A DNA stretch of 64,000 nt from an uncultured Pseudomonadota bacterium (GCA_963836235.1 CAWIIP010000004.1:256001-320000), one strand, 5' to 3'; shown: positions 1 through 64,000, counted from the first letter of the stretch. Translations and numbers: made by a program. Notes: a model not told the origin generated them from the sequence alone.

Positions 1-142
1 AGAGGCAGAAAAACAAGCTATTCGGAGCGTTCTTAAGTCCACCAAGGGAAATAAGAGCCAAGCCTCCAAAATCCTCAAAACGGACTATAAGACTCTTCAT
101 GTCAAGATCAAGAAATACGGTCTGAAAGCCTCCGAAGAATAA
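1..142 (+). CDS. 3' end of a sigma54-dependent enhancer-binding regulator (NtrC/Fis-type HTH); partial
   Basis: Frame 2 translates EAEKQAIRSVLKSTKGNKSQASKILKTDYKTLHVKIKKYGL, a typical Fis-type HTH tail (GNKSQA-x-IL...TL--KIKKYGL); stop ends at 142. Confidence 0.85.
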   Translation, partial: EAEKQAIRSVLKSTKGNKSQASKILKTDYKTLHVKIKKYGLKASEE

Positions 143-200
143 AAGCGTCAAATTAAACACGAATGATCCTTCCGGACGTCGCTGCCTATGGCATGGCCAC

Positions 201-218
201 TATGGCGTTAACGCCATA
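201..218. promoter_or_regulatory. Putative bEBP upstream activator site TATGGC-N6-GCCATA (copy 1)
   Basis: Perfect palindrome TATGGCGTTAACGCCATA with an extra half-site upstream; 61 bp from the GG of a sigma54 promoter. Confidence 0.8.
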
Positions 219-277
219 GTTCCCGCTTTTTCCCCAAGTCCCTCTTCCAAAACACCCTGTTTTTAACCATTTTTCAG

Positions 278-293
278 CGGCATTGTCTTTGCT
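278..293 (+). promoter_or_regulatory. sigma54 -24/-12 promoter for the response regulator-crp operon
   Basis: CGGCATTGTCTTTGCT = GG-N10-GC. Confidence 0.75.
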
Positions 294-343
294 TTATACC
301 CAATAGAAGTTATCCAGTTTTCCAGAAAGCAAGGACCTTCAAC

Positions 344-748
344 ATGCTGAACGAACCCATTCTTATCGTGGACGATAATTTGATGAACCTGAAACTCGAG
401 AAAAGACTCCTAGAAGCGGAGAAATATCAGGTGCTCACGGCGCAAAACGCTGAAGAGACCATAAAGCTCCTGGAGTTTTTCCACCCTCGGCTGATCCTGA
501 TGGATTTTCAATTGCCGGGTTTGGATGGCGTGGAACTTACCAAAAAAATAAGGTCAAATCCCGAATACCGGAAAATGGTCATCTTGATGGTGACCTCTAA
601 CGACCAGCAGGGAGACGAAGCCAAGGCAAAAGCCGCGGGATGCGATGGTTACCTGCTCAAGCCCATCGATACCCAGGCTTTGCCGGCCATTATCGCAGGT
701 TATTTGAGGGATGGGCATGGCACCGGCCAATCCGGGAACAAAAAATAA
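344..748 (+). CDS. Single-domain response regulator (CheY/DivK-like receiver)
   Basis: ILIVDDN, LILMD-x-QLPGLDG, GCDGYLLKPID motifs. Confidence 0.9.
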   Translation: MLNEPILIVDDNLMNLKLEKRLLEAEKYQVLTAQNAEETIKLLEFFHPRLILMDFQLPGLDGVELTKKIRSNPEYRKMVILMVTSNDQQGDEAKAKAAGCDGYLLKPIDTQALPAIIAGYLRDGHGTGQSGNKK

Positions 749-790
749 TCAATCGAAAGCAGCCTGGAATATTTTGGCAAGGAGGACAAT

Positions 791-1489
791 ATGCTGACTA
801 TCAACAAGAACCGGACGACCTCATTTTCGGCAACGCCCCGCAGTTTTCTCGCCACGACGAATATCTTTAAAGCCGTTCCCGTTGAGGCTTTGAGGGAAAT
901 TGAGCGCCGAGTGGTTGAGAAAAAATTCCTCAAGGGCGCGTCTCTTTTTCTGGAAGGCGATCCGGCCCAATATGTGTGGTTTGTCAAGGAAGGACATGTG
1001 AAGGCGGTCATCAACGCCCCCAATGGGCGCTGCCAGACCCTTTGCATGGTGGGCCCCCAAAATATGTTTGGCTCCTGCTGTTCTTTAAACGGGAACGCCT
1101 ACACTTGCAATGGGGTTGCCGAAACCGATGTCACCGTTGTTTCTTTCCCCCTGTCCGATTTCCTCGCTTTGATGGGGCGCTATCCCCAAATTTCCCTGGC
1201 CGTGGTGGCGCATGTTTCCAAGCGCCTACGTCATTCCAAGGACATGCAAGCCTTCGAACAGGAAAGCGTCGAAAAGCGAATCCTGCATGTTTTGGTGGAT
1301 ATGGTGGGGGAATTCGGGAACACCATACCTTTGACCCGCCGGGAGATCGCGGAAATGGCCGGCACGACCGTGGAAACTTCCATACGCACCTTTTCCAGGC
1401 TGGAGGGGGAGGGGCTGGTTTCCACCGTTCGCGGGAAAATCACCGTTAAAAGCCTTCAAGTCTTGAACGACTATTTGGAAAAGGAGTGA
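791..1489 (+). CDS. Crp/Fnr-family transcription regulator with Cys-rich effector domain (paralogue 1)
   Basis: cNMP-like beta-roll (LFLEGDPA...G-x-VK) and HTH LTRREIAEMAGTTVETSIRTFSRL. Confidence 0.92.
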   Translation: MLTINKNRTTSFSATPRSFLATTNIFKAVPVEALREIERRVVEKKFLKGASLFLEGDPAQYVWFVKEGHVKAVINAPNGRCQTLCMVGPQNMFGSCCSLNGNAYTCNGVAETDVTVVSFPLSDFLALMGRYPQISLAVVAHVSKRLRHSKDMQAFEQESVEKRILHVLVDMVGEFGNTIPLTRREIAEMAGTTVETSIRTFSRLEGEGLVSTVRGKITVKSLQVLNDYLEKE

Positions 1490-1674
1490 TGATGGGCTCT
1501 TGGAACCGGAAAGCAAAAACCGACCGTCAGGGCAAAAAACGTTCCGCATTGAAAGGTCTCCTGCGATTCGAGAAAACCGTGCCGGTTTATTCGCCTAAAC
1601 CGGAGGCCGTAAACCCGCTCTTCTATATCGCCTATTCGGCCGAATTTCCGAAACCGGCCTTCAAGCACGCATAA
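1486..1674 (+). CDS. Small hypothetical protein
   Basis: Overlaps the crp stop and is followed closely by the next RBS; no recognisable motif. Confidence 0.35.
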   Translation: MMMGSWNRKAKTDRQGKKRSALKGLLRFEKTVPVYSPKPEAVNPLFYIAYSAEFPKPAFKHA

Positions 1675-1683
1675 GAGGGACCC

Positions 1684-1992
1684 ATGACTGAACCTCAGAG
1701 CGGTTTGTGGGACAGGATGATCCAGCACCTGCGGGATTATGACCACCGAAGCCTTTCCTTCCACGGTTTAGTTTATCACCTGAAAAAAACGGTCGAAGTC
1801 GTGGAACTCGAGGAAGGGGAATTCTTGCGGGGTTGGCGCGGGGTTTGGAACCCTCTCGCGGAAATCGTCCGTCAAAATCCCGCGGCGGATGTCGACCCCA
1901 TGGAAGTCCAGCCCCGGGTCGAACATCTGCGGACCTTTTTAATTTTCGGAAAAAGTAAATACTCCCCCAAGAACCCTTTCGCGCAACCCTAG
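1684..1992 (+). CDS. Hypothetical protein
   Basis: 102-aa ORF with AGAGGGA RBS, operon orientation. Confidence 0.55.
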   Translation: MTEPQSGLWDRMIQHLRDYDHRSLSFHGLVYHLKKTVEVVELEEGEFLRGWRGVWNPLAEIVRQNPAADVDPMEVQPRVEHLRTFLIFGKSKYSPKNPFAQP

Positions 1993-2049
1993 AAGGCCGC
2001 GGGAAAAACGAAAATCCAAAAAACCTACCCTAAATTGAATCTTGAGTTT

Positions 2050-2063
2050 ATGACAGGGATCAT
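2050..2063 (+). promoter_or_regulatory. Crp/Fnr-type box ATGA-N6-TCAT
   Basis: ATGACAGGGATCAT; -10 TAGGTT at 2086-2091. Confidence 0.8.
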
Positions 2064-2120
2064 GGCGGCCTTTTTCAAAGGGCGATAGGTTAAAGCCGTG
2101 AGATCCTAAAGGAGAGACCC

Positions 2121-2420
2121 ATGAAGCCAAGTCTAACGGGTAAAAAAACCGATTGGGTCCAAACGCTGAAACCGGGCGATGAAATCACCTTGGATATGAC
2201 GGCGCTGGTCGAAAATGGGCTTGAACCCATGTCGGCTGTTTTGGAGACGGTGGAGGACATGAGGCCTTGCCAATGCCTCCATGTGGTTTTCTGCCATGAA
2301 CCGCTTGTTCTTTGCAAGGCGTTGGAGGAAAGGGGTTTTGAACATTACGCCCAATGCAGGAAGGGTGTTTGGGACATCTACTTTAGGCAAAAGGATTGCC
2401 CCTGCCCCGGACACTTTTAA
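2121..2420 (+). CDS. DUF2249-like small protein (SirA/TusA-like fold)
   Basis: LD...GLEPM..VLE...HEP..L...LEERGF...W.IYF pattern. Confidence 0.7.
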   Translation: MKPSLTGKKTDWVQTLKPGDEITLDMTALVENGLEPMSAVLETVEDMRPCQCLHVVFCHEPLVLCKALEERGFEHYAQCRKGVWDIYFRQKDCPCPGHF

Positions 2421-2467
2421 TAAAAATGTTTTTGCCTTAAGTGAAGGTTTTTTTAAGGAGGTCAGTC

Positions 2468-2986
2468 ATGAAAAAGTTATTTTTTCTTTTGGCTTTAATT
2501 CTGGCGGTGGGACCCGTCTTGGCGGATGATTTGCATCCGGTGGCGCAGGACCAAGCCATCCAGCAATACCAAGATTTCTGGAAAACCGAGACGCCTGATC
2601 CGATGAATCATATCGTTTGGAAGCTTTATGTTTACCGGGCAATTCCGCCAGCCGCAAATCCCAAAAGCGCTTTGGAGTTCCTCGTTGGCGGATTGTCTCC
2701 CTACCACAATTATTATGTCCGGCTTAATATCAACCAATTGTACAACTTCCTGCATCCCCTTCCGCAAAGGGGGGATGTCATTGTGGTGAGCGGCCGAGTC
2801 CGCGACCACCGGGATTACCACGCGACTCTCCCGAAGAAGGAAGTGATTTTAAAGAGCCTTACCCTGGATTTGGACGACGCGAACGCCGTGCCTAACGAAC
2901 ATTTTGACCCTTCGGTGTGGCCCAGCCCCACGCCTGGGGCCGCCCCAGCAGTTTCACCCGCGGTCGGCAATCCAACCTCGCGTTGA
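2468..2986 (+). CDS. Secreted hypothetical protein
   Basis: AAGGAGG RBS; signal peptide MKKLFFLLALILAVGPVLA; Pro-rich tail. Confidence 0.7.
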   Translation: MKKLFFLLALILAVGPVLADDLHPVAQDQAIQQYQDFWKTETPDPMNHIVWKLYVYRAIPPAANPKSALEFLVGGLSPYHNYYVRLNINQLYNFLHPLPQRGDVIVVSGRVRDHRDYHATLPKKEVILKSLTLDLDDANAVPNEHFDPSVWPSPTPGAAPAVSPAVGNPTSR

Positions 2987-3086
2987 ATCTGTTATGGATC
3001 GTAAACGAAAATAAGACTTTTCTTTAGCATGAATCTTAAAAGGGGAGGCGTTCGCCTCCCCTAAAAATAAAACCATGGAGGAAGAA

Positions 3087-3212
3087 ATGAAAAAAGTTAA
3101 AGCGAGAGCTAAAAAAGTTTATAAAGCCTGCGCTGGATGCGGTGGAAAAATATTGAAAAGCAAGGGAATGATGTCGCGTGGCAAGTTTTATTGCTGTGCG
3201 GGTTGCAAATAA
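3087..3212 (+). CDS. 41-aa Cys-rich putative metal-binding peptide (CxxC...YCCxxC)
   Basis: GGAGG RBS; MKKVKARAKKVYKACAGCGGKILKSKGMMSRGKFYCCAGCK; not in the ORF track. Confidence 0.7.
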   Translation: MKKVKARAKKVYKACAGCGGKILKSKGMMSRGKFYCCAGCK

Positions 3213-3263
3213 CCTGCGAGTGAAATTTTGAGGGGAGAGGTCCCTTGGCCGAAGGAAGAGTTA

Positions 3264-3623
3264 ATGAACACTATTTTATGGATTTTACAATTTTTGTTAG
3301 CTGGAATCTTTCTGTGGGACGGTTACCTTAAGTATTACAAGCCTGAAACGATGAAAGCGCAGGGCTTGGAGGATATGGGACTTCTCCTCTTCATCGGTTT
3401 ATGCGAGATGTTCGGGGCGGGGGGTTTACTTCTTCCCGCCCTCATGCGTGGGATTTCCTGGCTAATACCTTTGGCCGCATTGGGGATCGCCATGATCATG
3501 ATTCTTGCCGCCCGTTTCCGCCTAAAACGCCATGAAGCCAAGGCCGCCGGGCTCACCTTCCTCCTGCTGTTCCTGTCGGTTTTCGTGGCCTGTGGACGGT
3601 TCTTTCTTTCTCCGCTGGACTGA
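3264..3623 (+). CDS. DoxX-family membrane protein
   Basis: LWILQFLLAGIFL..G..K, FIGLCE..GA.GLLLP, LAALG..MIMI.A. Confidence 0.8.
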   Translation: MNTILWILQFLLAGIFLWDGYLKYYKPETMKAQGLEDMGLLLFIGLCEMFGAGGLLLPALMRGISWLIPLAALGIAMIMILAARFRLKRHEAKAAGLTFLLLFLSVFVACGRFFLSPLD

Positions 3624-3668
3624 AGAGGGCTGATAACGGGTATGATGATCCCCAATCGTCCTTGAGTT

Positions 3669-4328
3669 TTGGGGGCGGCTTCAGATCAACACGGGGTTTC
3701 TGTTTTGCTCGACTACTTGCAGTCCTTACTTACGCACTACGGTTATTCGGCCCTTTTCTTCGTGCTTTTCCTGAACAACCTCGGCATTCCCGCTCCCGGG
3801 ACTTCGATCCTTTTGGGGGCCGGTCTTTTCGTGGGGAAAGGGATTCTTTCTTTTTGGATGACGGTCGTCACCGCCACGGCAGCCTGTTTCCTGGGAAGCA
3901 ATTGCGGTTATTGGCTGGGCCTGAGGTTTGGACTCCCTCTTTTGGGCAAGATCCATTGGCTCCACCTCACCCATCAACGGATCAAGCATATGGAACGGTT
4001 TTTCAAAAGGTACGGACCAAAAGGTGTCTTCTTTGCCCGGTTCGTGGCCTTTCTTCATCCGCTCATCGGCCTTATGGCAGGCGTCGGAAAAACGCCGAAA
4101 GGTCCTTTCCTCATTTACAACCTTGCCGGTGCGGCGGTCTATAGCCTGCTTTATACCCTGGCGGGGAATTGGTTCGGGTCCAAATGGGGGCTCCATAATG
4201 TCTGGATGGTTCATATGAGCTCTTACATCCTTTTATTGGTGGTCGTCCTCATTCTCTTGAGTCTCTTTTGGCGCTATTCCATTCATAGTTTTTTGGGTTA
4301 TATATATTTCAAAAAAAGGCGCCGGTAG
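3669..4328 (+). CDS. DedA-family membrane protein
   Basis: GIPAPG, LGSNCGYWLG, FF.RYG...VFFARF; start uncertain. Confidence 0.85.
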   Translation: MGAASDQHGVSVLLDYLQSLLTHYGYSALFFVLFLNNLGIPAPGTSILLGAGLFVGKGILSFWMTVVTATAACFLGSNCGYWLGLRFGLPLLGKIHWLHLTHQRIKHMERFFKRYGPKGVFFARFVAFLHPLIGLMAGVGKTPKGPFLIYNLAGAAVYSLLYTLAGNWFGSKWGLHNVWMVHMSSYILLLVVVLILLSLFWRYSIHSFLGYIYFKKRRR

Positions 4329-4399
4329 TATCGGCCAGGTACCCCTTAGCATCCTACCGGGCATCCAAAGGGCTAAATAGGTTAAACTGTCGCTTCAAC

Positions 4400-4633
4400 C
4401 TATGGATCGTATTGGCTTTGGTTTTTTTTATTTCTTGAACCTTCTTTTTCCTCGTGGACTTCCAGGATGGGCTCGATCCTGGCAAACTCCTCAAGGGATA
4501 TCTGGTGGGGCTGGCCGCCGGAAACCTCAATCAAGCAGATGGGTTCTTCCGCCGAACTGGAGATGGCTGAAACCTGGTCGAGATTCAGCCATAAATTCTT
4601 ATTGTCGATCGTCTTGACGTGAATGAAGGGCAT
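4400..4633 (-). CDS. Small hypothetical protein
   Basis: GAGGAGAG RBS just after the SDR stop; WLNLDQVSAI. Confidence 0.55.
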   Translation of the reverse strand: MPFIHVKTIDNKNLWLNLDQVSAISSSAEEPICLIEVSGGQPHQISLEEFARIEPILEVHEEKEGSRNKKNQSQYDP

Positions 4634-4645
4634 GCTTTCTCCTCC

Positions 4646-5437
4646 TCAAGAAAGCAGCATTCCGCCGTCCACGACCACCAATGCGCCGGTCATGTAATTG
4701 GCGGCGCCGGAGGCCAGGAACAGCACCACTTTGGCGATGTCATCGGGAACCCCCATGCGCTTGAGGGGGATCCGGCTCATGAAACCGTCCATCATTTCCT
4801 TCATTTGGGCCGGCGTCATACCGCTTCCCGCCAGGGGTTGGGCGGTGCCTTCGGTGTTGATCCCGCCGGGCGCGATGGCGTTGACCAGGATGCCATGGGG
4901 GGCCACTTCCACCGCGAAGTTCTTGGTGAAACTCAGGACTCCGCCTTTGGAAGCGTCATAGGCCGCCAAGCCCACCATGGAAGGGTGGACGCTGTCGATC
5001 GAGGCGATGTTGATGATCCGGCCCCGGCTTTCCTGCTTCATCATTTGGAGCGCCGCTGCCTTGGACAGGAAGGCCATACCCCGAAGGTTGATGGCGTAAA
5101 CCTTGTCGAAGAGGGCGGAGTCCATTTTCAGCATCGGAACTTGGGGGTAAATACCAGCGTTGTTGACCAGAATATCCAGTTTCCCGAAATCACTCACGCA
5201 GGCCTTTACTGCCTTTTCCCAACTCTCGTCCTTGGATATATCCAGAGCCAGGGTCCGCACCTTTCCCTTTTTTAAGCGGTTTGGCACGTTCTCCAGGGCT
5301 TTTGGATTCACGTCAACCACCATCACTTCGGCACCCGCTTCCACCAACCGTTCGGTGATTCCGAATCCGATACCCAAGGCCCCGCCAGTGACAATGGCGG
5401 CTTTTCCTGTTATGTCAAAAGGATTTGTGTTTTCCAT
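4646..5437 (-). CDS. SDR-family NAD(P)-dependent oxidoreductase
   Basis: TGGALGIG, NNAG, YDASK catalytic motif. Confidence 0.95.
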   Translation of the reverse strand: MENTNPFDITGKAAIVTGGALGIGFGITERLVEAGAEVMVVDVNPKALENVPNRLKKGKVRTLALDISKDESWEKAVKACVSDFGKLDILVNNAGIYPQVPMLKMDSALFDKVYAINLRGMAFLSKAAALQMMKQESRGRIINIASIDSVHPSMVGLAAYDASKGGVLSFTKNFAVEVAPHGILVNAIAPGGINTEGTAQPLAGSGMTPAQMKEMMDGFMSRIPLKRMGVPDDIAKVVLFLASGAANYMTGALVVVDGGMLLS

Positions 5438-5503
5438 GACCGACCTCCAAACAATATGCTTTCAACTTATTTATTAGGATGCACCCAGAATAATTTTGCC
5501 GCT

Positions 5504-5517
5504 ATGACAGGGGTCAT
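5504..5517 (-). promoter_or_regulatory. Crp/Fnr-type box (SDR promoter)
   Basis: ATGACAGGGGTCAT; minus-strand -10 CATCCT at 5481-5476. Confidence 0.8.
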
Positions 5518-5552
5518 GTTGCGGACTACCGAATCCCGAACTTTGAAATTAT

Positions 5553-5566
5553 ATGAGCCCTGTCAT
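5553..5566 (+). promoter_or_regulatory. Crp/Fnr-type box (ric promoter)
   Basis: ATGAGCCCTGTCAT; -10 GATAAT at 5589-5594. Confidence 0.8.
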
Positions 5567-5642
5567 GCGTGAAATCTCAAGGAATAAAGATAATGATTAA
5601 TCAATAGGGGAAAGAGGGGCCTTGGGTTGAAGGAGGAGTGAA

Positions 5643-6377
5643 ATGAAAGTCGATCCAGCCCAGGCGGTGGGGCAAATCGCCGTCGAATTCAAGGAAGCCA
5701 TTCCTGTTTTCGAAAAATTCAACATCAATTATTATAGCGAAGGCAATAGGACTTTGCGGGAAGCCTGCTATATCGCGGGTGTGCCGATGGAGAACATCGC
5801 GGCGGCCTTGGAAGAAGTCCAGCACCGCCACCAGGAATGGTACAAGCAGGAACCGGACTGGTGGAATGAGTCCATGGCGGATTTGATCGTCTATATCGTG
5901 GGCGTCCACCACGTTTATACCCGTGGGCAACTGAACCGAATCGAGGAAATGCTGGATGCCCTGACGGCGAAGAAGGGCAAGTCGAACCCCGAGCTGATCG
6001 CCGTCCGGCGTCTTTTCCTGAAGATGGCCGAGGACTTGCGGGTCCACCTGTTGCGGGAGGAGGAAACGGTGTTCCCCTACTTGATCCAAGCCGAAAGGGC
6101 GGTACAGCGCAATGAGCCCATCCCCCGCCCCTTCACGGGTTACAACAGTTTTACCCATCCCATCCGCGCCCTGCTCTTTGAGCACGGTATGATGGACCGG
6201 GAATGGAGGGACATCGTGCAATTGACCCATCATTTCGAGCCGCCCGCCTCCCAGCGTAAAATGCTGCGCCCCCTCTATGAGGCCATGAAGGAACTGGAAA
6301 AGGACGACGAAAAGCACATCCACCTGGAAAATAATATCTTGCTCAAGAAGGCCACCCAAATGGGCCTGTTGGATTAG
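5643..6377 (+). CDS. ric: Iron-sulfur cluster repair di-iron protein (Ric/YtfE/ScdA family)
   Basis: ScdA-like N-domain, HH.Y.R, H...EE..FP, EH and HIHLENNIL di-iron motifs. Confidence 0.88.
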   Translation: MKVDPAQAVGQIAVEFKEAIPVFEKFNINYYSEGNRTLREACYIAGVPMENIAAALEEVQHRHQEWYKQEPDWWNESMADLIVYIVGVHHVYTRGQLNRIEEMLDALTAKKGKSNPELIAVRRLFLKMAEDLRVHLLREEETVFPYLIQAERAVQRNEPIPRPFTGYNSFTHPIRALLFEHGMMDREWRDIVQLTHHFEPPASQRKMLRPLYEAMKELEKDDEKHIHLENNILLKKATQMGLLD

Positions 6378-6562
6378 TGCGTACCGCTACCAGCCAGCAC
6401 GTTGTTAAAGGATTTTCCACTTGCAGGATTTGGTAATAGATTTTCCCATTTCTTTCGATCGAGGGCCCGACTTTTAGCATGATCCATAAAGGACGCTGGG
6501 TTGTGGAGGCCCTTTTTCCATGGTTCCCCGGCGCACCCGGTCCTCCGGTTCCCGAAGGGAAA

Positions 6563-6817
6563 TCACTTAAACTTTTCTGCAAAGAGGTTATAAAGCCAGG
6601 CGAAGAGAACTCCGCCGATTCCCCCGTCCACCAGGGCGTAAACCAGACCGATCAGGCTTCCCATGGGGCTTATGTTGTAACCCCGGTAAATATGCCCAAT
6701 TCCAAAGAGGCCGTGGGTCGGCCCCTCAAAAAGAATGACCCACCAAGTCAGGAAGAAAAGCCCTACCCCCCATATTAAACTAAAAGTTAAACCGAATGCT
6801 TTGATGTTTAGCCTCAT
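6563..6817 (-). CDS. Small membrane protein (family often annotated 'bacteriophage holin')
   Basis: LNIKAFGL..WG...Y.GY..S..GSLIGLVYALVDG.IGG..FAWLYN. Confidence 0.65.
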   Translation of the reverse strand: MRLNIKAFGLTFSLIWGVGLFFLTWWVILFEGPTHGLFGIGHIYRGYNISPMGSLIGLVYALVDGGIGGVLFAWLYNLFAEKFK

Positions 6818-6903
6818 CGCATACTCCTTGAAACGAAAATTACGGACCCAGTTTGTTCCAACGGCTTCTCCGCTAAAGGTACTTTAATAATTACGAGGAG
6901 ATT

Positions 6904-6917
6904 ATGATCGCTGTCAC
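6904..6917 (+). promoter_or_regulatory. Crp/Fnr-type box (N-ATPase promoter)
   Basis: ATGATCGCTGTCAC (1 mismatch); -10 TATCCT at 6940-6945. Confidence 0.75.
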
Positions 6918-6955
6918 ATCCATGGCATGGCATGGGAATTATCCTGGGACGGTAG

Positions 6956-8744
<1,789 letters not shown>

Positions 8745-8748
<4 letters not shown>

Positions 8749-9032
8749 CGCCCCCCAAGGACGTGGAAAAACTCCAGACCCAAGTCCGCAAGGATGTTTC
8801 CCGGATCAAGGGGGCCGAAAAGAACCGGCCCACCTTGCTGGCCCAAACCGCCTACCTGGGAACCTTAGGGATCGTCATCGCCCTGCCCATCGTGGCGGGG
8901 GCCTATCTAGGACATTGGCTAGATGAGAAACTTTCCGGGTTTTCCTTCAGTTGGACGGTCTGCCTGATCGTCCTGGGGGTCTTTATCGGCGCGACCAACG
9001 CCTATTTCTTCATCCGGAGGGGGGAATCATGA
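8745..9032 (+). CDS. atpQ: N-ATPase AtpQ (AtpZ/AtpI-like) subunit
   Basis: LGTLG..IALP..AGAYLG.WLD; position in the DCQBEFAG order. Confidence 0.8.
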
Positions 9033-9724
9033 TGTCCACCGGCCTCTTTCAAGGTGTTCTCATTCATATTGGGGTTTTTCAAATCACCGGAAGCCTGGTG
9101 GTGACTTGGCTGATTATGGCCGTCCTCGCGGTGGCCGCTTGGGCCATGACCCGCCGGTTGAAGGACAGCCCCGGAAGCCTCCAGGCCGCCCTTGAGGCCG
9201 TGGTGACCTTGATCGAGGACGCGATCGAGGAGGTTTTGCCCGGCAAATCCAAGCTGGTTTTTCCCTTTGTGGCCACCTTGTGGATCTTCATCGGCCTGGC
9301 CAACCTGATCGGCCTGTTGCCGGGCTTCAGTTCCCCCACCGGCGACCTTTCGGTGACCGCAAGCCTCGCCTGCCTGGTTTTCCTCTCGGTCCATTGGTTC
9401 GGCATCCGGTCGGAGGGCTGGCTGGGGTACCTGAAACACTATACGAGCCCCAGCCCCGTCCTGATTCCCTTCGAGTTGATCAGCGAGTTTTCCAGGACCT
9501 TAGCCCTGGCGGTCAGGCTTTTCGGCAACGTGATGAGCCTGCAGATGGCGGCGGCCTTGGTGCTGATGGTGGCGGGGTTCCTGGTTCCCATACCGCTCTT
9601 AATGCTTCACATCATCGAGGCTGTGATTCAAGCATACCTCTTCGGGATGCTTGCCTTGATTTACATCGCCGGGGGTATTCAATCGCAGGAACTCCGGCAT
9701 CAAAAAGAAGGAGGAAAATCATGA
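9029..9724 (+). CDS. atpB: Fo subunit a
   Basis: SRTLALAVRLFGN with conserved Arg; IQAYLF. Confidence 0.95.
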   Translation: MMSTGLFQGVLIHIGVFQITGSLVVTWLIMAVLAVAAWAMTRRLKDSPGSLQAALEAVVTLIEDAIEEVLPGKSKLVFPFVATLWIFIGLANLIGLLPGFSSPTGDLSVTASLACLVFLSVHWFGIRSEGWLGYLKHYTSPSPVLIPFELISEFSRTLALAVRLFGNVMSLQMAAALVLMVAGFLVPIPLLMLHIIEAVIQAYLFGMLALIYIAGGIQSQELRHQKEGGKS

Positions 9725-9990
9725 ATGGAATGACATGGGTTGTCGTCGTCTCAACGGTGGTGGCGGGGTTTGGAATCGCCCTGGGGGCGATGTTTCCGGC
9801 CCTGGCCATGGGAAAAGCCATCAGCCAGGCGCTGGACGCCCTCTCAAGGCAGCCGGAAGCGGAAAAGTCGATCACCCGAACTTTGTTCGTGGGATTGGCC
9901 ATGATCGAGTCGCTGACCATCTATTGCCTGGTGGTGGTGCTCATCATCCTTTTCCGCAACCCCCTGCTCCAGTACCTGCTGAAGCCGTAG
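9721..9990 (+). CDS. atpE: Fo subunit c
   Basis: RQPEA loop, LAMIESLTIY. Confidence 0.95.
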   Translation: MNGMTWVVVVSTVVAGFGIALGAMFPALAMGKAISQALDALSRQPEAEKSITRTLFVGLAMIESLTIYCLVVVLIILFRNPLLQYLLKP

Positions 9991-10007
9991 GAAAAGCGAG
10001 GCCCTTC

Positions 10008-10754
10008 ATGGAATTTAATTGGACGACCTTTCTCTTGGAAACGGTCAATTTCCTGGTCCTGGTTTGGATCCTGGAGCGGTTTTTTTACGCCCCGGTGAAG
10101 CGCATCATCGCCGAAAGGCGGGGCGCGATCGAGAAAAAAATCGAGGACGCCGAAAAAACCCGGACCGACGCCGATGAACTGCGCTTGAAGTACGAAAACC
10201 GCCTGAAGGACTGGGAACAGGAAAAGGCCCGTCAAAGGGAAGACTTCCAAAAGGTAATGGATGAGGAGAAGAACCGGCAAATGAAACTGTTGAAGGATTC
10301 CCTTGGAAAGGAAAAAGAAAGGGTGGAAGCCAGGGAACAAAAGCGACTTTCCGAAATTCTGGAAAAAAATGAAAGGGAAGCCGTCCGGCAGTCCTTGAAA
10401 TTCCTCTCCCGCATTTTGGAGGCTTTGGCGTGCCCGGAAATCGAGTTAAAAATGATCGAGTTCACCCTGAGAGCCATTTCCGATAAGGACTCCAAGGAAG
10501 CCGGGTTGATTCGTTCGGGTTTCGCAGGCACCGGAACCGAAGTGGCGGTCAAATCCGCTTTTGTTTTGAACGAGGATTGGAGGAACCGGCTGGCGCAAGC
10601 CTTGAAGGCGGCCTTGGGGAGGGAAGTGAAAGTGCTTTTCGCGACGGCGCCGGAGCTTCTCGCCGGGCTCGAAGTGACTTGCGGTTCGGTGGTTTTACAG
10701 GCCAACCTGCGGGACGAATTGCGGGCTTTCGAGGGGGAGAGCGGCCATGAATGA
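10008..10754 (+). CDS. atpF: Fo subunit b with delta-like C-terminal extension
   Basis: [25 protein letters not shown], coiled coil, PELLAGLE tail. Confidence 0.9.
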
Positions 10755-12225
10755 CCTTGCCACGTCACCCTTATCCCGCCGTTCGGAGTGGATCGAAAGG
10801 TACCGTTTCGCGCCCAGGGCCAGGGAGGTCGGAAAGGTGGTTTCGGTGGGGGACGGCATCGTTTGGATCGAAGGGCTTCCCTCGGCGGCCATTGACGAGG
10901 TGCTGGACTTGGAAACCGGCGGTCATGGTCTGGTATTCCACCTGACTGAAAAACTGGTGGGGGCTATCCTGTTCAAACAAACCGAGAATCTTACGGCTGG
11001 GACGGGGGCCCGGCACGCGGCCCAGCGGCTGAAAATCCCGGTCGGGGACGCCCTTTTGGGGCGGGTGATCGATCCTTTGGGGATGCCCTTGGACGGGAAG
11101 GCTCCTCCCCTCTGTGAAGACGAAAATGAGATCGACGTCGCGTCGCCCCCCATCACCGCGAGGGATTTCGTGAACCGGCCTCTCCTGACGGGAAACAAGA
11201 TCATCGACGCCCTCATTCCCATCGGGAAGGGCCAACGCCAGCTTTTGATCGGCGACAACGGCTTGGGAAAAAGCTCCCTCGCCATTGATGCCGTGGCCAA
11301 CCAGAAGGGCAAGAACGTCTTGTGCGTTTACGTGCTGACCGGCCAAAAGCGCTCCAGCATCTTGAATACGATCCAAATGCTCAAGGACGCGGGAGCCTTG
11401 GACAACACGGTGCTGGTCGTCGGCGAAGCCACCGCCCTCCCGGGACTGCAATATATCGCGCCCTTCGCCGGATGCGCGGTGGCCGAATATTGGATGAGGC
11501 GGGGACGCGATACCTTGATCGTTTACGACGACTTGACGGCCCATGCCGACAGCTACCGGGAACTCTCCCTCCTTTTGCGAAGGCCGCCGGGGCGGGAGGC
11601 CTATCCCGCCGATATTTTTTTCCTGCATTCGAGGCTCTTGGAGCGGTCCACCTGCCTGTCCCCGGAATTAGGCGGGGGGAGCATGACCGCCCTGCCCATC
11701 ATCGAAACCAAGGAAGGGGAAATGGCTTCTTATATTCCCACCAACCTGGTTTCCATCACGGACGGCCAGATTTATTTTGACGCTGCCCTTTTTTCAGCCG
11801 GATTTTTGCCGGCCATTGACGTCACCAAGTCCGTTTCCCGGGTGGGCGGGGCGGCCCAGCCGAATGAAATCAAACTGGAAGCCGGGCGCATGAAGCTGGA
11901 TTACCTTCAATTCCTGGAACTGGAGGTTTTCACCCGTTTTGGCGCCAAGCTGGAGGCGGGTATGCAGAAAAAAATTAACCGGGGCCGCGTGCTGAGGGAA
12001 ATCCTCAAGCAAAGCCGCCTTACCCCGGTTTCGGTGGAATGCCAGATGGGCTGGCTTGTGGCATTCAACAACGGATTGTTGGATGGTGTCAGCCCGGAGG
12101 AAATCGGGGTTCAACTGGACCGTTTATTCCAATGGGTCGGCTCCCGGGAGTTGAAGCTTTCCGACTCCCGCGAAAGGTGGAGCGAGGTCCTGGCGGGTTG
12201 GAGAGGGGAAAAGGCGCCGCCATGA
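10747..12225 (+). CDS. atpA: F1 alpha subunit
   Basis: [20 protein letters not shown]. Confidence 0.97.
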
Positions 12226-13043
12226 GCAAACTTTCCGATCTCAAGGCCCAGCTCCATACCTTGGGGGAAATCAATAGCATCTTGAACGCGATGAAAAACC
12301 TTTCCATCGTGGAAATGACCAAAATTTCACGCCTCTTGGCTACCCAAAGGAAGGTGGCGGAAAGCATCCAGGAAGCCTTGGCGGATTTTGAGTCTTTTTA
12401 CGGAACATTAGGGTCAAACCCGCCTGGGGAAGGGTTGCTTTGCGTCCTGATCGGGTCCGAGCGGGGTTTTTGCGGCGGGTTCAATGAGAAGATCGCGGCC
12501 CATTTGGAAAAGGTGGGAGCCGGTTATCTGGCCGTGCGGATTTTGACGGTGGGCCGGAAACTCGCGCTGAAGTTTGAGGGGGACCCCCGGCTGGCGGGGA
12601 CGATGGAGGGGCCCAGCGCCGCTGAGGAAATTCCCGCGACCATCTCCACCCTTTGCGACCGGTTGAAGGACTTCCCCGGCTTCCGTTGGATGATCATTCA
12701 TAATGACGGGGGTGAGGCCAATCTGAAGACCCTGGAAACCTGTCCTTTGGAAGTCAGGGGCCAGGAACCCAAGGCCCTCTTTCCTTTTCCGCCGCTTTTG
12801 AACCTGCCTTCAAATGAACTGTACCCTTTATTGCTGGAACAGCACCTTTTCGCGGTGCTCTACAGCCTCTTTTACCTTTCTTTCATGGTCGAAAACCGGG
12901 AAAGGCTTCGCCACATGGAAGGCGCGCTGGGGAAAATCGAGAAGGATTGGAATCGGATGAAATTGCGGGCGAACGCCCTCAGGCAGGAAGGCATCACCGA
13001 GGAGTTGGAGATTATCCTCTTGAGCGCGGGAGACGGGCGGTGA
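12222..13043 (+). CDS. atpG: F1 gamma subunit
   Basis: [22 protein letters not shown]. Confidence 0.93.
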
Positions 13044-13088
13044 GTTTGTTTTCAAGGCGGTATTTTTAAGAACTCTTTTCATAAATCT

Positions 13089-13102
13089 ATGATGAGAGTC
13101 AT
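13089..13102 (+). promoter_or_regulatory. Crp/Fnr-type box (macB promoter)
   Basis: ATGATGAGAGTCAT; -10 TAGACT at 13125-13130. Confidence 0.8.
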
Positions 13103-13146
13103 AAGGTTCTTTGTTCTGTCCTCTTAGACTTAATTTTAGGAGGGCG

Positions 13147-15120
13147 ATGATGAGCCTGATCGAAGCCAAGGACCTTTTCAAAATCTATCACCTGGGCACG
13201 AATGAGGTGCGGGCGCTGGATGGGGTTTCCCTGACGGTGGAAGAGGGTGAATTCCTCGCCATCATGGGTCCTTCCGGGTCCGGCAAGTCCACCATGCTCC
13301 AAATATTGGGCCTCCTGGACACGCCTGATTCGGGTTCCTATAAGCTGTTGGGAAAGGAAGTTTCCACCCTTACTGAGGATGAACTGGCGGTCATCCGAAG
13401 CCAGACCCTTGGCTTCGTGTTCCAGACTTTCAACCTCTTATCCCGCACCAACGCCCTTGAAAACGCCGCCTTGCCCCTGCTTTATGCCGATCCCCATGAT
13501 CCCCACGACGATCCTAAAATGCTTTTGGAAGAAGTGGGCTTGTCTAAAAGGGAAGACCACCGGCCCAACGAGCTTTCGGGAGGACAACAACAGAGGGTGG
13601 CCCTGGCGAGGGCCCTGGTCAACCGGCCCAAACTGATCATGGCGGACGAGCCGACGGGCAACCTGGATACCAAAAGCTCCCTTGAAATTATCGGGCTCCT
13701 GGAAAAACTGAACTCGGAAGGCATCACCGTCATCATGGTCACCCATGAGGAGGATATCGCCCGGCACGCCCACCGTATTATTCATATGCGGGATGGGAAA
13801 ATCGTCGAGGACCTCAAAGGTTCCGGTTCCACCCTCAAAACCGCGGAAGGGCGGACGCCGAAAGTTTCGGTTGAAACAAAGGCCTTTACCGCCTTCAACC
13901 CTAAAAGGGTGGAGGAGTATTTTCACCAGGCTTTCCGGGCTCTGATGGCCAACAAGGTCCGGGCGGCCCTTTCGTTCCTGGGCATCCTCATTGGGGTGGG
14001 GGCGGTTATCACCATGCTGGCCATCGGGACGGGTGCCCAAAAATCCATGCAGGAGCAAATGGCCTCCCTAGGAACTAATTTAATCGTCCTGGTTCCGGGG
14101 TCCATCCAGGTGGGGGGAATCCAGCAGGGGACCGGCTCCTGGAGCCGCATCCTGCCGCAATACGCCCTGGCCATGGCCGAGGTTCCCATGGTCAAGGCGG
14201 TAGCCCCCGAAGTCACGGGGCGGGTCCAAACGACTTACGCGGACCAGAACTGGAACACCCTCTTGAGCGGCACCGCGCCCAGTTACGCCGAGATGAGGGA
14301 TGCCGAACCGATCTACGGGCGTTTTATCAATAACGACGACGTGGCCCGGCGCAAGAGGGTATGCCTGCTGGGCATGACGGTCATTAAACAACTTTTCGGC
14401 AAGGCCAATCCCATTGGAGAAGAGATAAAAATAAACCGGGTGAGTTTCCAGGTGATCGGGATATTACCGGTCAAAGGCTCCAACGGCTTCCAGGACCGGG
14501 ACGACCTGATCCTGGTGCCCTATACCACCGCTATGCACCGCCTTTTCGGAAAGCTTTACGTCAACCAGGTGGATATCGAGGTGGACAAACTGGAAGATAC
14601 GGACGCCTGCGGGGACGCCGCTAAGGCGTATATGATGAAACTCACGAACATCCCCAACCTGCCGGGCAACGAGAACGCCTACATGGTCCGCAATATGGCG
14701 GACATCCAAGCCATGTTCACCAACATGACCAAGATTATGACCCTGCTTTTATCCTGTGTGGCGGCCATCTCGCTGTTAGTCGGGGGCATCGGCATCATGA
14801 ACATCATGCTGGTTTCGGTCACCGAGCGCACGAAGGAAATCGGCCTTCGCAAGGCCATCGGCGCACGCCGCCTGGACATTCTCTCCCAGTTCCTGATCGA
14901 GGCCATGACCATCAGCCTCATGGGAGGAGTGGCGGGAATCCTGGTGGGATGGGGTTCTTCCATCGCCATTTCCCTCTTCGCGGGATGGCAAACCATTATT
15001 ACGCCCTTCTCCGTCATCATCTCCACCCTTTTTTCGGCGGTGGTGGGAATCGCGTTCGGCCTTTGGCCCGCCTATAAGGCATCACGCCTGAGCCCCATCC
15101 TGGCTCTTCGTTACGAGTAG
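13147..15120 (+). CDS. macB: MacB-family ABC transporter (fused ATPase-permease)
   Basis: GPSGSGKS, LSGGQQQRV, GGIGIMNIMLVSVTERTKEIGLRKAIGA. Confidence 0.92.
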   Translation: MMSLIEAKDLFKIYHLGTNEVRALDGVSLTVEEGEFLAIMGPSGSGKSTMLQILGLLDTPDSGSYKLLGKEVSTLTEDELAVIRSQTLGFVFQTFNLLSRTNALENAALPLLYADPHDPHDDPKMLLEEVGLSKREDHRPNELSGGQQQRVALARALVNRPKLIMADEPTGNLDTKSSLEIIGLLEKLNSEGITVIMVTHEEDIARHAHRIIHMRDGKIVEDLKGSGSTLKTAEGRTPKVSVETKAFTAFNPKRVEEYFHQAFRALMANKVRAALSFLGILIGVGAVITMLAIGTGAQKSMQEQMASLGTNLIVLVPGSIQVGGIQQGTGSWSRILPQYALAMAEVPMVKAVAPEVTGRVQTTYADQNWNTLLSGTAPSYAEMRDAEPIYGRFINNDDVARRKRVCLLGMTVIKQLFGKANPIGEEIKINRVSFQVIGILPVKGSNGFQDRDDLILVPYTTAMHRLFGKLYVNQVDIEVDKLEDTDACGDAAKAYMMKLTNIPNLPGNENAYMVRNMADIQAMFTNMTKIMTLLLSCVAAISLLVGGIGIMNIMLVSVTERTKEIGLRKAIGARRLDILSQFLIEAMTISLMGGVAGILVGWGSSIAISLFAGWQTIITPFSVIISTLFSAVVGIAFGLWPAYKASRLSPILALRYE

Positions 15121-15180
15121 GCTCGAGGCAAGAGCCGACTGGTGATTTAATCGCGGATTTTAAAAACCAATTTTTTGAAT

Positions 15181-15194
15181 GTGATTCCCATCAT
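15181..15194. promoter_or_regulatory. Crp/Fnr-type box upstream of the candidate ncRNA
   Basis: GTGATTCCCATCAT (1 mismatch); TATCAA at the expected -10 position (imperfect). Confidence 0.55.
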
Positions 15195-15228
15195 AGTTCT
15201 ATTTCCGGTACTGTTGTATCAATAGAAC

Positions 15229-15640
15229 TGTAGAAGGTGTTCCAAGGTGAGGCACCCCTTGGGTGCGGCGGGGACTGAGGTCCCAAACCGAAAAGGAGCA
15301 CCGCCGTCGAAAGCTGGTGGAACTGGTAAGGGTTCCGGTTTTAAGCGCCTTATAGGCCGCTGCGGGGACTGAGGTCCCAAACCGTGAAGGAACCCGGCCT
15401 GGCGAAGCCGGTGAGATCCGCGGGATTTGGATGTCAACGGTTATGGCTTCTTGGTTGAGGTCCTGAAGCTGGGACTTTACGAAGTATTTTTTGGAGGTAT
15501 GTCGGAACAATCGTCGGAAAGGTTCACGGGTTGCGTTTCAATGACGCGGGGCAAAGGCCCAAAACTAACAAAGAACCTTGCTGAAGATGTCGCTGATGGT
15601 GGTTGAAGCCCCGGGGTACAGGGTCCCGGGGCTTTTTTAT
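15229..15640 (+). ncRNA. Candidate structured non-coding RNA of unknown family
   Basis: No convincing ORF; 23-nt repeat containing hairpin GGGAC-TGAG-GTCCC at 15268-15290 and 15362-15384, each in a closing helix; ends in an intrinsic terminator; 5' end inferred. Confidence 0.45.
15606..15640 (+). terminator. Intrinsic terminator
   Basis: AAGCCCCGGG-loop-CCCGGGGCTT followed by a T run. Confidence 0.85.
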
Positions 15641-15684
15641 TTATGGGCAACGACTCCAGGGTTCTTGCCTATAAAACCTCGAAT

Positions 15685-15698
15685 GTGACCCCGGTCAT
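15685..15698 (+). promoter_or_regulatory. Crp/Fnr-type box (PRTase promoter)
   Basis: GTGACCCCGGTCAT; -10 GAAAAT at 15721-15726. Confidence 0.7.
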
Positions 15699-15785
15699 GT
15701 CCCATGTGGAAGATGAGAGAGAAAATTACATAGAGAAGTGAGAAAGAATTTATATTTCACGGGCTTTTTGGATTGAGAGGGAGCC

Positions 15786-16502
15786 ATGAAAATCGGAAGA
15801 AAAAACTGGGGCGCAAAGCCTATATTCAAGAACCGGGAAGAAGCGGCCTATCTCCTGGCTCGGAAACTATCGCCCTACCGGAAATGGAATCCCCTGGTCT
15901 TGGCGGTGCCCCGGGGCGGCGTCCCCATGGGAAAGATCATCGCCGACGAACTTCATGGGGAATTGGACGTGGTTTTGGTCCATAAACTTCGCGCCCCAGG
16001 TGACCCGGAATACGCCATTGGAGCCGTATCCGAGGGAGGAACCCTTTACCGTCCGCCCTTTCCCCAGCATCATTGGATCCCCAAGGATTACCTGGAACGG
16101 GAAATCCAAAATGAGCTTCACGCCTTGGAACAGAGACGAAAACTTTATACACCGCATCATATGGCCCATAGTCCCGCCAACCGGATCGTCATTCTGGTGG
16201 ATGACGGCATCGCCACGGGTTCCACCTTATTGGCGGCTATGGGGGAATTGGATACTCATAAGCCGGCCAAAGTGGTGGTAGCGGCCGCGGTGGCCCCTCC
16301 AGAGGCCGTTGAGAAATTAAAGACGGAAGCGGATGAAGTGTTGATTTTGACCGTGCGTCCTGATTTTCAAACGATCGGTGAGTTTTTCAACGACTTTTCC
16401 GAGGTTCCTGACACCGAGGTCATCCGGATATTGGCGGAGGAGTCGCGTCCAAAACCGGTTTTTTCGGTGGACGCCATTCCTTTGCGAGGGAGAATTCGAT
16501 GA
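15786..16502 (+). CDS. Phosphoribosyltransferase-family protein (copy 1)
   Basis: FKNREEAA, LAVPRGGVP, ILVDDGIATGST. Confidence 0.9.
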   Translation: MKIGRKNWGAKPIFKNREEAAYLLARKLSPYRKWNPLVLAVPRGGVPMGKIIADELHGELDVVLVHKLRAPGDPEYAIGAVSEGGTLYRPPFPQHHWIPKDYLEREIQNELHALEQRRKLYTPHHMAHSPANRIVILVDDGIATGSTLLAAMGELDTHKPAKVVVAAAVAPPEAVEKLKTEADEVLILTVRPDFQTIGEFFNDFSEVPDTEVIRILAEESRPKPVFSVDAIPLRGRIR

Positions 16503-17170
16503 GCGAGCATTACGCCTGGGAAAAACCTTTCTTCAAAAACCGGGAGGAAGCGGCCGAGCTTCTATCCGGAAGGCTGGTGGATTACAAAGGGCAAAATCCC
16601 TTAGTATTGGCCATTCCCCGGGGAGCGGTACCGATGGGTCGGATTATTGCCGATAGCTTGGGCGGGGAATTGGACTTGGTCCTCGTTCACAAGGTGGGGT
16701 CGCCCGAAAATCCGGAATCGGCCTTGGGGGCGGTGGGGGAAAACGGGGAATTTTACGAGGCGCCCTTTGCCCGGTCCTTGGGCTTTTCGGAAGAATCGCT
16801 TCAAAAAGAAATTCGGATTCAAACCGAAGCCTTAAAACAAAAACGAAAGTTTTATCTTCCCGGCAAGCCCATTTACAAAGCGGAAGGGAGGGTGGTCATC
16901 CTGATGGATGATGGAATCGCCACGGCTTCCACCGTCATGGCCGCCATCCGGGATATTCGCCACAAAGGGCCCTTAAAGGTGGTGGTGGCCTCGCCCGTAG
17001 CGCCCCCGGAAGCCGTGAATATCATCCGCCAGGAGGCCGATGAGTTGGTGATATTGACCGTCCAAACCGATTTCGCGATGGTCAGTGAATTTTTCGAGGA
17101 CTTCCGGCAGGTAAGCGACGAGGAAGTGTTAAAAAACCTAAAAAGCGTGGCGTCCTCTATCGGAAAATAA
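16499..17170 (+). CDS. Phosphoribosyltransferase-family protein (copy 2)
   Basis: FKNREEAA, LAIPRGAVP, ILMDDGIATAST. Confidence 0.9.
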   Translation: MSEHYAWEKPFFKNREEAAELLSGRLVDYKGQNPLVLAIPRGAVPMGRIIADSLGGELDLVLVHKVGSPENPESALGAVGENGEFYEAPFARSLGFSEESLQKEIRIQTEALKQKRKFYLPGKPIYKAEGRVVILMDDGIATASTVMAAIRDIRHKGPLKVVVASPVAPPEAVNIIRQEADELVILTVQTDFAMVSEFFEDFRQVSDEEVLKNLKSVASSIGK

Positions 17171-17207
17171 AAATTTATCAACAAAACCCACTTGTTGAAA
17201 AGACCCG

Positions 17208-18332
17208 TCAATTATTCACCGATTCCCTGGCCGCGAGGATTTCAGCGGGAACATAAGAACAAAAGGGGTCGGCGCCCATCACATCCCCGGTCAAGGCGTA
17301 GGCCCTGGCTCTGGAGCCGCCGCAAAGGCGGCGGTATTCACATCTTCCGCATTTGCCATTGAGGGAGTCCGTGTCCCGCAGTTTTTGAAAGAGGGGGCTT
17401 TCCCGGTAAATCTCGTTCAGGGGCTGGTCCTTCACGTTGCCGGCGGAAAGGGGCAGGAAACCGCTGGGGCAAACATCCCCCTTGTGGGAAATAAAAACGA
17501 ACCCCCGGCCATCACCCACCCCACGGGCGGTCCTCAAGAGAACCGGATCGGGTTGAAACTTCAGGGCTTCGGGAAGCTCCCGGGGCGTTATTCCATAATT
17601 CTGGAGGATCACCCTGCGAAAATGGTGGGCCTCGGTGGTTTTGATGTCGAACCAATTCATCTTCAAGATGTCATAAAGTTGGTTCAACACCTTTTCGGTT
17701 TCCTTGGCGTTCAAGGCTTGGCTTTTTTGCGCGCGGCCCGTTGGGACCAAGAAAAAAACAGACCATAGGGCGATGGAGAAGGGAACGATGGCCCTCGAGA
17801 TATCCCAAACCTGGCCCTGGTTGTGACGGCTAATGGTGGTGTTGATTTGAAGCTGGATGCCCAGTTCCCGGATTTGGCGGGAGGCTTCCAAAAACCGGTC
17901 AAAAGTCCCGGGGACGCCCCGGAAAGCGTCAAAGGTGGCGGCGTCGGCTCCATCCAGGGAAAGGGAAATGCGGCTCAAGCCCGCGTCCCGTAATTCCTTG
18001 AGACGGTCATAAGTTAAAAGCGGAGTGATGGAGGGGGCCAAGGCGAAGTTCATCCCGCGTTTAGCGCATTCCTTGACCAGCCGGGTCAAGTCCGGCCGTT
18101 TTAAGGGGTCCCCGCCGGTCATGACGAAAAGGGGGACACCCCAGTCGGCCAACTGGCGGATCAAATCGAGGGCCTGCTTGGTATCGAGTTCACCGGGATA
18201 GATTTGGGATTGGGCTTCGGCCCGACAATGCACGCAGGCCAAATCGCAGGCCCTCGTCGCTTCCCAAATGGCGATATAGGGGCGGTCGGCGTAACGGGCG
18301 GAAGGTTTTTGTAAGGTGGAGGATTTTTCCAT
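17208..18332 (-). CDS. Radical SAM/SPASM protein, AhbD/NirJ-like (heme biosynthesis-associated, TIGR04053-like)
   Basis: WEATRACDLACVHCRA; SPASM GKCGRCEYRRLCGGSRARAYA...DPFC. Confidence 0.85.
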   Translation of the reverse strand: MEKSSTLQKPSARYADRPYIAIWEATRACDLACVHCRAEAQSQIYPGELDTKQALDLIRQLADWGVPLFVMTGGDPLKRPDLTRLVKECAKRGMNFALAPSITPLLTYDRLKELRDAGLSRISLSLDGADAATFDAFRGVPGTFDRFLEASRQIRELGIQLQINTTISRHNQGQVWDISRAIVPFSIALWSVFFLVPTGRAQKSQALNAKETEKVLNQLYDILKMNWFDIKTTEAHHFRRVILQNYGITPRELPEALKFQPDPVLLRTARGVGDGRGFVFISHKGDVCPSGFLPLSAGNVKDQPLNEIYRESPLFQKLRDTDSLNGKCGRCEYRRLCGGSRARAYALTGDVMGADPFCSYVPAEILAARESVNN

Positions 18333-18403
18333 TTTGAGCTCCTATGTGTTGAAGGGTTATCAACAGGTTTCAATTAATTTAAGGGACTAAAGGAGCCGCC
18401 AGT

Positions 18404-18417
18404 ATGATGCCCGTCAT
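18404..18417 (-). promoter_or_regulatory. Crp/Fnr-type box (radical SAM promoter)
   Basis: ATGATGCCCGTCAT; minus-strand -10 TAAATT at 18381-18376. Confidence 0.8.
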
Positions 18418-18478
18418 AATCCGAGTTCCGAAGCGGTGTTGAGATGATCATGGAATGTAAATAAAAAGGCGGGAAAAC

Positions 18479-19414
18479 ATGCGAAAAAGTAAGGGCGATT
18501 CGTGGGTTCCGTCCGATGTTTTACGGGAAGTTCGGGGCGTCCTCCTCCTTGTCTTGGGCCTTAACCTGACGATTTGCGTCGGCAAGTTGATAGTAGGTTG
18601 GTCCGTGGCCTCCCTTTCTATGGTGGCCGATGGTTTTCATTCCCTGATGGATGCCATGGCCAATGGGTTGGGTTTGGCCAGCGTATGGATCGCCGCAAAA
18701 CCCGCCGACAAAGACCACCCTTATGGTCATCAAAAGTTTGAGGTTTTGGCGGCCCTGGGAACGGCGGTTTTGATGGGGGTGGCCTGCGTTGAGATTTTGG
18801 CGGACGCCTTGAGGCATCTTGGAACAGCTGCGGCCTTGCCCCACCCTAGTCCGCTTTCTTTTTTCGTTATGGGAGGAACGATGGTCATCAATGGCTGGAT
18901 CTCCTGGTACGAGTCCCGGAAGGGCCAGAAACTCCAAAGCCCCCTTCTGGCGGCAGATAGCGCCCACAACGGAAGCGACTTGCTTTCATCGGCTTCGGTC
19001 TTGGCCGCTTTGGCGGGAGCAAAACTGGGTTGGGGTTGGGCCGATTTGGGAGCGGCTGTCCTAGTGGTGGCAGTGGTAGGGAGGGCTGCTTGGGGAATAT
19101 TAAACCAGGCCCAGCAGGTTTTGGCCGACCACATCATGGTGGACCCCGCTCGGGTTATTCGGGCCGTCAAGGCCGTACGGGGAATCCTTTCCTGCAACAA
19201 GGTGAGGAGCCGTGGAATGCCGGGAAATGTTTTCGTGGATCTGCATGTCCAGGTATCGCCCCGATTAACCACCTTGAAGGCCCACGGCCTCACCCATCAG
19301 GCGATGGAAGCGGTCAAAAGGGCCGTTCCGGGAGTTAAAGAGGTTTTCGTCCATACCGAACCTCCCGAACTGCCTTCGAAATTAAGGAAATCCGCGGGGA
19401 TACCTCATCTATGA
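18479..19414 (+). CDS. Cation diffusion facilitator (FieF-like) transporter
   Basis: ADGFHSLMD, PADKDHPYGH.KFE, FVDLHV, VFVHTEP. Confidence 0.92.
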   Translation: MRKSKGDSWVPSDVLREVRGVLLLVLGLNLTICVGKLIVGWSVASLSMVADGFHSLMDAMANGLGLASVWIAAKPADKDHPYGHQKFEVLAALGTAVLMGVACVEILADALRHLGTAAALPHPSPLSFFVMGGTMVINGWISWYESRKGQKLQSPLLAADSAHNGSDLLSSASVLAALAGAKLGWGWADLGAAVLVVAVVGRAAWGILNQAQQVLADHIMVDPARVIRAVKAVRGILSCNKVRSRGMPGNVFVDLHVQVSPRLTTLKAHGLTHQAMEAVKRAVPGVKEVFVHTEPPELPSKLRKSAGIPHL

Positions 19415-19424
19415 TTCGCGTCAT
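19411..19424 (+). promoter_or_regulatory. Crp/Fnr-type box (nitronate monooxygenase promoter)
   Basis: ATGATTCGCGTCAT. Confidence 0.7.
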
Positions 19425-19534
19425 AAAGGGTTTAACGGGAATGACTGTTTAATGGGTCTTTGTTTAGGCATGGTATTTTTTGAAGGACGGCTTCCAAATG
19501 CGCATGTTCTTTTTTGAATTTCAAAGGAGTTTTA

Positions 19535-20985
19535 ATGACAGAACCAATGATCATCCAAGGCGGCATGGGAGTGGCAGTCTCCAATTGGAGACTGGCCCAG
19601 GCCGTGTCCCGAACGGGACAATTAGGCGTGGTCTCGGGGACGGCCCTCGAAAATGTCCTGGCCCGCCGGCTTCAATTGGGGGACCCGGATGATTCTCTTC
19701 GCCGTGCCCTGAGACATTTTCCAAACCCCGCCATCGCCCAAAGGATATTAGACCGTTACTTCATTCCCGGCGGAAAGGCCGAGGGGGTTGCTTTCAAGAA
19801 CTCGCCCATGTTTTCCCTGAACTCACCCCGGGAGTTGGTTGAGCTGACGGTCGCGGCCAATTTCGTCGAGGTATTCTTGGCGAAAGAAGGGCACCGGGGG
19901 CCGGTCGGTGTCAACTATCTGGAGAAAATCCAGCTTCCCACCCTGCCCTCGCTTTATGGCTCGCTTTTGGCGGGTGTGGATTATGTGCTGATGGGGGCGG
20001 GAATACCCCGATCCATTCCCGGCATTCTGGATCAGCTGGTTTTGCACCAGAAAGTATCCTTGAAGATCAATGTCCATGGCGCCGCCGCGGAGGACGATTA
20101 TCAGGCGACCTTCGATCCGAAAGACATCATTGAATCGCCCGGCGCGGTCTTGAAAAGACCCAAATTTATCGCCATCGTCTCCTCCGAAGTATTGGCCATC
20201 AACTTGGCCCGAAAATCATCCGGAAAGGTAGACGGGTTTGTCATTGAGGACCCCAGCGCTGGGGGACACAACGCTCCCCCAAGAGGGCCCCTCCATTTAA
20301 GCGACAAGGGCGAACCGCTTTACGGGCCCAAGGATAAGGTGGATTTGGAAGCCTTCCGAAAACTGGGCTTGCCTTTCTGGCTGGCCGGATCCTGCGCCGA
20401 TCCCAAAAAACTCAAGGACGCCATTTCCCAAGGCGCCACCGGTATCCAGGTAGGAACCGTATTCGCCTATTGCGAGGAATCGGGGCTTATGGACCGGATC
20501 AAACACAGAGTTTTGGCGAAAACCTTGAGGGGAAGGGAGGAAGTTTTCACCGATCCCCAGGCTTCTCCCACGGGCTTTCCCTTTAAGATTGTGCAGTTTG
20601 GAAGGAACCCTATCCGAGGAGAAAGAATATAAGGCCCGGCCAAGGGCCTGTGACCTGGGTTACCTTCGGACCGCCTTCAAGCGCAAAGACGGGACGGTGG
20701 GTTACCGCTGTCCGGGGGAACCGAAGGGAAGTTTACCTCCAAAAAGAGGGCAAGGAAGAGGATATGGATGGCCGCAAGTGCATCTGCAACGGCTTGATGG
20801 CCGGCGTCGGGCTAGGCCAAAAACAAAAGGGCGGATACCAGGAAAAGCCTTTAGTGACCTCGGGGGACGACCTTGCCCGCATCGTCACCTTCCTCAAGGG
20901 AGACAAACTTTCCTACAGCGCCCAGGATGTCATCCAATACCTATTGGGGGCTTTTACGGTGGGGTTAGGACCCGTCACCGCTTAA
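19535..20985 (+). pseudogene. Nitronate monooxygenase/2-nitropropane dioxygenase-family flavoprotein with two apparent +1 frameshifts (possibly sequencing errors)
   Basis: IIQGGMGVAVS, AGGHNAPPRG; protein continues across frames at ~20597 (KIVQ|LEGTLS) and ~20724 (CPGEP|REVY...CICNGL). Confidence 0.8.
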
Positions 20986-21015
20986 GTGTTTTCGGCTTCT
21001 CCCGCAGACCCCTAT

Positions 21016-21493
21016 CGGCCAGCCGGGAGGTACGATACTCGAAATACCTCAAATTCCCTTATTTGAATTGTTAGCGTCGCTAACAATTACCCCCCCTATT
21101 CTTCCAATTTCCACCCTGTCCTCCGGCTTAGGCCAAATTCCCTTATTTTAATTGTCCGAGTGTCGGACAATTAAAACCCTAGCTCCGGGGTTTAAGAGGG
21201 GAGGGAACCCCGCTACCCGGGTTACCTCACCTCAGAGCGGCCAGCCGGGAGGCTCAATCCCCGTAATACCGAAAATTCCCTTATTTTGAGAATTGCAAAT
21301 TGCAAGAACTGCCACCCCTATCCTTCCAATAAATGGCAACCAGACTTTAAAAAGTTCCCGCGGGGAACTTTTGGCTCCCGAAAGTTCCAATTTCTTATTC
21401 CGGTGGAACATAGCTACCCAGCCACCCTATCCTCACCCGTCTATCGGACACTATCGGACAACGTGGCCGATAGTGTCCGATACTGTCCGATAG
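21016..21493. repeat. Degenerate repeat/palindrome cluster
   Basis: AAATTCCCTTATTT at 21051, 21135, 21273; CGGCCAGCCGGGAGG at 21016, 21238; CTATCGGACA x2 and inverse copies at 21441-21493. Confidence 0.75.
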
Positions 21494-22269
21494 AAATGCC
21501 CCCTTTTTAAGGGTTTCATAAAGGCCATAATTCTAACGACCATAATTGCCGTGACTCGGATAGGATTATGGCCGTTATGGGAATGATTTGGCCGATAGAC
21601 GGACAGGGCTTGGCCCCTGTGCCGAAACCACCAGTTGAGGCACTAGCTTTGGGTGCGCCAGGCCATAGGTAAAAAAGGCACGGTGCTGTTCCGGTTGAGA
21701 ATGCGAGGGCTTTGTCTGACACTCCGTAGGCCAAGGCATTCTGTATAGCCCCCAAAGGGGATAGAATCAGATCGTTTCAAGAGGGCTTGGAACGAAATGG
21801 AAAATGGAAGCCAGGCACCTTTTTTTTACAACATGCAACGATTTACGTACTTAATGGGACGAACGCGTCCAGAGGCAGTGAACGCATAGATTTCAAGGAC
21901 TTTGGGGGCCAAGGAAAGGTTCTGGGAATAGCCAAGGGGAGATTCCGGGCCATAAATTTCCACGAATTCCCTTGGTGGAGTGTTGCAAACTGGTTTGAGG
22001 TGACCGTAAAGCCTTCAAAAAGGAATTTTTAGAGGTGCCCTTAATAGATAATTTTAAAAAAAAGATAAGAGATGCGTTGCATAAAGGCGAATAAAAAAGC
22101 TCTGCTCCTTTCTGGAGTCAAGGGGGCCAGACATATAGATTGTACTTTAGAAATTGCCCTCTCCCCCATGCGGTCCGATCTCGTTTTTCTTAGTTATTCT
22201 GGGCGTGTCATCTTGTTCATTCGGTAGGATAATCATCCAATTTTGAATCATCTTTAAAGCGATCTATAT

Positions 22270-23656
22270 ATGAGCCCTCAAGAAAAATCTAAAGCCGAAA
22301 ATGGAATTTTTGCCTCTTCGGAAAAATCCAAACGAACCATGAAATTTATACCTTTTATTTTTCTAGGGTATTTAGCATTTGCGAGTTGGGGAGTGTGGGT
22401 GATCTATGAAAGAGTTGGCGCCACCCCCAGGGTTATATTTCTTGTTTCCTTGAACGTTTTAATGTTTTTTTATTTATTCATAAGTATTTATGGTTTTAAG
22501 AATCGTCAAAGACGTTTTGAACTATCTTCTGACGGACTTACTTGTGTTGAGGGAAACGGGGAAAGAATAGTGGCTCCATGGGATCAGATTGGGCAGTTAA
22601 AGGAACCCATGGACGGAGGGGGCTTTAACTCTGTTTGACAAGGCTGGCAAGAAGATTTTCACCATTTCCACGATGCTAGTGGAGGGGTTTGAACAACTTA
22701 AAAATCGGGTTTATGACGAATTCGACAAAAGGAATCCCAAGTCTAATGCAAATGTTTTGGTTTATCCCATGGCTTCATCCGCTCGGACAATTTTCATGTT
22801 CGGCGGAGTCTTTTTTCTCCTTTTCTTTATTTTCACGGTTGCGGATGTTGTTTATGAGACCTTCCATCCATCATCCCATATTGCTCATCCATGGGTGATG
22901 CTGGGGATACTTTACGTTGGATGCCCTTTTTGGGCAGGGTGTGCTTATTACTGCCTCATTCATGGATTGAAAGTCAGCAAAAGTAAGATTGAACTGAGCG
23001 ACGCGGGGATTGCCCGTTTAGAAAAGGATGGCAGTAAGGTTTTTATCCGGTGGGATGATGTGGCGAGGCTGACGAAAAGGGAAAGGATGAAACAGATCGG
23101 GGTTTACGGCCTTTCTGACAACAAGAAAGTCATGGTCGACTTTCAATTTGAAAGGTTTGAACAAATTAGAGACAGGATTTTGAACGAGTTCGAGAAAAGA
23201 TTCAGACTTCCCTCCATGCCGGTGACTTATGGGTCCCTCCCGGTGTTTCCCAACTCTCTGCCTTTTTTATTCATCGCTACCTTCGTTGGCTTAATTATAT
23301 TGGCTTGGGTGAACGACACCCGGCACCAGACTTGGGCCTTTGTGTTCATTGAACTCATGCTTATAATTTTTTACGCGTTGATTCTTTACGGGGAATCCCG
23401 TCTTGTAAAAACTATCAGCTTGGACGGGCAAGGTTTGACGCTTTATAAGGTGTTCGGAAAAATATTCATTCCTTGGGACAAGTTGGTTGGAATCGATCAA
23501 GAATCTAAAATGGTTCAACATGGCCGGTACTTTCTAGTTAAATTAACTGCGATGGATGGGAAATCCTATCCCTTTGACGACCCCTTGGCCCGCCGACTTG
23601 AAATTTTTATTACCCTGAAAAAACTATTGGAAACGAAGAAAGCCAAGTCTGGTTAG
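22270..23656 (+). CDS. Multi-TM protein with repeated TM-pair plus bacterial PH-like modules; one frameshift at G-run 22618-22622
   Basis: Removing one G joins ...EPMDGG|ALTLFDKAGKK...MLVEGFE; three LS.DG(L/I)...W.. repeats. Confidence 0.65.
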
Positions 23657-23732
23657 AAAATTCCACAAGGGTAAAAAAAGTTATAAAATGCTTTTCCGGC
23701 GGTTTGCCAAAACACTTCGCGTGATGTACTCC

Positions 23733-23814
23733 ATGAGGATGGCGTACAGAATTTACTTATATTGGAAGTACTTCTTTGAGTTTTTCCCCGAAAACAACCC
23801 TGGGGTATACCGGA
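23733..23814 (+). repeat. 82-bp copy of the 5' end of the ParB-domain gene (repeat of 24817-24898)
   Basis: ATGAGGATGGCGTAC...GAGTTTTTCCCCGAAAACAA...GGGGTATACCGGA nearly identical at both sites. Confidence 0.9.
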
Positions 23815-23818
23815 TTAG

Positions 23819-24094
23819 TTACGAATGGTGGGAAATTCTTCCGTCGGCGACCTTATGAAGCACGCTGGAAATAAAGGTTTGGTAGGGAACGCCTTCCTCC
23901 ATCGCCTTGAGCTGGATGGCCTTTAGGTCGTATTCGGAAATCCGGATGTTGATACGCTGGTTTTTCTTGAGCGTCTCCCGGGCATAAGCCTCGTATTTCC
24001 TTTTTTCCCCGGAAAGGTTTTTAACGCTCTTCAGCTCGCCGGCCTCGTAGGCCCGGAGGATTTCCTGTTCGTCCTTGGTTAACTTATCTTTCAT
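23819..24094 (-). CDS. Antitoxin, CopG/BrnA-like
   Basis: RINIRISEYDL..I..KA.EEGVPYQT.ISS.LHK. Confidence 0.85.
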   Translation of the reverse strand: MKDKLTKDEQEILRAYEAGELKSVKNLSGEKRKYEAYARETLKKNQRINIRISEYDLKAIQLKAMEEGVPYQTFISSVLHKVADGRISHHS

Positions 24095-24155
24095 CTTGTC
24101 CACCCCTTTTCAGGTAACGTTGTAAGGCCTTTCGGCTTGGAATGATGGTGATGAG
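24084..24155 (-). pseudogene. C-terminal remnant of a BrnT-like toxin
   Basis: LITIIPSRKALQRYL... overlapping the antitoxin start; N-terminus missing. Confidence 0.6.
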
Positions 24156-24165
24156 CCTTTGGTTT

Positions 24166-24426
24166 TCACCGGTAAACTTCCCGCCGGTTGCCGATCTTAA
24201 CCACCATCACCGATTTTTCCTCATCGTTTATCGAATAGATCATCCGCCAATCGCCCTGTCGGAGCCGGTATCTTTCCTGGCCTTCCAGTTTTTCACAGCC
24301 GTGGGGCCTGGGCTGATGGGCCAAACTTTTCAGCTTTTCCACGATCTTTTGAATGTCCCGGGCCGGAATGGACCGGAGTTCTTTCTCGGCGCTTTTTTTA
24401 AGCGATACCTTATAGGAGTCCGTCAC
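24166..24426 (-). CDS. relE: RelE/ParE-family toxin
   Basis: SAEKEL..I, PRP.G.EKL.G, YRLRQGDWR.IY, KIGNRREVYR. Confidence 0.92.
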   Translation of the reverse strand: MTDSYKVSLKKSAEKELRSIPARDIQKIVEKLKSLAHQPRPHGCEKLEGQERYRLRQGDWRMIYSINDEEKSVMVVKIGNRREVYR

Positions 24427-24634
24427 GCTTAAGGTCTTTCAGGACGGATTCCAGGCTGCGGGAGGGTTCTTTGGAGCGTTTCTCAAAGGCCTCGTAGTCA
24501 GCCGCGTCTTCCCGCAGGGAAAATTTCAAAGCCTCATTCACCAGGTAAGAAAGGGTTTTTTCGGAATGGGCGGCCTTAATCTTCGCGGCCTTGAGAATTT
24601 TAGGATCCAAATAAAGGGTTGCTCTGGTATTCAT
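24410..24634 (-). CDS. Antitoxin (CopG/RHH family), cognate to relE
   Basis: RATLYLDP..LKAAKIKAA...LS.LVNEAL...EDA.D; overlaps the relE start. Confidence 0.85.
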   Translation of the reverse strand: MNTRATLYLDPKILKAAKIKAAHSEKTLSYLVNEALKFSLREDAADYEAFEKRSKEPSRSLESVLKDLKRDGLL

Positions 24635-24816
24635 GGAATCACCTCCAAAATCAAATTATCATCATGGTGTTATGACGTCAAGGCGTCATTTCCTGAAAAA
24701 TCAGATTTCTCCCGAGCATCGTCAGCCCGAATCAAAATCCCCATTTGCTCTTCAAAGCCATAATGAAAAAGTTATAAAATACGTCCTGCCAAATAGGATT
24801 CAATAAGGGATGAAAC

Positions 24817-26517
24817 ATGAGGATGGCGTACAAAGTTTACTTATATTGGAAGTACTTCTTTGAGTTTTTCCCCGAAAACAATCCGGGGGTATACCGGAAA
24901 AGTTTTACCTGCATGAGATGGGGCTTGGGGCTGTTTCTTCTTTTCGTTGCCACTTTTATTTGGCCAACGCCCAACTGGCTTTCCTTTGGTTTGCTTTGGG
25001 CCGCGAGGGTGGGGTTGGCTTGGCTGGCTTTTGGCATTGGCTATTTGGCCTTTCATTTCGGGAAGGCCTTGATAGAGGACATCCGGCAATATTACTCGCG
25101 GAAACGCCATAAAAAGTTGGATAAGACCCGCTTTTACGCCTCGCCGATGAAAAGCCACATCCGCCTTCCGGCGGCGGTGGAAGTTCCCATCGCCCGCATC
25201 CAGTTGGGTGAGCCGATTCGAAGATATATCAACCCCGATTCGGTCCAAAGGATGGCTCGTTCCTTGAGCCGGGAGGGGCTTCTCAAACCCATCAAGGTGC
25301 GGCCCCTGACGCCCGCGGAAAAGGCCAATGACCCGGAACACGACCACAAGCTGGTCGGCGGGCAGATAAGGGTTCTGGCGGCGCTTCAAATCGGATGGAC
25401 CCAAATCCGCGCCCATATCCTGGATCTGGGCCCGGATGATGAAGCCTACGAGGCTATATCCGATAACCGGCACCCCCTCACCATTTGGATCAATCAATAC
25501 GAGGAACTTTGGGAGGACATGAAGAAACATCCCACCCTGACGGCAAGGCGGGCGGCTGAGGCCAACGACATAGACCCGAGCGAGGTTGAGGCTTTGCTGG
25601 AGGCGCTGGACCTTTTGACGCCCAGGGCCCGCAAGAGAGTTCGGGAAAGCATCCTGAGCGAGGAGGAGGATTTTATGGAACTGCGCATGGAGCCGATTGA
25701 TAAACACGAGGCCATCGCCCTAGCGGGTTTGACCGGGCTTTGCCATGACCTGGACCTGACCCGGGAGCTGGTGGAAAGGGCCATCGAGGTGAGCATCAAG
25801 GAGGGGATGCAGGCGTTCCATATTTATAAATTAGTGGAATGGATCAAGCAGGGCTATTACCCGGAGGATTACGACAAAGAGAACAATGGCAAACCCCTGC
25901 AAAGTTGGAAGGAGCGGGACAGCGCTGAAGCCGAATGGATCAAACCCGCGGACGGTACGACGCTGACCGTGGCCCCCATCGTTGTCAGCCGGAAGCCCGC
26001 CGGGGAAGGCGAAGGGTCCGTGGGCGAGAGCGGGGGACGGGAGGAGCGAATACCCACGGAAAATATCCGTGAGTCACCCTACGACCAAAGGGTCGTCCAA
26101 GAAGGCGGGTTAAAATCTTACGTCCAATTCATCCACCGGTGCCTGAGGCTCAAGGGCTTGGGGACTTCCCGGAAGAACAATTATGAATGGGGCGCCAGGT
26201 CCGTCATGGCCTGGTACGACCCGGCTCAAAACCACCGGTTTCCTCTGTTTGACCCGGGGCCCGGAAGGATCGAGGAGCCGGTTTATGTTTTTTACATCAC
26301 GAAGGTCGGGGGAAAACCCCTGCGCTGGATCGCCGCGGCGGAGGTAGAGGATATTCTGCGGGGAAACCACATTCGAAGTGAGCCGTTTTGGAAGAAGGAT
26401 TACACCGAATATGTTCAGGCAGGCATCTTGGACCGGCTGGACAAACCGGAGGGCGTCTGGGCCGGGGGCTCCTGCGGTTTCGTGAAGGTTGTTTATGAGG
26501 ATGAAAAAAAACCATGA
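24817..26517 (+). CDS. Membrane-anchored ParB/Srx-domain protein
   Basis: Two N-terminal TM helices; ...PIRRYINPDSV..MARSL..EGLLKPIKVRP...LVGGQIR..AA..IGW..I.A. Confidence 0.7.
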   Translation: MRMAYKVYLYWKYFFEFFPENNPGVYRKSFTCMRWGLGLFLLFVATFIWPTPNWLSFGLLWAARVGLAWLAFGIGYLAFHFGKALIEDIRQYYSRKRHKKLDKTRFYASPMKSHIRLPAAVEVPIARIQLGEPIRRYINPDSVQRMARSLSREGLLKPIKVRPLTPAEKANDPEHDHKLVGGQIRVLAALQIGWTQIRAHILDLGPDDEAYEAISDNRHPLTIWINQYEELWEDMKKHPTLTARRAAEANDIDPSEVEALLEALDLLTPRARKRVRESILSEEEDFMELRMEPIDKHEAIALAGLTGLCHDLDLTRELVERAIEVSIKEGMQAFHIYKLVEWIKQGYYPEDYDKENNGKPLQSWKERDSAEAEWIKPADGTTLTVAPIVVSRKPAGEGEGSVGESGGREERIPTENIRESPYDQRVVQEGGLKSYVQFIHRCLRLKGLGTSRKNNYEWGARSVMAWYDPAQNHRFPLFDPGPGRIEEPVYVFYITKVGGKPLRWIAAAEVEDILRGNHIRSEPFWKKDYTEYVQAGILDRLDKPEGVWAGGSCGFVKVVYEDEKKP

Positions 26518-26542
26518 GGCGTCTTCGATCAGGCAATAGCTT

Positions 26543-26607
26543 AAACAAAAAAGGCCGGACCCCCAAAGGAGACCGGCTTTTTGTTCCTAAACTTTAGTAC
26601 ATCAGCC
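26543..26607. repeat. Copy of the 3' end plus terminator of the cyc2-like gene (repeat of 26969-27033)
   Basis: AAACAAAAAAGGCCGGACCCCCAA...CCGGC.TTT...TAAACTTTAGTACATCAGCC at both sites. Confidence 0.85.
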
Positions 26608-26687
26608 GGCGCGGGTCGCGCCGTTGGAACTGGCGGAATATTGATTATTTGCCGTTTCTACGGCAATATCGCAAAAAGGAGGCAACC

Positions 26688-26957
26688 ATGAACGCTTCAC
26701 TGAAGACCACCTTGCGCCTGGACGGGGAACTGTTAAGGCGGGCGAAAAAGTACGCCATCGAGAGGGACGAGTCGCTGGGAGAAGTGATTGAACAGTCCTT
26801 ACAACTTTTTTTAAAGCAAAAGGGGGTCATGGCAAGGCCGGGAGACTCCCATTTTTACCGCTGGGCGGAAACCTTGGCCAAGAAGAAAGGTTTTTCACAC
26901 CTTAAGGAAGCCGATGTCGTCAGGCTCGTTAGGGAAAGCCGCGAAGGGGTCAGGTAA
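26688..26957 (+). CDS. Orphan RHH antitoxin-like protein
   Basis: AGGAGG RBS; KTTLRLDGELLRRAKKYAI...SLGEVIE. Confidence 0.7.
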   Translation: MNASLKTTLRLDGELLRRAKKYAIERDESLGEVIEQSLQLFLKQKGVMARPGDSHFYRWAETLAKKKGFSHLKEADVVRLVRESREGVR

Positions 26958-26968
26958 CATCTTGAGGC

Positions 26969-27010
26969 AAACAAAAAAGGCCGGACCCCCAACAGGGCCC
27001 GGCCTTTTCT
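26969..27010 (-). terminator. Intrinsic terminator of the Cu/Cyc2 operon
   Basis: AAAAGGCCGG-loop-CCGGCCTTTT. Confidence 0.8.
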
Positions 27011-27019
27011 TCTTAAACT

Positions 27020-28393
27020 TTAGTACATCAGCCAAGCCACGACCGACAGGGTATTGTTGTCGGTGGCTTGATCGCCCGCCGCGTCGTAAACACCCGTCGA
27101 GCCGGAGAATTTAGTGAAGTAAATGTATTGAAGGCCCAATTTAGTGTTGTACCAGGGGACGAAATTAAGCTCGGTAATGAAACCCTGGGTATCGGGGGTG
27201 TTGGTGAGATTGCCCGCGTAAGTCATCGCGTCCGCCGAGCCGGTGGTGGAGAAATAACCCAAGCTCAGGCCGATCTTGCGGTCGTAATAATAAGTCGCGT
27301 CCAACTTGACCGCTGTCAGGGTATCGGTGGGGTTGGCGGTGGCTTGAAGGTATCCGTTGGTGTAATCCAAGGTCTGGTTCTCCCAAATGGCTGACCCCTT
27401 CAAGGTGAAGCAATTTTGCTGGCTCACGTACTGGTATTGGGCATCGATTCCAAGGTCGTTAAAGTGGTCCTGGGGCCCCACGATCGGGTTGCCATCGGGA
27501 ATGGAGTGCTCATCCAGGCCGAAAAGGCCGACTTCCACCGAGTTTTTATCAAAATCCTTGGTCAAGGCCACCCGGTAATAGGGAGTAAATCCCTGGATGG
27601 CGTTATAGCTGTTCACCGCGGCTCCGCTAAAACCCTGGGGTGCCGAACGGTAGGCGCAAATTTCAGCGTAAAGAAGCTGGTTCCAGAAAACATAGCCTCC
27701 CAAGCCGCCGACGTTGGTGCCAAGACTTTCCACCTGGGTGCTGGCAAGCGGGGTTTGGGCCGAGTGCCCGGTGAAATAGGGGAAGGACCAGGCCGGGACG
27801 GTATTGAAGACGTCTTGGACGGTCGGATTATTATTGGCGGTCAATCCGTAAACCAAGTCCGTGTTGGCCACCTGGATTCGGTCCGCGAACCTGATGTCGG
27901 TGTTATCCGCGCCCAGGGTCCCTGAGGCGGAATCGTAAGTGACCTGGACGAAGGCTCCCATTTGGGGGGAAATCCTACCCGCGTAAAAGAGGCTGAATTG
28001 GGAAGGAAATTCCAAACTGCCGCTCTTGTCCGAGGCCATATCGGCGGTCCCGGGACCACCGGCGGAAGCGGAACCGGCTAAAGCCGGATTCTTCACGAAG
28101 ACATCGGCGACCTGGAGCATGGCGGCCAGGGGCGGGGTGTTGTTGATCTCCAGACGGGTCCCGTCGGCATCCGAGGCGTCCTTCAATTCGTCGGTGTTCG
28201 TGGTGGTATAGCCGTTGAGCTTGAAGGTTCTCCCGTAGGTCGTCAATTCCGGGAAAATGGTATGGCAAGCCGAGCAGGACATTCCTGTCTGCCGGGCGAA
28301 GCTGGGAAGGGCTTGGGCTGTTGGGGCCAGTCCCGCCATACACAGGGCCATCAGGGCGGCTCCAGTCCAAATTTTTACCGATGTGATACGCAT
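27020..28393 (-). CDS. cyc2: Cyc2-type outer-membrane cytochrome c-porin fusion (copy A)
   Basis: Signal peptide then ALPSFARQTGMSCSACHTIFPELTTYGRTFKLNGY, closely matching the Cyc2 N-terminal signature; beta-barrel body; terminal aromatic residue. Confidence 0.85.
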   Translation of the reverse strand: MRITSVKIWTGAALMALCMAGLAPTAQALPSFARQTGMSCSACHTIFPELTTYGRTFKLNGYTTTNTDELKDASDADGTRLEINNTPPLAAMLQVADVFVKNPALAGSASAGGPGTADMASDKSGSLEFPSQFSLFYAGRISPQMGAFVQVTYDSASGTLGADNTDIRFADRIQVANTDLVYGLTANNNPTVQDVFNTVPAWSFPYFTGHSAQTPLASTQVESLGTNVGGLGGYVFWNQLLYAEICAYRSAPQGFSGAAVNSYNAIQGFTPYYRVALTKDFDKNSVEVGLFGLDEHSIPDGNPIVGPQDHFNDLGIDAQYQYVSQQNCFTLKGSAIWENQTLDYTNGYLQATANPTDTLTAVKLDATYYYDRKIGLSLGYFSTTGSADAMTYAGNLTNTPDTQGFITELNFVPWYNTKLGLQYIYFTKFSGSTGVYDAAGDQATDNNTLSVVAWLMY

Positions 28394-28476
28394 GTCACCA
28401 CCTCCAAGGTTTTTATTCAACCGACTTTTCCGAATTACTTGTTCATTGACGCGCCACCCGCGCCCGGTCCCTGCTT

Positions 28477-29448
28477 TTAATTTCCCCAGCCCGTATGTTC
28501 CTCGAACTTCTGCTGGGAGATTAAATAAGCGATGATGGAATTCATTTGATCGAGGTCCAGGTTATCCCTCCAACTGGGCATGAAGAGCGGAGGTTCGGGC
28601 CCGTTGGGATCGGCTTTCAAGGGAGGGCTTCCGCCTTGGATGGTCTTTACGACTGATTTATAACTGGCTATTACGAGAGTGGGGTCGGATATACCTTCCG
28701 CGGTTTTAATCTGGTCTGGGTCCTGGTTTTTCTCCAACACTTTCGTGAAGGCCTCCACTTCATCCTTGTTTTGAAGATTTATTTTCGAGGCCAGGGTGTT
28801 CAAGGCCGGGACCGTGCCCCGGGCATAGTTGAAATTGGGGACCCCGCCTGCCCCTTCCACTCCGTGGCAGGTGACGCAACCACGGGTTTGAAAGAGGAAA
28901 TGGCCCTTTTGGGTGATGTCCACGAAAGAAGGCAGGGGGGAGGTCATGGACCCCATCATGCAAAGGGGCTCGTTAATAATGGGGGCGGTTTTGGTGTCGA
29001 TGTCCTTCCCGACGGCCACCAAGCCTCTCATATTCAGCATGTGGAAATGGCAGTCTCCGCAAACGGCGGTGCAGTAATAGGGATAAACCCCCTCGTTTTT
29101 CGCCTGGAAGTTCACCACTTCGGTATGACCGGGAATCAACTCGATGGGGCCGATCCCCATTTCGGGCATATAAAAGCGGTGGACGACGTCGGCGCTGCGA
29201 AGGATAAGGTGGACTTGCTCGCCCGCCTTGAGCCGGATTTCGGCGGGTTTGAAATCACCCATCCAATAGTTGAATCCCGTGACATCATCCTCGGTCCAAA
29301 TGCCTTTCGTCGCGATTCCGGTTAATACGATGGTCTTGGCGTTTTTTTGGCTCTCCATCCTTTGTTTTTGATAACCAAAGGGGATGGCGAAGGCGCCCAC
29401 CACGGCTGCCACGGCAAGGACGCTGGAGATTATTTCCCTGATTTTCAT
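28477..29448 (-). CDS. Membrane-anchored CuA-cupredoxin plus monoheme cytochrome c fusion
   Basis: DVVHRF...CTAVCGDCHFHM (CuA H..C-x3-C-x3-H-x2-M) and CVTCH. Confidence 0.85.
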   Translation of the reverse strand: MKIREIISSVLAVAAVVGAFAIPFGYQKQRMESQKNAKTIVLTGIATKGIWTEDDVTGFNYWMGDFKPAEIRLKAGEQVHLILRSADVVHRFYMPEMGIGPIELIPGHTEVVNFQAKNEGVYPYYCTAVCGDCHFHMLNMRGLVAVGKDIDTKTAPIINEPLCMMGSMTSPLPSFVDITQKGHFLFQTRGCVTCHGVEGAGGVPNFNYARGTVPALNTLASKINLQNKDEVEAFTKVLEKNQDPDQIKTAEGISDPTLVIASYKSVVKTIQGGSPPLKADPNGPEPPLFMPSWRDNLDLDQMNSIIAYLISQQKFEEHTGWGN

Positions 29449-29463
29449 TACGATCCTCCTGGT

Positions 29464-30984
29464 TCAGTTCACGTAAAGTTGGATGAATAACAAAACAATG
29501 GCGGTGTAGAAAATGGCCATGGGGGCGGCGAACCGCACCTTGGCTTTGGCGTCCTCATAAACCTTACCGGCTTGTTTGAAGGTGGATTTCAAGGTCAAAA
29601 TCAGTCCCAAGGCCATGATGGCCACCTGAATCGTGGGCATCAATTGGGGAACGATGGGGGACCAGGGAGTATGGGCCGTGTGGAAAAGATCCCAACCCCA
29701 GCCAAAGGGATCGGACATGGTGACCAGGATATAGCTGCCGTTGATGAAGATGAGCGGCAGGCTGAAGGCGATCCAGGCCAAGAGTCCCAGGGGCACCAGG
29801 GGATAGGCCATGAGAAGGAAGGATTCCTTCCAGGGCTTGGGAGGAGCCCCCGCCACCCGGCGGGCCAACCAATGGAAAGCCGAAAAGATGGTGGGGATGA
29901 TCACCATGGGAAGGGCCCATAAGCAAAGGGCATAGCCGATGAAATAGGGAAGGCCCTTGCCGCTTTCGGTGAAATTGGCCACGTCCTTGAAGAATCCCCA
30001 GGGGCCCAGGTAAATGACGCTGTAAGCCAGGGCCAGGGCCAGCATGATGAAGGCCTTCCAGGCTTCGTCGTAGCCTTTCAGTTTGGTGTCGGTGGCGAAG
30101 GGGCGCAGACGCACCGTCATGTTGTCGTGGGGACAAGACTTGATGCATTCCATGCACATGCCGCAGTAGTTGTTTCGCTCCATTTTGCTGGGGAAGTTGA
30201 ACCAGGGGCAGCCCCAGCCCCGCTCGCTGCCCACCAGACAGCTCTTGTCATGGCATTTCAGGCAAACATCCGCGTCCTTGGACCGGACCTCGACCGTTGA
30301 GGTCATGGCATAGAGGCTTAGAAAACCCGAGACCGGACAGACGTAATTGCAAAAGGCCCTCTGCCGGAAGACCACGTGCAGGATGGTGGCGACCACGATG
30401 AGGGTGCCCAATACCACCACGCTGACGATGGGCCGGGTGAGGTAAAAGGCGCTGAAGGTGCAAAGAAGCAGGAAGCTGATGTTTTGCATCCAGATGTTGG
30501 AAAGGGCTTTGGGCCAGCGCAGGTTCCAGCCGAAATAACGGTTGATGCCCACCTTGGTGCCTCGGGCGCCAGGGGTGGCCATCTTAGGGGTGGTGAGTGA
30601 CCCCCGTTGAATCCATTCCCCGAAAAAAGGAAAGGGACAGACGGTGCACCATATGCGCGAAAGGAAAGGGACCAGCGCGCTGATGAGAAGGAACCACCAG
30701 AAGATCCACACGAAAACGATGAGGATATTCCGGTTGCCGACAGGCGTGCCCCAAATCCCCGCCGCCAAAAAGACGAGGAACAAAAACAGGTTGGGCAGGA
30801 TGAGGGCGAATTGGAACCAACGTTGTTTGACCAGCCACTTGAGCGGGGGAAAGGCTTTTAACAGGTCAAATCGCCAGCCCTCCGGGGGGGGTGGAGGAGT
30901 TAAAGGCGTTGGAAGGGATCGGGAGACCTGAACAGGATTTGGGACCGGCTGGGAAATTGGATTGGGATTTATCGCTTCGCTCAT
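29464..30984 (-). CDS. Polytopic 4Fe-4S membrane protein (NapH/NosH-like)
   Basis: WCTVCP, FCNYVCP, CLKC..KSC, CGMCMECIKSCP; many TM helices. Confidence 0.85.
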   Translation of the reverse strand: MSEAINPNPISQPVPNPVQVSRSLPTPLTPPPPPEGWRFDLLKAFPPLKWLVKQRWFQFALILPNLFLFLVFLAAGIWGTPVGNRNILIVFVWIFWWFLLISALVPFLSRIWCTVCPFPFFGEWIQRGSLTTPKMATPGARGTKVGINRYFGWNLRWPKALSNIWMQNISFLLLCTFSAFYLTRPIVSVVVLGTLIVVATILHVVFRQRAFCNYVCPVSGFLSLYAMTSTVEVRSKDADVCLKCHDKSCLVGSERGWGCPWFNFPSKMERNNYCGMCMECIKSCPHDNMTVRLRPFATDTKLKGYDEAWKAFIMLALALAYSVIYLGPWGFFKDVANFTESGKGLPYFIGYALCLWALPMVIIPTIFSAFHWLARRVAGAPPKPWKESFLLMAYPLVPLGLLAWIAFSLPLIFINGSYILVTMSDPFGWGWDLFHTAHTPWSPIVPQLMPTIQVAIMALGLILTLKSTFKQAGKVYEDAKAKVRFAAPMAIFYTAIVLLFIQLYVN

Positions 30985-30994
30985 GTTCTCTCTC

Positions 30995-31462
30995 CTACTT
31001 TATTTTCTTTTCCAACCAAGAAGCGTGATCGCCTTCCAAAGCGGCTAGATCCTTGAAAAGAGAGGCCAGTTCCTTGTCGTTCACGGTTTTCATCGCCTTT
31101 TCGTAAAAACTCTTCGCTCTTTTTTCCGCCTCGTAAGCCAACTGGTAAACCTGTTTGGCTTTCAAACTATCGAAAATCAGGTGCTCGGAGTCGTCCATGT
31201 CAAAGGCCTCAACCACTTCTTCCACGTCGAAATTATCGACCTCGGGAACGGGGCCCTTGAACAGCTTCTGGAATTTGGACTGGAGGAGTTCCTCGTGGCT
31301 GCTTTCTTCCTGCGACATTTCCTCGAAGTTCCGGGAAACCTCATCGTCATAACCGTCGAACATCTCCGAGAAGTTGTGCAAGGCTTTTTGGTTGGACCTT
31401 TCGATGGAGATGGCCAGGGCCAACACTTCCTTCGGGGAAAGGTCCTGTAGTTTCCTTTTCAT
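30995..31462 (-). CDS. Rubrerythrin/ferritin-like di-iron protein
   Basis: LALAISIE, EE..H, AYEAE....FY, LE.DH. Confidence 0.85.
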   Translation of the reverse strand: MKRKLQDLSPKEVLALAISIERSNQKALHNFSEMFDGYDDEVSRNFEEMSQEESSHEELLQSKFQKLFKGPVPEVDNFDVEEVVEAFDMDDSEHLIFDSLKAKQVYQLAYEAEKRAKSFYEKAMKTVNDKELASLFKDLAALEGDHASWLEKKIK

Positions 31463-31992
31463 GGTTGGGCTCCTTGCGGAATTTGGGGCTTGGCGGAAGG
31501 CCAAACCAGGATGAACCCGGCCAACAGCAGACCCGTCATGAGCCCCAGGGCCTGGCCGAAGAGGGAATTGGGTTCCACCAGCATCACGCCCATCATGAAA
31601 GGATGCATATAGCCGCAGGTCATGGAACAGCGGTACCGGAACTTCCCACGCTTGTCGGCGGTAAAGACGATCTCGTCCGCGGGGGCAAAGGCCCAGGCTT
31701 GGGAAGGGTGACGCAATTGGATTCCGGATTTTCCGGCTTCCGCGATGGCGTCAATATCGTAACCCTCCATGTAAAAGCCGTGGGTCACGTCCCTGGAGGA
31801 AAATTTAATGTGAACCTCATCCCCCTGGTTGACCTTGATGATCGATGGATCGTAGGCGTACTTGTGGGCCAGGATGTTGAAATCACGCCTTTGGGGCTTG
31901 GGGGCTTCCGGGGTGGTGAAGGCTGGCAGGACGAATCCCGCCGCCACGACCAGCACCGCCAAAGTCCATTTACCGTTGTTTCTTGAAGCCAT
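31459..31992 (-). CDS. CuA-cupredoxin protein (oxidase subunit II/NosZ C-domain-like) with C-terminal TM
   Basis: DVTHGF...YRCSMTCGYMHPFM. Confidence 0.85.
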   Translation of the reverse strand: MASRNNGKWTLAVLVVAAGFVLPAFTTPEAPKPQRRDFNILAHKYAYDPSIIKVNQGDEVHIKFSSRDVTHGFYMEGYDIDAIAEAGKSGIQLRHPSQAWAFAPADEIVFTADKRGKFRYRCSMTCGYMHPFMMGVMLVEPNSLFGQALGLMTGLLLAGFILVWPSAKPQIPQGAQP

Positions 31993-32774
31993 TTTTTCTC
32001 TCCGTTTTTTAAAAGGCTTTTAATGTTTAGCCGCTGATGAATGAATGTCCCCTCACTGGGGACATTCCCGCTATGACCCCGAGTTTATTTTTTGTGAATG
32101 TCGATATCCGCGCTGGTCTCCGCGCCGTCGGTAACGGTTACTTTTTGATCAACGGACACCAGTTTGCCGTTGCAAGCCTTTAAGGTGTAATCGCCCGCGG
32201 GTACGCCCTTGATCGAGTAACTGGCGTATTGTTTCTTTTCCTCGTTATTGGTGACGAGGGAAGCTGTGGTGAAATAGGGGCTGTCCACGACTATCACGTA
32301 AGCGCCCATCTCGGGGTGGAGGGTACAAAGAAGGGGGGCGGTGCCAACCGTGTCGAACTTATAGCTTTTCACCACTCCGTTGCCCCATTGGCCCAAGTCG
32401 AAGGAACAGCAGGCGGCGGGGGAGGAGACGTTGTGGTTGACCGCGTCCTCGTTAAGGAAGTCGACCGTCGTGCCCTTTTGAACGGCCAAAATGTGGGGAA
32501 CGAAATTGAGTTTGACTTGGTTCATTTTGGCGTGCTCCGTGGGAGCCGTAAAATCGCTCTTGGCAACCGGCACCAGGTACACCACCACGTCCTTGTCGCT
32601 CTTGGGGCCGGTGGTTTCCACATAGGCCTTTTTCACGTGAATGGTTCCGCTGATCGTTCCGCCACCCGCCGCGAAGGCGAAGGAAGCCACGAAGAGGGCC
32701 AGGGCCCCGCCGATGACCGCCTCACCCACTAAAACCCGGAGTGCTTGTTTTTTTCCGCCTTGAAATATTTTCTT

Positions 32775-33829
32775 GCCGAATTCACGGAGTAAGTGCAACA
32801 CTTCGCCGGAAGACTTCCGCCGGAGTTTGAAAGCCCAAACATTTTTTGGGCCTGTTATTAAGCCATCTTTCAATGGCTTTGAGCTCTTTGAGAGACACTT
32901 TAGCAAGGTCGGTCTTTTTAGGCAAATGGCGGCGGACAAGACCGATAGTATTTTCCACTGTGCCTTTTTCCCAACTGTGGAAAGGAACGCAGAAAAAGGA
33001 TTTTGTACCAAGCACATGGTTGGTTTCCAGGTGGTTGGTGTTTTCGGTTCCGTTGTCGTAGGTCAGGCTCAAACGAGCCTCTTGAGGAAAGCGGCATAAA
33101 GAGCGGTTGAGGCTGTGACTCATGTGGGAAGCGGTTTTTCGTTTCAGCTTTCCCAATTTGGAAAAACGGCTTTGACGCTCGACAAGTGCCCGGAGAGCAA
33201 CTTTACTTTGACGAGAAACCATCGTGTCCGTTTCCCAGTGGCCGAACTGCTTGCGTTGGTTGACGACCTTGGGCCTTTTGTCGATGGAAACTCGGCCTGG
33301 GATATGGTTTTTGGCGTGCCTGTGGCTGTGACCGAAGGTGAGCCGCCGCCGGTGGTGACGGACGAGGCAAGGAATCAGATCAGTGGCCTCAGCGTAAATC
33401 CACTGGTAGATGGCTTCGGGGCCAATGGTTTGCTTAGGCCGCAGGTGGCCTAAACGGCCTGAAATGAGTTCGGGAGACCAGACTCGTTTCAATTGGCGAC
33501 GGACGTAGGCACGAATTCGTTTTGTTTTCAGGCGTAAACGACAAGCCCGTTGTTGGTTGCGGGTCACATACCGTTGATGGGCCCGATGGGACAGATAGTA
33601 ACCCGAACGGATGGGGGGAGCGTTGCGCTTGAGTTCCCTGGAGAGGGTGGAAGGAGACCTCTTCAAGGCACGGGAAATGGCCCGAAGGCTGAGGCCCTTT
33701 CCCTTCAAGACGGATAAATGATCTCTTTCCTCAACACTTAAATGCTTGTAGTTCTTTTTCATGGCCGCATATCCTATTGATGCGGCCTTCTTCAGGCACT
33801 AAGTGTTGCACTTACTTATGGAACTCGGG
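32775..33829 (-). mobile_element. IS30-family insertion sequence
   Basis: Imperfect terminal IRs sharing AGTAAGTGCAACACTT; 3-bp target duplication CTT (32772-32774, 33830-33832). Confidence 0.92.
32782..33762 (-). CDS. IS30-family DDE transposase
   Basis: YKHLS.EER, RSPST.SRELKRN, GHWETDT, LTYDNGTE, EKGTVENT.GL.R..LPK, LNNRPKKCLG. Confidence 0.97.
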   Translation of the reverse strand: MKKNYKHLSVEERDHLSVLKGKGLSLRAISRALKRSPSTLSRELKRNAPPIRSGYYLSHRAHQRYVTRNQQRACRLRLKTKRIRAYVRRQLKRVWSPELISGRLGHLRPKQTIGPEAIYQWIYAEATDLIPCLVRHHRRRLTFGHSHRHAKNHIPGRVSIDKRPKVVNQRKQFGHWETDTMVSRQSKVALRALVERQSRFSKLGKLKRKTASHMSHSLNRSLCRFPQEARLSLTYDNGTENTNHLETNHVLGTKSFFCVPFHSWEKGTVENTIGLVRRHLPKKTDLAKVSLKELKAIERWLNNRPKKCLGFQTPAEVFRRSVALTP

Positions 33830-33912
33830 CTTCTCGATCCTCATGGGAATCTCCTTTACCGATTTGGACTTGCGCTGCTTTGCAACAATAACTTCACGCC
33901 TTTAATCCCTCT

Positions 33913-33957
33913 ATGACGGCCATCACCTAACTTGAATAACAACATGACGCCCGTCAG
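33913..33957 (-). promoter_or_regulatory. Two Crp/Fnr-type boxes upstream of the Cu/Cyc2 operon
   Basis: ATGACGGCCATCAC (33913-33926; -10 TATTGT at 33890-33885) and ATGACGCCCGTCAG (33944-33957). Confidence 0.7.
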
Positions 33958-33984
33958 CTAACTTGAGTAACAATGTCCTTTAGG

Positions 33985-33999
33985 GCAAGCGGCATGCCA
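33985..33999 (-). promoter_or_regulatory. sigma54 promoter of the Cu/Cyc2 operon
   Basis: TGGCATGCCGCTTGC on the minus strand. Confidence 0.85.
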
Positions 34000-34058
34000 G
34001 AAGGGAATGCTGAAAAAAGCTGATATTCAAGGCGCGGTTCTTGGGGGAAGTATGGAGT

Positions 34059-34076
34059 TATGGCGGTGACGCCATA
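34059..34076. promoter_or_regulatory. bEBP enhancer TATGGC-N6-GCCATA (copy 2)
   Basis: TATGGCGGTGACGCCATA, 61 bp from the sigma54 GG. Confidence 0.8.
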
Positions 34077-34177
34077 GCGTTGGTGCAATAGTGGGAGTGA
34101 GATTTTTCGGGAAGAGAGGTGATTATTTTTGGGTAATGGAAACTTTGGCTTGGATTTTTTAAGCTTTTAAAAAAGCC

Positions 34178-34684
34178 CTAAATTCCTTGGTTATTTCGCC
34201 AAGATTCGGTCCTGGCTTCCGGCATCTTCTTATAAATATTGTTCAAGTGGGTTTTCAGTGTGGCCCTGGTAATGGACAGCTTGCGGACGATCTTGGAGTT
34301 TGTAAATCCTCGAATGCAAAGATTGGCGATTTCCAACTCTCTTTTGCTTAAATCCCTGTCCTTGAATCGTTGGAGCCAAGCGTCGTATTTCTTTTGCAAA
34401 GGATACAACATCACCATGCGGTAGGGAGCCGCGCTGAAAAAGAAGACGTCGAAAAATTGGTTTCCCACCTTTTGGTTGGAGAAGGAGCGGATACCCTCCT
34501 CTCCGATAGGCCGATTTAGGTTTTTTTCGCAGGATAAGACGCAGGTTTGAGGGCACTCCATTCCCGAAAAATTCCCGCAAAGTTTCTTGCAGGCCGAGTT
34601 TTGGAAATGAACATGATTTCCCATCCTCAAGAGGCAAATACTGGTGCGGTTCTTTCCTAAGGCTTCACTAAACCATGAGATCAT
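34178..34684 (-). CDS. LuxR-type HTH regulator with Cys-rich PAS-like N-domain
   Basis: LSKRELEIA....GFTN..I...LSITRATLKTHLNNIYKK. Confidence 0.85.
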   Translation of the reverse strand: MISWFSEALGKNRTSICLLRMGNHVHFQNSACKKLCGNFSGMECPQTCVLSCEKNLNRPIGEEGIRSFSNQKVGNQFFDVFFFSAAPYRMVMLYPLQKKYDAWLQRFKDRDLSKRELEIANLCIRGFTNSKIVRKLSITRATLKTHLNNIYKKMPEARTESWRNNQGI

Positions 34685-34774
34685 TTTCCACCCCGGGGGT
34701 TGATTGTGGGTTCATGCCTTTACAGGGAAAATGAACCTCCGTTGTATTAAACATTAAATGAACTTCGATGAAAT

Positions 34775-34788
34775 ATGACCCGAATCAT
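34775..34788. promoter_or_regulatory. Crp/Fnr-type box between luxR and the hemolysin III gene
   Basis: ATGACCCGAATCAT. Confidence 0.7.
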
Positions 34789-34820
34789 GTTCGGGATAAA
34801 ACCCGGTTGGGGAGGGCGAG

Positions 34821-35483
34821 ATGGCCGCCGTAACTTATGGAATATCCACTTATACCCCCCAACAGGAGTTGGCCAACCGCCTAACGGCGGGATTGGGAGC
34901 TGTCCTGGTGGGAGCTGGAACGGCATTGCTGATAGTCCTGGCCTGCCTCAAGGGAAACGCCTGGCATATTGTCAGTTTTAGCGTTTATGGCGGGACGCTT
35001 TTCCTGCTGTACCTGACCGCGACCCTTTATCACAGTTTCCGGTCACCGGGGGCCAGGAGATTTTTTGAGAAACTGGACCATTCGGCGATCTTTCTCTTAA
35101 TCGCAGGCACTTACACTCCTTTCACTTTGGTGACTTTAAGGGGAGCCTGGGGATGGTCGCTATTCGGCGTGGTGTGGGGAATCAGCCTTTTGGGTATTGT
35201 TTACAAACTCTTTTTCACGGGACGCCACCGGATTTTTTCAACCCTTCTCTATATAGGACTGGGTTGGATGGCGCTTTTGGCTTTTAAACCCCTAATATCC
35301 GCCCTCTCAATGGGCGGGATGGTTTTGCTGGTCTTAGGGGGAATCAGCTACAGTTTTGGGACGGTTTTTTACCACCGGGAAAGGCTTTATTACAGCCACG
35401 CTATTTGGCACCTCTTTGTGCTGGTGGGAAGCCTTTTCCATTACTTTGCCATTTTATATTACGTTTTGCCCGCAAAGGGATAG
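34821..35483 (+). CDS. Hemolysin III/PAQR-family membrane protein
   Basis: TLYHS, KLDHSAIFLLIAGTYTPF, HAIWHLFV. Confidence 0.93.
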   Translation: MAAVTYGISTYTPQQELANRLTAGLGAVLVGAGTALLIVLACLKGNAWHIVSFSVYGGTLFLLYLTATLYHSFRSPGARRFFEKLDHSAIFLLIAGTYTPFTLVTLRGAWGWSLFGVVWGISLLGIVYKLFFTGRHRIFSTLLYIGLGWMALLAFKPLISALSMGGMVLLVLGGISYSFGTVFYHRERLYYSHAIWHLFVLVGSLFHYFAILYYVLPAKG

Positions 35484-35572
35484 TTGGAAATTAATCTTAT
35501 TAGTTCTGACTAACTTGGAGGTCTTCGGGGTGCGGAAAAATATAATCAGCACCTCATAAACCCCACTTCTCT

Positions 35573-37203
35573 TCATTTCCCTTGTTGGTAAAGGTAGTTG
35601 GCCAAATCCTGAATCTGGGCTGGGGTTAATTGGTCTGAATAACCCTGCATGGCGGCGTCGGGGTTCAACTTGACCGGATCCTTGATATAGGCTGCTATAT
35701 AATCGGAATCTCGGACTCCGGCTATGTGGGTCAAATCGGGGCCTATTTCCTCGCCGACTCCATGGAATTTATGGCAGGTGGCGCAATTTTCCTCATAAAG
35801 TTTAGGGGCTGCGGCTGTGAAAGAACCGCCTCCCAGGCTGCTCATGTAAGCTACTAAGGCTTCCACTTCGCCGTCCAAAAGGTTGAAATTAGGCATCTTG
35901 GTGTTGGGTGTGATTTTCTTAGGGTTTCGGAAATGGTTGGCAAGCCAGTCCCGATTGCGGCGCACACCCACGTCATCCAAAACCGGACCCACGGTTCCAC
36001 CGTGGCCGTGCAGGGTATGGCAATATTCACAGTGAAGTTCCACGAAAAGCCGCTTTCCTTCCATGACCATGGGATCTTTTTCCCCTACCGGGTTGGTCAG
36101 GGGCGTTCGGGCGCCTTGAACGGTTAGGAATATCAGGCCTAGGACGGAAGTCCAACCGGCGGCCACCAGCCATTTGCGGTCGGCCGGATGGCGTTTGGGC
36201 CCCTTATCCAAAAAGGGAAGGGCGAATAAAGCGGAAACAACGATCAAGGGCAAAAGGACGATGGCGAAAGCCTCCAACTTGCCGGGAAAGTATTTCAGTA
36301 ACTGAAATACTGAAAGGAAATACCACTCGGGCCGGGGGTTGTAGGTCGTATCGGTGGGATTGGCTAAGTCCTCCAACTCCGCGCCTTTCCAAAGGGCGAC
36401 TCCCAGCACAATGAGAAAGACCAAGGTTACGGCCACTGTATCCTTGAAGATGATATAGGGCCAAAAGCTTTTGCCCTGCGCCTTGAGGTCCAGGTAACGG
36501 GCATTAAGCCGGGCCTTCCAATTGGGGTCTTTCGAGTCGGGCAAAGAAGCGCTGCGATCGGGGGGGCGGAGATGCCGTGCCAAACCACAAGAAACAAGTG
36601 GATGGCCATGAAAAGGACGGTCAGGACGGGGAAAACCAGCACGTGAATGGCGTAAAAACGGGCCAAGGTGATGGCGCCCAAATCCTGCCCGCCTTTCATG
36701 ACCCTGGAAAGAGCATCTCCGATGTAAGGAACTTGTTCCACCATGTGGGCCCCGACGGTGGTGGCCCAATAGGCTTTCTGGTCCCAAGGAAGAAGGTAAC
36801 CGGTGAATCCGAAACCGATCACGAAGAAAAAGAGCAGGATGCCGGAAAGCCAGGTGACTTCCCGCGGGTACTTATAGGCGCCCATGAAGAAAACCCGCAA
36901 AAGATGGAGGAACACCGAAACCACCATGCCGGTGGCGCCCCATTTATGGAGGCCCCTCAGCAATTTGCCCATGGGTACTTCGGAGGAAATGTATTTCACC
37001 GAGTCATAAGCGTGTTCAGGCGAGGGGGAATAATGCATAGCCAAAAGGATGCCGGTGACCACTTGAAGGAGAAAAAAGAAAAGGGTGACGCTTCCCAAGG
37101 TGTAACGCCAATCCACCCCCTTGGGGATGTGGCGGTCCAGGATGACTTCCTTCAGCTTTCTCCATCCGGTTCGTTCGTCGAGCCAATCCAGTATTGGTTT
37201 CAT
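35573..37203 (-). CDS. Cytochrome b / subunit IV / diheme cytochrome c fusion of a Rieske-cyt b complex; frameshift at G7 run 36560-36566
   Basis: cyt b motifs (RGLHKW, GYLLPWDQ, RFYAIH), then PRPEWYF, CEYCH, CATCH; adding one C joins HGISAPP|DRSASLPD. Confidence 0.88.
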
Positions 37204-37706
37204 TAGGCGGTTACCTCCGGCAGGACATAAATCACCCCGCCTTCCACTTTCACCGGGAAACGGTTCAGGGGTTTGGGAGGAGGTCCGGAAATAACTTTGC
37301 CATCCTTGGCAAAGGTTCCGCCGTGGCAGGGGCAAAGGAAAGCTTGTTTGGTGGCGTCCCACCGATAGGGACATCCCAAGTGGGTACAGTGGGGATCATA
37401 GGCCACCCATTCCCCTTTTTGGAGGATGACCCATACCGAACTGGGGCTTTCAATGACTTCCCAGCCGTCCTTCTTTCGTTTGACGTAATCCAACTTGATC
37501 GGCTCGCCTTCCCTGACGCTGCTGACCGGGCCCACTTCAACCCAATCTTCCTTTTTTGCCCGCCAAGCGGGTGACAGGAAATATAAAAGGCCAGACCCAC
37601 CCAAAATAAAGCTGATGAAACTACCCATGGCCGTGATGAGAATGATGAGGAACGTCCGGCGTTGTGGATTTTCAGGCTCGCTTTGGGTTTTATTTTCTGG
37701 GCACAT
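37203..37706 (-). CDS. Rieske 2Fe-2S subunit
   Basis: Tat RRTFL, CTHLGC, CPCHGG. Confidence 0.95.
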   Translation of the reverse strand: MCPENKTQSEPENPQRRTFLIILITAMGSFISFILGGSGLLYFLSPAWRAKKEDWVEVGPVSSVREGEPIKLDYVKRKKDGWEVIESPSSVWVILQKGEWVAYDPHCTHLGCPYRWDATKQAFLCPCHGGTFAKDGKVISGPPPKPLNRFPVKVEGGVIYVLPEVTA

Positions 37707-37826
37707 TCAAAACTCCTTGTGACGTTTTTCGAATTTTAAAGCGGCTGACGGATGATAAAGGCGAGGAGGTTCCCATAACCCCGGATTCCAAGATGGCCCC
37801 AAAAGGGGAATGGAAATTACCCAGGT

Positions 37827-38231
37827 TCATTTCGAGGCCGTGGATTGTAACGACTCCAGGTACTTAACGGCGGTTTTAATTTCCTCGTCCGTCAATTTGC
37901 CCTTGAATTTCGGCATTTTATTTTTGCCGTTAGTGACGGTCTTTACTTTGTCATCGGTTGTGAGTGTGACCGCGGCGGCCCGGGTGAGATCCACATTCAC
38001 GGGATCCACTTTAAGAACCTTGGCCATCTTGACGTTACCTTTGGCATCCTTGCCGTGACATTGGGCGCATTTGGCCTCAAAGAGCTTTTGTCCCGGTTGA
38101 GGCATGGCTTCCGCCGCGAAGGCGAAGGAGGCCAGAAATAGGGCCAAAGCCCCGCCAATGACGGCCTCACCCACCAAAACCCGAAGGCTTGGCTTATTTT
38201 CCTTTAAAGATGCTTTTTTGCTGATCCTCAT
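37827..38231 (-). CDS. Monoheme cytochrome c (copy 2, long leader)
   Basis: CAQCH, KMPKF; AAGGAGA RBS before ATG 38231. Confidence 0.9.
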   Translation of the reverse strand: MRISKKASLKENKPSLRVLVGEAVIGGALALFLASFAFAAEAMPQPGQKLFEAKCAQCHGKDAKGNVKMAKVLKVDPVNVDLTRAAAVTLTTDDKVKTVTNGKNKMPKFKGKLTDEEIKTAVKYLESLQSTASK

Positions 38232-38295
38232 GGAAGTCTCCTTATTTCGATTGAACTCGTCCCCGGAAAGATATCTTTTAGGCCTCTTTTCCCGT

Positions 38296-38309
38296 ATGAC
38301 GGCCGTCAT
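38296..38309 (-). promoter_or_regulatory. Crp/Fnr-type box (cyt c-Rieske-cyt b operon)
   Basis: Perfect palindrome TATGACGGCCGTCATA; -10 TATCTT at 38273-38268. Confidence 0.85.
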
Positions 38310-38344
38310 ATAAGTTGTTCTTTCAAACAACCGCATTCCTTAGG

Positions 38345-38359
38345 GCAAGCGGCATGCCA
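38345..38359 (-). promoter_or_regulatory. sigma54 promoter
   Basis: TGGCATGCCGCTTGC, identical to 33985-33999. Confidence 0.85.
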
Positions 38360-38418
38360 TTGGAAAAGCCTCTCAAAAAGCGGGTTTTCGAAACCATCGA
38401 ATTGGATAAGGCGGGAGT

Positions 38419-38436
38419 TATGGCATAGGCGCCATA
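38419..38436. promoter_or_regulatory. bEBP enhancer (copy 3)
   Basis: TATGGCATAGGCGCCATA, 61 bp from the sigma54 GG. Confidence 0.8.
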
Positions 38437-38480
38437 GCAGCGCCGCAATAGGGGGAAAGGGGATTAAAAGTTGAAAAATA

Positions 38481-38513
38481 AAAAAGGGGCCAGTTTTGGG
38501 CTAGCCCCTTTTC
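38481..38513 (-). terminator. Intrinsic terminator after cyt c copy 1
   Basis: AAAAAGGGGC-loop-GCCCCTTTT. Confidence 0.65.
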
Positions 38514-38541
38514 AAAACTTAAGGAGAGAGGTGATGAGTTC

Positions 38542-38919
38542 TTATTTTGAGCCTGCGGCGTTAGCTTGCAAAGATTCCAGATACTTGACGGCGGTTTGAA
38601 TCTCATCATCCGTCAATTTGCCCTTGAACTTCGGCATCTTCTTGTTTCCGTTGGTGACCGTTTTAATTTTATCCGCCGTGGAGAGCGTGACCGCCGCCGC
38701 CCGGGTCAGGTCCACATTGACCGGGTCGACCTTGAGGACCTTGGCCATCTTGACGTTCCCCTTGGCGTCCTTGCCATGGCATTGGGCGCATTTGGACTCA
38801 AAAAGTTTTTGGCCCGGCGACAAGGCGTCGCCATCGGCCAAGGCGAAGGCGGTTACGAAGCAAAAGAGCGATAAAAAAATTCCCAAAAAGCCAACAATCT
38901 CTCTGACATGTCGTTTCAT
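38542..38919 (-). CDS. Monoheme cytochrome c (copy 1)
   Basis: Signal peptide, CAQCH, KMPKF. Confidence 0.9.
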   Translation of the reverse strand: MKRHVREIVGFLGIFLSLFCFVTAFALADGDALSPGQKLFESKCAQCHGKDAKGNVKMAKVLKVDPVNVDLTRAAAVTLSTADKIKTVTNGNKKMPKFKGKLTDDEIQTAVKYLESLQANAAGSK

Positions 38920-38984
38920 TTAATCCTCCGAAATTCAATAAATTTAGGGGCCGCTTTTGGAGCGGCCCTTTTCTCGCGCAATTC

Positions 38985-40241
38985 TTAAAAGAATACAGCC
39001 AAAGAATCTGAAAGGGCGTAGACATTGTTGTAACCAATGACTCCCTGATCCGTCCTGGTTAATTTAAACGTCGGGTTCATGTAAACCTGTTCCACGAAGG
39101 GGGTCAGGGCACCCAGGGTAAATACCTGCGTGTCCGTGTATTGCACGTTGAGATTGGAGGAGGTGTAGTCATAACGGAATACCAAAGGCGTTATTTCATC
39201 CATCTCGTAATCCAACTCCCCGAAGAAACCGCCGGTGGTCGGCCCGACGGGCCCAACAGTGCCTGTGCCCGAGAATATTCCCGTATTCGTCTGGCCCAGC
39301 TCGCCGCCTACCTTGATATCCAGGTTCTTGACGATGGGGGAACTCGCGAATAAGGCCGTGTTGTAGTATTCCTGGCCCACGATGTTGCCCGTCGCGCCTG
39401 GTACCACACCGGCGTTATAGCCATTATAGAAAGTGGCATTTACCGCCAACCCGTCGTCCCCGATAAATTGGTTGACGAAAAGCTGGATGTCCTTTGAGTT
39501 GTTGCTGTCGGAAGTGGGGGCCGCGAGGCTGGAGGTGGTGACGGCTTTTCCGTTGGACGTGTTGATCAAACCGGTGTCCTGGGCATTTTGAATCCCATCG
39601 TAAAAACCCAGGGTGACCCGGGTGTCCTGGTGGGTATATCCCAATTCCAATCCGGTGCCGGTGGGTTTCACGGCGGAAGCGATGCTTGCGTTTCCGATAG
39701 GGCCCCGGTCCGATCCCCCGAAACCGTCGGCGCTGAATTTACCGAGCCTTACGGTAAAGAACTCGTTTTCATTGCCGGTAACATATCCCATTTTCTGGCT
39801 GGACAAGCTGGGAACCGATCCCGGGAAGATACCGGTGCCGTTCCCTAAGCCCAATTCGCTATACGAGAAAAAGTTTTTACTTATCCCCCCGCCAATGAAA
39901 ATACTTCCACTCCCTAAGGTGAAACTTCCGTTGTCCGGAACGGCCGTTTTATTCGCGTCGGTCGTGGTAGTGGCGCTTGCGCCGGCGCTATACCGCGCCG
40001 CGATATATTTGGTAATCTCGAATTTCCCGTCGTTCATGTCCTTTCCGATGTCGCTGGGAATCCGGTATCCAGCCGCGCGGAAATTGTATCCGAACTTGTT
40101 CAACTGGCCGTAACCCGGGTCGTGGCATGTCGAGCAATTGTAACTATACATCCTGGCGAACATCGGAACGGCTTGTGCGACTGGCGAGAAGCACAGGAAC
40201 AAACCGATTCCCAAAAAAATCATCAAGGCCGACTTTTTCAT
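38985..40241 (-). CDS. Cyc2-type outer-membrane cytochrome c-porin fusion (copy B, divergent)
   Basis: AVPMFARMYSYNCSTCHDPGYGQLNKFGYNFRAAGY after a signal peptide; beta-strand body; ends in VFF. Confidence 0.75.
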   Translation of the reverse strand: MKKSALMIFLGIGLFLCFSPVAQAVPMFARMYSYNCSTCHDPGYGQLNKFGYNFRAAGYRIPSDIGKDMNDGKFEITKYIAARYSAGASATTTTDANKTAVPDNGSFTLGSGSIFIGGGISKNFFSYSELGLGNGTGIFPGSVPSLSSQKMGYVTGNENEFFTVRLGKFSADGFGGSDRGPIGNASIASAVKPTGTGLELGYTHQDTRVTLGFYDGIQNAQDTGLINTSNGKAVTTSSLAAPTSDSNNSKDIQLFVNQFIGDDGLAVNATFYNGYNAGVVPGATGNIVGQEYYNTALFASSPIVKNLDIKVGGELGQTNTGIFSGTGTVGPVGPTTGGFFGELDYEMDEITPLVFRYDYTSSNLNVQYTDTQVFTLGALTPFVEQVYMNPTFKLTRTDQGVIGYNNVYALSDSLAVFF

Positions 40242-40306
40242 TTTCTCTCCTCCTGAAAAAATTGAACGGATTTAATCCGTTCGAAAAGAAGGTTATTGCC
40301 TTTTCG

Positions 40307-40342
40307 AAATTCCTTGTATGACGAAGGTCATACAAGGAATTT
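40307..40342 (-). promoter_or_regulatory. Crp/Fnr-type box embedded in a perfect 16-bp inverted repeat
   Basis: AAATTCCTTGTATGAC-GAAG-GTCATACAAGGAATTT; core box 40318-40331; -10 TAACCT at 40295-40290. Confidence 0.8.
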
Positions 40343-40350
40343 GCTGAGTC

Positions 40351-41412
40351 TTATTTATTGGAAGAAGGTGTTGGCCGGGAGGTGGTAGCTTCTTTCCACA
40401 ATTGGAACAGGGTGCTCACCAAGCTTTTTCGAACCGCCAGGGGGTAGGGATTGCCAGGTGGCAATTGGCGCATCAGCCTGCGATGGGCCGCGCCGAGATG
40501 GTGGTAGGGCATGCCGGGAAAGAGGTGGTGGGTGGCGTGGAAGCGAAGGCCTACCGGGGCCCAAAGAGGCGTGGTGAGGCGGTTGCCAGGGATGTCGATG
40601 GAATCGAGGAATTGCTCCGAAAAGCTCATTTCATGGTTGGGCGGATTACGGTAGCAATGGGCCACCAGGGTGCGCAGGCCATTGGTGAAGAGGATGAAGA
40701 CCGCCGCCAGGTACCAAAGCGCCAGAACCTTCCAAGACAGGATTCCCAAGGCCATCAAGGTCATTCCCATGGCGGCATAGGCGAAGGTCATGAATTCCTG
40801 GGCCCACCAAATGTGTTTTTCCCTTTCGTCCGGCAGGGGGCGCTTAAAGCCCACCCCAACCGCCAATGACGAAGCCAGTTCCCAGAGGGGTTTCCTTAAA
40901 GGCTGGATACCGTAGGACAAGGGGGTCGCGACCAGAAACCGGATGAGGAACACCGCCGGGGCCAGAATCATCGTCAGCAAAAAGATCAATATCCGGTAAG
41001 GCTTTTCTAGGGCAAAGTCAAAATACTCGTGGTCGTCCTTGGTACCGTAAAGCCTCTGTTTGTGGTGGTCGATATGGACCCCCATGTAAAGCATGGAGGG
41101 AACCATGAGGGGAAAGCCACAGAGCAGGTTCCAAACCACGTGAAATGTCTGGAATGTTCCTTTTTTGAGGTGGGTCAGCTCGTGCACGAAGATGACCGCC
41201 CGGTAGAGGGCGAAACCAGCCACTAAAAAGGCCCCCCGTTGAATCAGAGAAAAATTGACGGACTTTACCGATATGACAAAAGCGGCCCATCCCAAAGCGA
41301 CGCTGAATAAAAAATCCACCCAATAAATCCAGGGGTTGGGGTTGAAAAGATCCTGGGTGATCCGCTTGGCTTCGGCCATAGGAAATTCAATAGAAGAGGT
41401 TTTTAGAACCAT
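40351..41412 (-). CDS. Membrane di-iron fatty-acid desaturase-family protein
   Basis: His boxes HELTH, HIDHH, HATHHLFP. Confidence 0.9.
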   Translation of the reverse strand: MVLKTSSIEFPMAEAKRITQDLFNPNPWIYWVDFLFSVALGWAAFVISVKSVNFSLIQRGAFLVAGFALYRAVIFVHELTHLKKGTFQTFHVVWNLLCGFPLMVPSMLYMGVHIDHHKQRLYGTKDDHEYFDFALEKPYRILIFLLTMILAPAVFLIRFLVATPLSYGIQPLRKPLWELASSLAVGVGFKRPLPDEREKHIWWAQEFMTFAYAAMGMTLMALGILSWKVLALWYLAAVFILFTNGLRTLVAHCYRNPPNHEMSFSEQFLDSIDIPGNRLTTPLWAPVGLRFHATHHLFPGMPYHHLGAAHRRLMRQLPPGNPYPLAVRKSLVSTLFQLWKEATTSRPTPSSNK

Positions 41413-41461
41413 GAGCCCTCCTAGGAGGGCTCACTCTAAAAGAAGGGTTCTCCTTCCCACT

Positions 41462-41530
41462 ATGATTCGGCTCACAAAACCCGCTATTTCCAGGCTTTCT
41501 TTGTCGTGAGCCTTCTATGAGCTGGATCAT
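41462..41530. promoter_or_regulatory. Two Crp/Fnr-type boxes for divergent promoters
   Basis: ATGATTCGGCTCAC (41462-41475) and ATGAGCTGGATCAT (41517-41530; -10 TATACT at 41553-41558). Confidence 0.8.
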
Positions 41531-41590
41531 ATTGGGCCCGAGAGGCTCTTTTTATACTAATCAAACTTCCCGTCCTATTAAGGAGATTTT

Positions 41591-41890
41591 ATGGAATCGA
41601 AATCAACACCGATCAATCACGGCACGATTTTTTCATTGCTGGTGATATTTGTATTTTCTTCGGTAGGTTTGAGCCTTCTCCACCTTTCACCACTTTTGAA
41701 TAATCTGGGCATATTTGGAATCGCTACGATCATGGCCGGATTGGTGGTGTTTCAATATATGGGGTTGAGCTTAGAGGGGCCGCTCGTGGTGTGGCTTGTC
41801 ATCATTCCCTCGGTCCTCTTCGTCATTTTGGTATTTCTCCTGATGCCCGATATTGCCCATGTGCGGGTGGATTTCATCCGGAAGATTTGA
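41591..41890 (+). CDS. Cytochrome oxidase subunit IV-like 3-TM protein
   Basis: IA...A.LVV..YM.L..E, IP..LF..L...L.PD. Confidence 0.6.
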   Translation: MESKSTPINHGTIFSLLVIFVFSSVGLSLLHLSPLLNNLGIFGIATIMAGLVVFQYMGLSLEGPLVVWLVIIPSVLFVILVFLLMPDIAHVRVDFIRKI

Positions 41891-41891
41891 G

Positions 41892-42059
41892 ATGAAGCCG
41901 GGGTGGGTTGGCCTTCTTGCCATACTTTCAGCAATTATCTTTCCCTTCACCACGGAGTTTCCGAGGCCAGCCTTTCTCCTTTCCCTTTTCGTTCTTTTTG
42001 CGCTCTTGGGTCTAAGGTGGCTGGGCCGTCTAATGAAACCTGTTTTCCCGCCCCTCTAA
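41892..42059 (+). CDS. Small 2-TM hypothetical protein
   Basis: ATG right after the upstream stop; hydrophobic 55 aa. Confidence 0.35.
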   Translation: MKPGWVGLLAILSAIIFPFTTEFPRPAFLLSLFVLFALLGLRWLGRLMKPVFPPL

Positions 42060-42091
42060 GCGGGCTTTTCAAAAAAATAAAAGGAGACGGA

Positions 42092-42913
42092 ATGCCGACC
42101 ATCGAGAAAAACAAGAATTATGAAATCACGGATAAATCCGAAGGGTTGGACAAGCCCAGCGCCAAAACCTGGGACGGACTTTCGCGGATGGCTTTCGCCG
42201 CCAATTGGGACCCTGAAACGGCCGTCAATTGGAACCTGCCCATCGAGTTGGGAAACGTTAGGGAAGGCTGGATCAATATTCTCCATTACTTTTACGAGGG
42301 AGAATGGCAGGGGCTGGAAATCATCCAGCGGCTCATGAACAAGGCGGCGCATTTGTTTAATAAACCTGAAATGGTGACTTATTATTCAACCCAATGCGCT
42401 GATGAGGCGAAACACTTGCTGGTATTCCGGAAATATCTCCACAAATTGAACTCGCCGCCCGCCAAGCAAAAGGTTTTCGACATACTGGTTTGGCTGGCCA
42501 CCAGCGGACCTATGCCGGTGGAACGATGGATATTGGGAACCTATTTCACCGAGACCATGGCAGGGGCTATTTTCCAGAAGACCCTCGAACTTCCCGCCAT
42601 TGACCCCACAGGCAAAGAGATGATCCGGCTCCAGCTCAAGGACGAATCCCGGCATATCGCGGGCACCAAGCTGGGAGTCCAGACCCTGATGGACCATTGT
42701 GGACCTTTCAAGACCTGGATTTTAAAGGTCTGGTGGAAATTATTCGTGAAATTGGCGGTTAAGGAAATCCGCGCCCTGAAACCCTATGGGGATCAGGTAG
42801 GAATGGACCCGGAATATATCCTCCACAAATGCTTTTCCAAAATGGCCGAAATGAAGGAATTTGACCAAAAGTTCCTTTGCTTTTCCCAGGCTCAATCATT
42901 TTTGAGGAATTAA
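42092..42913 (+). CDS. Ferritin-like di-iron enzyme
   Basis: E.GE, Q..DEAKH, TE, DESRH carboxylate/His pattern; AGGAGA RBS. Confidence 0.8.
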   Translation: MPTIEKNKNYEITDKSEGLDKPSAKTWDGLSRMAFAANWDPETAVNWNLPIELGNVREGWINILHYFYEGEWQGLEIIQRLMNKAAHLFNKPEMVTYYSTQCADEAKHLLVFRKYLHKLNSPPAKQKVFDILVWLATSGPMPVERWILGTYFTETMAGAIFQKTLELPAIDPTGKEMIRLQLKDESRHIAGTKLGVQTLMDHCGPFKTWILKVWWKLFVKLAVKEIRALKPYGDQVGMDPEYILHKCFSKMAEMKEFDQKFLCFSQAQSFLRN

Positions 42914-42917
42914 TTCC

Positions 42918-44270
42918 TTGGAGGCTGGTTCCTTGACAGAAGCTTTTTTCAAATTGACCAGCCAGATTACTCGTTGGTTTCCACGGAAGGGGGCAAAGGC
43001 TCTTGACCAAGTCCTTTTTCCTATTTTGGGAAACCAATGGCTGGTGGATTCTTTCCACAAGGCCAACCAAAGAAAATTGAAAAAGCTTTCCTCCTTCCAG
43101 CGCCTTCTCGTGATTTCGGATATCCATATTGGCGACTCGGTTTTGATCCAAACGGCGGTTTCGGCCCTGCGGGATTTTTTCCCAAATGCCCAAATCGACT
43201 ACATGGTCAAGAAGTCCGCGGCGTGCCTCCTGGAAGGGCACCCGGATGTCTCAGAACTGTGGCCTGTTTTCACGGGAGACAGGTTGCCCAATGAATCGGA
43301 TATTCGAAATATCCAAGAGCTGTCGGTGGAATATGACGCGGTTTTCAACTTTTGTCCCTTTATCAAGCCGGAATCCTTCTCTGAGAGATGGAAGACCTTT
43401 CATTTCATGACTTACGTGGCGGATTTTGCCCGAAACGAATGGAAAGGAACGGGGATAAACCATATTTCCTATCAATCCCATAAGTTTATTTACGATTTGT
43501 TTCATCCTCTTTTTTCGATTCAAAGGGCCAGGCCTTTTGAGGGGCCGGGATTATTTCTTTCCCCGGAAGCCATCCATGAAGCCCATGGCTTCATCGAAGG
43601 TACAATGGGGGAAGAAAAGGAAAAAATTGTTTTCCTGAATCCTGAAACGGCGTCCGCCTTTACCCAAATTCCCTTTGCCACCCAATCGGAGCTTCTGAAT
43701 GGCTTGGTGGAGATGCCCTGCCGGATTCTCGTTGGCGAGGGGAGGGTGGATAAGGAATTGGCCGAACGATTGCGGTTGACCGTCCCGATTTGGAAAAGGG
43801 ACCGGATAACCCTAGCCCCCGCCAGCATGTCCTTGGACACTTATGCGGCCCTTATTGATTGGAGCGATATTTTTGTTTCAGGGGACACGGGCCCCTTGCA
43901 TATGGCGGCGGCTTGGAAAAGGGACCGAAGTGCGCGTCATTCTTTTCGAAACGTGACCTCGGTCCTTAGCGTTTTTGGGGCGACCCCACCCCGTCTGTCC
44001 GGCTACGATTCTTTCCGATGGGACTTCCTGGAAGCGGAACAAAAATCCTGGTCCCACGCCTATCAATTTGAAAGTTCCTGCCGAAACATCACTTGTATGC
44101 ACAAAATGGCGAAAGTTTGTGACGCCAAAGGGTGTTTTCAATCACTGAAGATGGATAAAATCCTTTTCGACATCAAAGATATCCTTCGGGGACCCACTCT
44201 TACGTCCCCGGGAATTGAAAGGGATTCTCCTTGCTTCCCAAAGAACATGGCGCCTGGAATGCGCTTTTAG
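42918..44270 (+). CDS. Glycosyltransferase family 9 (heptosyltransferase-like)
   Basis: HIGDSV....ALR..FPNA.ID, FVSGDTGPLHMAAA, .SVFGAT. Confidence 0.85.
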   Translation: MEAGSLTEAFFKLTSQITRWFPRKGAKALDQVLFPILGNQWLVDSFHKANQRKLKKLSSFQRLLVISDIHIGDSVLIQTAVSALRDFFPNAQIDYMVKKSAACLLEGHPDVSELWPVFTGDRLPNESDIRNIQELSVEYDAVFNFCPFIKPESFSERWKTFHFMTYVADFARNEWKGTGINHISYQSHKFIYDLFHPLFSIQRARPFEGPGLFLSPEAIHEAHGFIEGTMGEEKEKIVFLNPETASAFTQIPFATQSELLNGLVEMPCRILVGEGRVDKELAERLRLTVPIWKRDRITLAPASMSLDTYAALIDWSDIFVSGDTGPLHMAAAWKRDRSARHSFRNVTSVLSVFGATPPRLSGYDSFRWDFLEAEQKSWSHAYQFESSCRNITCMHKMAKVCDAKGCFQSLKMDKILFDIKDILRGPTLTSPGIERDSPCFPKNMAPGMRF

Positions 44271-45019
44271 TTTCTCTCTTCGCGGGTTGGATAATCCTTG
44301 GAGAATGGAACATTGCCGCCCTGGCCGCCAGTTTTTTTTGGATTTCGGGATTCATCCTGAGGGGACCTTTTTCCACTTATTGCCAGTATAAGAAAGCCGA
44401 TCCCTTGAAGTCCCGGCTGGCTTTAGGATTCGCTGTTTTTCTGGTGGCTACCCTGGTTTTATCCGGCCTTGTTTTTTACCAAACGGCTCCGGTGGCGGAC
44501 ATTCGGTTGGTTGAATCGTTGGCCATTCCGTTAGGAGCGGTAATTTTTGTCCTGACAGTCTTTCATAGGTCTTTGCGATTTCTCGCGGCAGAAATTTTTG
44601 GTTTTGCCGGCATTTGCTTATTGGTGCCAACCTTGTTTCTCACAATCCCCAAGGCTGACCCAACGAAGGCCCTGTGGCTTTACGCCTTTTTTGCGGGATA
44701 CTTCATCCTTTCCCTTTTTTACGTCAAAACGCGGCAGGGATGGCTGGCACAATCGAGGAAGGGTGTGAATTTGAATTGGGCACAAAGGCTTTCAAAAGGC
44801 TGGATAATGGTTCTGATCCATTTCCTGCTTGTTCTCATAATCGTTTGGTTGGCACCATCCCGGCTATGGTTTCTTGGCCCCCTTTACGCCGGATTTAGGG
44901 TTTTGACGGGAGTTTTATGGGGAAAGATGGGATTGCCTATAATGAAACTTGGTGTCCGGGAGATGATCCATTCCCTTGTCTTTACGGTCATTGTTCTCGT
45001 CACCTGGAAGGTTTTTTAA
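44231..45019 (+). CDS. YwiC-like membrane protein
   Basis: LPKEHGAW, FYVK, KLGV.E. Confidence 0.8.
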   Translation: MLPKEHGAWNALLVSLFAGWIILGEWNIAALAASFFWISGFILRGPFSTYCQYKKADPLKSRLALGFAVFLVATLVLSGLVFYQTAPVADIRLVESLAIPLGAVIFVLTVFHRSLRFLAAEIFGFAGICLLVPTLFLTIPKADPTKALWLYAFFAGYFILSLFYVKTRQGWLAQSRKGVNLNWAQRLSKGWIMVLIHFLLVLIIVWLAPSRLWFLGPLYAGFRVLTGVLWGKMGLPIMKLGVREMIHSLVFTVIVLVTWKVF

Positions 45020-45773
45020 CGGGAGCAAGGGTTGTTTGGACCACTTGGTTTCGCCCTCTTTGCTTGGCTGCATAAAGGTTCTTGTCGGCCTCGTCGATCA
45101 TGAGGTGGTAATTGGATTCTAAGGGATCGTAAACGGTCGTCACCCCGACGCTTACCGTCACACTCACGTCGTGGGGTTCGGCACGGAATTTTTCCTTTTC
45201 CATTTCCTTGCGGATACGTTCCGCGACCATCAGGGCGTTGGCTTCGTCGCAATTGGGGAGAATGCAAAGAAATTCCTCCCCGCCATATCGCGTCGCAATA
45301 TCACCTTGCCGAACGGAATCCTCAATGATTTGGGCGAAAATTTTCAAGACCATATCTCCGAAAGGATGGCCATGGGCATCGTTAACCCGCTTGAACAGGT
45401 CCAAGTCCATCATGAGGCAGGAAATGGGTTGACGAGTGTCCAGGTGCTTGCGGAACTCGATTTTGAAAACTTCGTGCAGGAAGCGGTGGTTACCCAGACC
45501 CGTGAGGGGATCGGTTTGAGTCAATTTCTCCAATCTGATATTTTTGTTAATGATGGCATCGGATTTACGCCCCAAGAGATGGCCGAAAAGGCCGAAGGCC
45601 GAGCAGGTTCCAAGGGTCATGTAAGTATAGAAAAAAGAATAAAGATTCCATTCATCCCGGGAGGAAAAATCCAGGGAAAGGTTGGATGAGAAGGTGTGAA
45701 TCAGCAAGGCACCCAATGGGGCGCCCAAGCCGAGTAAAACGCCGATCAAAAGATAGGAAATGGATTTTTTCAT
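45000..45773 (-). CDS. Membrane-anchored diguanylate cyclase
   Basis: TDPLTGL.N, DLDLFKRVNDAHGH, RYGGEEF. Confidence 0.93.
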   Translation of the reverse strand: MKKSISYLLIGVLLGLGAPLGALLIHTFSSNLSLDFSSRDEWNLYSFFYTYMTLGTCSAFGLFGHLLGRKSDAIINKNIRLEKLTQTDPLTGLGNHRFLHEVFKIEFRKHLDTRQPISCLMMDLDLFKRVNDAHGHPFGDMVLKIFAQIIEDSVRQGDIATRYGGEEFLCILPNCDEANALMVAERIRKEMEKEKFRAEPHDVSVTVSVGVTTVYDPLESNYHLMIDEADKNLYAAKQRGRNQVVQTTLAPVKKPSR

Positions 45774-45902
45774 AGCGATCAGCCTTGTCCGGTGGTAAAG
45801 GTTTCTCTACGGACCTACTCATGGCCACTGAATTGATCGGTGGCATTTTCCAATAGGCTCGCGACAAATCCAAAATTGTTCCTTCGCGCCAAGTGCCGAC
45901 CA

Positions 45903-46424
45903 TCATATACCAATTTCTTTTTTGGGTTTGGCGTCCTTTTCGAAAGAATCCATTGAAAAAGAAAGAAGCCGGCATAGGGCGGATTTTTCCTGGTCGCTGA
46001 TCACTCGGTCCAATTCGGGGTATAAAATCCGCTCCTCTCGAAGCGAATGGTGCTCTATGAATTTTTTGTAGTGGGCCTCGTCATCCATAACGGAAATGAT
46101 ATCTTTGGGATCGGGGATAAAGTTCAGGCGGGAAAGCCTCAGCTTGAGCCGACCCAGCCATTCGTTGATTTTTTGGTGCTCTTGAGTGAAAGTTTCCGGG
46201 TCGCCTCCTCTGATGGGGGTGGCCCTCTCGCGGTAGAGTGGCAAAAGGATCTCCTCCTCTTCCTTTAGATGGCTTCGAAGGCCCTCCGCGTAGGTTTGAA
46301 GCGAGGCCCGGGCTTCCCGGCCATCCGCTTTCAGGACGGCCACTTGATGACGGAAGAACAAGTCATCCAGTTCTTTGTGGATGTTGTTCAAGTCCGATAG
46401 GTTTTTCGGTGGGGAAGTCGTCAT
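45903..46424 (-). CDS. Hemerythrin/HHE-domain protein
   Basis: H..LD..F..H, HLKEEE..LLP, EH, HH...EE..LYP. Confidence 0.85.
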   Translation of the reverse strand: MTTSPPKNLSDLNNIHKELDDLFFRHQVAVLKADGREARASLQTYAEGLRSHLKEEEEILLPLYRERATPIRGGDPETFTQEHQKINEWLGRLKLRLSRLNFIPDPKDIISVMDDEAHYKKFIEHHSLREERILYPELDRVISDQEKSALCRLLSFSMDSFEKDAKPKKEIGI

Positions 46425-46485
46425 GATTTTTCCTTATTTTATTTATTCAGCAGTTTAATGATAATTTCGTCCTTCTTTGGCTGGT

Positions 46486-46499
46486 ATGACCGCCCTCAT
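46486..46499 (-). promoter_or_regulatory. Crp/Fnr-type box (hemerythrin-GGDEF promoter)
   Basis: ATGACCGCCCTCAT; -10 TATCAT at 46463-46458. Confidence 0.8.
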
Positions 46500-46648
46500 A
46501 AAAAGGTTTTTGGATTGTTTAAAAATCTAAACATGTCGAGCCGGAAAATTGGATAAAAGAATCATTGTTTTGAGGGGGAAATAAACGATTTGTCTAACCC
46601 AATACCAAAGATAGAGAAACTTAGGACGGGTTGTTTTTAAGAGGGAGG

Positions 46649-47756
46649 CTAATTCAGTGTCTGCCGGAACCGCCGGGAGCTGACCCAAACCATAAAAACC
46701 GCCATGACGAATAGGATTCCCGTATAGGTAGCCCACTAGGGTGGGGTCTCCTCCTTTGAGCATTATGTTTCTCAAGAGCGCCACGAAATACATTACCGGG
46801 TCCACATAAGCGAAGGGCTTGAGGATCCAGGGCATGTTCTCGATCGGGTAGATGAGGCCTGAAAGCTGGATGGCGGGGAAAATGAAAAGAAACCCGAACA
46901 TGGCCGATTGCTGCATGTTTTGGACGAAACTGGAAAGAAGCACCCCCAGGCTCACTGTGTTGATCACGAAGGCCAGGGCCGCCAGCAACAGCATCCAAAG
47001 CGGCCCCCGCATGGGAACTTGGAATCCAAAAACGGCAACCGCCAAAACCAGGCACATATCCACCATTCCAAAGATCACATAAGGAACCGTTTTGCCCAAG
47101 AGGATTTCATAAGGCTTAGCCGGGGAAGCGATGAGGGTTTCGAAGGTTCCTAGTTCTTTCTCCCTGGCGATGGAAGAACTGGTCAGGACTACCGTGATGA
47201 TGACCAACACCATGCAAAGCACGCCCGGTACCATGAAAACGGACGTTACCAATTCGGGGTTGTAAAGGTAACGGACGGAGAACTGCACTGGCGGTGGCCG
47301 GGGCGACCGGTTGGTTTGTTCCTGTACCGCTTCCCCCAGCACCGCCTGCACATAGCCTTCGATGCTTTGGGCCTTCACGATATTCTCCGCGTCCACCAAA
47401 AGCTGGACCCGGCCCTTACCATCTTCCAGGGCCCGAGTCAGGCCGCCTTCCGGAGCGATCAAGACCGCGTCGGCCCGGCCGGATTGGATCAGATGGAAAG
47501 GATTGTCGTCCTCGCGGGGAGCGGGGATAAACCAGCCCGACCCCTTGCACCGGTCCTCGATCTTTCGCATCAGAACGTCGTTGGGCTTGTAGACGAAAGA
47601 CAGCTTGATGTTGTTCACGTCGGTATTGATGGCCAGGCCAAAAAGGGTCAGTTGGATGATAGGAGCCACGAACAACAGGATGCGCATGCGGGGGTCCCGC
47701 AGGGTCTGGGCCGTTTCTTTTTTGATGAATCCGATGAGGATGGGGTTGATTTTCAT
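46649..47756 (-). CDS. ABC-2 permease (YbhR-like); frameshift near 46733
   Basis: AREKELGTFETL..SP; removing one base gives the normal last TM (VATYTGILFVMAVFMVW...RFRQTLN*). Confidence 0.85.
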
Positions 47757-47775
47757 AGCCGACACCTAAGGCTGT

Positions 47776-47884
47776 TTAACCACGAAGGCACCAAGAACAA
47801 CGAAGAATCAAGACGTTTTAAATATAATGAAAATCCAATCTTTGCTTTGTCTTTCTTGGTGCCCTTGGTGTCTTGGTGGTTCAA
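47776..47884. repeat. REP/MITE-like inverted-repeat element
   Basis: AACCACGAAGGCACCAAGAAC ... TCTTGGTGCCCTTGGTGTCTTGGTGGTT, periodic CACCAAG arms. Confidence 0.65.
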
Positions 47885-47907
47885 ATTATCTTTCTTTTTT
47901 GGTTTTC

Positions 47908-49029
47908 TCATGGTTCCACGTCCTTCTTGAAGAGCCTGGCGGCAAGGGCGATGAAAAAGACGTCCATGGCCAGGAGCACCAAAAGGGGTCCGGCCAGTTC
48001 AGCCCATCCGGCGCCCCTGAGGAAAAGGCCCCGCATGACCACCATGAACCACCGCGCGGGAAAGATCATGGTGAAGTACTGGAAAAAAACCGGCATGCTT
48101 TCGATCGGAAAAATAAAACCGGAAAGCATGAGGGAAGGCAGTTGACCCGCCATTTGGGAAAATTGGATAGCCGCGATCTGGTGCCGGGTGGTGACCGAAA
48201 TGATGAGACCCTGGGCCAGGTTGGCCGACAGGAAAAGAAGGGTCCCCGCGAAAAGCAGCAAGTGGCTGCCCTGAAAGGGTACCCCGAAAAGGAGACGGGC
48301 CGCCAGGTAGATGATGGCCTGGCCGATGAAACCCATGGCCAGGTAGGGCGCCAATTTGCCGGTGATGATTTCCAGGGATGAAACGGGCGTGGAGAGGAGC
48401 ATCTCCATTGAGCCGTTCTCCCATTCCCGGGCCACCGTCAGGGCGGTCAGCATGATGCTGATGATCGCCAGCACGACCACCGACAGGCCGGGGACAGTGA
48501 ACCACCGGCTGTTGAGCTCACCGTTGAAAAGGTAGCGGGTAACCAAGCTTACGGGCTGGGCGGCGCTTTGCCCCGTGATCCTTTGGGCAGCCGCCATTTG
48601 GATGCCCGAGAGGTAGCCACCGATGACACCGGCTGTAGAATTGTCCGAACCATCGATCAAAACCTGGGCCGTGGCCGTTCCTTCCCGGTCAATGTCCCGT
48701 GCGAAATGGGGGTCGATAAAAAGGGCCGCCTTGGCCGCTCCGGAATCCAGCGTGGCGGCGGGGTTAAGGTCCAGGCTCCGGTAATGAAGGTTGAAATAGC
48801 CGGAGGATTGGAAGGCCTCCGCCAATTGGCGGGAGGCGCGGCTATGGTCCTGGTCGTACACCGTCAGGTCGATATCGTGCACGTTGAAGTCGATGGCATA
48901 GCCGAAGAAAAGCACCATGAGCAGGGGAAGTCCTATGGCCAACCCCAGGGTGAAGGGGTCCCGCACAATATGGCGGACTTCCTTACGGGCGATGGAAAAA
49001 GCCCTTCTGATATTGAAAAAGCCGTTCAT
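47908..49029 (-). CDS. ABC-2 permease (YbhS-like)
   Basis: AREWENGSMEMLLSTP, LSGFIFPIESMP. Confidence 0.9.
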   Translation of the reverse strand: MNGFFNIRRAFSIARKEVRHIVRDPFTLGLAIGLPLLMVLFFGYAIDFNVHDIDLTVYDQDHSRASRQLAEAFQSSGYFNLHYRSLDLNPAATLDSGAAKAALFIDPHFARDIDREGTATAQVLIDGSDNSTAGVIGGYLSGIQMAAAQRITGQSAAQPVSLVTRYLFNGELNSRWFTVPGLSVVVLAIISIMLTALTVAREWENGSMEMLLSTPVSSLEIITGKLAPYLAMGFIGQAIIYLAARLLFGVPFQGSHLLLFAGTLLFLSANLAQGLIISVTTRHQIAAIQFSQMAGQLPSLMLSGFIFPIESMPVFFQYFTMIFPARWFMVVMRGLFLRGAGWAELAGPLLVLLAMDVFFIALAARLFKKDVEP

Positions 49030-49943
49030 TTTTGCGCCCCTTCCACCAGGCGGATGAAGACATCTTCCAGCGAAGGGGCGATAGGCCTATTTTCAAAATC
49101 TTTGGACATGCGGGAAGCCGTACGGCGCCAAGAGGCAGCGGTCTTGACTACCACGTGGTAGCGCATACCATAGGGATTCACTTCCTCCACGGAGCTTTCC
49201 TTCTTCAGTTTCTCCAGCCAATGGCGGGAATGGGTCCGGGGGGTGATTTCGTAAATGGGTTCGGGAAAGGCTTGGCGTTTCAGCTTCGCAGGGCTTCCGA
49301 TAGCGATGATTCGGCCGTCCCGCATGAGGGCGATGCGACCGCATTGCTCCGCCTCATCCATGTAATGGGTGGTCACGAAAACCGTCTTGCCCCTCTTGGA
49401 TAGGCCCTGAATGATCGACCAGAAGCGGCTGCGGGAAACGGGGGAAACCCCAGCGGTAGGCTCGTCCAGAAAGACGATGTCGGGATCATGCAAGAGTGCG
49501 GCGACCAGGGAGACCTCCTGTTTGGTGCCCCCGGAGAGTTCCCGCACCAGCCGGTCCTCCCTTTCCTTGAAGGCGATGAAGCCCAGCCATTCCTTCCGAC
49601 GCTTGAGGTAGAGGTTCTTGGGTATCTTGTGAAGGGCCGCGGTGAAATCCAGGTTTTCATCGACCGTCATGTCCTGGTAAAGCGTGAACTTCTGGGACAT
49701 GTAGCCCACCTTGGCCTTGACGGCCTCCAGTCCCTTTTTGGGGTTCAGCCCCGCCACCGCCACCTCACCCGAAGTGGGGATGAGCAGGCCGCAAAGCACC
49801 CGGATGGTAGTCGTCTTGCCCGCCCCGTTGGCTCCCAGGAAGCCGAAGATCTCGCCCTGGTTGACGGCAAAGGAGATGTTATCCACCGCCGTGAAGGCGC
49901 CGAATTTGACGGTTAGGTTTTTTACTTCCACCGAATAAGCCAT
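49026..49943 (-). CDS. ABC transporter ATP-binding protein
   Basis: GANGAGKT, LSGG, FLDEPTAG. Confidence 0.95.
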   Translation of the reverse strand: MAYSVEVKNLTVKFGAFTAVDNISFAVNQGEIFGFLGANGAGKTTTIRVLCGLLIPTSGEVAVAGLNPKKGLEAVKAKVGYMSQKFTLYQDMTVDENLDFTAALHKIPKNLYLKRRKEWLGFIAFKEREDRLVRELSGGTKQEVSLVAALLHDPDIVFLDEPTAGVSPVSRSRFWSIIQGLSKRGKTVFVTTHYMDEAEQCGRIALMRDGRIIAIGSPAKLKRQAFPEPIYEITPRTHSRHWLEKLKKESSVEEVNPYGMRYHVVVKTAASWRRTASRMSKDFENRPIAPSLEDVFIRLVEGAQK

Positions 49944-49945
49944 TC

Positions 49946-50722
49946 TTATCCCTTAGCCGATCCCTGACCGGCCGTCAGTTGTTTTTTCGTCTCTTGGATG
50001 TCGTATTTGAGGAACAGCTTCTCGAAGCTTTCCACCTTTTCCTTCTCCAGTATTGCCTTGGGCTCACCCGTGGCTAAAAGCCTGCCCTGCTCCAACACAT
50101 GCACCCGGTCGCATCGCTCGGCCTCGTCCATATAGGCGGTGGTGATGACGATGAGGATGCCTTCTTCCCGCAGTCGGTAGAGCATTTCCCAGAATTCCCT
50201 GCGGCTGATGGGGTCCACTCCGGTAGTTGGTTCGTCCAAAAGCACCAGGTTGGGGGATTGCAGCAGGGCGCACATGAGGCCCAGTTTTTTGTACATTCCG
50301 CCGGAAAGCTGGCCGGCGGGACGGTCTTGGAAGGGTTCCAAGCGGGTGATGTGCAGCAGCTCCTGACGGCGTTCCCGGTAGGTTTTTTCTGGTATTTGGT
50401 AGAGGTCCCGGAAAAAATCCAGGTGTTCGGACACGGACAAATCGGCGTAAAGGCTTTGAAGCTGGGGCATATAGGCCATGAGGGGCCGGATATTCTTAAA
50501 TGCCGTGGGTTTTCCATGGTCCCGGAAAATCACACGGCCCTCGGTGGGCTTCAAAAGCCCGATAAGGTGCCGCAACAGCGTGGTTTTGCCCGAACCTTCG
50601 GGGCCGATGAGGCCATGTAGTTGGCCTGGTTCCAAGGAAAGGCTCACGCCCTGAAGGGCCTGATGGGAGCCCATGAGTTTGGTGAGGTTCTCGATTTGAA
50701 TGCTGATCTTGGGATTTTTCAT
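49946..50722 (-). CDS. ABC transporter ATP-binding protein
   Basis: GPEGSGKT, LSGGM, LLDEPTTG. Confidence 0.95.
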   Translation of the reverse strand: MKNPKISIQIENLTKLMGSHQALQGVSLSLEPGQLHGLIGPEGSGKTTLLRHLIGLLKPTEGRVIFRDHGKPTAFKNIRPLMAYMPQLQSLYADLSVSEHLDFFRDLYQIPEKTYRERRQELLHITRLEPFQDRPAGQLSGGMYKKLGLMCALLQSPNLVLLDEPTTGVDPISRREFWEMLYRLREEGILIVITTAYMDEAERCDRVHVLEQGRLLATGEPKAILEKEKVESFEKLFLKYDIQETKKQLTAGQGSAKG

Positions 50723-50770
50723 GTAACCCTTTTCACCACCGAGGGGCAGTGGGCCTGCTTTTAAAAGAAC

Positions 50771-51502
50771 TCATTCCTTCGGCAAGCCTGCCTCCAAGGT
50801 CATGCCGGGTTTTAACAAGCCATCCGGATTATCAAAAGTAATCTTGACGGCGTAGACCAGGTTGGTTCTTTCCGTTTCGGTTTGCACGTTCTTGGGTGTG
50901 AATTCGGCCTCGTCGTTGATATGGGTGATCGCCCCTTGAAAAGTTTTCCCCTTCATCTCCGGTAAAGAGGCGTTCACTTTTTGGCCGTAGGAAAGCTTTG
51001 CCAGGATCGGCTGGGGCACGTAAAAGTAGCACCAAACCTGCCGCAGATCGGCCAAGGTAAAGAGTTTGGCGCCGGGGCCCACCCAATCGCCCGGTTCGTG
51101 GTATTTGGTGAGGATGGTGGCCGTCAAGGGGGCGGTGACGGAACACCACTGGACATGCAAATCCGCCAGCGCTTTTTGAGTTTTCAAGTGATTGAAGGTT
51201 TCCACCGGCATGGATCCCGCCTGGTAAAGCTTCAAACCCCTGGCGTAATCATCATTGGCGCTTTCTTGGGCCACTTTGTAATCCGGCCCGTCTAGCGTGA
51301 CCAGCGACTGTCCCAACGTGACGGCCTGCCCCTCGTCGGCCTGCAGGGAATTGACCGTGGAAGAAACCTGGGAGGCCACATCCACCTCGGTGGCTTCCAC
51401 CGTTCCGGCGTAAGCGAATTTGTTGTTTTGGATTCTCCAGTAAATCAGCGCCCCCAACCCTATAACGGCCAGGGGAATAATGAACTTCAGCCTTTTTTTC
51501 AT
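50771..51502 (-). CDS. HlyD/YbhG-like periplasmic adaptor
   Basis: AEFTPKNVQTE.ER..LVYAVK, LKPGM. Confidence 0.92.
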   Translation of the reverse strand: MKKRLKFIIPLAVIGLGALIYWRIQNNKFAYAGTVEATEVDVASQVSSTVNSLQADEGQAVTLGQSLVTLDGPDYKVAQESANDDYARGLKLYQAGSMPVETFNHLKTQKALADLHVQWCSVTAPLTATILTKYHEPGDWVGPGAKLFTLADLRQVWCYFYVPQPILAKLSYGQKVNASLPEMKGKTFQGAITHINDEAEFTPKNVQTETERTNLVYAVKITFDNPDGLLKPGMTLEAGLPKE

Positions 51503-51506
51503 TTAT

Positions 51507-52958
51507 TTACTCCTTTCCCGCGAGGGACGATAAAACAGATAACTGCATCAGTATTTGAACATCGTTGGAAGCATCCTGGATCTTGGCGTCCAAAGCTTGA
51601 AAATTAGCCGTCTGGACTTCCAGGAAACGGACTGTCCCGGCTTTATAAGCCCCATAGGTAAGGTTGGCCAGTTGCTGCGTCTCGGACACGGCAGTTTCAT
51701 TCAAGGTTTGTTGGTATACCAGTGACCTTAAAGAATCGCCCGCCTTGTTCCAGTCCCTCCAAAGGTCGGATTTGGCCTGGTCTAGGTCCGCCAGATAGGC
51801 TTCGGATTGTTGGCGCTTGGAATCCGAATCTTTCACGATGGCCCCCCAATCGAAAAGGGGCATGCTGGCTGAAACCGAAATAATATTTTGTTGGATGGTT
51901 TCCAATATCGGGCCATCGGGATTTTCAAAACCGGCCTGGGCCGATAACGTAATTTTGGGCAAAAGCTCCGAACTTATCGCGTTTGCCGCGAAACGGGTGG
52001 AATCAGCCAGGTAAGCGTAGGTCTTGAGCTGGGGGACCGATTCGTCGGGTGGAACGGTGGCTTCCTTTTGAAGGGAATTTAGCGAATCCTTCACGGAATC
52101 CGTGGAAAGCCAAGCCGTGGGGTTTGGAACTCCCTCCGGGAGTCCCCCTTCCATATGACTATCGAGAGGCCGGGTAAAATCCGCCGGTTCTTTTTCTCCC
52201 ACCAAATCGAAAAGATTTCTTAAGGATTGGGCCAGGTTGGCTTGTGCCTGGATAAACTGCCGCTGGTAATTCAATACCTCTTGATGGGAAGACAACTGAT
52301 CCAGGCGGCTGGCCGTGCCAAAATGCGCTTGGTGGACAATGTCGGCATACTGGGCCTGGGCCACCTTGAGCGAATCCCCCAGGAGACGGACCTGTTCCAG
52401 GTTGATCTTCGATTGGAAATAGGCCAACCGGACGGCCAAGCGCAACTGCCGCTGGGCGGCTAGATATTGTTGTTCCTGCGATTGGGAAGCCGCCGTGGAG
52501 CTGTTGGCCAGGTTGTGTTGGGAACGGAAGTCCCACAGGTTCCAGTTCAAAGTGGCCTCGGCGCTCCAGTTATTGGCTTTCCCAAAAGGTTCCTGGGGGC
52601 CTTTCGGAATGATGGATAATTCGGGGACATAAGTTTGGTAGAAGTAGTTTCCGCTCAACCCCAGCCGGGGTAACTCGGCCGCACCCATGGAACCGGCTTC
52701 ACTTCGGGCGGTTTCGTAGCCCAACCTAGCCGCCTGAAGTTGGGTGGAATTTTTAAAAGCGAGTTGAACCAAATCGGAAAGCGACAGGGCCATACGGGTG
52801 GCGGGCCTTTGATTTGGGTTGTTTTGAGGGGCAAAGGCCTCCACCTGACCCATCGGGATGAAGGGAGCGGGAGTGGAAATTTCAGTCGGGTTGGGATGGA
52901 TTTGAGCCCAAACCCGAACCGGGAAGATCAAGATCAGAAATGCCAGTGTTTTTTTCAT
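51507..52958 (-). CDS. TolC-family outer-membrane efflux protein
   Basis: Signal peptide, two OEP repeats, Y.AG....LEV. Confidence 0.9.
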   Translation of the reverse strand: MKKTLAFLILIFPVRVWAQIHPNPTEISTPAPFIPMGQVEAFAPQNNPNQRPATRMALSLSDLVQLAFKNSTQLQAARLGYETARSEAGSMGAAELPRLGLSGNYFYQTYVPELSIIPKGPQEPFGKANNWSAEATLNWNLWDFRSQHNLANSSTAASQSQEQQYLAAQRQLRLAVRLAYFQSKINLEQVRLLGDSLKVAQAQYADIVHQAHFGTASRLDQLSSHQEVLNYQRQFIQAQANLAQSLRNLFDLVGEKEPADFTRPLDSHMEGGLPEGVPNPTAWLSTDSVKDSLNSLQKEATVPPDESVPQLKTYAYLADSTRFAANAISSELLPKITLSAQAGFENPDGPILETIQQNIISVSASMPLFDWGAIVKDSDSKRQQSEAYLADLDQAKSDLWRDWNKAGDSLRSLVYQQTLNETAVSETQQLANLTYGAYKAGTVRFLEVQTANFQALDAKIQDASNDVQILMQLSVLSSLAGKE

Positions 52959-53602
52959 GACTTCGGTCCTTTCCGAGGGGCGAGCGATTCCAGCATCAGA
53001 TCTATCCTGGCCGCTAGCGCCTTATCCGAGGCGATGGCGACTTTGACCACCGCCAGGGGGATGAAACGCAAACTTTTTACCTCCAGGTGCTCCAGCAGGG
53101 CCACCATGATCAACGGAAAAAGACAAGCCCCCATGAGCACCGGCATGATGGAAGGCAGGGCCATTTTGCGAAGCGAACCTTCCTTTTGGCATTGCCTCAC
53201 CAGTCCCACGATGACCAGGCCGTGACGGGGAGCGTTGGATTTCACAAAGTCCAAAACCACCCGGTTCTTGTTCAATATGTCGTGAAGGATTCCCAGGAGC
53301 ATCCGGCGATTCGCACCCACGAAATGGCCCAAGGTCAGGAGGGCGGAGCGGAGCCTTTCCAGGGCAGGGCTATCCCCTGAGGTTTCCAGGGAAAACTCGC
53401 GAAAAAACTTCTCGTAAGTGTCCTGTAAAACCGTCCGGGTGAACTGGTCCTTGGTCTTGAAGTGATAGTGGAACATGCCCAAGTTGACGCCGGCTTTTTT
53501 AGCAACCTGGCGAAGGTTCATCCCGGTGATGCCGGATTGGGATAGAAGGTTCCTGGCGGCCTCGATGAGCCGCTGGTCGGTGTTTCCAGAAGGTCTCGAC
53601 AT
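52955..53602 (-). CDS. TetR-family regulator
   Basis: LIEAA..L....GI...NLRQVA..AGVN.G..HYHF.TKD. Confidence 0.92.
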   Translation of the reverse strand: MSRPSGNTDQRLIEAARNLLSQSGITGMNLRQVAKKAGVNLGMFHYHFKTKDQFTRTVLQDTYEKFFREFSLETSGDSPALERLRSALLTLGHFVGANRRMLLGILHDILNKNRVVLDFVKSNAPRHGLVIVGLVRQCQKEGSLRKMALPSIMPVLMGACLFPLIMVALLEHLEVKSLRFIPLAVVKVAIASDKALAARIDLMLESLAPRKGPKS

Positions 53603-53631
53603 TTTTTCCTCTTTGAGCCTATAAAGAATTC

Positions 53632-53661
53632 TATACGATTGTATAGTTATACAACTGTATA
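53632..53661. promoter_or_regulatory. Tandem putative TetR operators TATAC-N4-GTATA
   Basis: TATACGATTGTATA (53632-53645) and TATACAACTGTATA (53648-53661) just upstream of tetR. Confidence 0.65.
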
Positions 53662-53753
53662 GAAAAAAGCAAGAATGATTCAAAATATTGATTCGCGACT
53701 AGTTTTTTAAATATCCTCGGTGAATTTAATCATCTTGAGCGTCGCCCTATGTT

Positions 53754-54410
53754 TTAGGGAACGGGAGTTGTTTCGGTCTGTCTGGCCAGTTGGACCGGTT
53801 GCGGGCGTTCTTTCAATGCTTCGGCTTGGCGGCGCAGGATTTCCCGCCGCACGGCGTCCAATAAATCCTTCACACCACCGCGCATGTAATCGCCCGCGAA
53901 AGGAGCGTCGAAGTTTTGCTTGGCTTTCAAGCTATAAATGATTTCCAATCCCTTGACGGGGTCGGGAACCAATTGCCAGGAGCCCTCGTAAAACGCGAAG
54001 TCCTTGTGGTCGGTATCGGTGAAATTGATCGATTGGTACCAGGATTCGTGGACGTCCAAGAGGACGTGGACCCGCTTGGTGAAGAAAAGGAAGCCGCCCT
54101 CAAAATCCTGTTCCAAAAGGAAATGGTAGGGGCCTAAATCCTCGGTTACATGGCTTTTTTTCAGGCTTCCCACGAACTTGGGAATATGTTCGTAACCTGT
54201 CAAAACATCCCAAACGGAGGGGGTATCGTTGGCGACATAAAAAGAACCGTTGATGTCATAAGCATGGTCCTTTTCCTGGAAGGCGAGTGACACGGGATCG
54301 GCGGCTTGGCCTGCGCCGCAGGAGAGGGCGACGCAGACGGCCACCATCGCAGCCCTGAGAAGAAGCTGACGATGAATTCTTTTTGTTGTCGTGGAGGGCA
54401 TTGTTTTCAT
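53754..54410 (-). CDS. Secreted SRPBCC/START (Coq10/polyketide cyclase-like) protein
   Basis: VWDVLTGYEHIP.F...L..S, DFAFYEGSWQL. Confidence 0.75.
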   Translation of the reverse strand: MKTMPSTTTKRIHRQLLLRAAMVAVCVALSCGAGQAADPVSLAFQEKDHAYDINGSFYVANDTPSVWDVLTGYEHIPKFVGSLKKSHVTEDLGPYHFLLEQDFEGGFLFFTKRVHVLLDVHESWYQSINFTDTDHKDFAFYEGSWQLVPDPVKGLEIIYSLKAKQNFDAPFAGDYMRGGVKDLLDAVRREILRRQAEALKERPQPVQLARQTETTPVP

Positions 54411-54505
54411 TCTCTCTTATTTTTCCCCTAAAGGGGAGCCCTTCCGAAGAGGGGCCCTCCATTAGGGGCCCCGGCTATCCCGCCGGGGCGCCTTTCAACC
54501 CAGCC

Positions 54506-55936
54506 TTAGAACTGCAACTGGAGCTGCATCCGACCCACGGGCACGAAGCCAATGCGGGTGTTGGGGCTGTTGATGCCGGAGTTGGCTGATCCGGGCATTT
54601 CGGCCACCAGGTACTTGCCGTCGTCGCTGTGCACTTCCGGCGTGTTGAACATGAACAGGGTCTCGGCCACTAGTTTCAAGTCGCTGTTGACGTGCAGGGT
54701 GATGGACGGCAGGGTCAGGTCAAAGATGGGGTCGCTGTTCACGAAGATCGGGGCGTAGAAGGTGCCGGCAATCGGGGTCCCATTCAAATTCCGCTTCGTG
54801 TAAGTGCCCACCATGTTGGTGTCGGGAACGACGACGGAGAGACGGCCGGCCACTTCCCAGGGGTTGTCGCCCACGGAGACGATGACTTCGCCGCCGCCGA
54901 TGTTGATGGAGTTTTGCTGGCCGGCGGTCACTGGAACGCCGTTGACCGCCGCCGGGGCGGCCTCATAAGGGATGGCCGAGGTAACGGTCATGTCATAATG
55001 CGCGACCATGACTTGGCCCGTCGCGGTGAAGGTCGTATCCGCCAAGGGAGCCCGGATTTGGAGGTCCGCCCCATATTGCCAATAGTTGGCGTGGACGGGA
55101 TTGGCTCCGGCGTTCCCCAGGTAGGGGTTGAACACCGAGGAAATCAAGACGTTCCCGTATTGGCTGTTGGCGTTGTAGGTGGCCAGGTAACCGCCACCCA
55201 AGGCCAAATCGTCGCTATGTCCCGCGTTGCTGTCCGCCGCCAAATAACCGGTCAGATGGCCGGCCCATTCCAGCTTGGTCGGCTTGTCGAAACCGGTTTG
55301 TTTGGGATGGAAGGGGTCGTCGGTGATCCCGTCGTTGATCCCAACCCGCAGGAACATGGGGGTGGGGAAGTTCAAGACTTCCGGCAAGTAGCGTTGAACC
55401 ACATCCGGCCCGCCTTGGACCAAACCAAACTGCCCGTCCAAGCTGCCCAGGTGCCCAAAGAGGGCCACGCCCGTGTCATAGCCTTGGTTGAAGAACAGGT
55501 TGAACATCGGGTCCTTTTCGCTGAAAAGCTGGTTGCCCTCATAGACAGCGCTTTCCAGGTTTCCCGGCACCTTGAACTGCCCGACTTTCCCGGTGATCAT
55601 ATCGGGGATAATCGGCAGGTCGATACTGGCATCCAACAGGTTCAACTGGTTGTTGCTGCTGTTGATGGCTTCGCCGCCGAAGGCTACCTCGAAGTTCCAC
55701 TTGATGTCTTTATAAGTTCCGCTGGTGAAGAGGCGGTCTTCCTCATCCCACAGGTATAACCGGAAATGGTCCCGGACATTGTCATCCGATACGATTTCCG
55801 CATCGCCCATGACCTGGATCCGTCCGCCGAACGACAGGTCAAGATCGTCGTTCTTAAAGATTTCGGCCGCTTTCCCGTGGGTGGTGAAGCCCAGAAGCAT
55901 CACCAACGCCATCATCCATTTCTTAAAGTGTTTCAT
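54506..55936 (-). CDS. Outer-membrane beta-barrel/porin-like protein
   Basis: Signal peptide, GGRIQ, LLDASID, GQFKVP, C-terminal GRMQLQLQF. Confidence 0.8.
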   Translation of the reverse strand: MKHFKKWMMALVMLLGFTTHGKAAEIFKNDDLDLSFGGRIQVMGDAEIVSDDNVRDHFRLYLWDEEDRLFTSGTYKDIKWNFEVAFGGEAINSSNNQLNLLDASIDLPIIPDMITGKVGQFKVPGNLESAVYEGNQLFSEKDPMFNLFFNQGYDTGVALFGHLGSLDGQFGLVQGGPDVVQRYLPEVLNFPTPMFLRVGINDGITDDPFHPKQTGFDKPTKLEWAGHLTGYLAADSNAGHSDDLALGGGYLATYNANSQYGNVLISSVFNPYLGNAGANPVHANYWQYGADLQIRAPLADTTFTATGQVMVAHYDMTVTSAIPYEAAPAAVNGVPVTAGQQNSINIGGGEVIVSVGDNPWEVAGRLSVVVPDTNMVGTYTKRNLNGTPIAGTFYAPIFVNSDPIFDLTLPSITLHVNSDLKLVAETLFMFNTPEVHSDDGKYLVAEMPGSANSGINSPNTRIGFVPVGRMQLQLQF

Positions 55937-56036
55937 AACCACTCCTCCTTTTTATTTAACTGCAGCAACTTTTTAAACTTCCCTACAACTCAACTTCCGC
56001 CGGTTACCCGGAGTCAAACCTTTCCGCCCTGGTCGC

Positions 56037-56750
56037 TTATTTCGTGGCGGGCGCGAAAACAACGTCGTAATGGATCTCAATCTCATCCGTGCAGGTGATA
56101 GACGTCACCAGCAGGGAGATAGACGGGGGTTTCACCTTGTAATCCGACATTTTCAGTTTCTGTACCCCTTTGAGATGTATCTGATTCCCTTTAATCTCCG
56201 TTTCGGCGGACAAGGTAACGGGAGCCGTGGCCCCGGCGATCGTCAAGTTTCCCTCCGCGGTCATGAGATTATCCTTGAGGGTCTCATTTTCGAGTTCGAA
56301 TTCGATGGAGGGATTATCTTTGGCTAGGAGAGCTTTGTAGGCATTGTCATCCAATCCTGATTCCCGAGATTTCAAGTTAGTCACAGGAACCACTAATGTC
56401 ATCGAATCCACCCCATCGTTCTTAAGGGATTTGGCTAGATCCCCCTTGGGGGATTTCAAGACCGCTGAGCCTAAAAGGCTATTGGCGTGCATTTGGTATT
56501 TGTGAAGGGTTGAATCGCCTTCCAAATAGAGCACGCTTCCCGCTTGGAGGACCAATCCTTCCTTGGACTGGGAATCAGCGGGACCCACAATTGTGGCCGC
56601 CTTTTCGTACCAAGGGGTATAGCCCTGCATCAGCTGGTTTCCGCTGGAGGAGGCCGCCCCCGGGGTGGTTTGGCCTTCGGCCAAAACCGTCAAAGCTGAG
56701 GCCGTTGCCAGGCCCATCGTCGTGATTAAAGTCAGTGTTAATCTTTTCAT
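56037..56750 (-). CDS. YceI-family polyisoprenoid-binding protein
   Basis: GDSTLH, L.S...GLD.N.YKAL, G.LTIAG.T.PV, MSDY.VKPP. Confidence 0.85.
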   Translation of the reverse strand: MKRLTLTLITTMGLATASALTVLAEGQTTPGAASSSGNQLMQGYTPWYEKAATIVGPADSQSKEGLVLQAGSVLYLEGDSTLHKYQMHANSLLGSAVLKSPKGDLAKSLKNDGVDSMTLVVPVTNLKSRESGLDDNAYKALLAKDNPSIEFELENETLKDNLMTAEGNLTIAGATAPVTLSAETEIKGNQIHLKGVQKLKMSDYKVKPPSISLLVTSITCTDEIEIHYDVVFAPATK

Positions 56751-56832
56751 TGTGTCTCCTCTTTTGTAATTAATGGTACCGAAAATTTTTTATCGACACT
56801 GCGCATCATGCCGACGATCTCAAAATTTATTT

Positions 56833-56846
56833 ATGAGCTAAGTCAT
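56833..56846 (-). promoter_or_regulatory. Crp/Fnr-type box (yceI operon)
   Basis: ATGAGCTAAGTCAT; -10 CATGAT at 56810-56805. Confidence 0.8.
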
Positions 56847-56892
56847 ATAAAAAATTTATTTCGCTTGTTCTCCGTCGGCATTAAATTGAAAA

Positions 56893-56907
56893 GCAAGGGA
56901 AGTGCCA
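56893..56907 (-). promoter_or_regulatory. sigma54 promoter (consensus)
   Basis: TGGCACTTCCCTTGC on the minus strand. Confidence 0.9.
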
Positions 56908-56966
56908 GTCGAATAAGGTTGAAATTGCGGGTTTTAAAGGAGAATCGAGTTTTATATTTATGGAGT

Positions 56967-56984
56967 TATGGCATCCCCGCCATA
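56967..56984. promoter_or_regulatory. bEBP enhancer (copy 4)
   Basis: TATGGCATCCCCGCCATA, 61 bp from the sigma54 GG. Confidence 0.8.
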
Positions 56985-57046
56985 GCGTTCACGCCATAAT
57001 GACTTGCGGTTGGATAAAAAAGTCTGTCCCCATAAAAATAATTTAT

Positions 57047-57060
57047 ATGATCTGCGTCAT
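57047..57060. promoter_or_regulatory. Crp/Fnr-type box, target unclear
   Basis: TATGATCTGCGTCATA. Confidence 0.65.
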
Positions 57061-57311
57061 AGATTCCGGTCTGAAAAAGCGAAAATTGAATCGGAATGCA
57101 CTTAGAAGTAAACCTCCGTCGGGCAATATGGAAAGTCCTTGGGTTATGTGCGGATAAATTATTTGGCGCTTTCGATTTCCCGGGGGAGGCCACCCGCCAC
57201 CAATCAATCAAGGTTTGTCATGCGAAAACCCGACTTGGTTCGTCCATTTTCCACAACCGATTTTTCATAATGAAGTCAAAACAACATGATGAAGAAAGAA
57301 AACAAGACAAT

Positions 57312-57325
57312 ATGATCTCCGTCAT
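57312..57325 (+). promoter_or_regulatory. Crp/Fnr-type box upstream of the sensor kinase
   Basis: GACAATATGA-TCTCCG-TCATATTGTC extended palindrome. Confidence 0.75.
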
Positions 57326-57391
57326 ATTGTCGCTCTGCTTTTGTAGGATCATATTCCTGGACGATATTCACAATTCAAGTGGAGGAAGTCT

Positions 57392-58771
57392 GTGCCGCCA
57401 TTTTGGGGAGAAGGAATTTACGCTAAAAAAGGCGGCTGGTTCATCGGATTGAGATGGATGGCTATCGCCGGTGGATTGTTGATCCTGCTAATCGCCCCCT
57501 TTTTGGTTCCTTTGAATATTAGATATGAAAGGCTTGTGGCTGTTCTCCTTTTTGGGGGAGTGTTGAATGGACTTTATCTTTGGTACTGGAATCGCTTAAA
57601 GCAAAGGGGCTTTCTCCAAACGGAATGGACTAAAAAGGCGGAATGGTTCCTCCATATTCAAATGGGTGGGGATCTTTTAGCCCTCACCTTGCTCCTTTTT
57701 TTCAGTGGTGGTTCCAACAATCCCCTCGTTTTTTTCTTTCTTTTTCACCTCGCTATTGGCGCCATTCTTTTCGACCGCAAGCAGAGCTTGCCTTATGCCC
57801 TGGCCGCTCTTGCCATCCCCTGGATGCTTTATTGGGTAGAACCCTTGACCAATCCAACACAGAATCTTTGGAAAGGACTCGGGGAAATACAACCTGAGCA
57901 CCAAAAGGCAATTCTTTTAGCCTATTCCCTGACCGTGGCTGGCCTTTGGTTTTTCCTGGCTAACTTGGCTGAGGACCTTCGGGAAAAGGAACGGAACCTA
58001 TGGGAGACGGGGGAAAAGCTGCATTTGGCCAATGAGGAACTAAAAGAACTGGATGTTTTTAAAAACCGCTTCCTCAAACAAGTGGTAATGCAGGTTAAGG
58101 ATCCCTTAATGGAAGTGGGGTTGGAATTGGGAAAAGTAGAGAAATCTTTGACTCATCCCGATGATCCTTCTTTAAAAGCGTTGGATACGGCCAAAAAGCA
58201 AATTTGGGCGCTTTTGCAGCTGATCGAGGATTTGGTTTGGATTTCCAGGACCCGGGCCCAGGACAGTTCCTTCAAAAGGAATTGGGTGGATGTTTACGAA
58301 ACGTTAAGGAAATGCATTCAGTCGAAAGAAGCCGAGGTAGAAGCAAAAGGAATTCATTTCCAACTTCACGGTGAGCCTCAAGTCCGATTAAGGGCCGATC
58401 AGGAATCTTTTCAGAAAGTCGCGGATAATTTGATCGCCAACGCTGTCCAATATACTCCGGAAGGTTGGGGGGATATTCTCGTGGAGTTTAAGATGGAGGG
58501 GGACTGGATGGAGTTTGCCGTGGAAGACCAAGGCATAGGCATTTCTCCCAAAAACCAGAAAAATTTATTCCAAGAGTTCTATCGTGGCTCCAACGCCAAG
58601 CGACAGGAGAAATTTGGAACGGGTTTAGGACTTTCCATCGTCAAATCGATAATCGACTTGCACGGGGGAAAGATTCAGGTGCGTAGCGAACCCAAGAAGG
58701 GAACCAGGGTGGATACCTGGTGGCCTCATGTTCATGAAGAGCCCAGTCCGGAACCGATCAAGATTACTTAG
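57392..58771 (+). CDS. Membrane sensor histidine kinase-like protein lacking the phospho-acceptor His
   Basis: Multiple TMs; intact N, G1, F, G2 boxes (NLIANAVQY, DQGIGI, LFQEF, GTGLGL); H-box reads VVMQVKDPL. Confidence 0.85.
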   Translation: MPPFWGEGIYAKKGGWFIGLRWMAIAGGLLILLIAPFLVPLNIRYERLVAVLLFGGVLNGLYLWYWNRLKQRGFLQTEWTKKAEWFLHIQMGGDLLALTLLLFFSGGSNNPLVFFFLFHLAIGAILFDRKQSLPYALAALAIPWMLYWVEPLTNPTQNLWKGLGEIQPEHQKAILLAYSLTVAGLWFFLANLAEDLREKERNLWETGEKLHLANEELKELDVFKNRFLKQVVMQVKDPLMEVGLELGKVEKSLTHPDDPSLKALDTAKKQIWALLQLIEDLVWISRTRAQDSSFKRNWVDVYETLRKCIQSKEAEVEAKGIHFQLHGEPQVRLRADQESFQKVADNLIANAVQYTPEGWGDILVEFKMEGDWMEFAVEDQGIGISPKNQKNLFQEFYRGSNAKRQEKFGTGLGLSIVKSIIDLHGGKIQVRSEPKKGTRVDTWWPHVHEEPSPEPIKIT

Positions 58772-58788
58772 ATTTATTAAAAAATATT

Positions 58789-59793
58789 CTAGTCTTCTAT
58801 TTTTAAAACGGCGGCCCCTTCTAAACGTCCGGCACGGAGGTCCGCAAGGGCTTCATTGGCCATTTCCAAGGGATAAACCCTAACATGGGTTTCGACGGGA
58901 ATTTGAGGAGCCAGATTCAGGAATTCCTCTCCGTCCTGACGGGTCAAATTGGCGACCGATCGGATTTGCCGCTCGCCCCACAAGATGGAATAAGGGAAAG
59001 AGGGAATCTCACTCATGTGAATTCCGGCGCAGACAACCACTCCTCCCTTGGCAACCGACCTTAGGGCCATGGGAACCAATTCTCCGATGGGGGCGAAAAT
59101 AATTGCGGCATCCAAAGGTTCGGGTGGGGTATCACCCGATGCCCCTACCCAATCCGCTCCCAGCTTTTTCGCGAAGGCCTGGCTTCCGAAATCGCCTTGA
59201 CGGGTGAAGACGTAAACATCACGATTCTGATGTTTCGCGACCTGAATCAAAAGATGGGCCGCCGCTCCGAAGCCATAAAATCCCAGCCGCTTTCCTTCAC
59301 CCGCCATCCGTAAGGACCGATAACCAATCAAACCGGCACAGAGCAGGGGCGCCGCCTGTATGTTGGGATAGCTTTTGGGAATAGGAAAAGAAAAACGCTC
59401 ATCCGCTAGGCAGTACTCCGCAAAGCCACCATCCAATTGATAACCAGTGTAACGGGCGAGGTCACACAAGTTTTCATGGCCGCTTCTGCAGTAATCGCAG
59501 GTACCACAGCAGCCGCCCAACCAAGGAATTCCCACCCGATCCTTAACCTTAATCGTTTTTACCCCCGGGCCTAATGCCTCCACCACGCCCACCACCTGAT
59601 GGCCGGGAACCAAGGGCAATTTAGGCTCTTTAAGGTCTCCATCTACCACATGAAGATCGGTACGGCACACCCCGCAGGCCTTAACCCGGACAAGGACTTG
59701 GCCGGTCATGGGGATGGGTTTGGGAATGGTAGCCGCTTTTAAGGGCATTCCTTGGGATTTCAGTACCATAGCTTTTATGACATTTTGATCCAT
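58789..59793 (-). CDS. Zinc-dependent alcohol dehydrogenase-family protein
   Basis: CGVCRTDLH, PGHQVVG, C..C..C...ENLC, GFYGFGAAAH. Confidence 0.95.
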   Translation of the reverse strand: MDQNVIKAMVLKSQGMPLKAATIPKPIPMTGQVLVRVKACGVCRTDLHVVDGDLKEPKLPLVPGHQVVGVVEALGPGVKTIKVKDRVGIPWLGGCCGTCDYCRSGHENLCDLARYTGYQLDGGFAEYCLADERFSFPIPKSYPNIQAAPLLCAGLIGYRSLRMAGEGKRLGFYGFGAAAHLLIQVAKHQNRDVYVFTRQGDFGSQAFAKKLGADWVGASGDTPPEPLDAAIIFAPIGELVPMALRSVAKGGVVVCAGIHMSEIPSFPYSILWGERQIRSVANLTRQDGEEFLNLAPQIPVETHVRVYPLEMANEALADLRAGRLEGAAVLKIED

Positions 59794-59936
59794 GAAATTA
59801 TTTTAACAGCGACAAGCCGTTCTTTTGTAATGAAGGAGTTCTTGAATATTTCCTTTATGGTTTTATCGGGTCTTTTTGTCGATTGGAACAGCCGAAGACG
59901 CAATTGGGGGCATTGTCCGGTTCTTTTTAGCCTTCT

Positions 59937-59950
59937 ATGACGGGGGTCAT
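59937..59950 (+). promoter_or_regulatory. Crp/Fnr-type box upstream of crp paralogue 2
   Basis: TATGACGGGGGTCATA; -10 TAATTT at 59973-59978. Confidence 0.8.
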
Positions 59951-60032
59951 AAAGGACCTATGAGAGGCCACTTAATTTGATTCAAGTGAAGGTGGCCAAA
60001 TGAGGCACTTTTTCACGCAAAAAGGTGGATCT

Positions 60033-60695
60033 ATGAATGCGAAAAGCTTTCTTTCAACCATGGAAGTACTAAAGAATCTGCCGGCGGATCGGTTGGCCGA
60101 ATTCGAGAAAAAGATGATCGAAAAAAAGTACCCCAAAGGGGCTCCGATATTTCTGGAAGGTGACCCGGCGGAATATGTTTGGTTTGTGAAGGAAGGGCAT
60201 GTGAAGGCGGTCATCCATTCCGCGGGGGGCAAGGACATGACCCTCTGCATGGTGGGTGCCAACAGTATGTTCGGGACGTGCTGCTGTTTCGGGGGTGGTC
60301 AATATCCCTGTAATAGCATGGCCGAAACTGACACCACGGTGGTGGCTTATCCCATGAGAGATTTCTTGGATCTGCTGGAAAAATACCCAGGGATGGCTAA
60401 GGCGGTTGTTCGGGCGCTTTCGGAGAGGTTGCGTCAATCCAAAGATATGCAGGTTTTTGATCAAGAAAGCGTGGAAAAGCGGATACTTCATGTTTTGGTC
60501 GGCCTCGTGTCAGAATTCGGAAACACGATCCCTTTGACCCGCCGGGAGATTGCGGAGATGTGCGGCACGACGGTGGAGACCTGTATTCGGACCTTTTCCC
60601 ATTTGGAAAAAGAAGGACTGGTTTCGAGTACCCGCGGAAAAATTACGGTGCGTAATGTTCGGGATCTCATGGACCGGCAAGGGACAATTCAATAA
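60033..60695 (+). CDS. Crp/Fnr-family regulator with Cys-rich effector domain (paralogue 2)
   Basis: Highly similar to 791-1489; HTH GTTVETCIRTFS. Confidence 0.92.
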   Translation: MNAKSFLSTMEVLKNLPADRLAEFEKKMIEKKYPKGAPIFLEGDPAEYVWFVKEGHVKAVIHSAGGKDMTLCMVGANSMFGTCCCFGGGQYPCNSMAETDTTVVAYPMRDFLDLLEKYPGMAKAVVRALSERLRQSKDMQVFDQESVEKRILHVLVGLVSEFGNTIPLTRREIAEMCGTTVETCIRTFSHLEKEGLVSSTRGKITVRNVRDLMDRQGTIQ

Positions 60696-60725
60696 ACCAG
60701 ACCGATTGGTTCATTTCACCTTTGG

Positions 60726-63464
60726 TTATTTCAGATCAAGGTAGGCTGTTACGTAGTCATCGTCTGGTTTTTGCGTTTCCTTGAAGTTGAATTTCCGACA
60801 GACGGCGCGCATGGCCTGGTTTTCCGGAAGAATATAGGCGAAAACCCCCTCGATTTTCTCGGCACGGCCCGCCTTCAACAGCGACCCCAGGATCTCCGTT
60901 CCCAGCCCTATCTTGTGCCAGCGGTCCTCCACCAGGGTGGCAAACTCGGCGTCGGGGCCGAACTTGGAACGGCTCAAGCGGCCGATGGCGGCGATTTCCT
61001 TAGCGCCTTGCGGATTTTCCCATTCGGCCACCAGCACGATCTCCCGGTCGTAATCGACGTAACAGGTCCGGGTCAGCCTTTCATGAGTGGTGCGGGTGCT
61101 TAACTTGATGTCCTGAAAATACCTCATATAAACACTTTGGGCAGAGAGGGTCTCGTGGAATTTCACCAGCATGGGTTCATCCTCGGGGCGGATGGGGCGC
61201 AAGGTAAAAGACTTTCCGTCCTTCGATTTCCAGGGGGCGACATATTGGCTGGGATAGGGGCGGATCGCGAGACGGGGAAGTTTTTCAATCGGTGTAGCCG
61301 GGTCGTGTAGAACCACCCGGGCGTCCAGGGCGACCAGTGCTTGGGGGGAGGCCAGGAGGGGGTTAATGTCCAATTCCTTTATCAGCGGCTGTTCGGCGAT
61401 CAGGCGGCTGAAGCGAACCAGCAGTTGTTCTAGGGCCGCCAGATCAACGGGTTCCCGGCCCCGAACGCCTTGTAGTGCCCCATAAATTTTCGTGCGTTCC
61501 ATGAGCCGGCGGGCCAGAGTTGTGTTCAAGGGAGGAAGCGCCAAGGCCCGATCCTTATAAACCTCAACCAGCTGTCCGCCGGAACCGAAGAGCAAAACCG
61601 GACCCACCTGCGGGTCCAGGCTGCTGCCAAGGATAATTTCATACCCTTCCAGCGAAACCATGGGCTGGACCGTCACGCCTTGGAAATGCTCACTCCCCTT
61701 CAGGCTTGTTACCGAATTCTTGATACCGTCGAAGGCTTGTCTGACCTCGGTTTCGCTTTTCAAGTTCAGCTTCACGCCGCCCACATCGGTTTTGTGGGTC
61801 AGGGTGAGGGAATGCAACTTCAACACCACGGGATATCCCAATTCGGAAGCGGTTTTGGCCGCTTCTTCCGCGCTTTGGGCCAAAAGAGTCTTTGTGGTCG
61901 GGATTCCATAAGCCGCCAAAAGCAATTTGGATTCCAATTCGGTCAAGAGGGTACGGCCTTCCTGTCGGGCCTTCGTCAAAAGAGCGTGGGCCCCTTCGGG
62001 GTCGGGGGAAGGACCGCCTTCCAAAAGGCCGGGGGTTTCGTAGAGCGCCTTCAAGTTGTAACTGTACTGCCACATGTAATTGAACATCCGGCAGGCGGTA
62101 TCCGGAAAAGGGAAACAGGGCAGATTGGCCTGGCTAAGGATCGTTCGCCCCGCTTCCACGTCCGCACCTCCCATCCAACTGGCGAAAATGGGCCGGTCGC
62201 CCAACTTCGCATAGGCCGCCACCTGTTTGGCGGTTTCAGTGGGGTCGGTCATGGCCTGGGGGGTCAGAATGACCAAAAGCCCGTCGTTGCCCGAATCTTT
62301 GGACAGGATTTGAACCGATTTGGCGAAGCGCCCTGGGTCTGCATCACCCAACACGTCCACCGGATTGCCATGGCTCCAAGCGGAAGGCAGGAAGGAGGAT
62401 AAGGTTTCCTTTGTTTCTAGAGAAAGTTCCGCCAATTGGCCCCGGCCTTCAATGAGGGCATCGGTGGCCAGGACTCCCGGCCCGCCTGCGTTGGTGACCA
62501 GGCAAAGGCGTCGGCCTTTGGGGTGGGGCTGTTTGGAAAGGATGTCCGCCATGTAGAAAAGGTGGGAGATGTGATCCACACTCAAGACCCCGCAGCGGCG
62601 GAAGGCAGCCTCCAAAACCTCGTCGCTTCCGGCCAGCGACCCAGTGTGGGAAGCGGCGGCTTTGGCGGCGGCCTCCGTACGGCCCGCTTTAATAACAATA
62701 ATGGGCTTAGTGAGGGCTACTTCCCTTGCCGCAGAGAGGAAAGCCCTGGCATCGCCAATTGTTTCCATATATAGGACGATACTCTGGGTTTTGGGGTCAT
62801 TTCCCAAGTAGTCAATCATGTCCCCCCAGCCCACGTCCAGCATGGAGCCTAGAGAAACAATGGAGCTAAAACCTACGTTCTCCTGGAAACTCCAGTCCAA
62901 TACGGCGGTTAAGAGCGCGCCGCTTTGGCTCACAAAGGCCACGTTTCCAGGCCGTGCTATGGTATTGGCGAAGGTGGCGTTCAATCCCGAAAGGGGATTC
63001 ATAATCCCCAGGCAGTTGGGGCCAATGATGCGCATTCTGGCGGGTTTGGCTTTTGCGAGCACTTGTTGTTCCAATTCGGCACCCGAGGGGCCTACTTCCT
63101 TGAAGCCGGCTGAGATGATAATGGCGGCCTTCACCCCCACTTCCACGCACTGGGTAACTAAGTCAGGAACAGTGGGCGCCGGCGTCATGATGACTGCCAG
63201 GTCGATTGGATCGTGTAAATCAGAAATTCGGGGAACAGCTTTGACTCCTAGGACGCTGGGGTGGTTTGGATTGATGGGAAACACAGCTCCACCAAAAGGT
63301 GTCTTTAGCAGGTTAGAAAGAAGGGTTCGGCCAACGGTCCCGGGTTTTTCGGTGGCCCCGATGACGGCCACGTTCTTTGGGCGGAAAAAAGCCTCCAGGG
63401 GATTGGGCTGGGTACGCAAAAAGTCATGGGAACGGTCGGCGAGGGGTTTGGAGTCCATATTCAT
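60726..63464 (-). CDS. Acetate-CoA ligase (ADP-forming)-like / GNAT acetyltransferase fusion (Pat family)
   Basis: [33 protein letters not shown]-terminal GNAT (IRPEDEP...). Confidence 0.92.
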
Positions 63465-63839
63465 GGCAACATCCTAAGGGGCTCTTATTCGAAAAGAAAG
63501 CATAGGATCGTTGGCGTTCGATAAAACACAGGTCGATATCGAACCCTAAGACCCATTTTGTCATTGGGAGATGTCTTCAAGTGAGCCGGGGTGGACCGCC
63601 ATATAGACTTGGAAAAGTGGAAAGTTTGATTGACACGCATATGACACTCGTGGAAAATCAATCTCCCTTTGGAGAAAGCAAGTATGTAAAGCCCTTTCGT
63701 CGAAAGGGTTTTATTAATATCCGCCTTGAAGTTCGAAAAGGTAAGTATCTTGCTGGTGGGTGATGGGTAGCTTGTTCGATTCCAGCTATCTGGCCCATTT
63801 TTTTGGGGGGAAAAGACTCGGCTTTTCGTGAGGGTTAGT

Positions 63840-63927
63840 GGACAGGTGCCCGAGGGGTCAATGGGAGCAGACTGTAAATCTGCCGGCCGTCCGGCCTACG
63901 CAGGTTCGAATCCTGCCCTGTCCACCA
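63840..63927 (+). tRNA. tRNA-Tyr(GTA)
   Basis: GGACAGG/CCTGTCC acceptor stem, anticodon loop CTGTAAA, long variable arm, GGTTCGAATCC, encoded CCA. Confidence 0.97.
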
Positions 63928-64000
63928 TATTTTTTGGCCAAAGGGAAACGGATAGTCCGATTCTCTTGCGGTTTTATGCACCAACTGGGAGCATCTTTAC

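Follow-up and report, generated by a model that had tools for sequence, protein, structure and literature searches.

Genomic context and features of the region

We report on a 64,000-nucleotide stretch of DNA (hereafter the window) from an uncultured soil FCPU426 bacterium. Integrated long ago and bounded by att sites, the region sits in a tRNA-Thr/Tyr cluster, and it has the tRNA insertion, att repeats and integrase that define an island. Specifically, repeats of the 3' part of tRNA-Thr(TGT) are present at 197.2 and 245.9 kb of contig C4, and on the right side an integrase remnant and a repeat lie at 319.5-319.7 kb, where the integrase is decayed and the right att degenerate. The features of the window are as follows (coordinates, strand, description; the -10 hexamers are predicted and are given with the gene that each faces):

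791-1489, +, Crp/Fnr paralogue 1 (P0001), with helix VETSIR and a Cys-rich pocket; the 400 bp upstream are free of boxes
2049-2064, +, box; -10 TAGGTT, DUF2249 gene (2121-2420)
5503-5518, -, box; -10 CATCCT, SDR oxidoreductase gene (4646-5437)
5552-5567, +, box; -10 GATAAT, RIC/ScdA-like iron-sulfur repair gene (5643-6377)
6903-6918, no strand assigned, bidirectional box; TATCCT, alternate F1Fo (N-ATPase-type) operon (6977-13043), and on the other side TACCTT, holin_4-like gene (6563-6817)
13088-13103, +, perfect box; -10 TAGACT, MacB-type ABC transporter
15180-15195, +, box; weak -10 TATCAA, precedes a candidate non-coding RNA
15229-15645, +, candidate structured ncRNA of about 415 nt with repeated hairpin domains and its own terminator
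15684-15699, +, box with two mismatches; -10 GAAAAT, two phosphoribosyltransferase genes
18403-18418, -, perfect box; -10 TAAATT, TIGR04053 radical SAM gene (AhbD-like, 17208-18332); a cation efflux gene is divergent
19410-19425, +, perfect box lacking a hexamer at 29.5 bp, ahead of a nitronate monooxygenase-like gene
32774-33830, -, IS30-like element (approximate ends); four more copies in the genome
33912-33958, -, two weak boxes (33912, 33943); -10 TATTGT, cupredoxin/ferritin/4Fe-4S/CoxB-like operon
34774-34789, no strand assigned, box between luxR-family and hlyIII-family genes, possibly repressing; no hexamer at 29.5 bp
38295-38310, -, perfect box; -10 TATCTT, cytochrome c/Rieske/cytochrome b/cytochrome bc operon
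40317-40332, -, perfect box; -10 TAACCT, porin-like protein with CxxCH (assigned by eye), cytochrome c
41461-41531, no strand assigned, two boxes (41461, 41516) in the gap between a fatty acid desaturase gene and a CoxIV/AurF-like operon; -10 TATACT on the + side
46485-46500, -, perfect box; -10 TATCAT, hemerythrin and GGDEF genes
56832-56847, -, perfect box; -10 CATGAT, YceI-like gene
57046-57061, no strand assigned, perfect box more than 300 bp from both flanking gene starts
57311-57326, +, perfect box ahead of a sensor kinase gene (57392-58771); hexamer not at 29.5 bp
59936-59951, +, perfect box; -10 TAATTT, paralogue 2 (P0002); a Zn-alcohol dehydrogenase gene is divergent
60000-60695, +, Crp/Fnr paralogue 2 (P0002), helix VETCIR, conserved C83/C94/C95/C104; predicted autoregulatory box upstream
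63533-63712, +, remnant of an integrase C-terminus with an att-side repeat; the island's right end
63840-63927, tRNA-Tyr, 3' of the integrase remnant

A palindromic box is enriched between genes

The exact core ATGA-N6-TCAT occurs 16 times in the window, where 0.79 matches are expected and the maximum across 100 shuffles was three. For the 16-base signal TATGA-N6-TCATA, 18 sites with at most one mismatch were found against an expected 0.48, 11 of them perfect. All 18 are intergenic in a window of which 14% is intergenic DNA, which agrees with the intergenic enrichment proposed in the initial annotation; among sites with two mismatches 5 of 26 are intergenic. Every one of the 21 boxes listed there was recovered with at most one mismatch to the 8-bp core; measured against the 10-bp consensus the boxes at 15685 and 33913 have two mismatches and that at 33944 three, the others fewer. 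One unlisted exact core match, at 28532, is intragenic and probably due to chance. The 21-27 kb segment is free of boxes as claimed (it lacks even a TGA-N6-TCA core), but the TetR efflux operon is not, since a weak site at 53719 (one mismatch to the 8-bp core, three to the 10-bp consensus) lies directly upstream of tetR.

CRP reads TGTGA-N6-TCACA and FNR reads TTGAT-N4-ATCAA. The genome as a whole has 20 perfect boxes (0-6 for nine other spacers), compared with three perfect CRP and nine perfect FNR consensus sites, in keeping with the earlier proposal that the motif is neither. That the box might be a regular CRP or FNR site, degenerate and set in AT-biased DNA, is therefore extremely unlikely: TGTGA half-sites are present at 6903, 15180, 15684 and 41461, and the available part of one FixK2 study includes a site with an ATGA half (PMC9104804), but the counts already contradict such a reading, as does the fifth position, which at the FCPU426 loci is A in 90 cases against 24, 12 and 12 for the other bases, the TGA core alone being fixed.

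Thirteen of the 20 perfect boxes are located in the island. The regulon, at first described as island-wide, is thus concentrated there but reaches beyond it: of the 52 boxes outside the island, 17 carry a hexamer at 29.5 bp.

Promoter geometry

For twenty boxes a gene starts no more than 350 bp away, giving 29 box-to-gene orientations. In 16 of these a NANNNT hexamer begins 29.5 bp from the centre of the box (background 7.0%; binomial 1e-11) and in 11 a TANNNT (background 1.3%; binomial 4e-14), while 15 other offsets gave 0-6 and 0-2, respectively. The previously noted spacing hence holds, with the number of cases corrected from 14 to 15 of the 20 boxes. The five boxes without the hexamer include the perfect boxes at 19410 and 57311, and the box at 15180 has just TATCAA. 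As judged from these predicted hexamers, the spacing is that of class II (-41.5) geometry at sigma70-type promoters.

Two Crp/Fnr proteins with a VETxIR helix

The helices VETSIR and VETCIR are encoded at 791-1489 and 60000-60695 as originally described, and the genome has four VETxIR paralogues in total, two of which are on contig C1 and two of which lack the Cys cluster. Both proteins of the window score above cut-off for Pfam PF00027 and PF13545, a fold search returned the CRP fold, and they have the cNMP-binding-like domain and Crp-type HTH that delimit the Crp/Fnr superfamily. An ESM Atlas search gave generic Crp/Fnr clusters alone. The homodimer model, which bears on pairing through the C-helix, scored 0.52 (best control 0.00; the Fe-S ligand is outside the score, which carries no information on the cofactor), with runs agreeing to at least 86% and pLDDT of at least 79. 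Among solved pairs 20 of 30 attain the mark for this score, as does 1 of 23 single chains, and the value probably stems from resemblance to Crp dimers of solved structure.

The proteins could not be placed in the characterised families. They have VETxIR in place of the RExxR of CRP, Thr and Tyr in the cassette, and 59 bits to the NCBIfam CRP model (cut-off 266). Relative to FNR there is no N-terminal Cys, the helix is ExxIR instead of ExxSR and the score is 43 bits (cut-off 228), and relative to FixK (ExxSR helix, TTGA-N6-TCAA box) it is 47 bits (cut-off 300). Moreover, the segment matching CRP residues 72-82, the loss of which is required for a CooA-type heme site (PMC12937710), is kept, ungapped against GlxR.

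The Cys pattern was seen in 121 of 121 close homologues among the matches listed. The conserved cysteines align on the G-E..R-T-S cassette of GlxR, and since the cassette Glu and Arg are replaced by Thr and Tyr, binding of cAMP is unlikely; four conserved cysteines in place of cAMP-binding residues suggest a redox or metal sensor. The Cys-lined pocket as such makes a tangible candidate for a new sensor.

CRP and GlxR, the top overall PDB sequence matches, share with these proteins the fold, the N6 spacer and class II geometry, but differ in having Arg at position 180 (Val here) and, for CRP, G at box position 5 (A here). FNR of E. coli and A. fischeri is alike in fold, -41.5 geometry and a probable oxygen response; it differs in its box and in its N-terminal Cys triad, which is absent here, where the cysteines are in the cNMP cassette. 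The pocket of FixK2 is not known to have a Cys cluster. FixK2 of Bradyrhizobium diazoefficiens (PDB 4i2o; helix LETVSR) is the best PDB match to the HTH segment, with about 23% structural-alignment identity; it shares the TGA-N6-TCA core, but its box is TTGA-N6-TCAA and it has Ser where Ile is found here.

Val at the position of CRP R180 and Ile at that of FNR S212 had both been offered as consistent with changed specificity. The FNR helix is Val-Glu-x-x-x-Arg, and FNR thus has Val at the CRP-180 position as well. In FixK2, which reads TTGA according to the accessible text of its description (PMC9104804), the position is Leu, so Val180 does not explain the altered specificity. It is probably Ile at the position of FNR S212 that makes the difference.

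Box and helix co-occur across genomes and phyla

Of 15 P0002-clade orthologues, 14 have a box with at most one mismatch no more than 450 bp upstream, compared with 3 of 20 other FCPU426 paralogue loci (orthologues were grouped with a quick tree, which served this purpose only). The 35 FCPU426 loci together have 91 boxes (3-8 for other spacers), and 44 of their 182 sides show TANNNT at 29.5 bp (0-9 at other offsets). Corresponding numbers for 41 same-helix loci of other phyla are 34 boxes (6-13) and 26 of 68 (0-8), and the same box with the same spacing was found at loci from Nitrospirota, Nitrospinota and Zixibacteria. Perfect boxes number 257 in 22 regulator-bearing FCPU426 genomes, against eight for the control. 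Among 121 genomes of Nitrospirota (the phylum of G044), the 51 with GTT[VI]ETxIR have 3.48 boxes per Mb and the 70 without 1.19 (control motif 0.70 and 0.69), p-values for such comparisons being overstated because the genomes are related. The suggested Crp/Fnr-type class II regulon with altered specificity accordingly finds support in independent genomes and phyla.

There are counter-cases. Three genomes with the regulator (G007, G005 and G011) have just one, three and three perfect boxes, a broader sample of the FCPU426 phylum shows little contrast (1-5 against 0-4 boxes), and in the VETCIR clade of Nitrospirota boxes are scarce around the regulator gene itself. Three of five box-poor genomes examined encode TETAIR, TETVIR or LETTIR proteins, so the helix is not always accompanied by perfect boxes. 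Conversely, 8 of the 70 helix-negative Nitrospirota genomes have a box excess of at least five; of five examined, two have a variant helix and three showed none.

The three genomes that showed no such Crp would fit an unrelated factor (a local LuxR protein, response regulator or Rrf2 protein) reading the box, with the Crp/Fnr genes as mere regulon members. The window also has a box-bearing LuxR-family gene and two-component genes, and in Thermus a TTGAC-N4-GTCAT site overlapping the DnrT footprint is assigned to NsrR in the portion of the report available (PMC5748679). We nevertheless consider this highly unlikely, given that the TGA-N6-TCA core and the -41.5 centring are Crp/Fnr-family hallmarks and that the box tracks the helix across phyla despite different neighbouring genes. 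To judge from sequence comparison, the local Crp/Fnr clade, whose helix is VET[CS]IR, is the likely reader.

Predicted regulon and signal

Taken together, our data make it very probable that TATGA(C)-N4-(G)TCATA is the predicted operator of an xET-x-IR Crp/Fnr clade that has a changed code and would control a class II low-oxygen/nitrosative-stress regulon. A dimer bound at -41.5 would activate sigma70-type class II promoters, that of its own gene included. Glu and Arg would contact the TGA core of the family, while Ile at the FNR-S212 position and a hydrophobic residue at CRP-180 would select A as the fifth base rather than G (CRP) or T (FNR, FixK). In FCPU426 the four cysteines replacing the cAMP pocket would probably hold an Fe-S cluster or a metal as sensor. 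The regulon would be a FixK2- or lxa-type module, gathered in an old integrated element and also present chromosome-wide.

Box-marked genes include RIC, hemerythrin, DUF2249 and DUF1858 genes together with the ncRNA candidate, and by their annotation the putative targets resemble the low-oxygen and NO-stress genes of FixK2 and lxa. With the microoxic FixK2 targets, as far as given in the accessible text, they share ppsA, nitroreductase, a holin-family protein and cytochrome c (PMC9104804). The lxa locus of Burkholderia cenocepacia has about 50 clustered low-oxygen genes, a TGA-N6-TCA motif that occurs at 17 points between genes and at loci farther out, and ADH, nitroreductase and cytochrome c as shared gene types; it differs in its FNR/ANR-like motif, its many universal stress proteins and in not being a predicted island in the sections available (PMC3721108), whereas the present region has att boundaries and the remnant of an integrase. 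HcpR, DNR and NnrR are alike in helix-motif co-evolution at positions 180/181 and in RIC/dnrN-type targets, but the consensi in the available part of that study are TGTGA-N6-TCACA, TTGAC-N4-GTCAA, GTAAC-N4-GTTAC and TTGAT-N4-ATCAA (PMC1274295).

The same clade might bind the box with a Cys-less C1 paralogue, or a mix of the four, as effector and with NO sensed via heme (DNR/HcpR-like) rather than O2 via Fe-S. Two of the four VETxIR paralogues are without the Cys cluster, RIC and hemerythrin are among the targets, and Nitrospirota homologues lack the pocket cysteines, have a YPA/FPA motif and have DUF1858 and COX1-like small genes as putative targets, so that the signal may differ between lineages. 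We regard this as rather unlikely: conservation of the predicted autoregulatory box is seen chiefly in the Cys-rich P0002 clade, the segment whose loss CooA-type heme binding needs is kept, and the ppsA, ADH, PRTase and ATPase targets look hypoxic, not NO-specific.

Returning to the Cys-rich clade as reader, what is new is most likely the DNA code of an undescribed Crp/Fnr branch, while the mechanism, promoter activation, is a familiar textbook one. Only tentatively do we extend this to xETxIR as a large multi-phylum branch with a third code (Ile to A; Arg to G; Ser to T), which in FCPU426 would have evolved a new Fe-S/metal O2/NO site in the cyclic-nucleotide pocket where the subunits of the dimer meet, adding a third architecture to those of E. 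coli and Bacillus FNR, and would control a new structured ncRNA. No description of TATGA-N6-TCATA was found by title and abstract among the papers listed, and supplements, RegPrecise or work on Desulfovibrionales regulons may contain one; the main texts of PMC1274295 and PMC3590769 do not contain the string ATGA. Literature searches found nothing on a Bacteroidetes FNR with an ATGA site or on numbered FNR residues, no regulatory study of FCPU426 among the matches listed, and no binding consensus in the available text on PgRsp. The helix-to-box rule is predictive for an unstudied Crp/Fnr branch, and low-oxygen/NO regulons would thereby become readable from uncultured genomes (FCPU426, Nitrospirota, Nitrospinota and Zixibacteria).

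Candidate structured RNA and the IS30-like element

The candidate ncRNA (15229-15645) is conserved in at least six other sequences; it matched no Rfam family, with terminator-level matches below cut-off alone. Its GGGAC-N4-GTCCC repeat, which we take to resemble a DosR box, was rejected as such because the genome has just five such sites and the flanking stems covary. Finally, the IS30-like element interrupts the first gene of the cupredoxin/ferritin/4Fe-4S/CoxB-like operon, directly past the gene start.

Box motif and promoter spacing

The palindromic box TATGA-N6-TCATA is a genuine feature of the window. The exact core, ATGA-N6-TCAT, occurs 16 times where 0.79 matches are expected, and 18 copies of the full box are present when one mismatch is allowed (0.48 expected; 11 perfect). 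As the initial annotation had claimed, all 18 are intergenic, though intergenic DNA makes up 14% of the window; 21 of 26 two-mismatch sites lie inside genes. Its 21 listed box positions all exist, three being weak against the 10-bp consensus. Of 29 box-to-gene orientations, 16 have a NANNNT hexamer that starts 29.5 bp from the box centre (0-6 at 15 other offsets) and 11 have TANNNT there (0-2 at 15 other offsets). The -10 element of a promoter spans -12 to -7, and this spacing thus puts the box centre at -41.5, so that the fixed class II geometry proposed earlier is borne out at the sequence level. The 21-27 kb patch, reported to be free of boxes, indeed lacks even a box core; it has a lower GC content (0.43-0.46 in 21-25 kb) and a ParB-domain gene, and is probably a later insertion.

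Pairing of recognition helix and box

Seven Crp-type HTH matches were found in the host genome (G000), four of which share the VETxIR helix: two in the window (P0001 and P0002) and two on contig C1. A box (at most one mismatch) lies within 450 bp upstream in 14 of 15 orthologues of the P0002 clade, as taken from a quick version of the tree, the fifteenth having two-mismatch sites, and in only 3 of 20 other loci of FCPU426, the candidate division in which the host is placed by its nearest homologues. The 35 FCPU426 loci together contain 91 boxes versus 3-8 for other spacers, and 44 of their 182 box sides have TANNNT at 29.5 bp; exceptions are three genomes that have the regulator and only 1-3 perfect boxes. 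A second cluster in the host genome (C1:395-426 kb) combines two Cys-less VETCIR paralogues and boxes with genes resembling, by eye, glycogen phosphorylase, a sigma54 activator, FtsH, ADH and a nitroreductase.

The strongest test of the pairing is provided by loci outside the host lineage. From the best 80 of 321 stretches, 41 loci (Nitrospirota, Nitrospinota, Zixibacteria and others; 31-39% identity) were chosen solely by the helix or by a single further conserved peptide. These contain 34 boxes versus 6-13 for other spacers, with TANNNT at 29.5 bp on 26 of 68 box sides, and the boxes are mostly in divergent pairs facing DUF1858 and COX1-like small genes beside the regulator. All 18 genomes of this kind that were checked carry 6-17 perfect boxes (194 in total versus 52 for the control). 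We also divided 121 genomes from the phylum to which G044 belongs (Nitrospirota by record title) by the presence of GTT[VI]ETxIR: the median is 10 boxes (3.48/Mb) among the 51 that have it and 2 (1.19/Mb) among the 70 that lack it, the control motif being equal in both (p = 1.7e-10, which is overstated since the genomes are kin). Exceptions occur: eight of the 70 are box-rich (of five examined, two have variant helices and three none), and of five box-poor negatives examined, three have TETAIR, TETVIR or LETTIR proteins, near which CATGA- or TATGA-type sites are found. As xETxIR helices dominate the best matches among 1.84 billion representatives, this branch is large.

In the Nitrospirota cassette, a VETSIR Crp/Fnr gene adjoins divergently oriented DUF1858 and COX1-like small genes, each having a class II box of its own. 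The cassette is present at the following loci:
L059, L068, L075, L078-L080, L083, L085, L088, L090-L092

The VETxIR regulator belongs to the Crp/Fnr superfamily and is predicted to act at class II promoters in the same mode as FixK2 and FNR; by their defining tests, it is none of CRP, FNR, FixK and CooA. The literature searched by motif returned no published description of the box. The first reading, a class II regulon of a Crp/Fnr protein with altered specificity, is supported by these sequence comparisons with refinements. What this analysis adds is the test of helix against box across phyla, the att-bounded setting and the candidate RNA.

Proposed recognition code and possible sensor pocket

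V192, E193, I196 and R197 are invariant in 39 aligned homologues. At position 180 and four positions on, FNR has Val and Ser, and the FixK2 helix has Leu and Ser. A correlation between the residue at 180 and the G in CRP sites is described in PMC1274295, and FixK2 reads TTGA (PMC9104804). Because FixK2 and FNR, with Leu and Val at 180, read T, Ile196 would be a likelier cause of the A at this box base than Val192; Val at 180 does not explain the changed specificity.

The modelled regulator has the CRP fold (pLDDT 83.8), as supported by structure search. The dimer model scores 0.52 versus 0.00 for the best control, with at least 86% agreement between runs and a pLDDT of 79 or more; it probably owes this score to likeness to solved dimers. 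The mark is reached by 20 of 30 pairs with solved structures and by 1 of 23 single chains. All 121 close homologues among the matches listed (120 of 203) have C83, C94, C95 and C104. The last three align on the GlxR cAMP cassette, with Thr and Tyr in place of its Glu and Arg, and touch the partner's C-helix in the dimer model. Our best guess, about evenly poised, is that the Cys-lined pocket may hold an Fe-S or metal sensor; neither the C1 paralogues nor the members from Nitrospirota have the Cys cluster. CooA-type heme sensing is disfavoured since the segment at CRP 72-82, the loss of which such heme binding requires according to PMC12937710, is retained.

Predicted target genes

Predicted targets in the window include a RIC/ScdA-like iron-sulfur repair protein, DUF2249, hemerythrin, a TIGR04053 AhbD-like radical SAM enzyme, an alternate F1Fo ATPase operon, Rieske/cytochrome b/c genes, a cupredoxin-CoxB-like operon, CoxIV/AurF, a desaturase, PRTases, an SDR, YceI, MacB and a holin_4-like gene; an ADH gene and a ppsA-like gene (both named by eye) lie to the left of the window. 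Many recur at other FCPU426 loci, where 39 of 81 candidates were scanned. As a group, the targets overlap with the microoxic regulon of FixK2 (PMC9104804) and are similar to the lxa locus (PMC3721108). Judged from gene content alone, the signal would be low oxygen or NO.

The F1Fo operon (6977-13043) is complete, has N-ATPase-type gene order under a class II box, and its c subunit reads ESLxxY. An IS30-like element (32774-33830), 99.9% identical to four other copies, interrupts the first gene of a box-controlled operon shortly after the gene start. The cupredoxin and cytochrome c operons share duplicated promoter flanks (33940-34005/38310-38360) and signal-peptide coding stretches (32700-32770/38130-38200), and the two cytochrome c genes (37827, 38542) hardly differ in the part that encodes the mature protein. 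Two unannotated porin-like proteins in box-controlled operons (27020-28420, 38985-40241) have an N-terminal CxxCH heme motif, read by eye.

Candidate non-coding RNA

The box at 15180 faces no ORF. Downstream of it lies:
about 15229-15645, + strand: candidate structured ncRNA that has repeated hairpin domains, with a terminator at 15645

This DNA is conserved in five other genomes of four genera (G001, G004, G010, G018, G021) and one further metagenome contig (L137); a second metagenome match is apparently identical to G004. Two-sided changes occur at 15 of 94 predicted pairs (six sequences), the folding z is -2.5, and Rfam has no family for it. A recognisable box is found at the same spacing in four of six genomes and the new contig. 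The stretch is a candidate for a regulon-controlled non-coding RNA.

Integrated elements and extent of the regulon

The window corresponds to C4:256001-320000. Three tandem integrated elements, about 188 kb (C4:131762-319750), interrupt a tRNA-Thr(TGT)-Tyr-Gly-Thr-tuf cluster. Judged by eye, the middle element carries VirB4-like, excisionase and integrase genes. The tRNA-Thr(TGT) is intact at C4:131762; further copies of its 3' end lie at 197.2 and 245.9 kb, each after an integrase. At the right end is:
window 63533-63712: integrase remnant (50 residues, 58% identical) and 121-bp repeat, directly before tRNA-Tyr and tRNA-Gly

On account of these repeats, integrases and the right-end remnant, the box-rich stretch at C4 246.0-319.7 kb appears to be the most distal, decayed member of the array. 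Of the 20 perfect boxes in the genome, 13 lie here, as do 20 of the 72 near-perfect ones; 15 of these 20 near-perfect boxes have the hexamer. Since 17 of the 52 near-perfect boxes elsewhere also carry the hexamer (around double the chance expectation of some 7, our estimate from the window background), the regulon, described initially as island-wide, is concentrated in the island but not confined to it. Genes at the outside boxes, read by eye from N-terminal sequences, resemble a second RIC, a desaturase, ADH, a nitroreductase, rhodanese and BON proteins.
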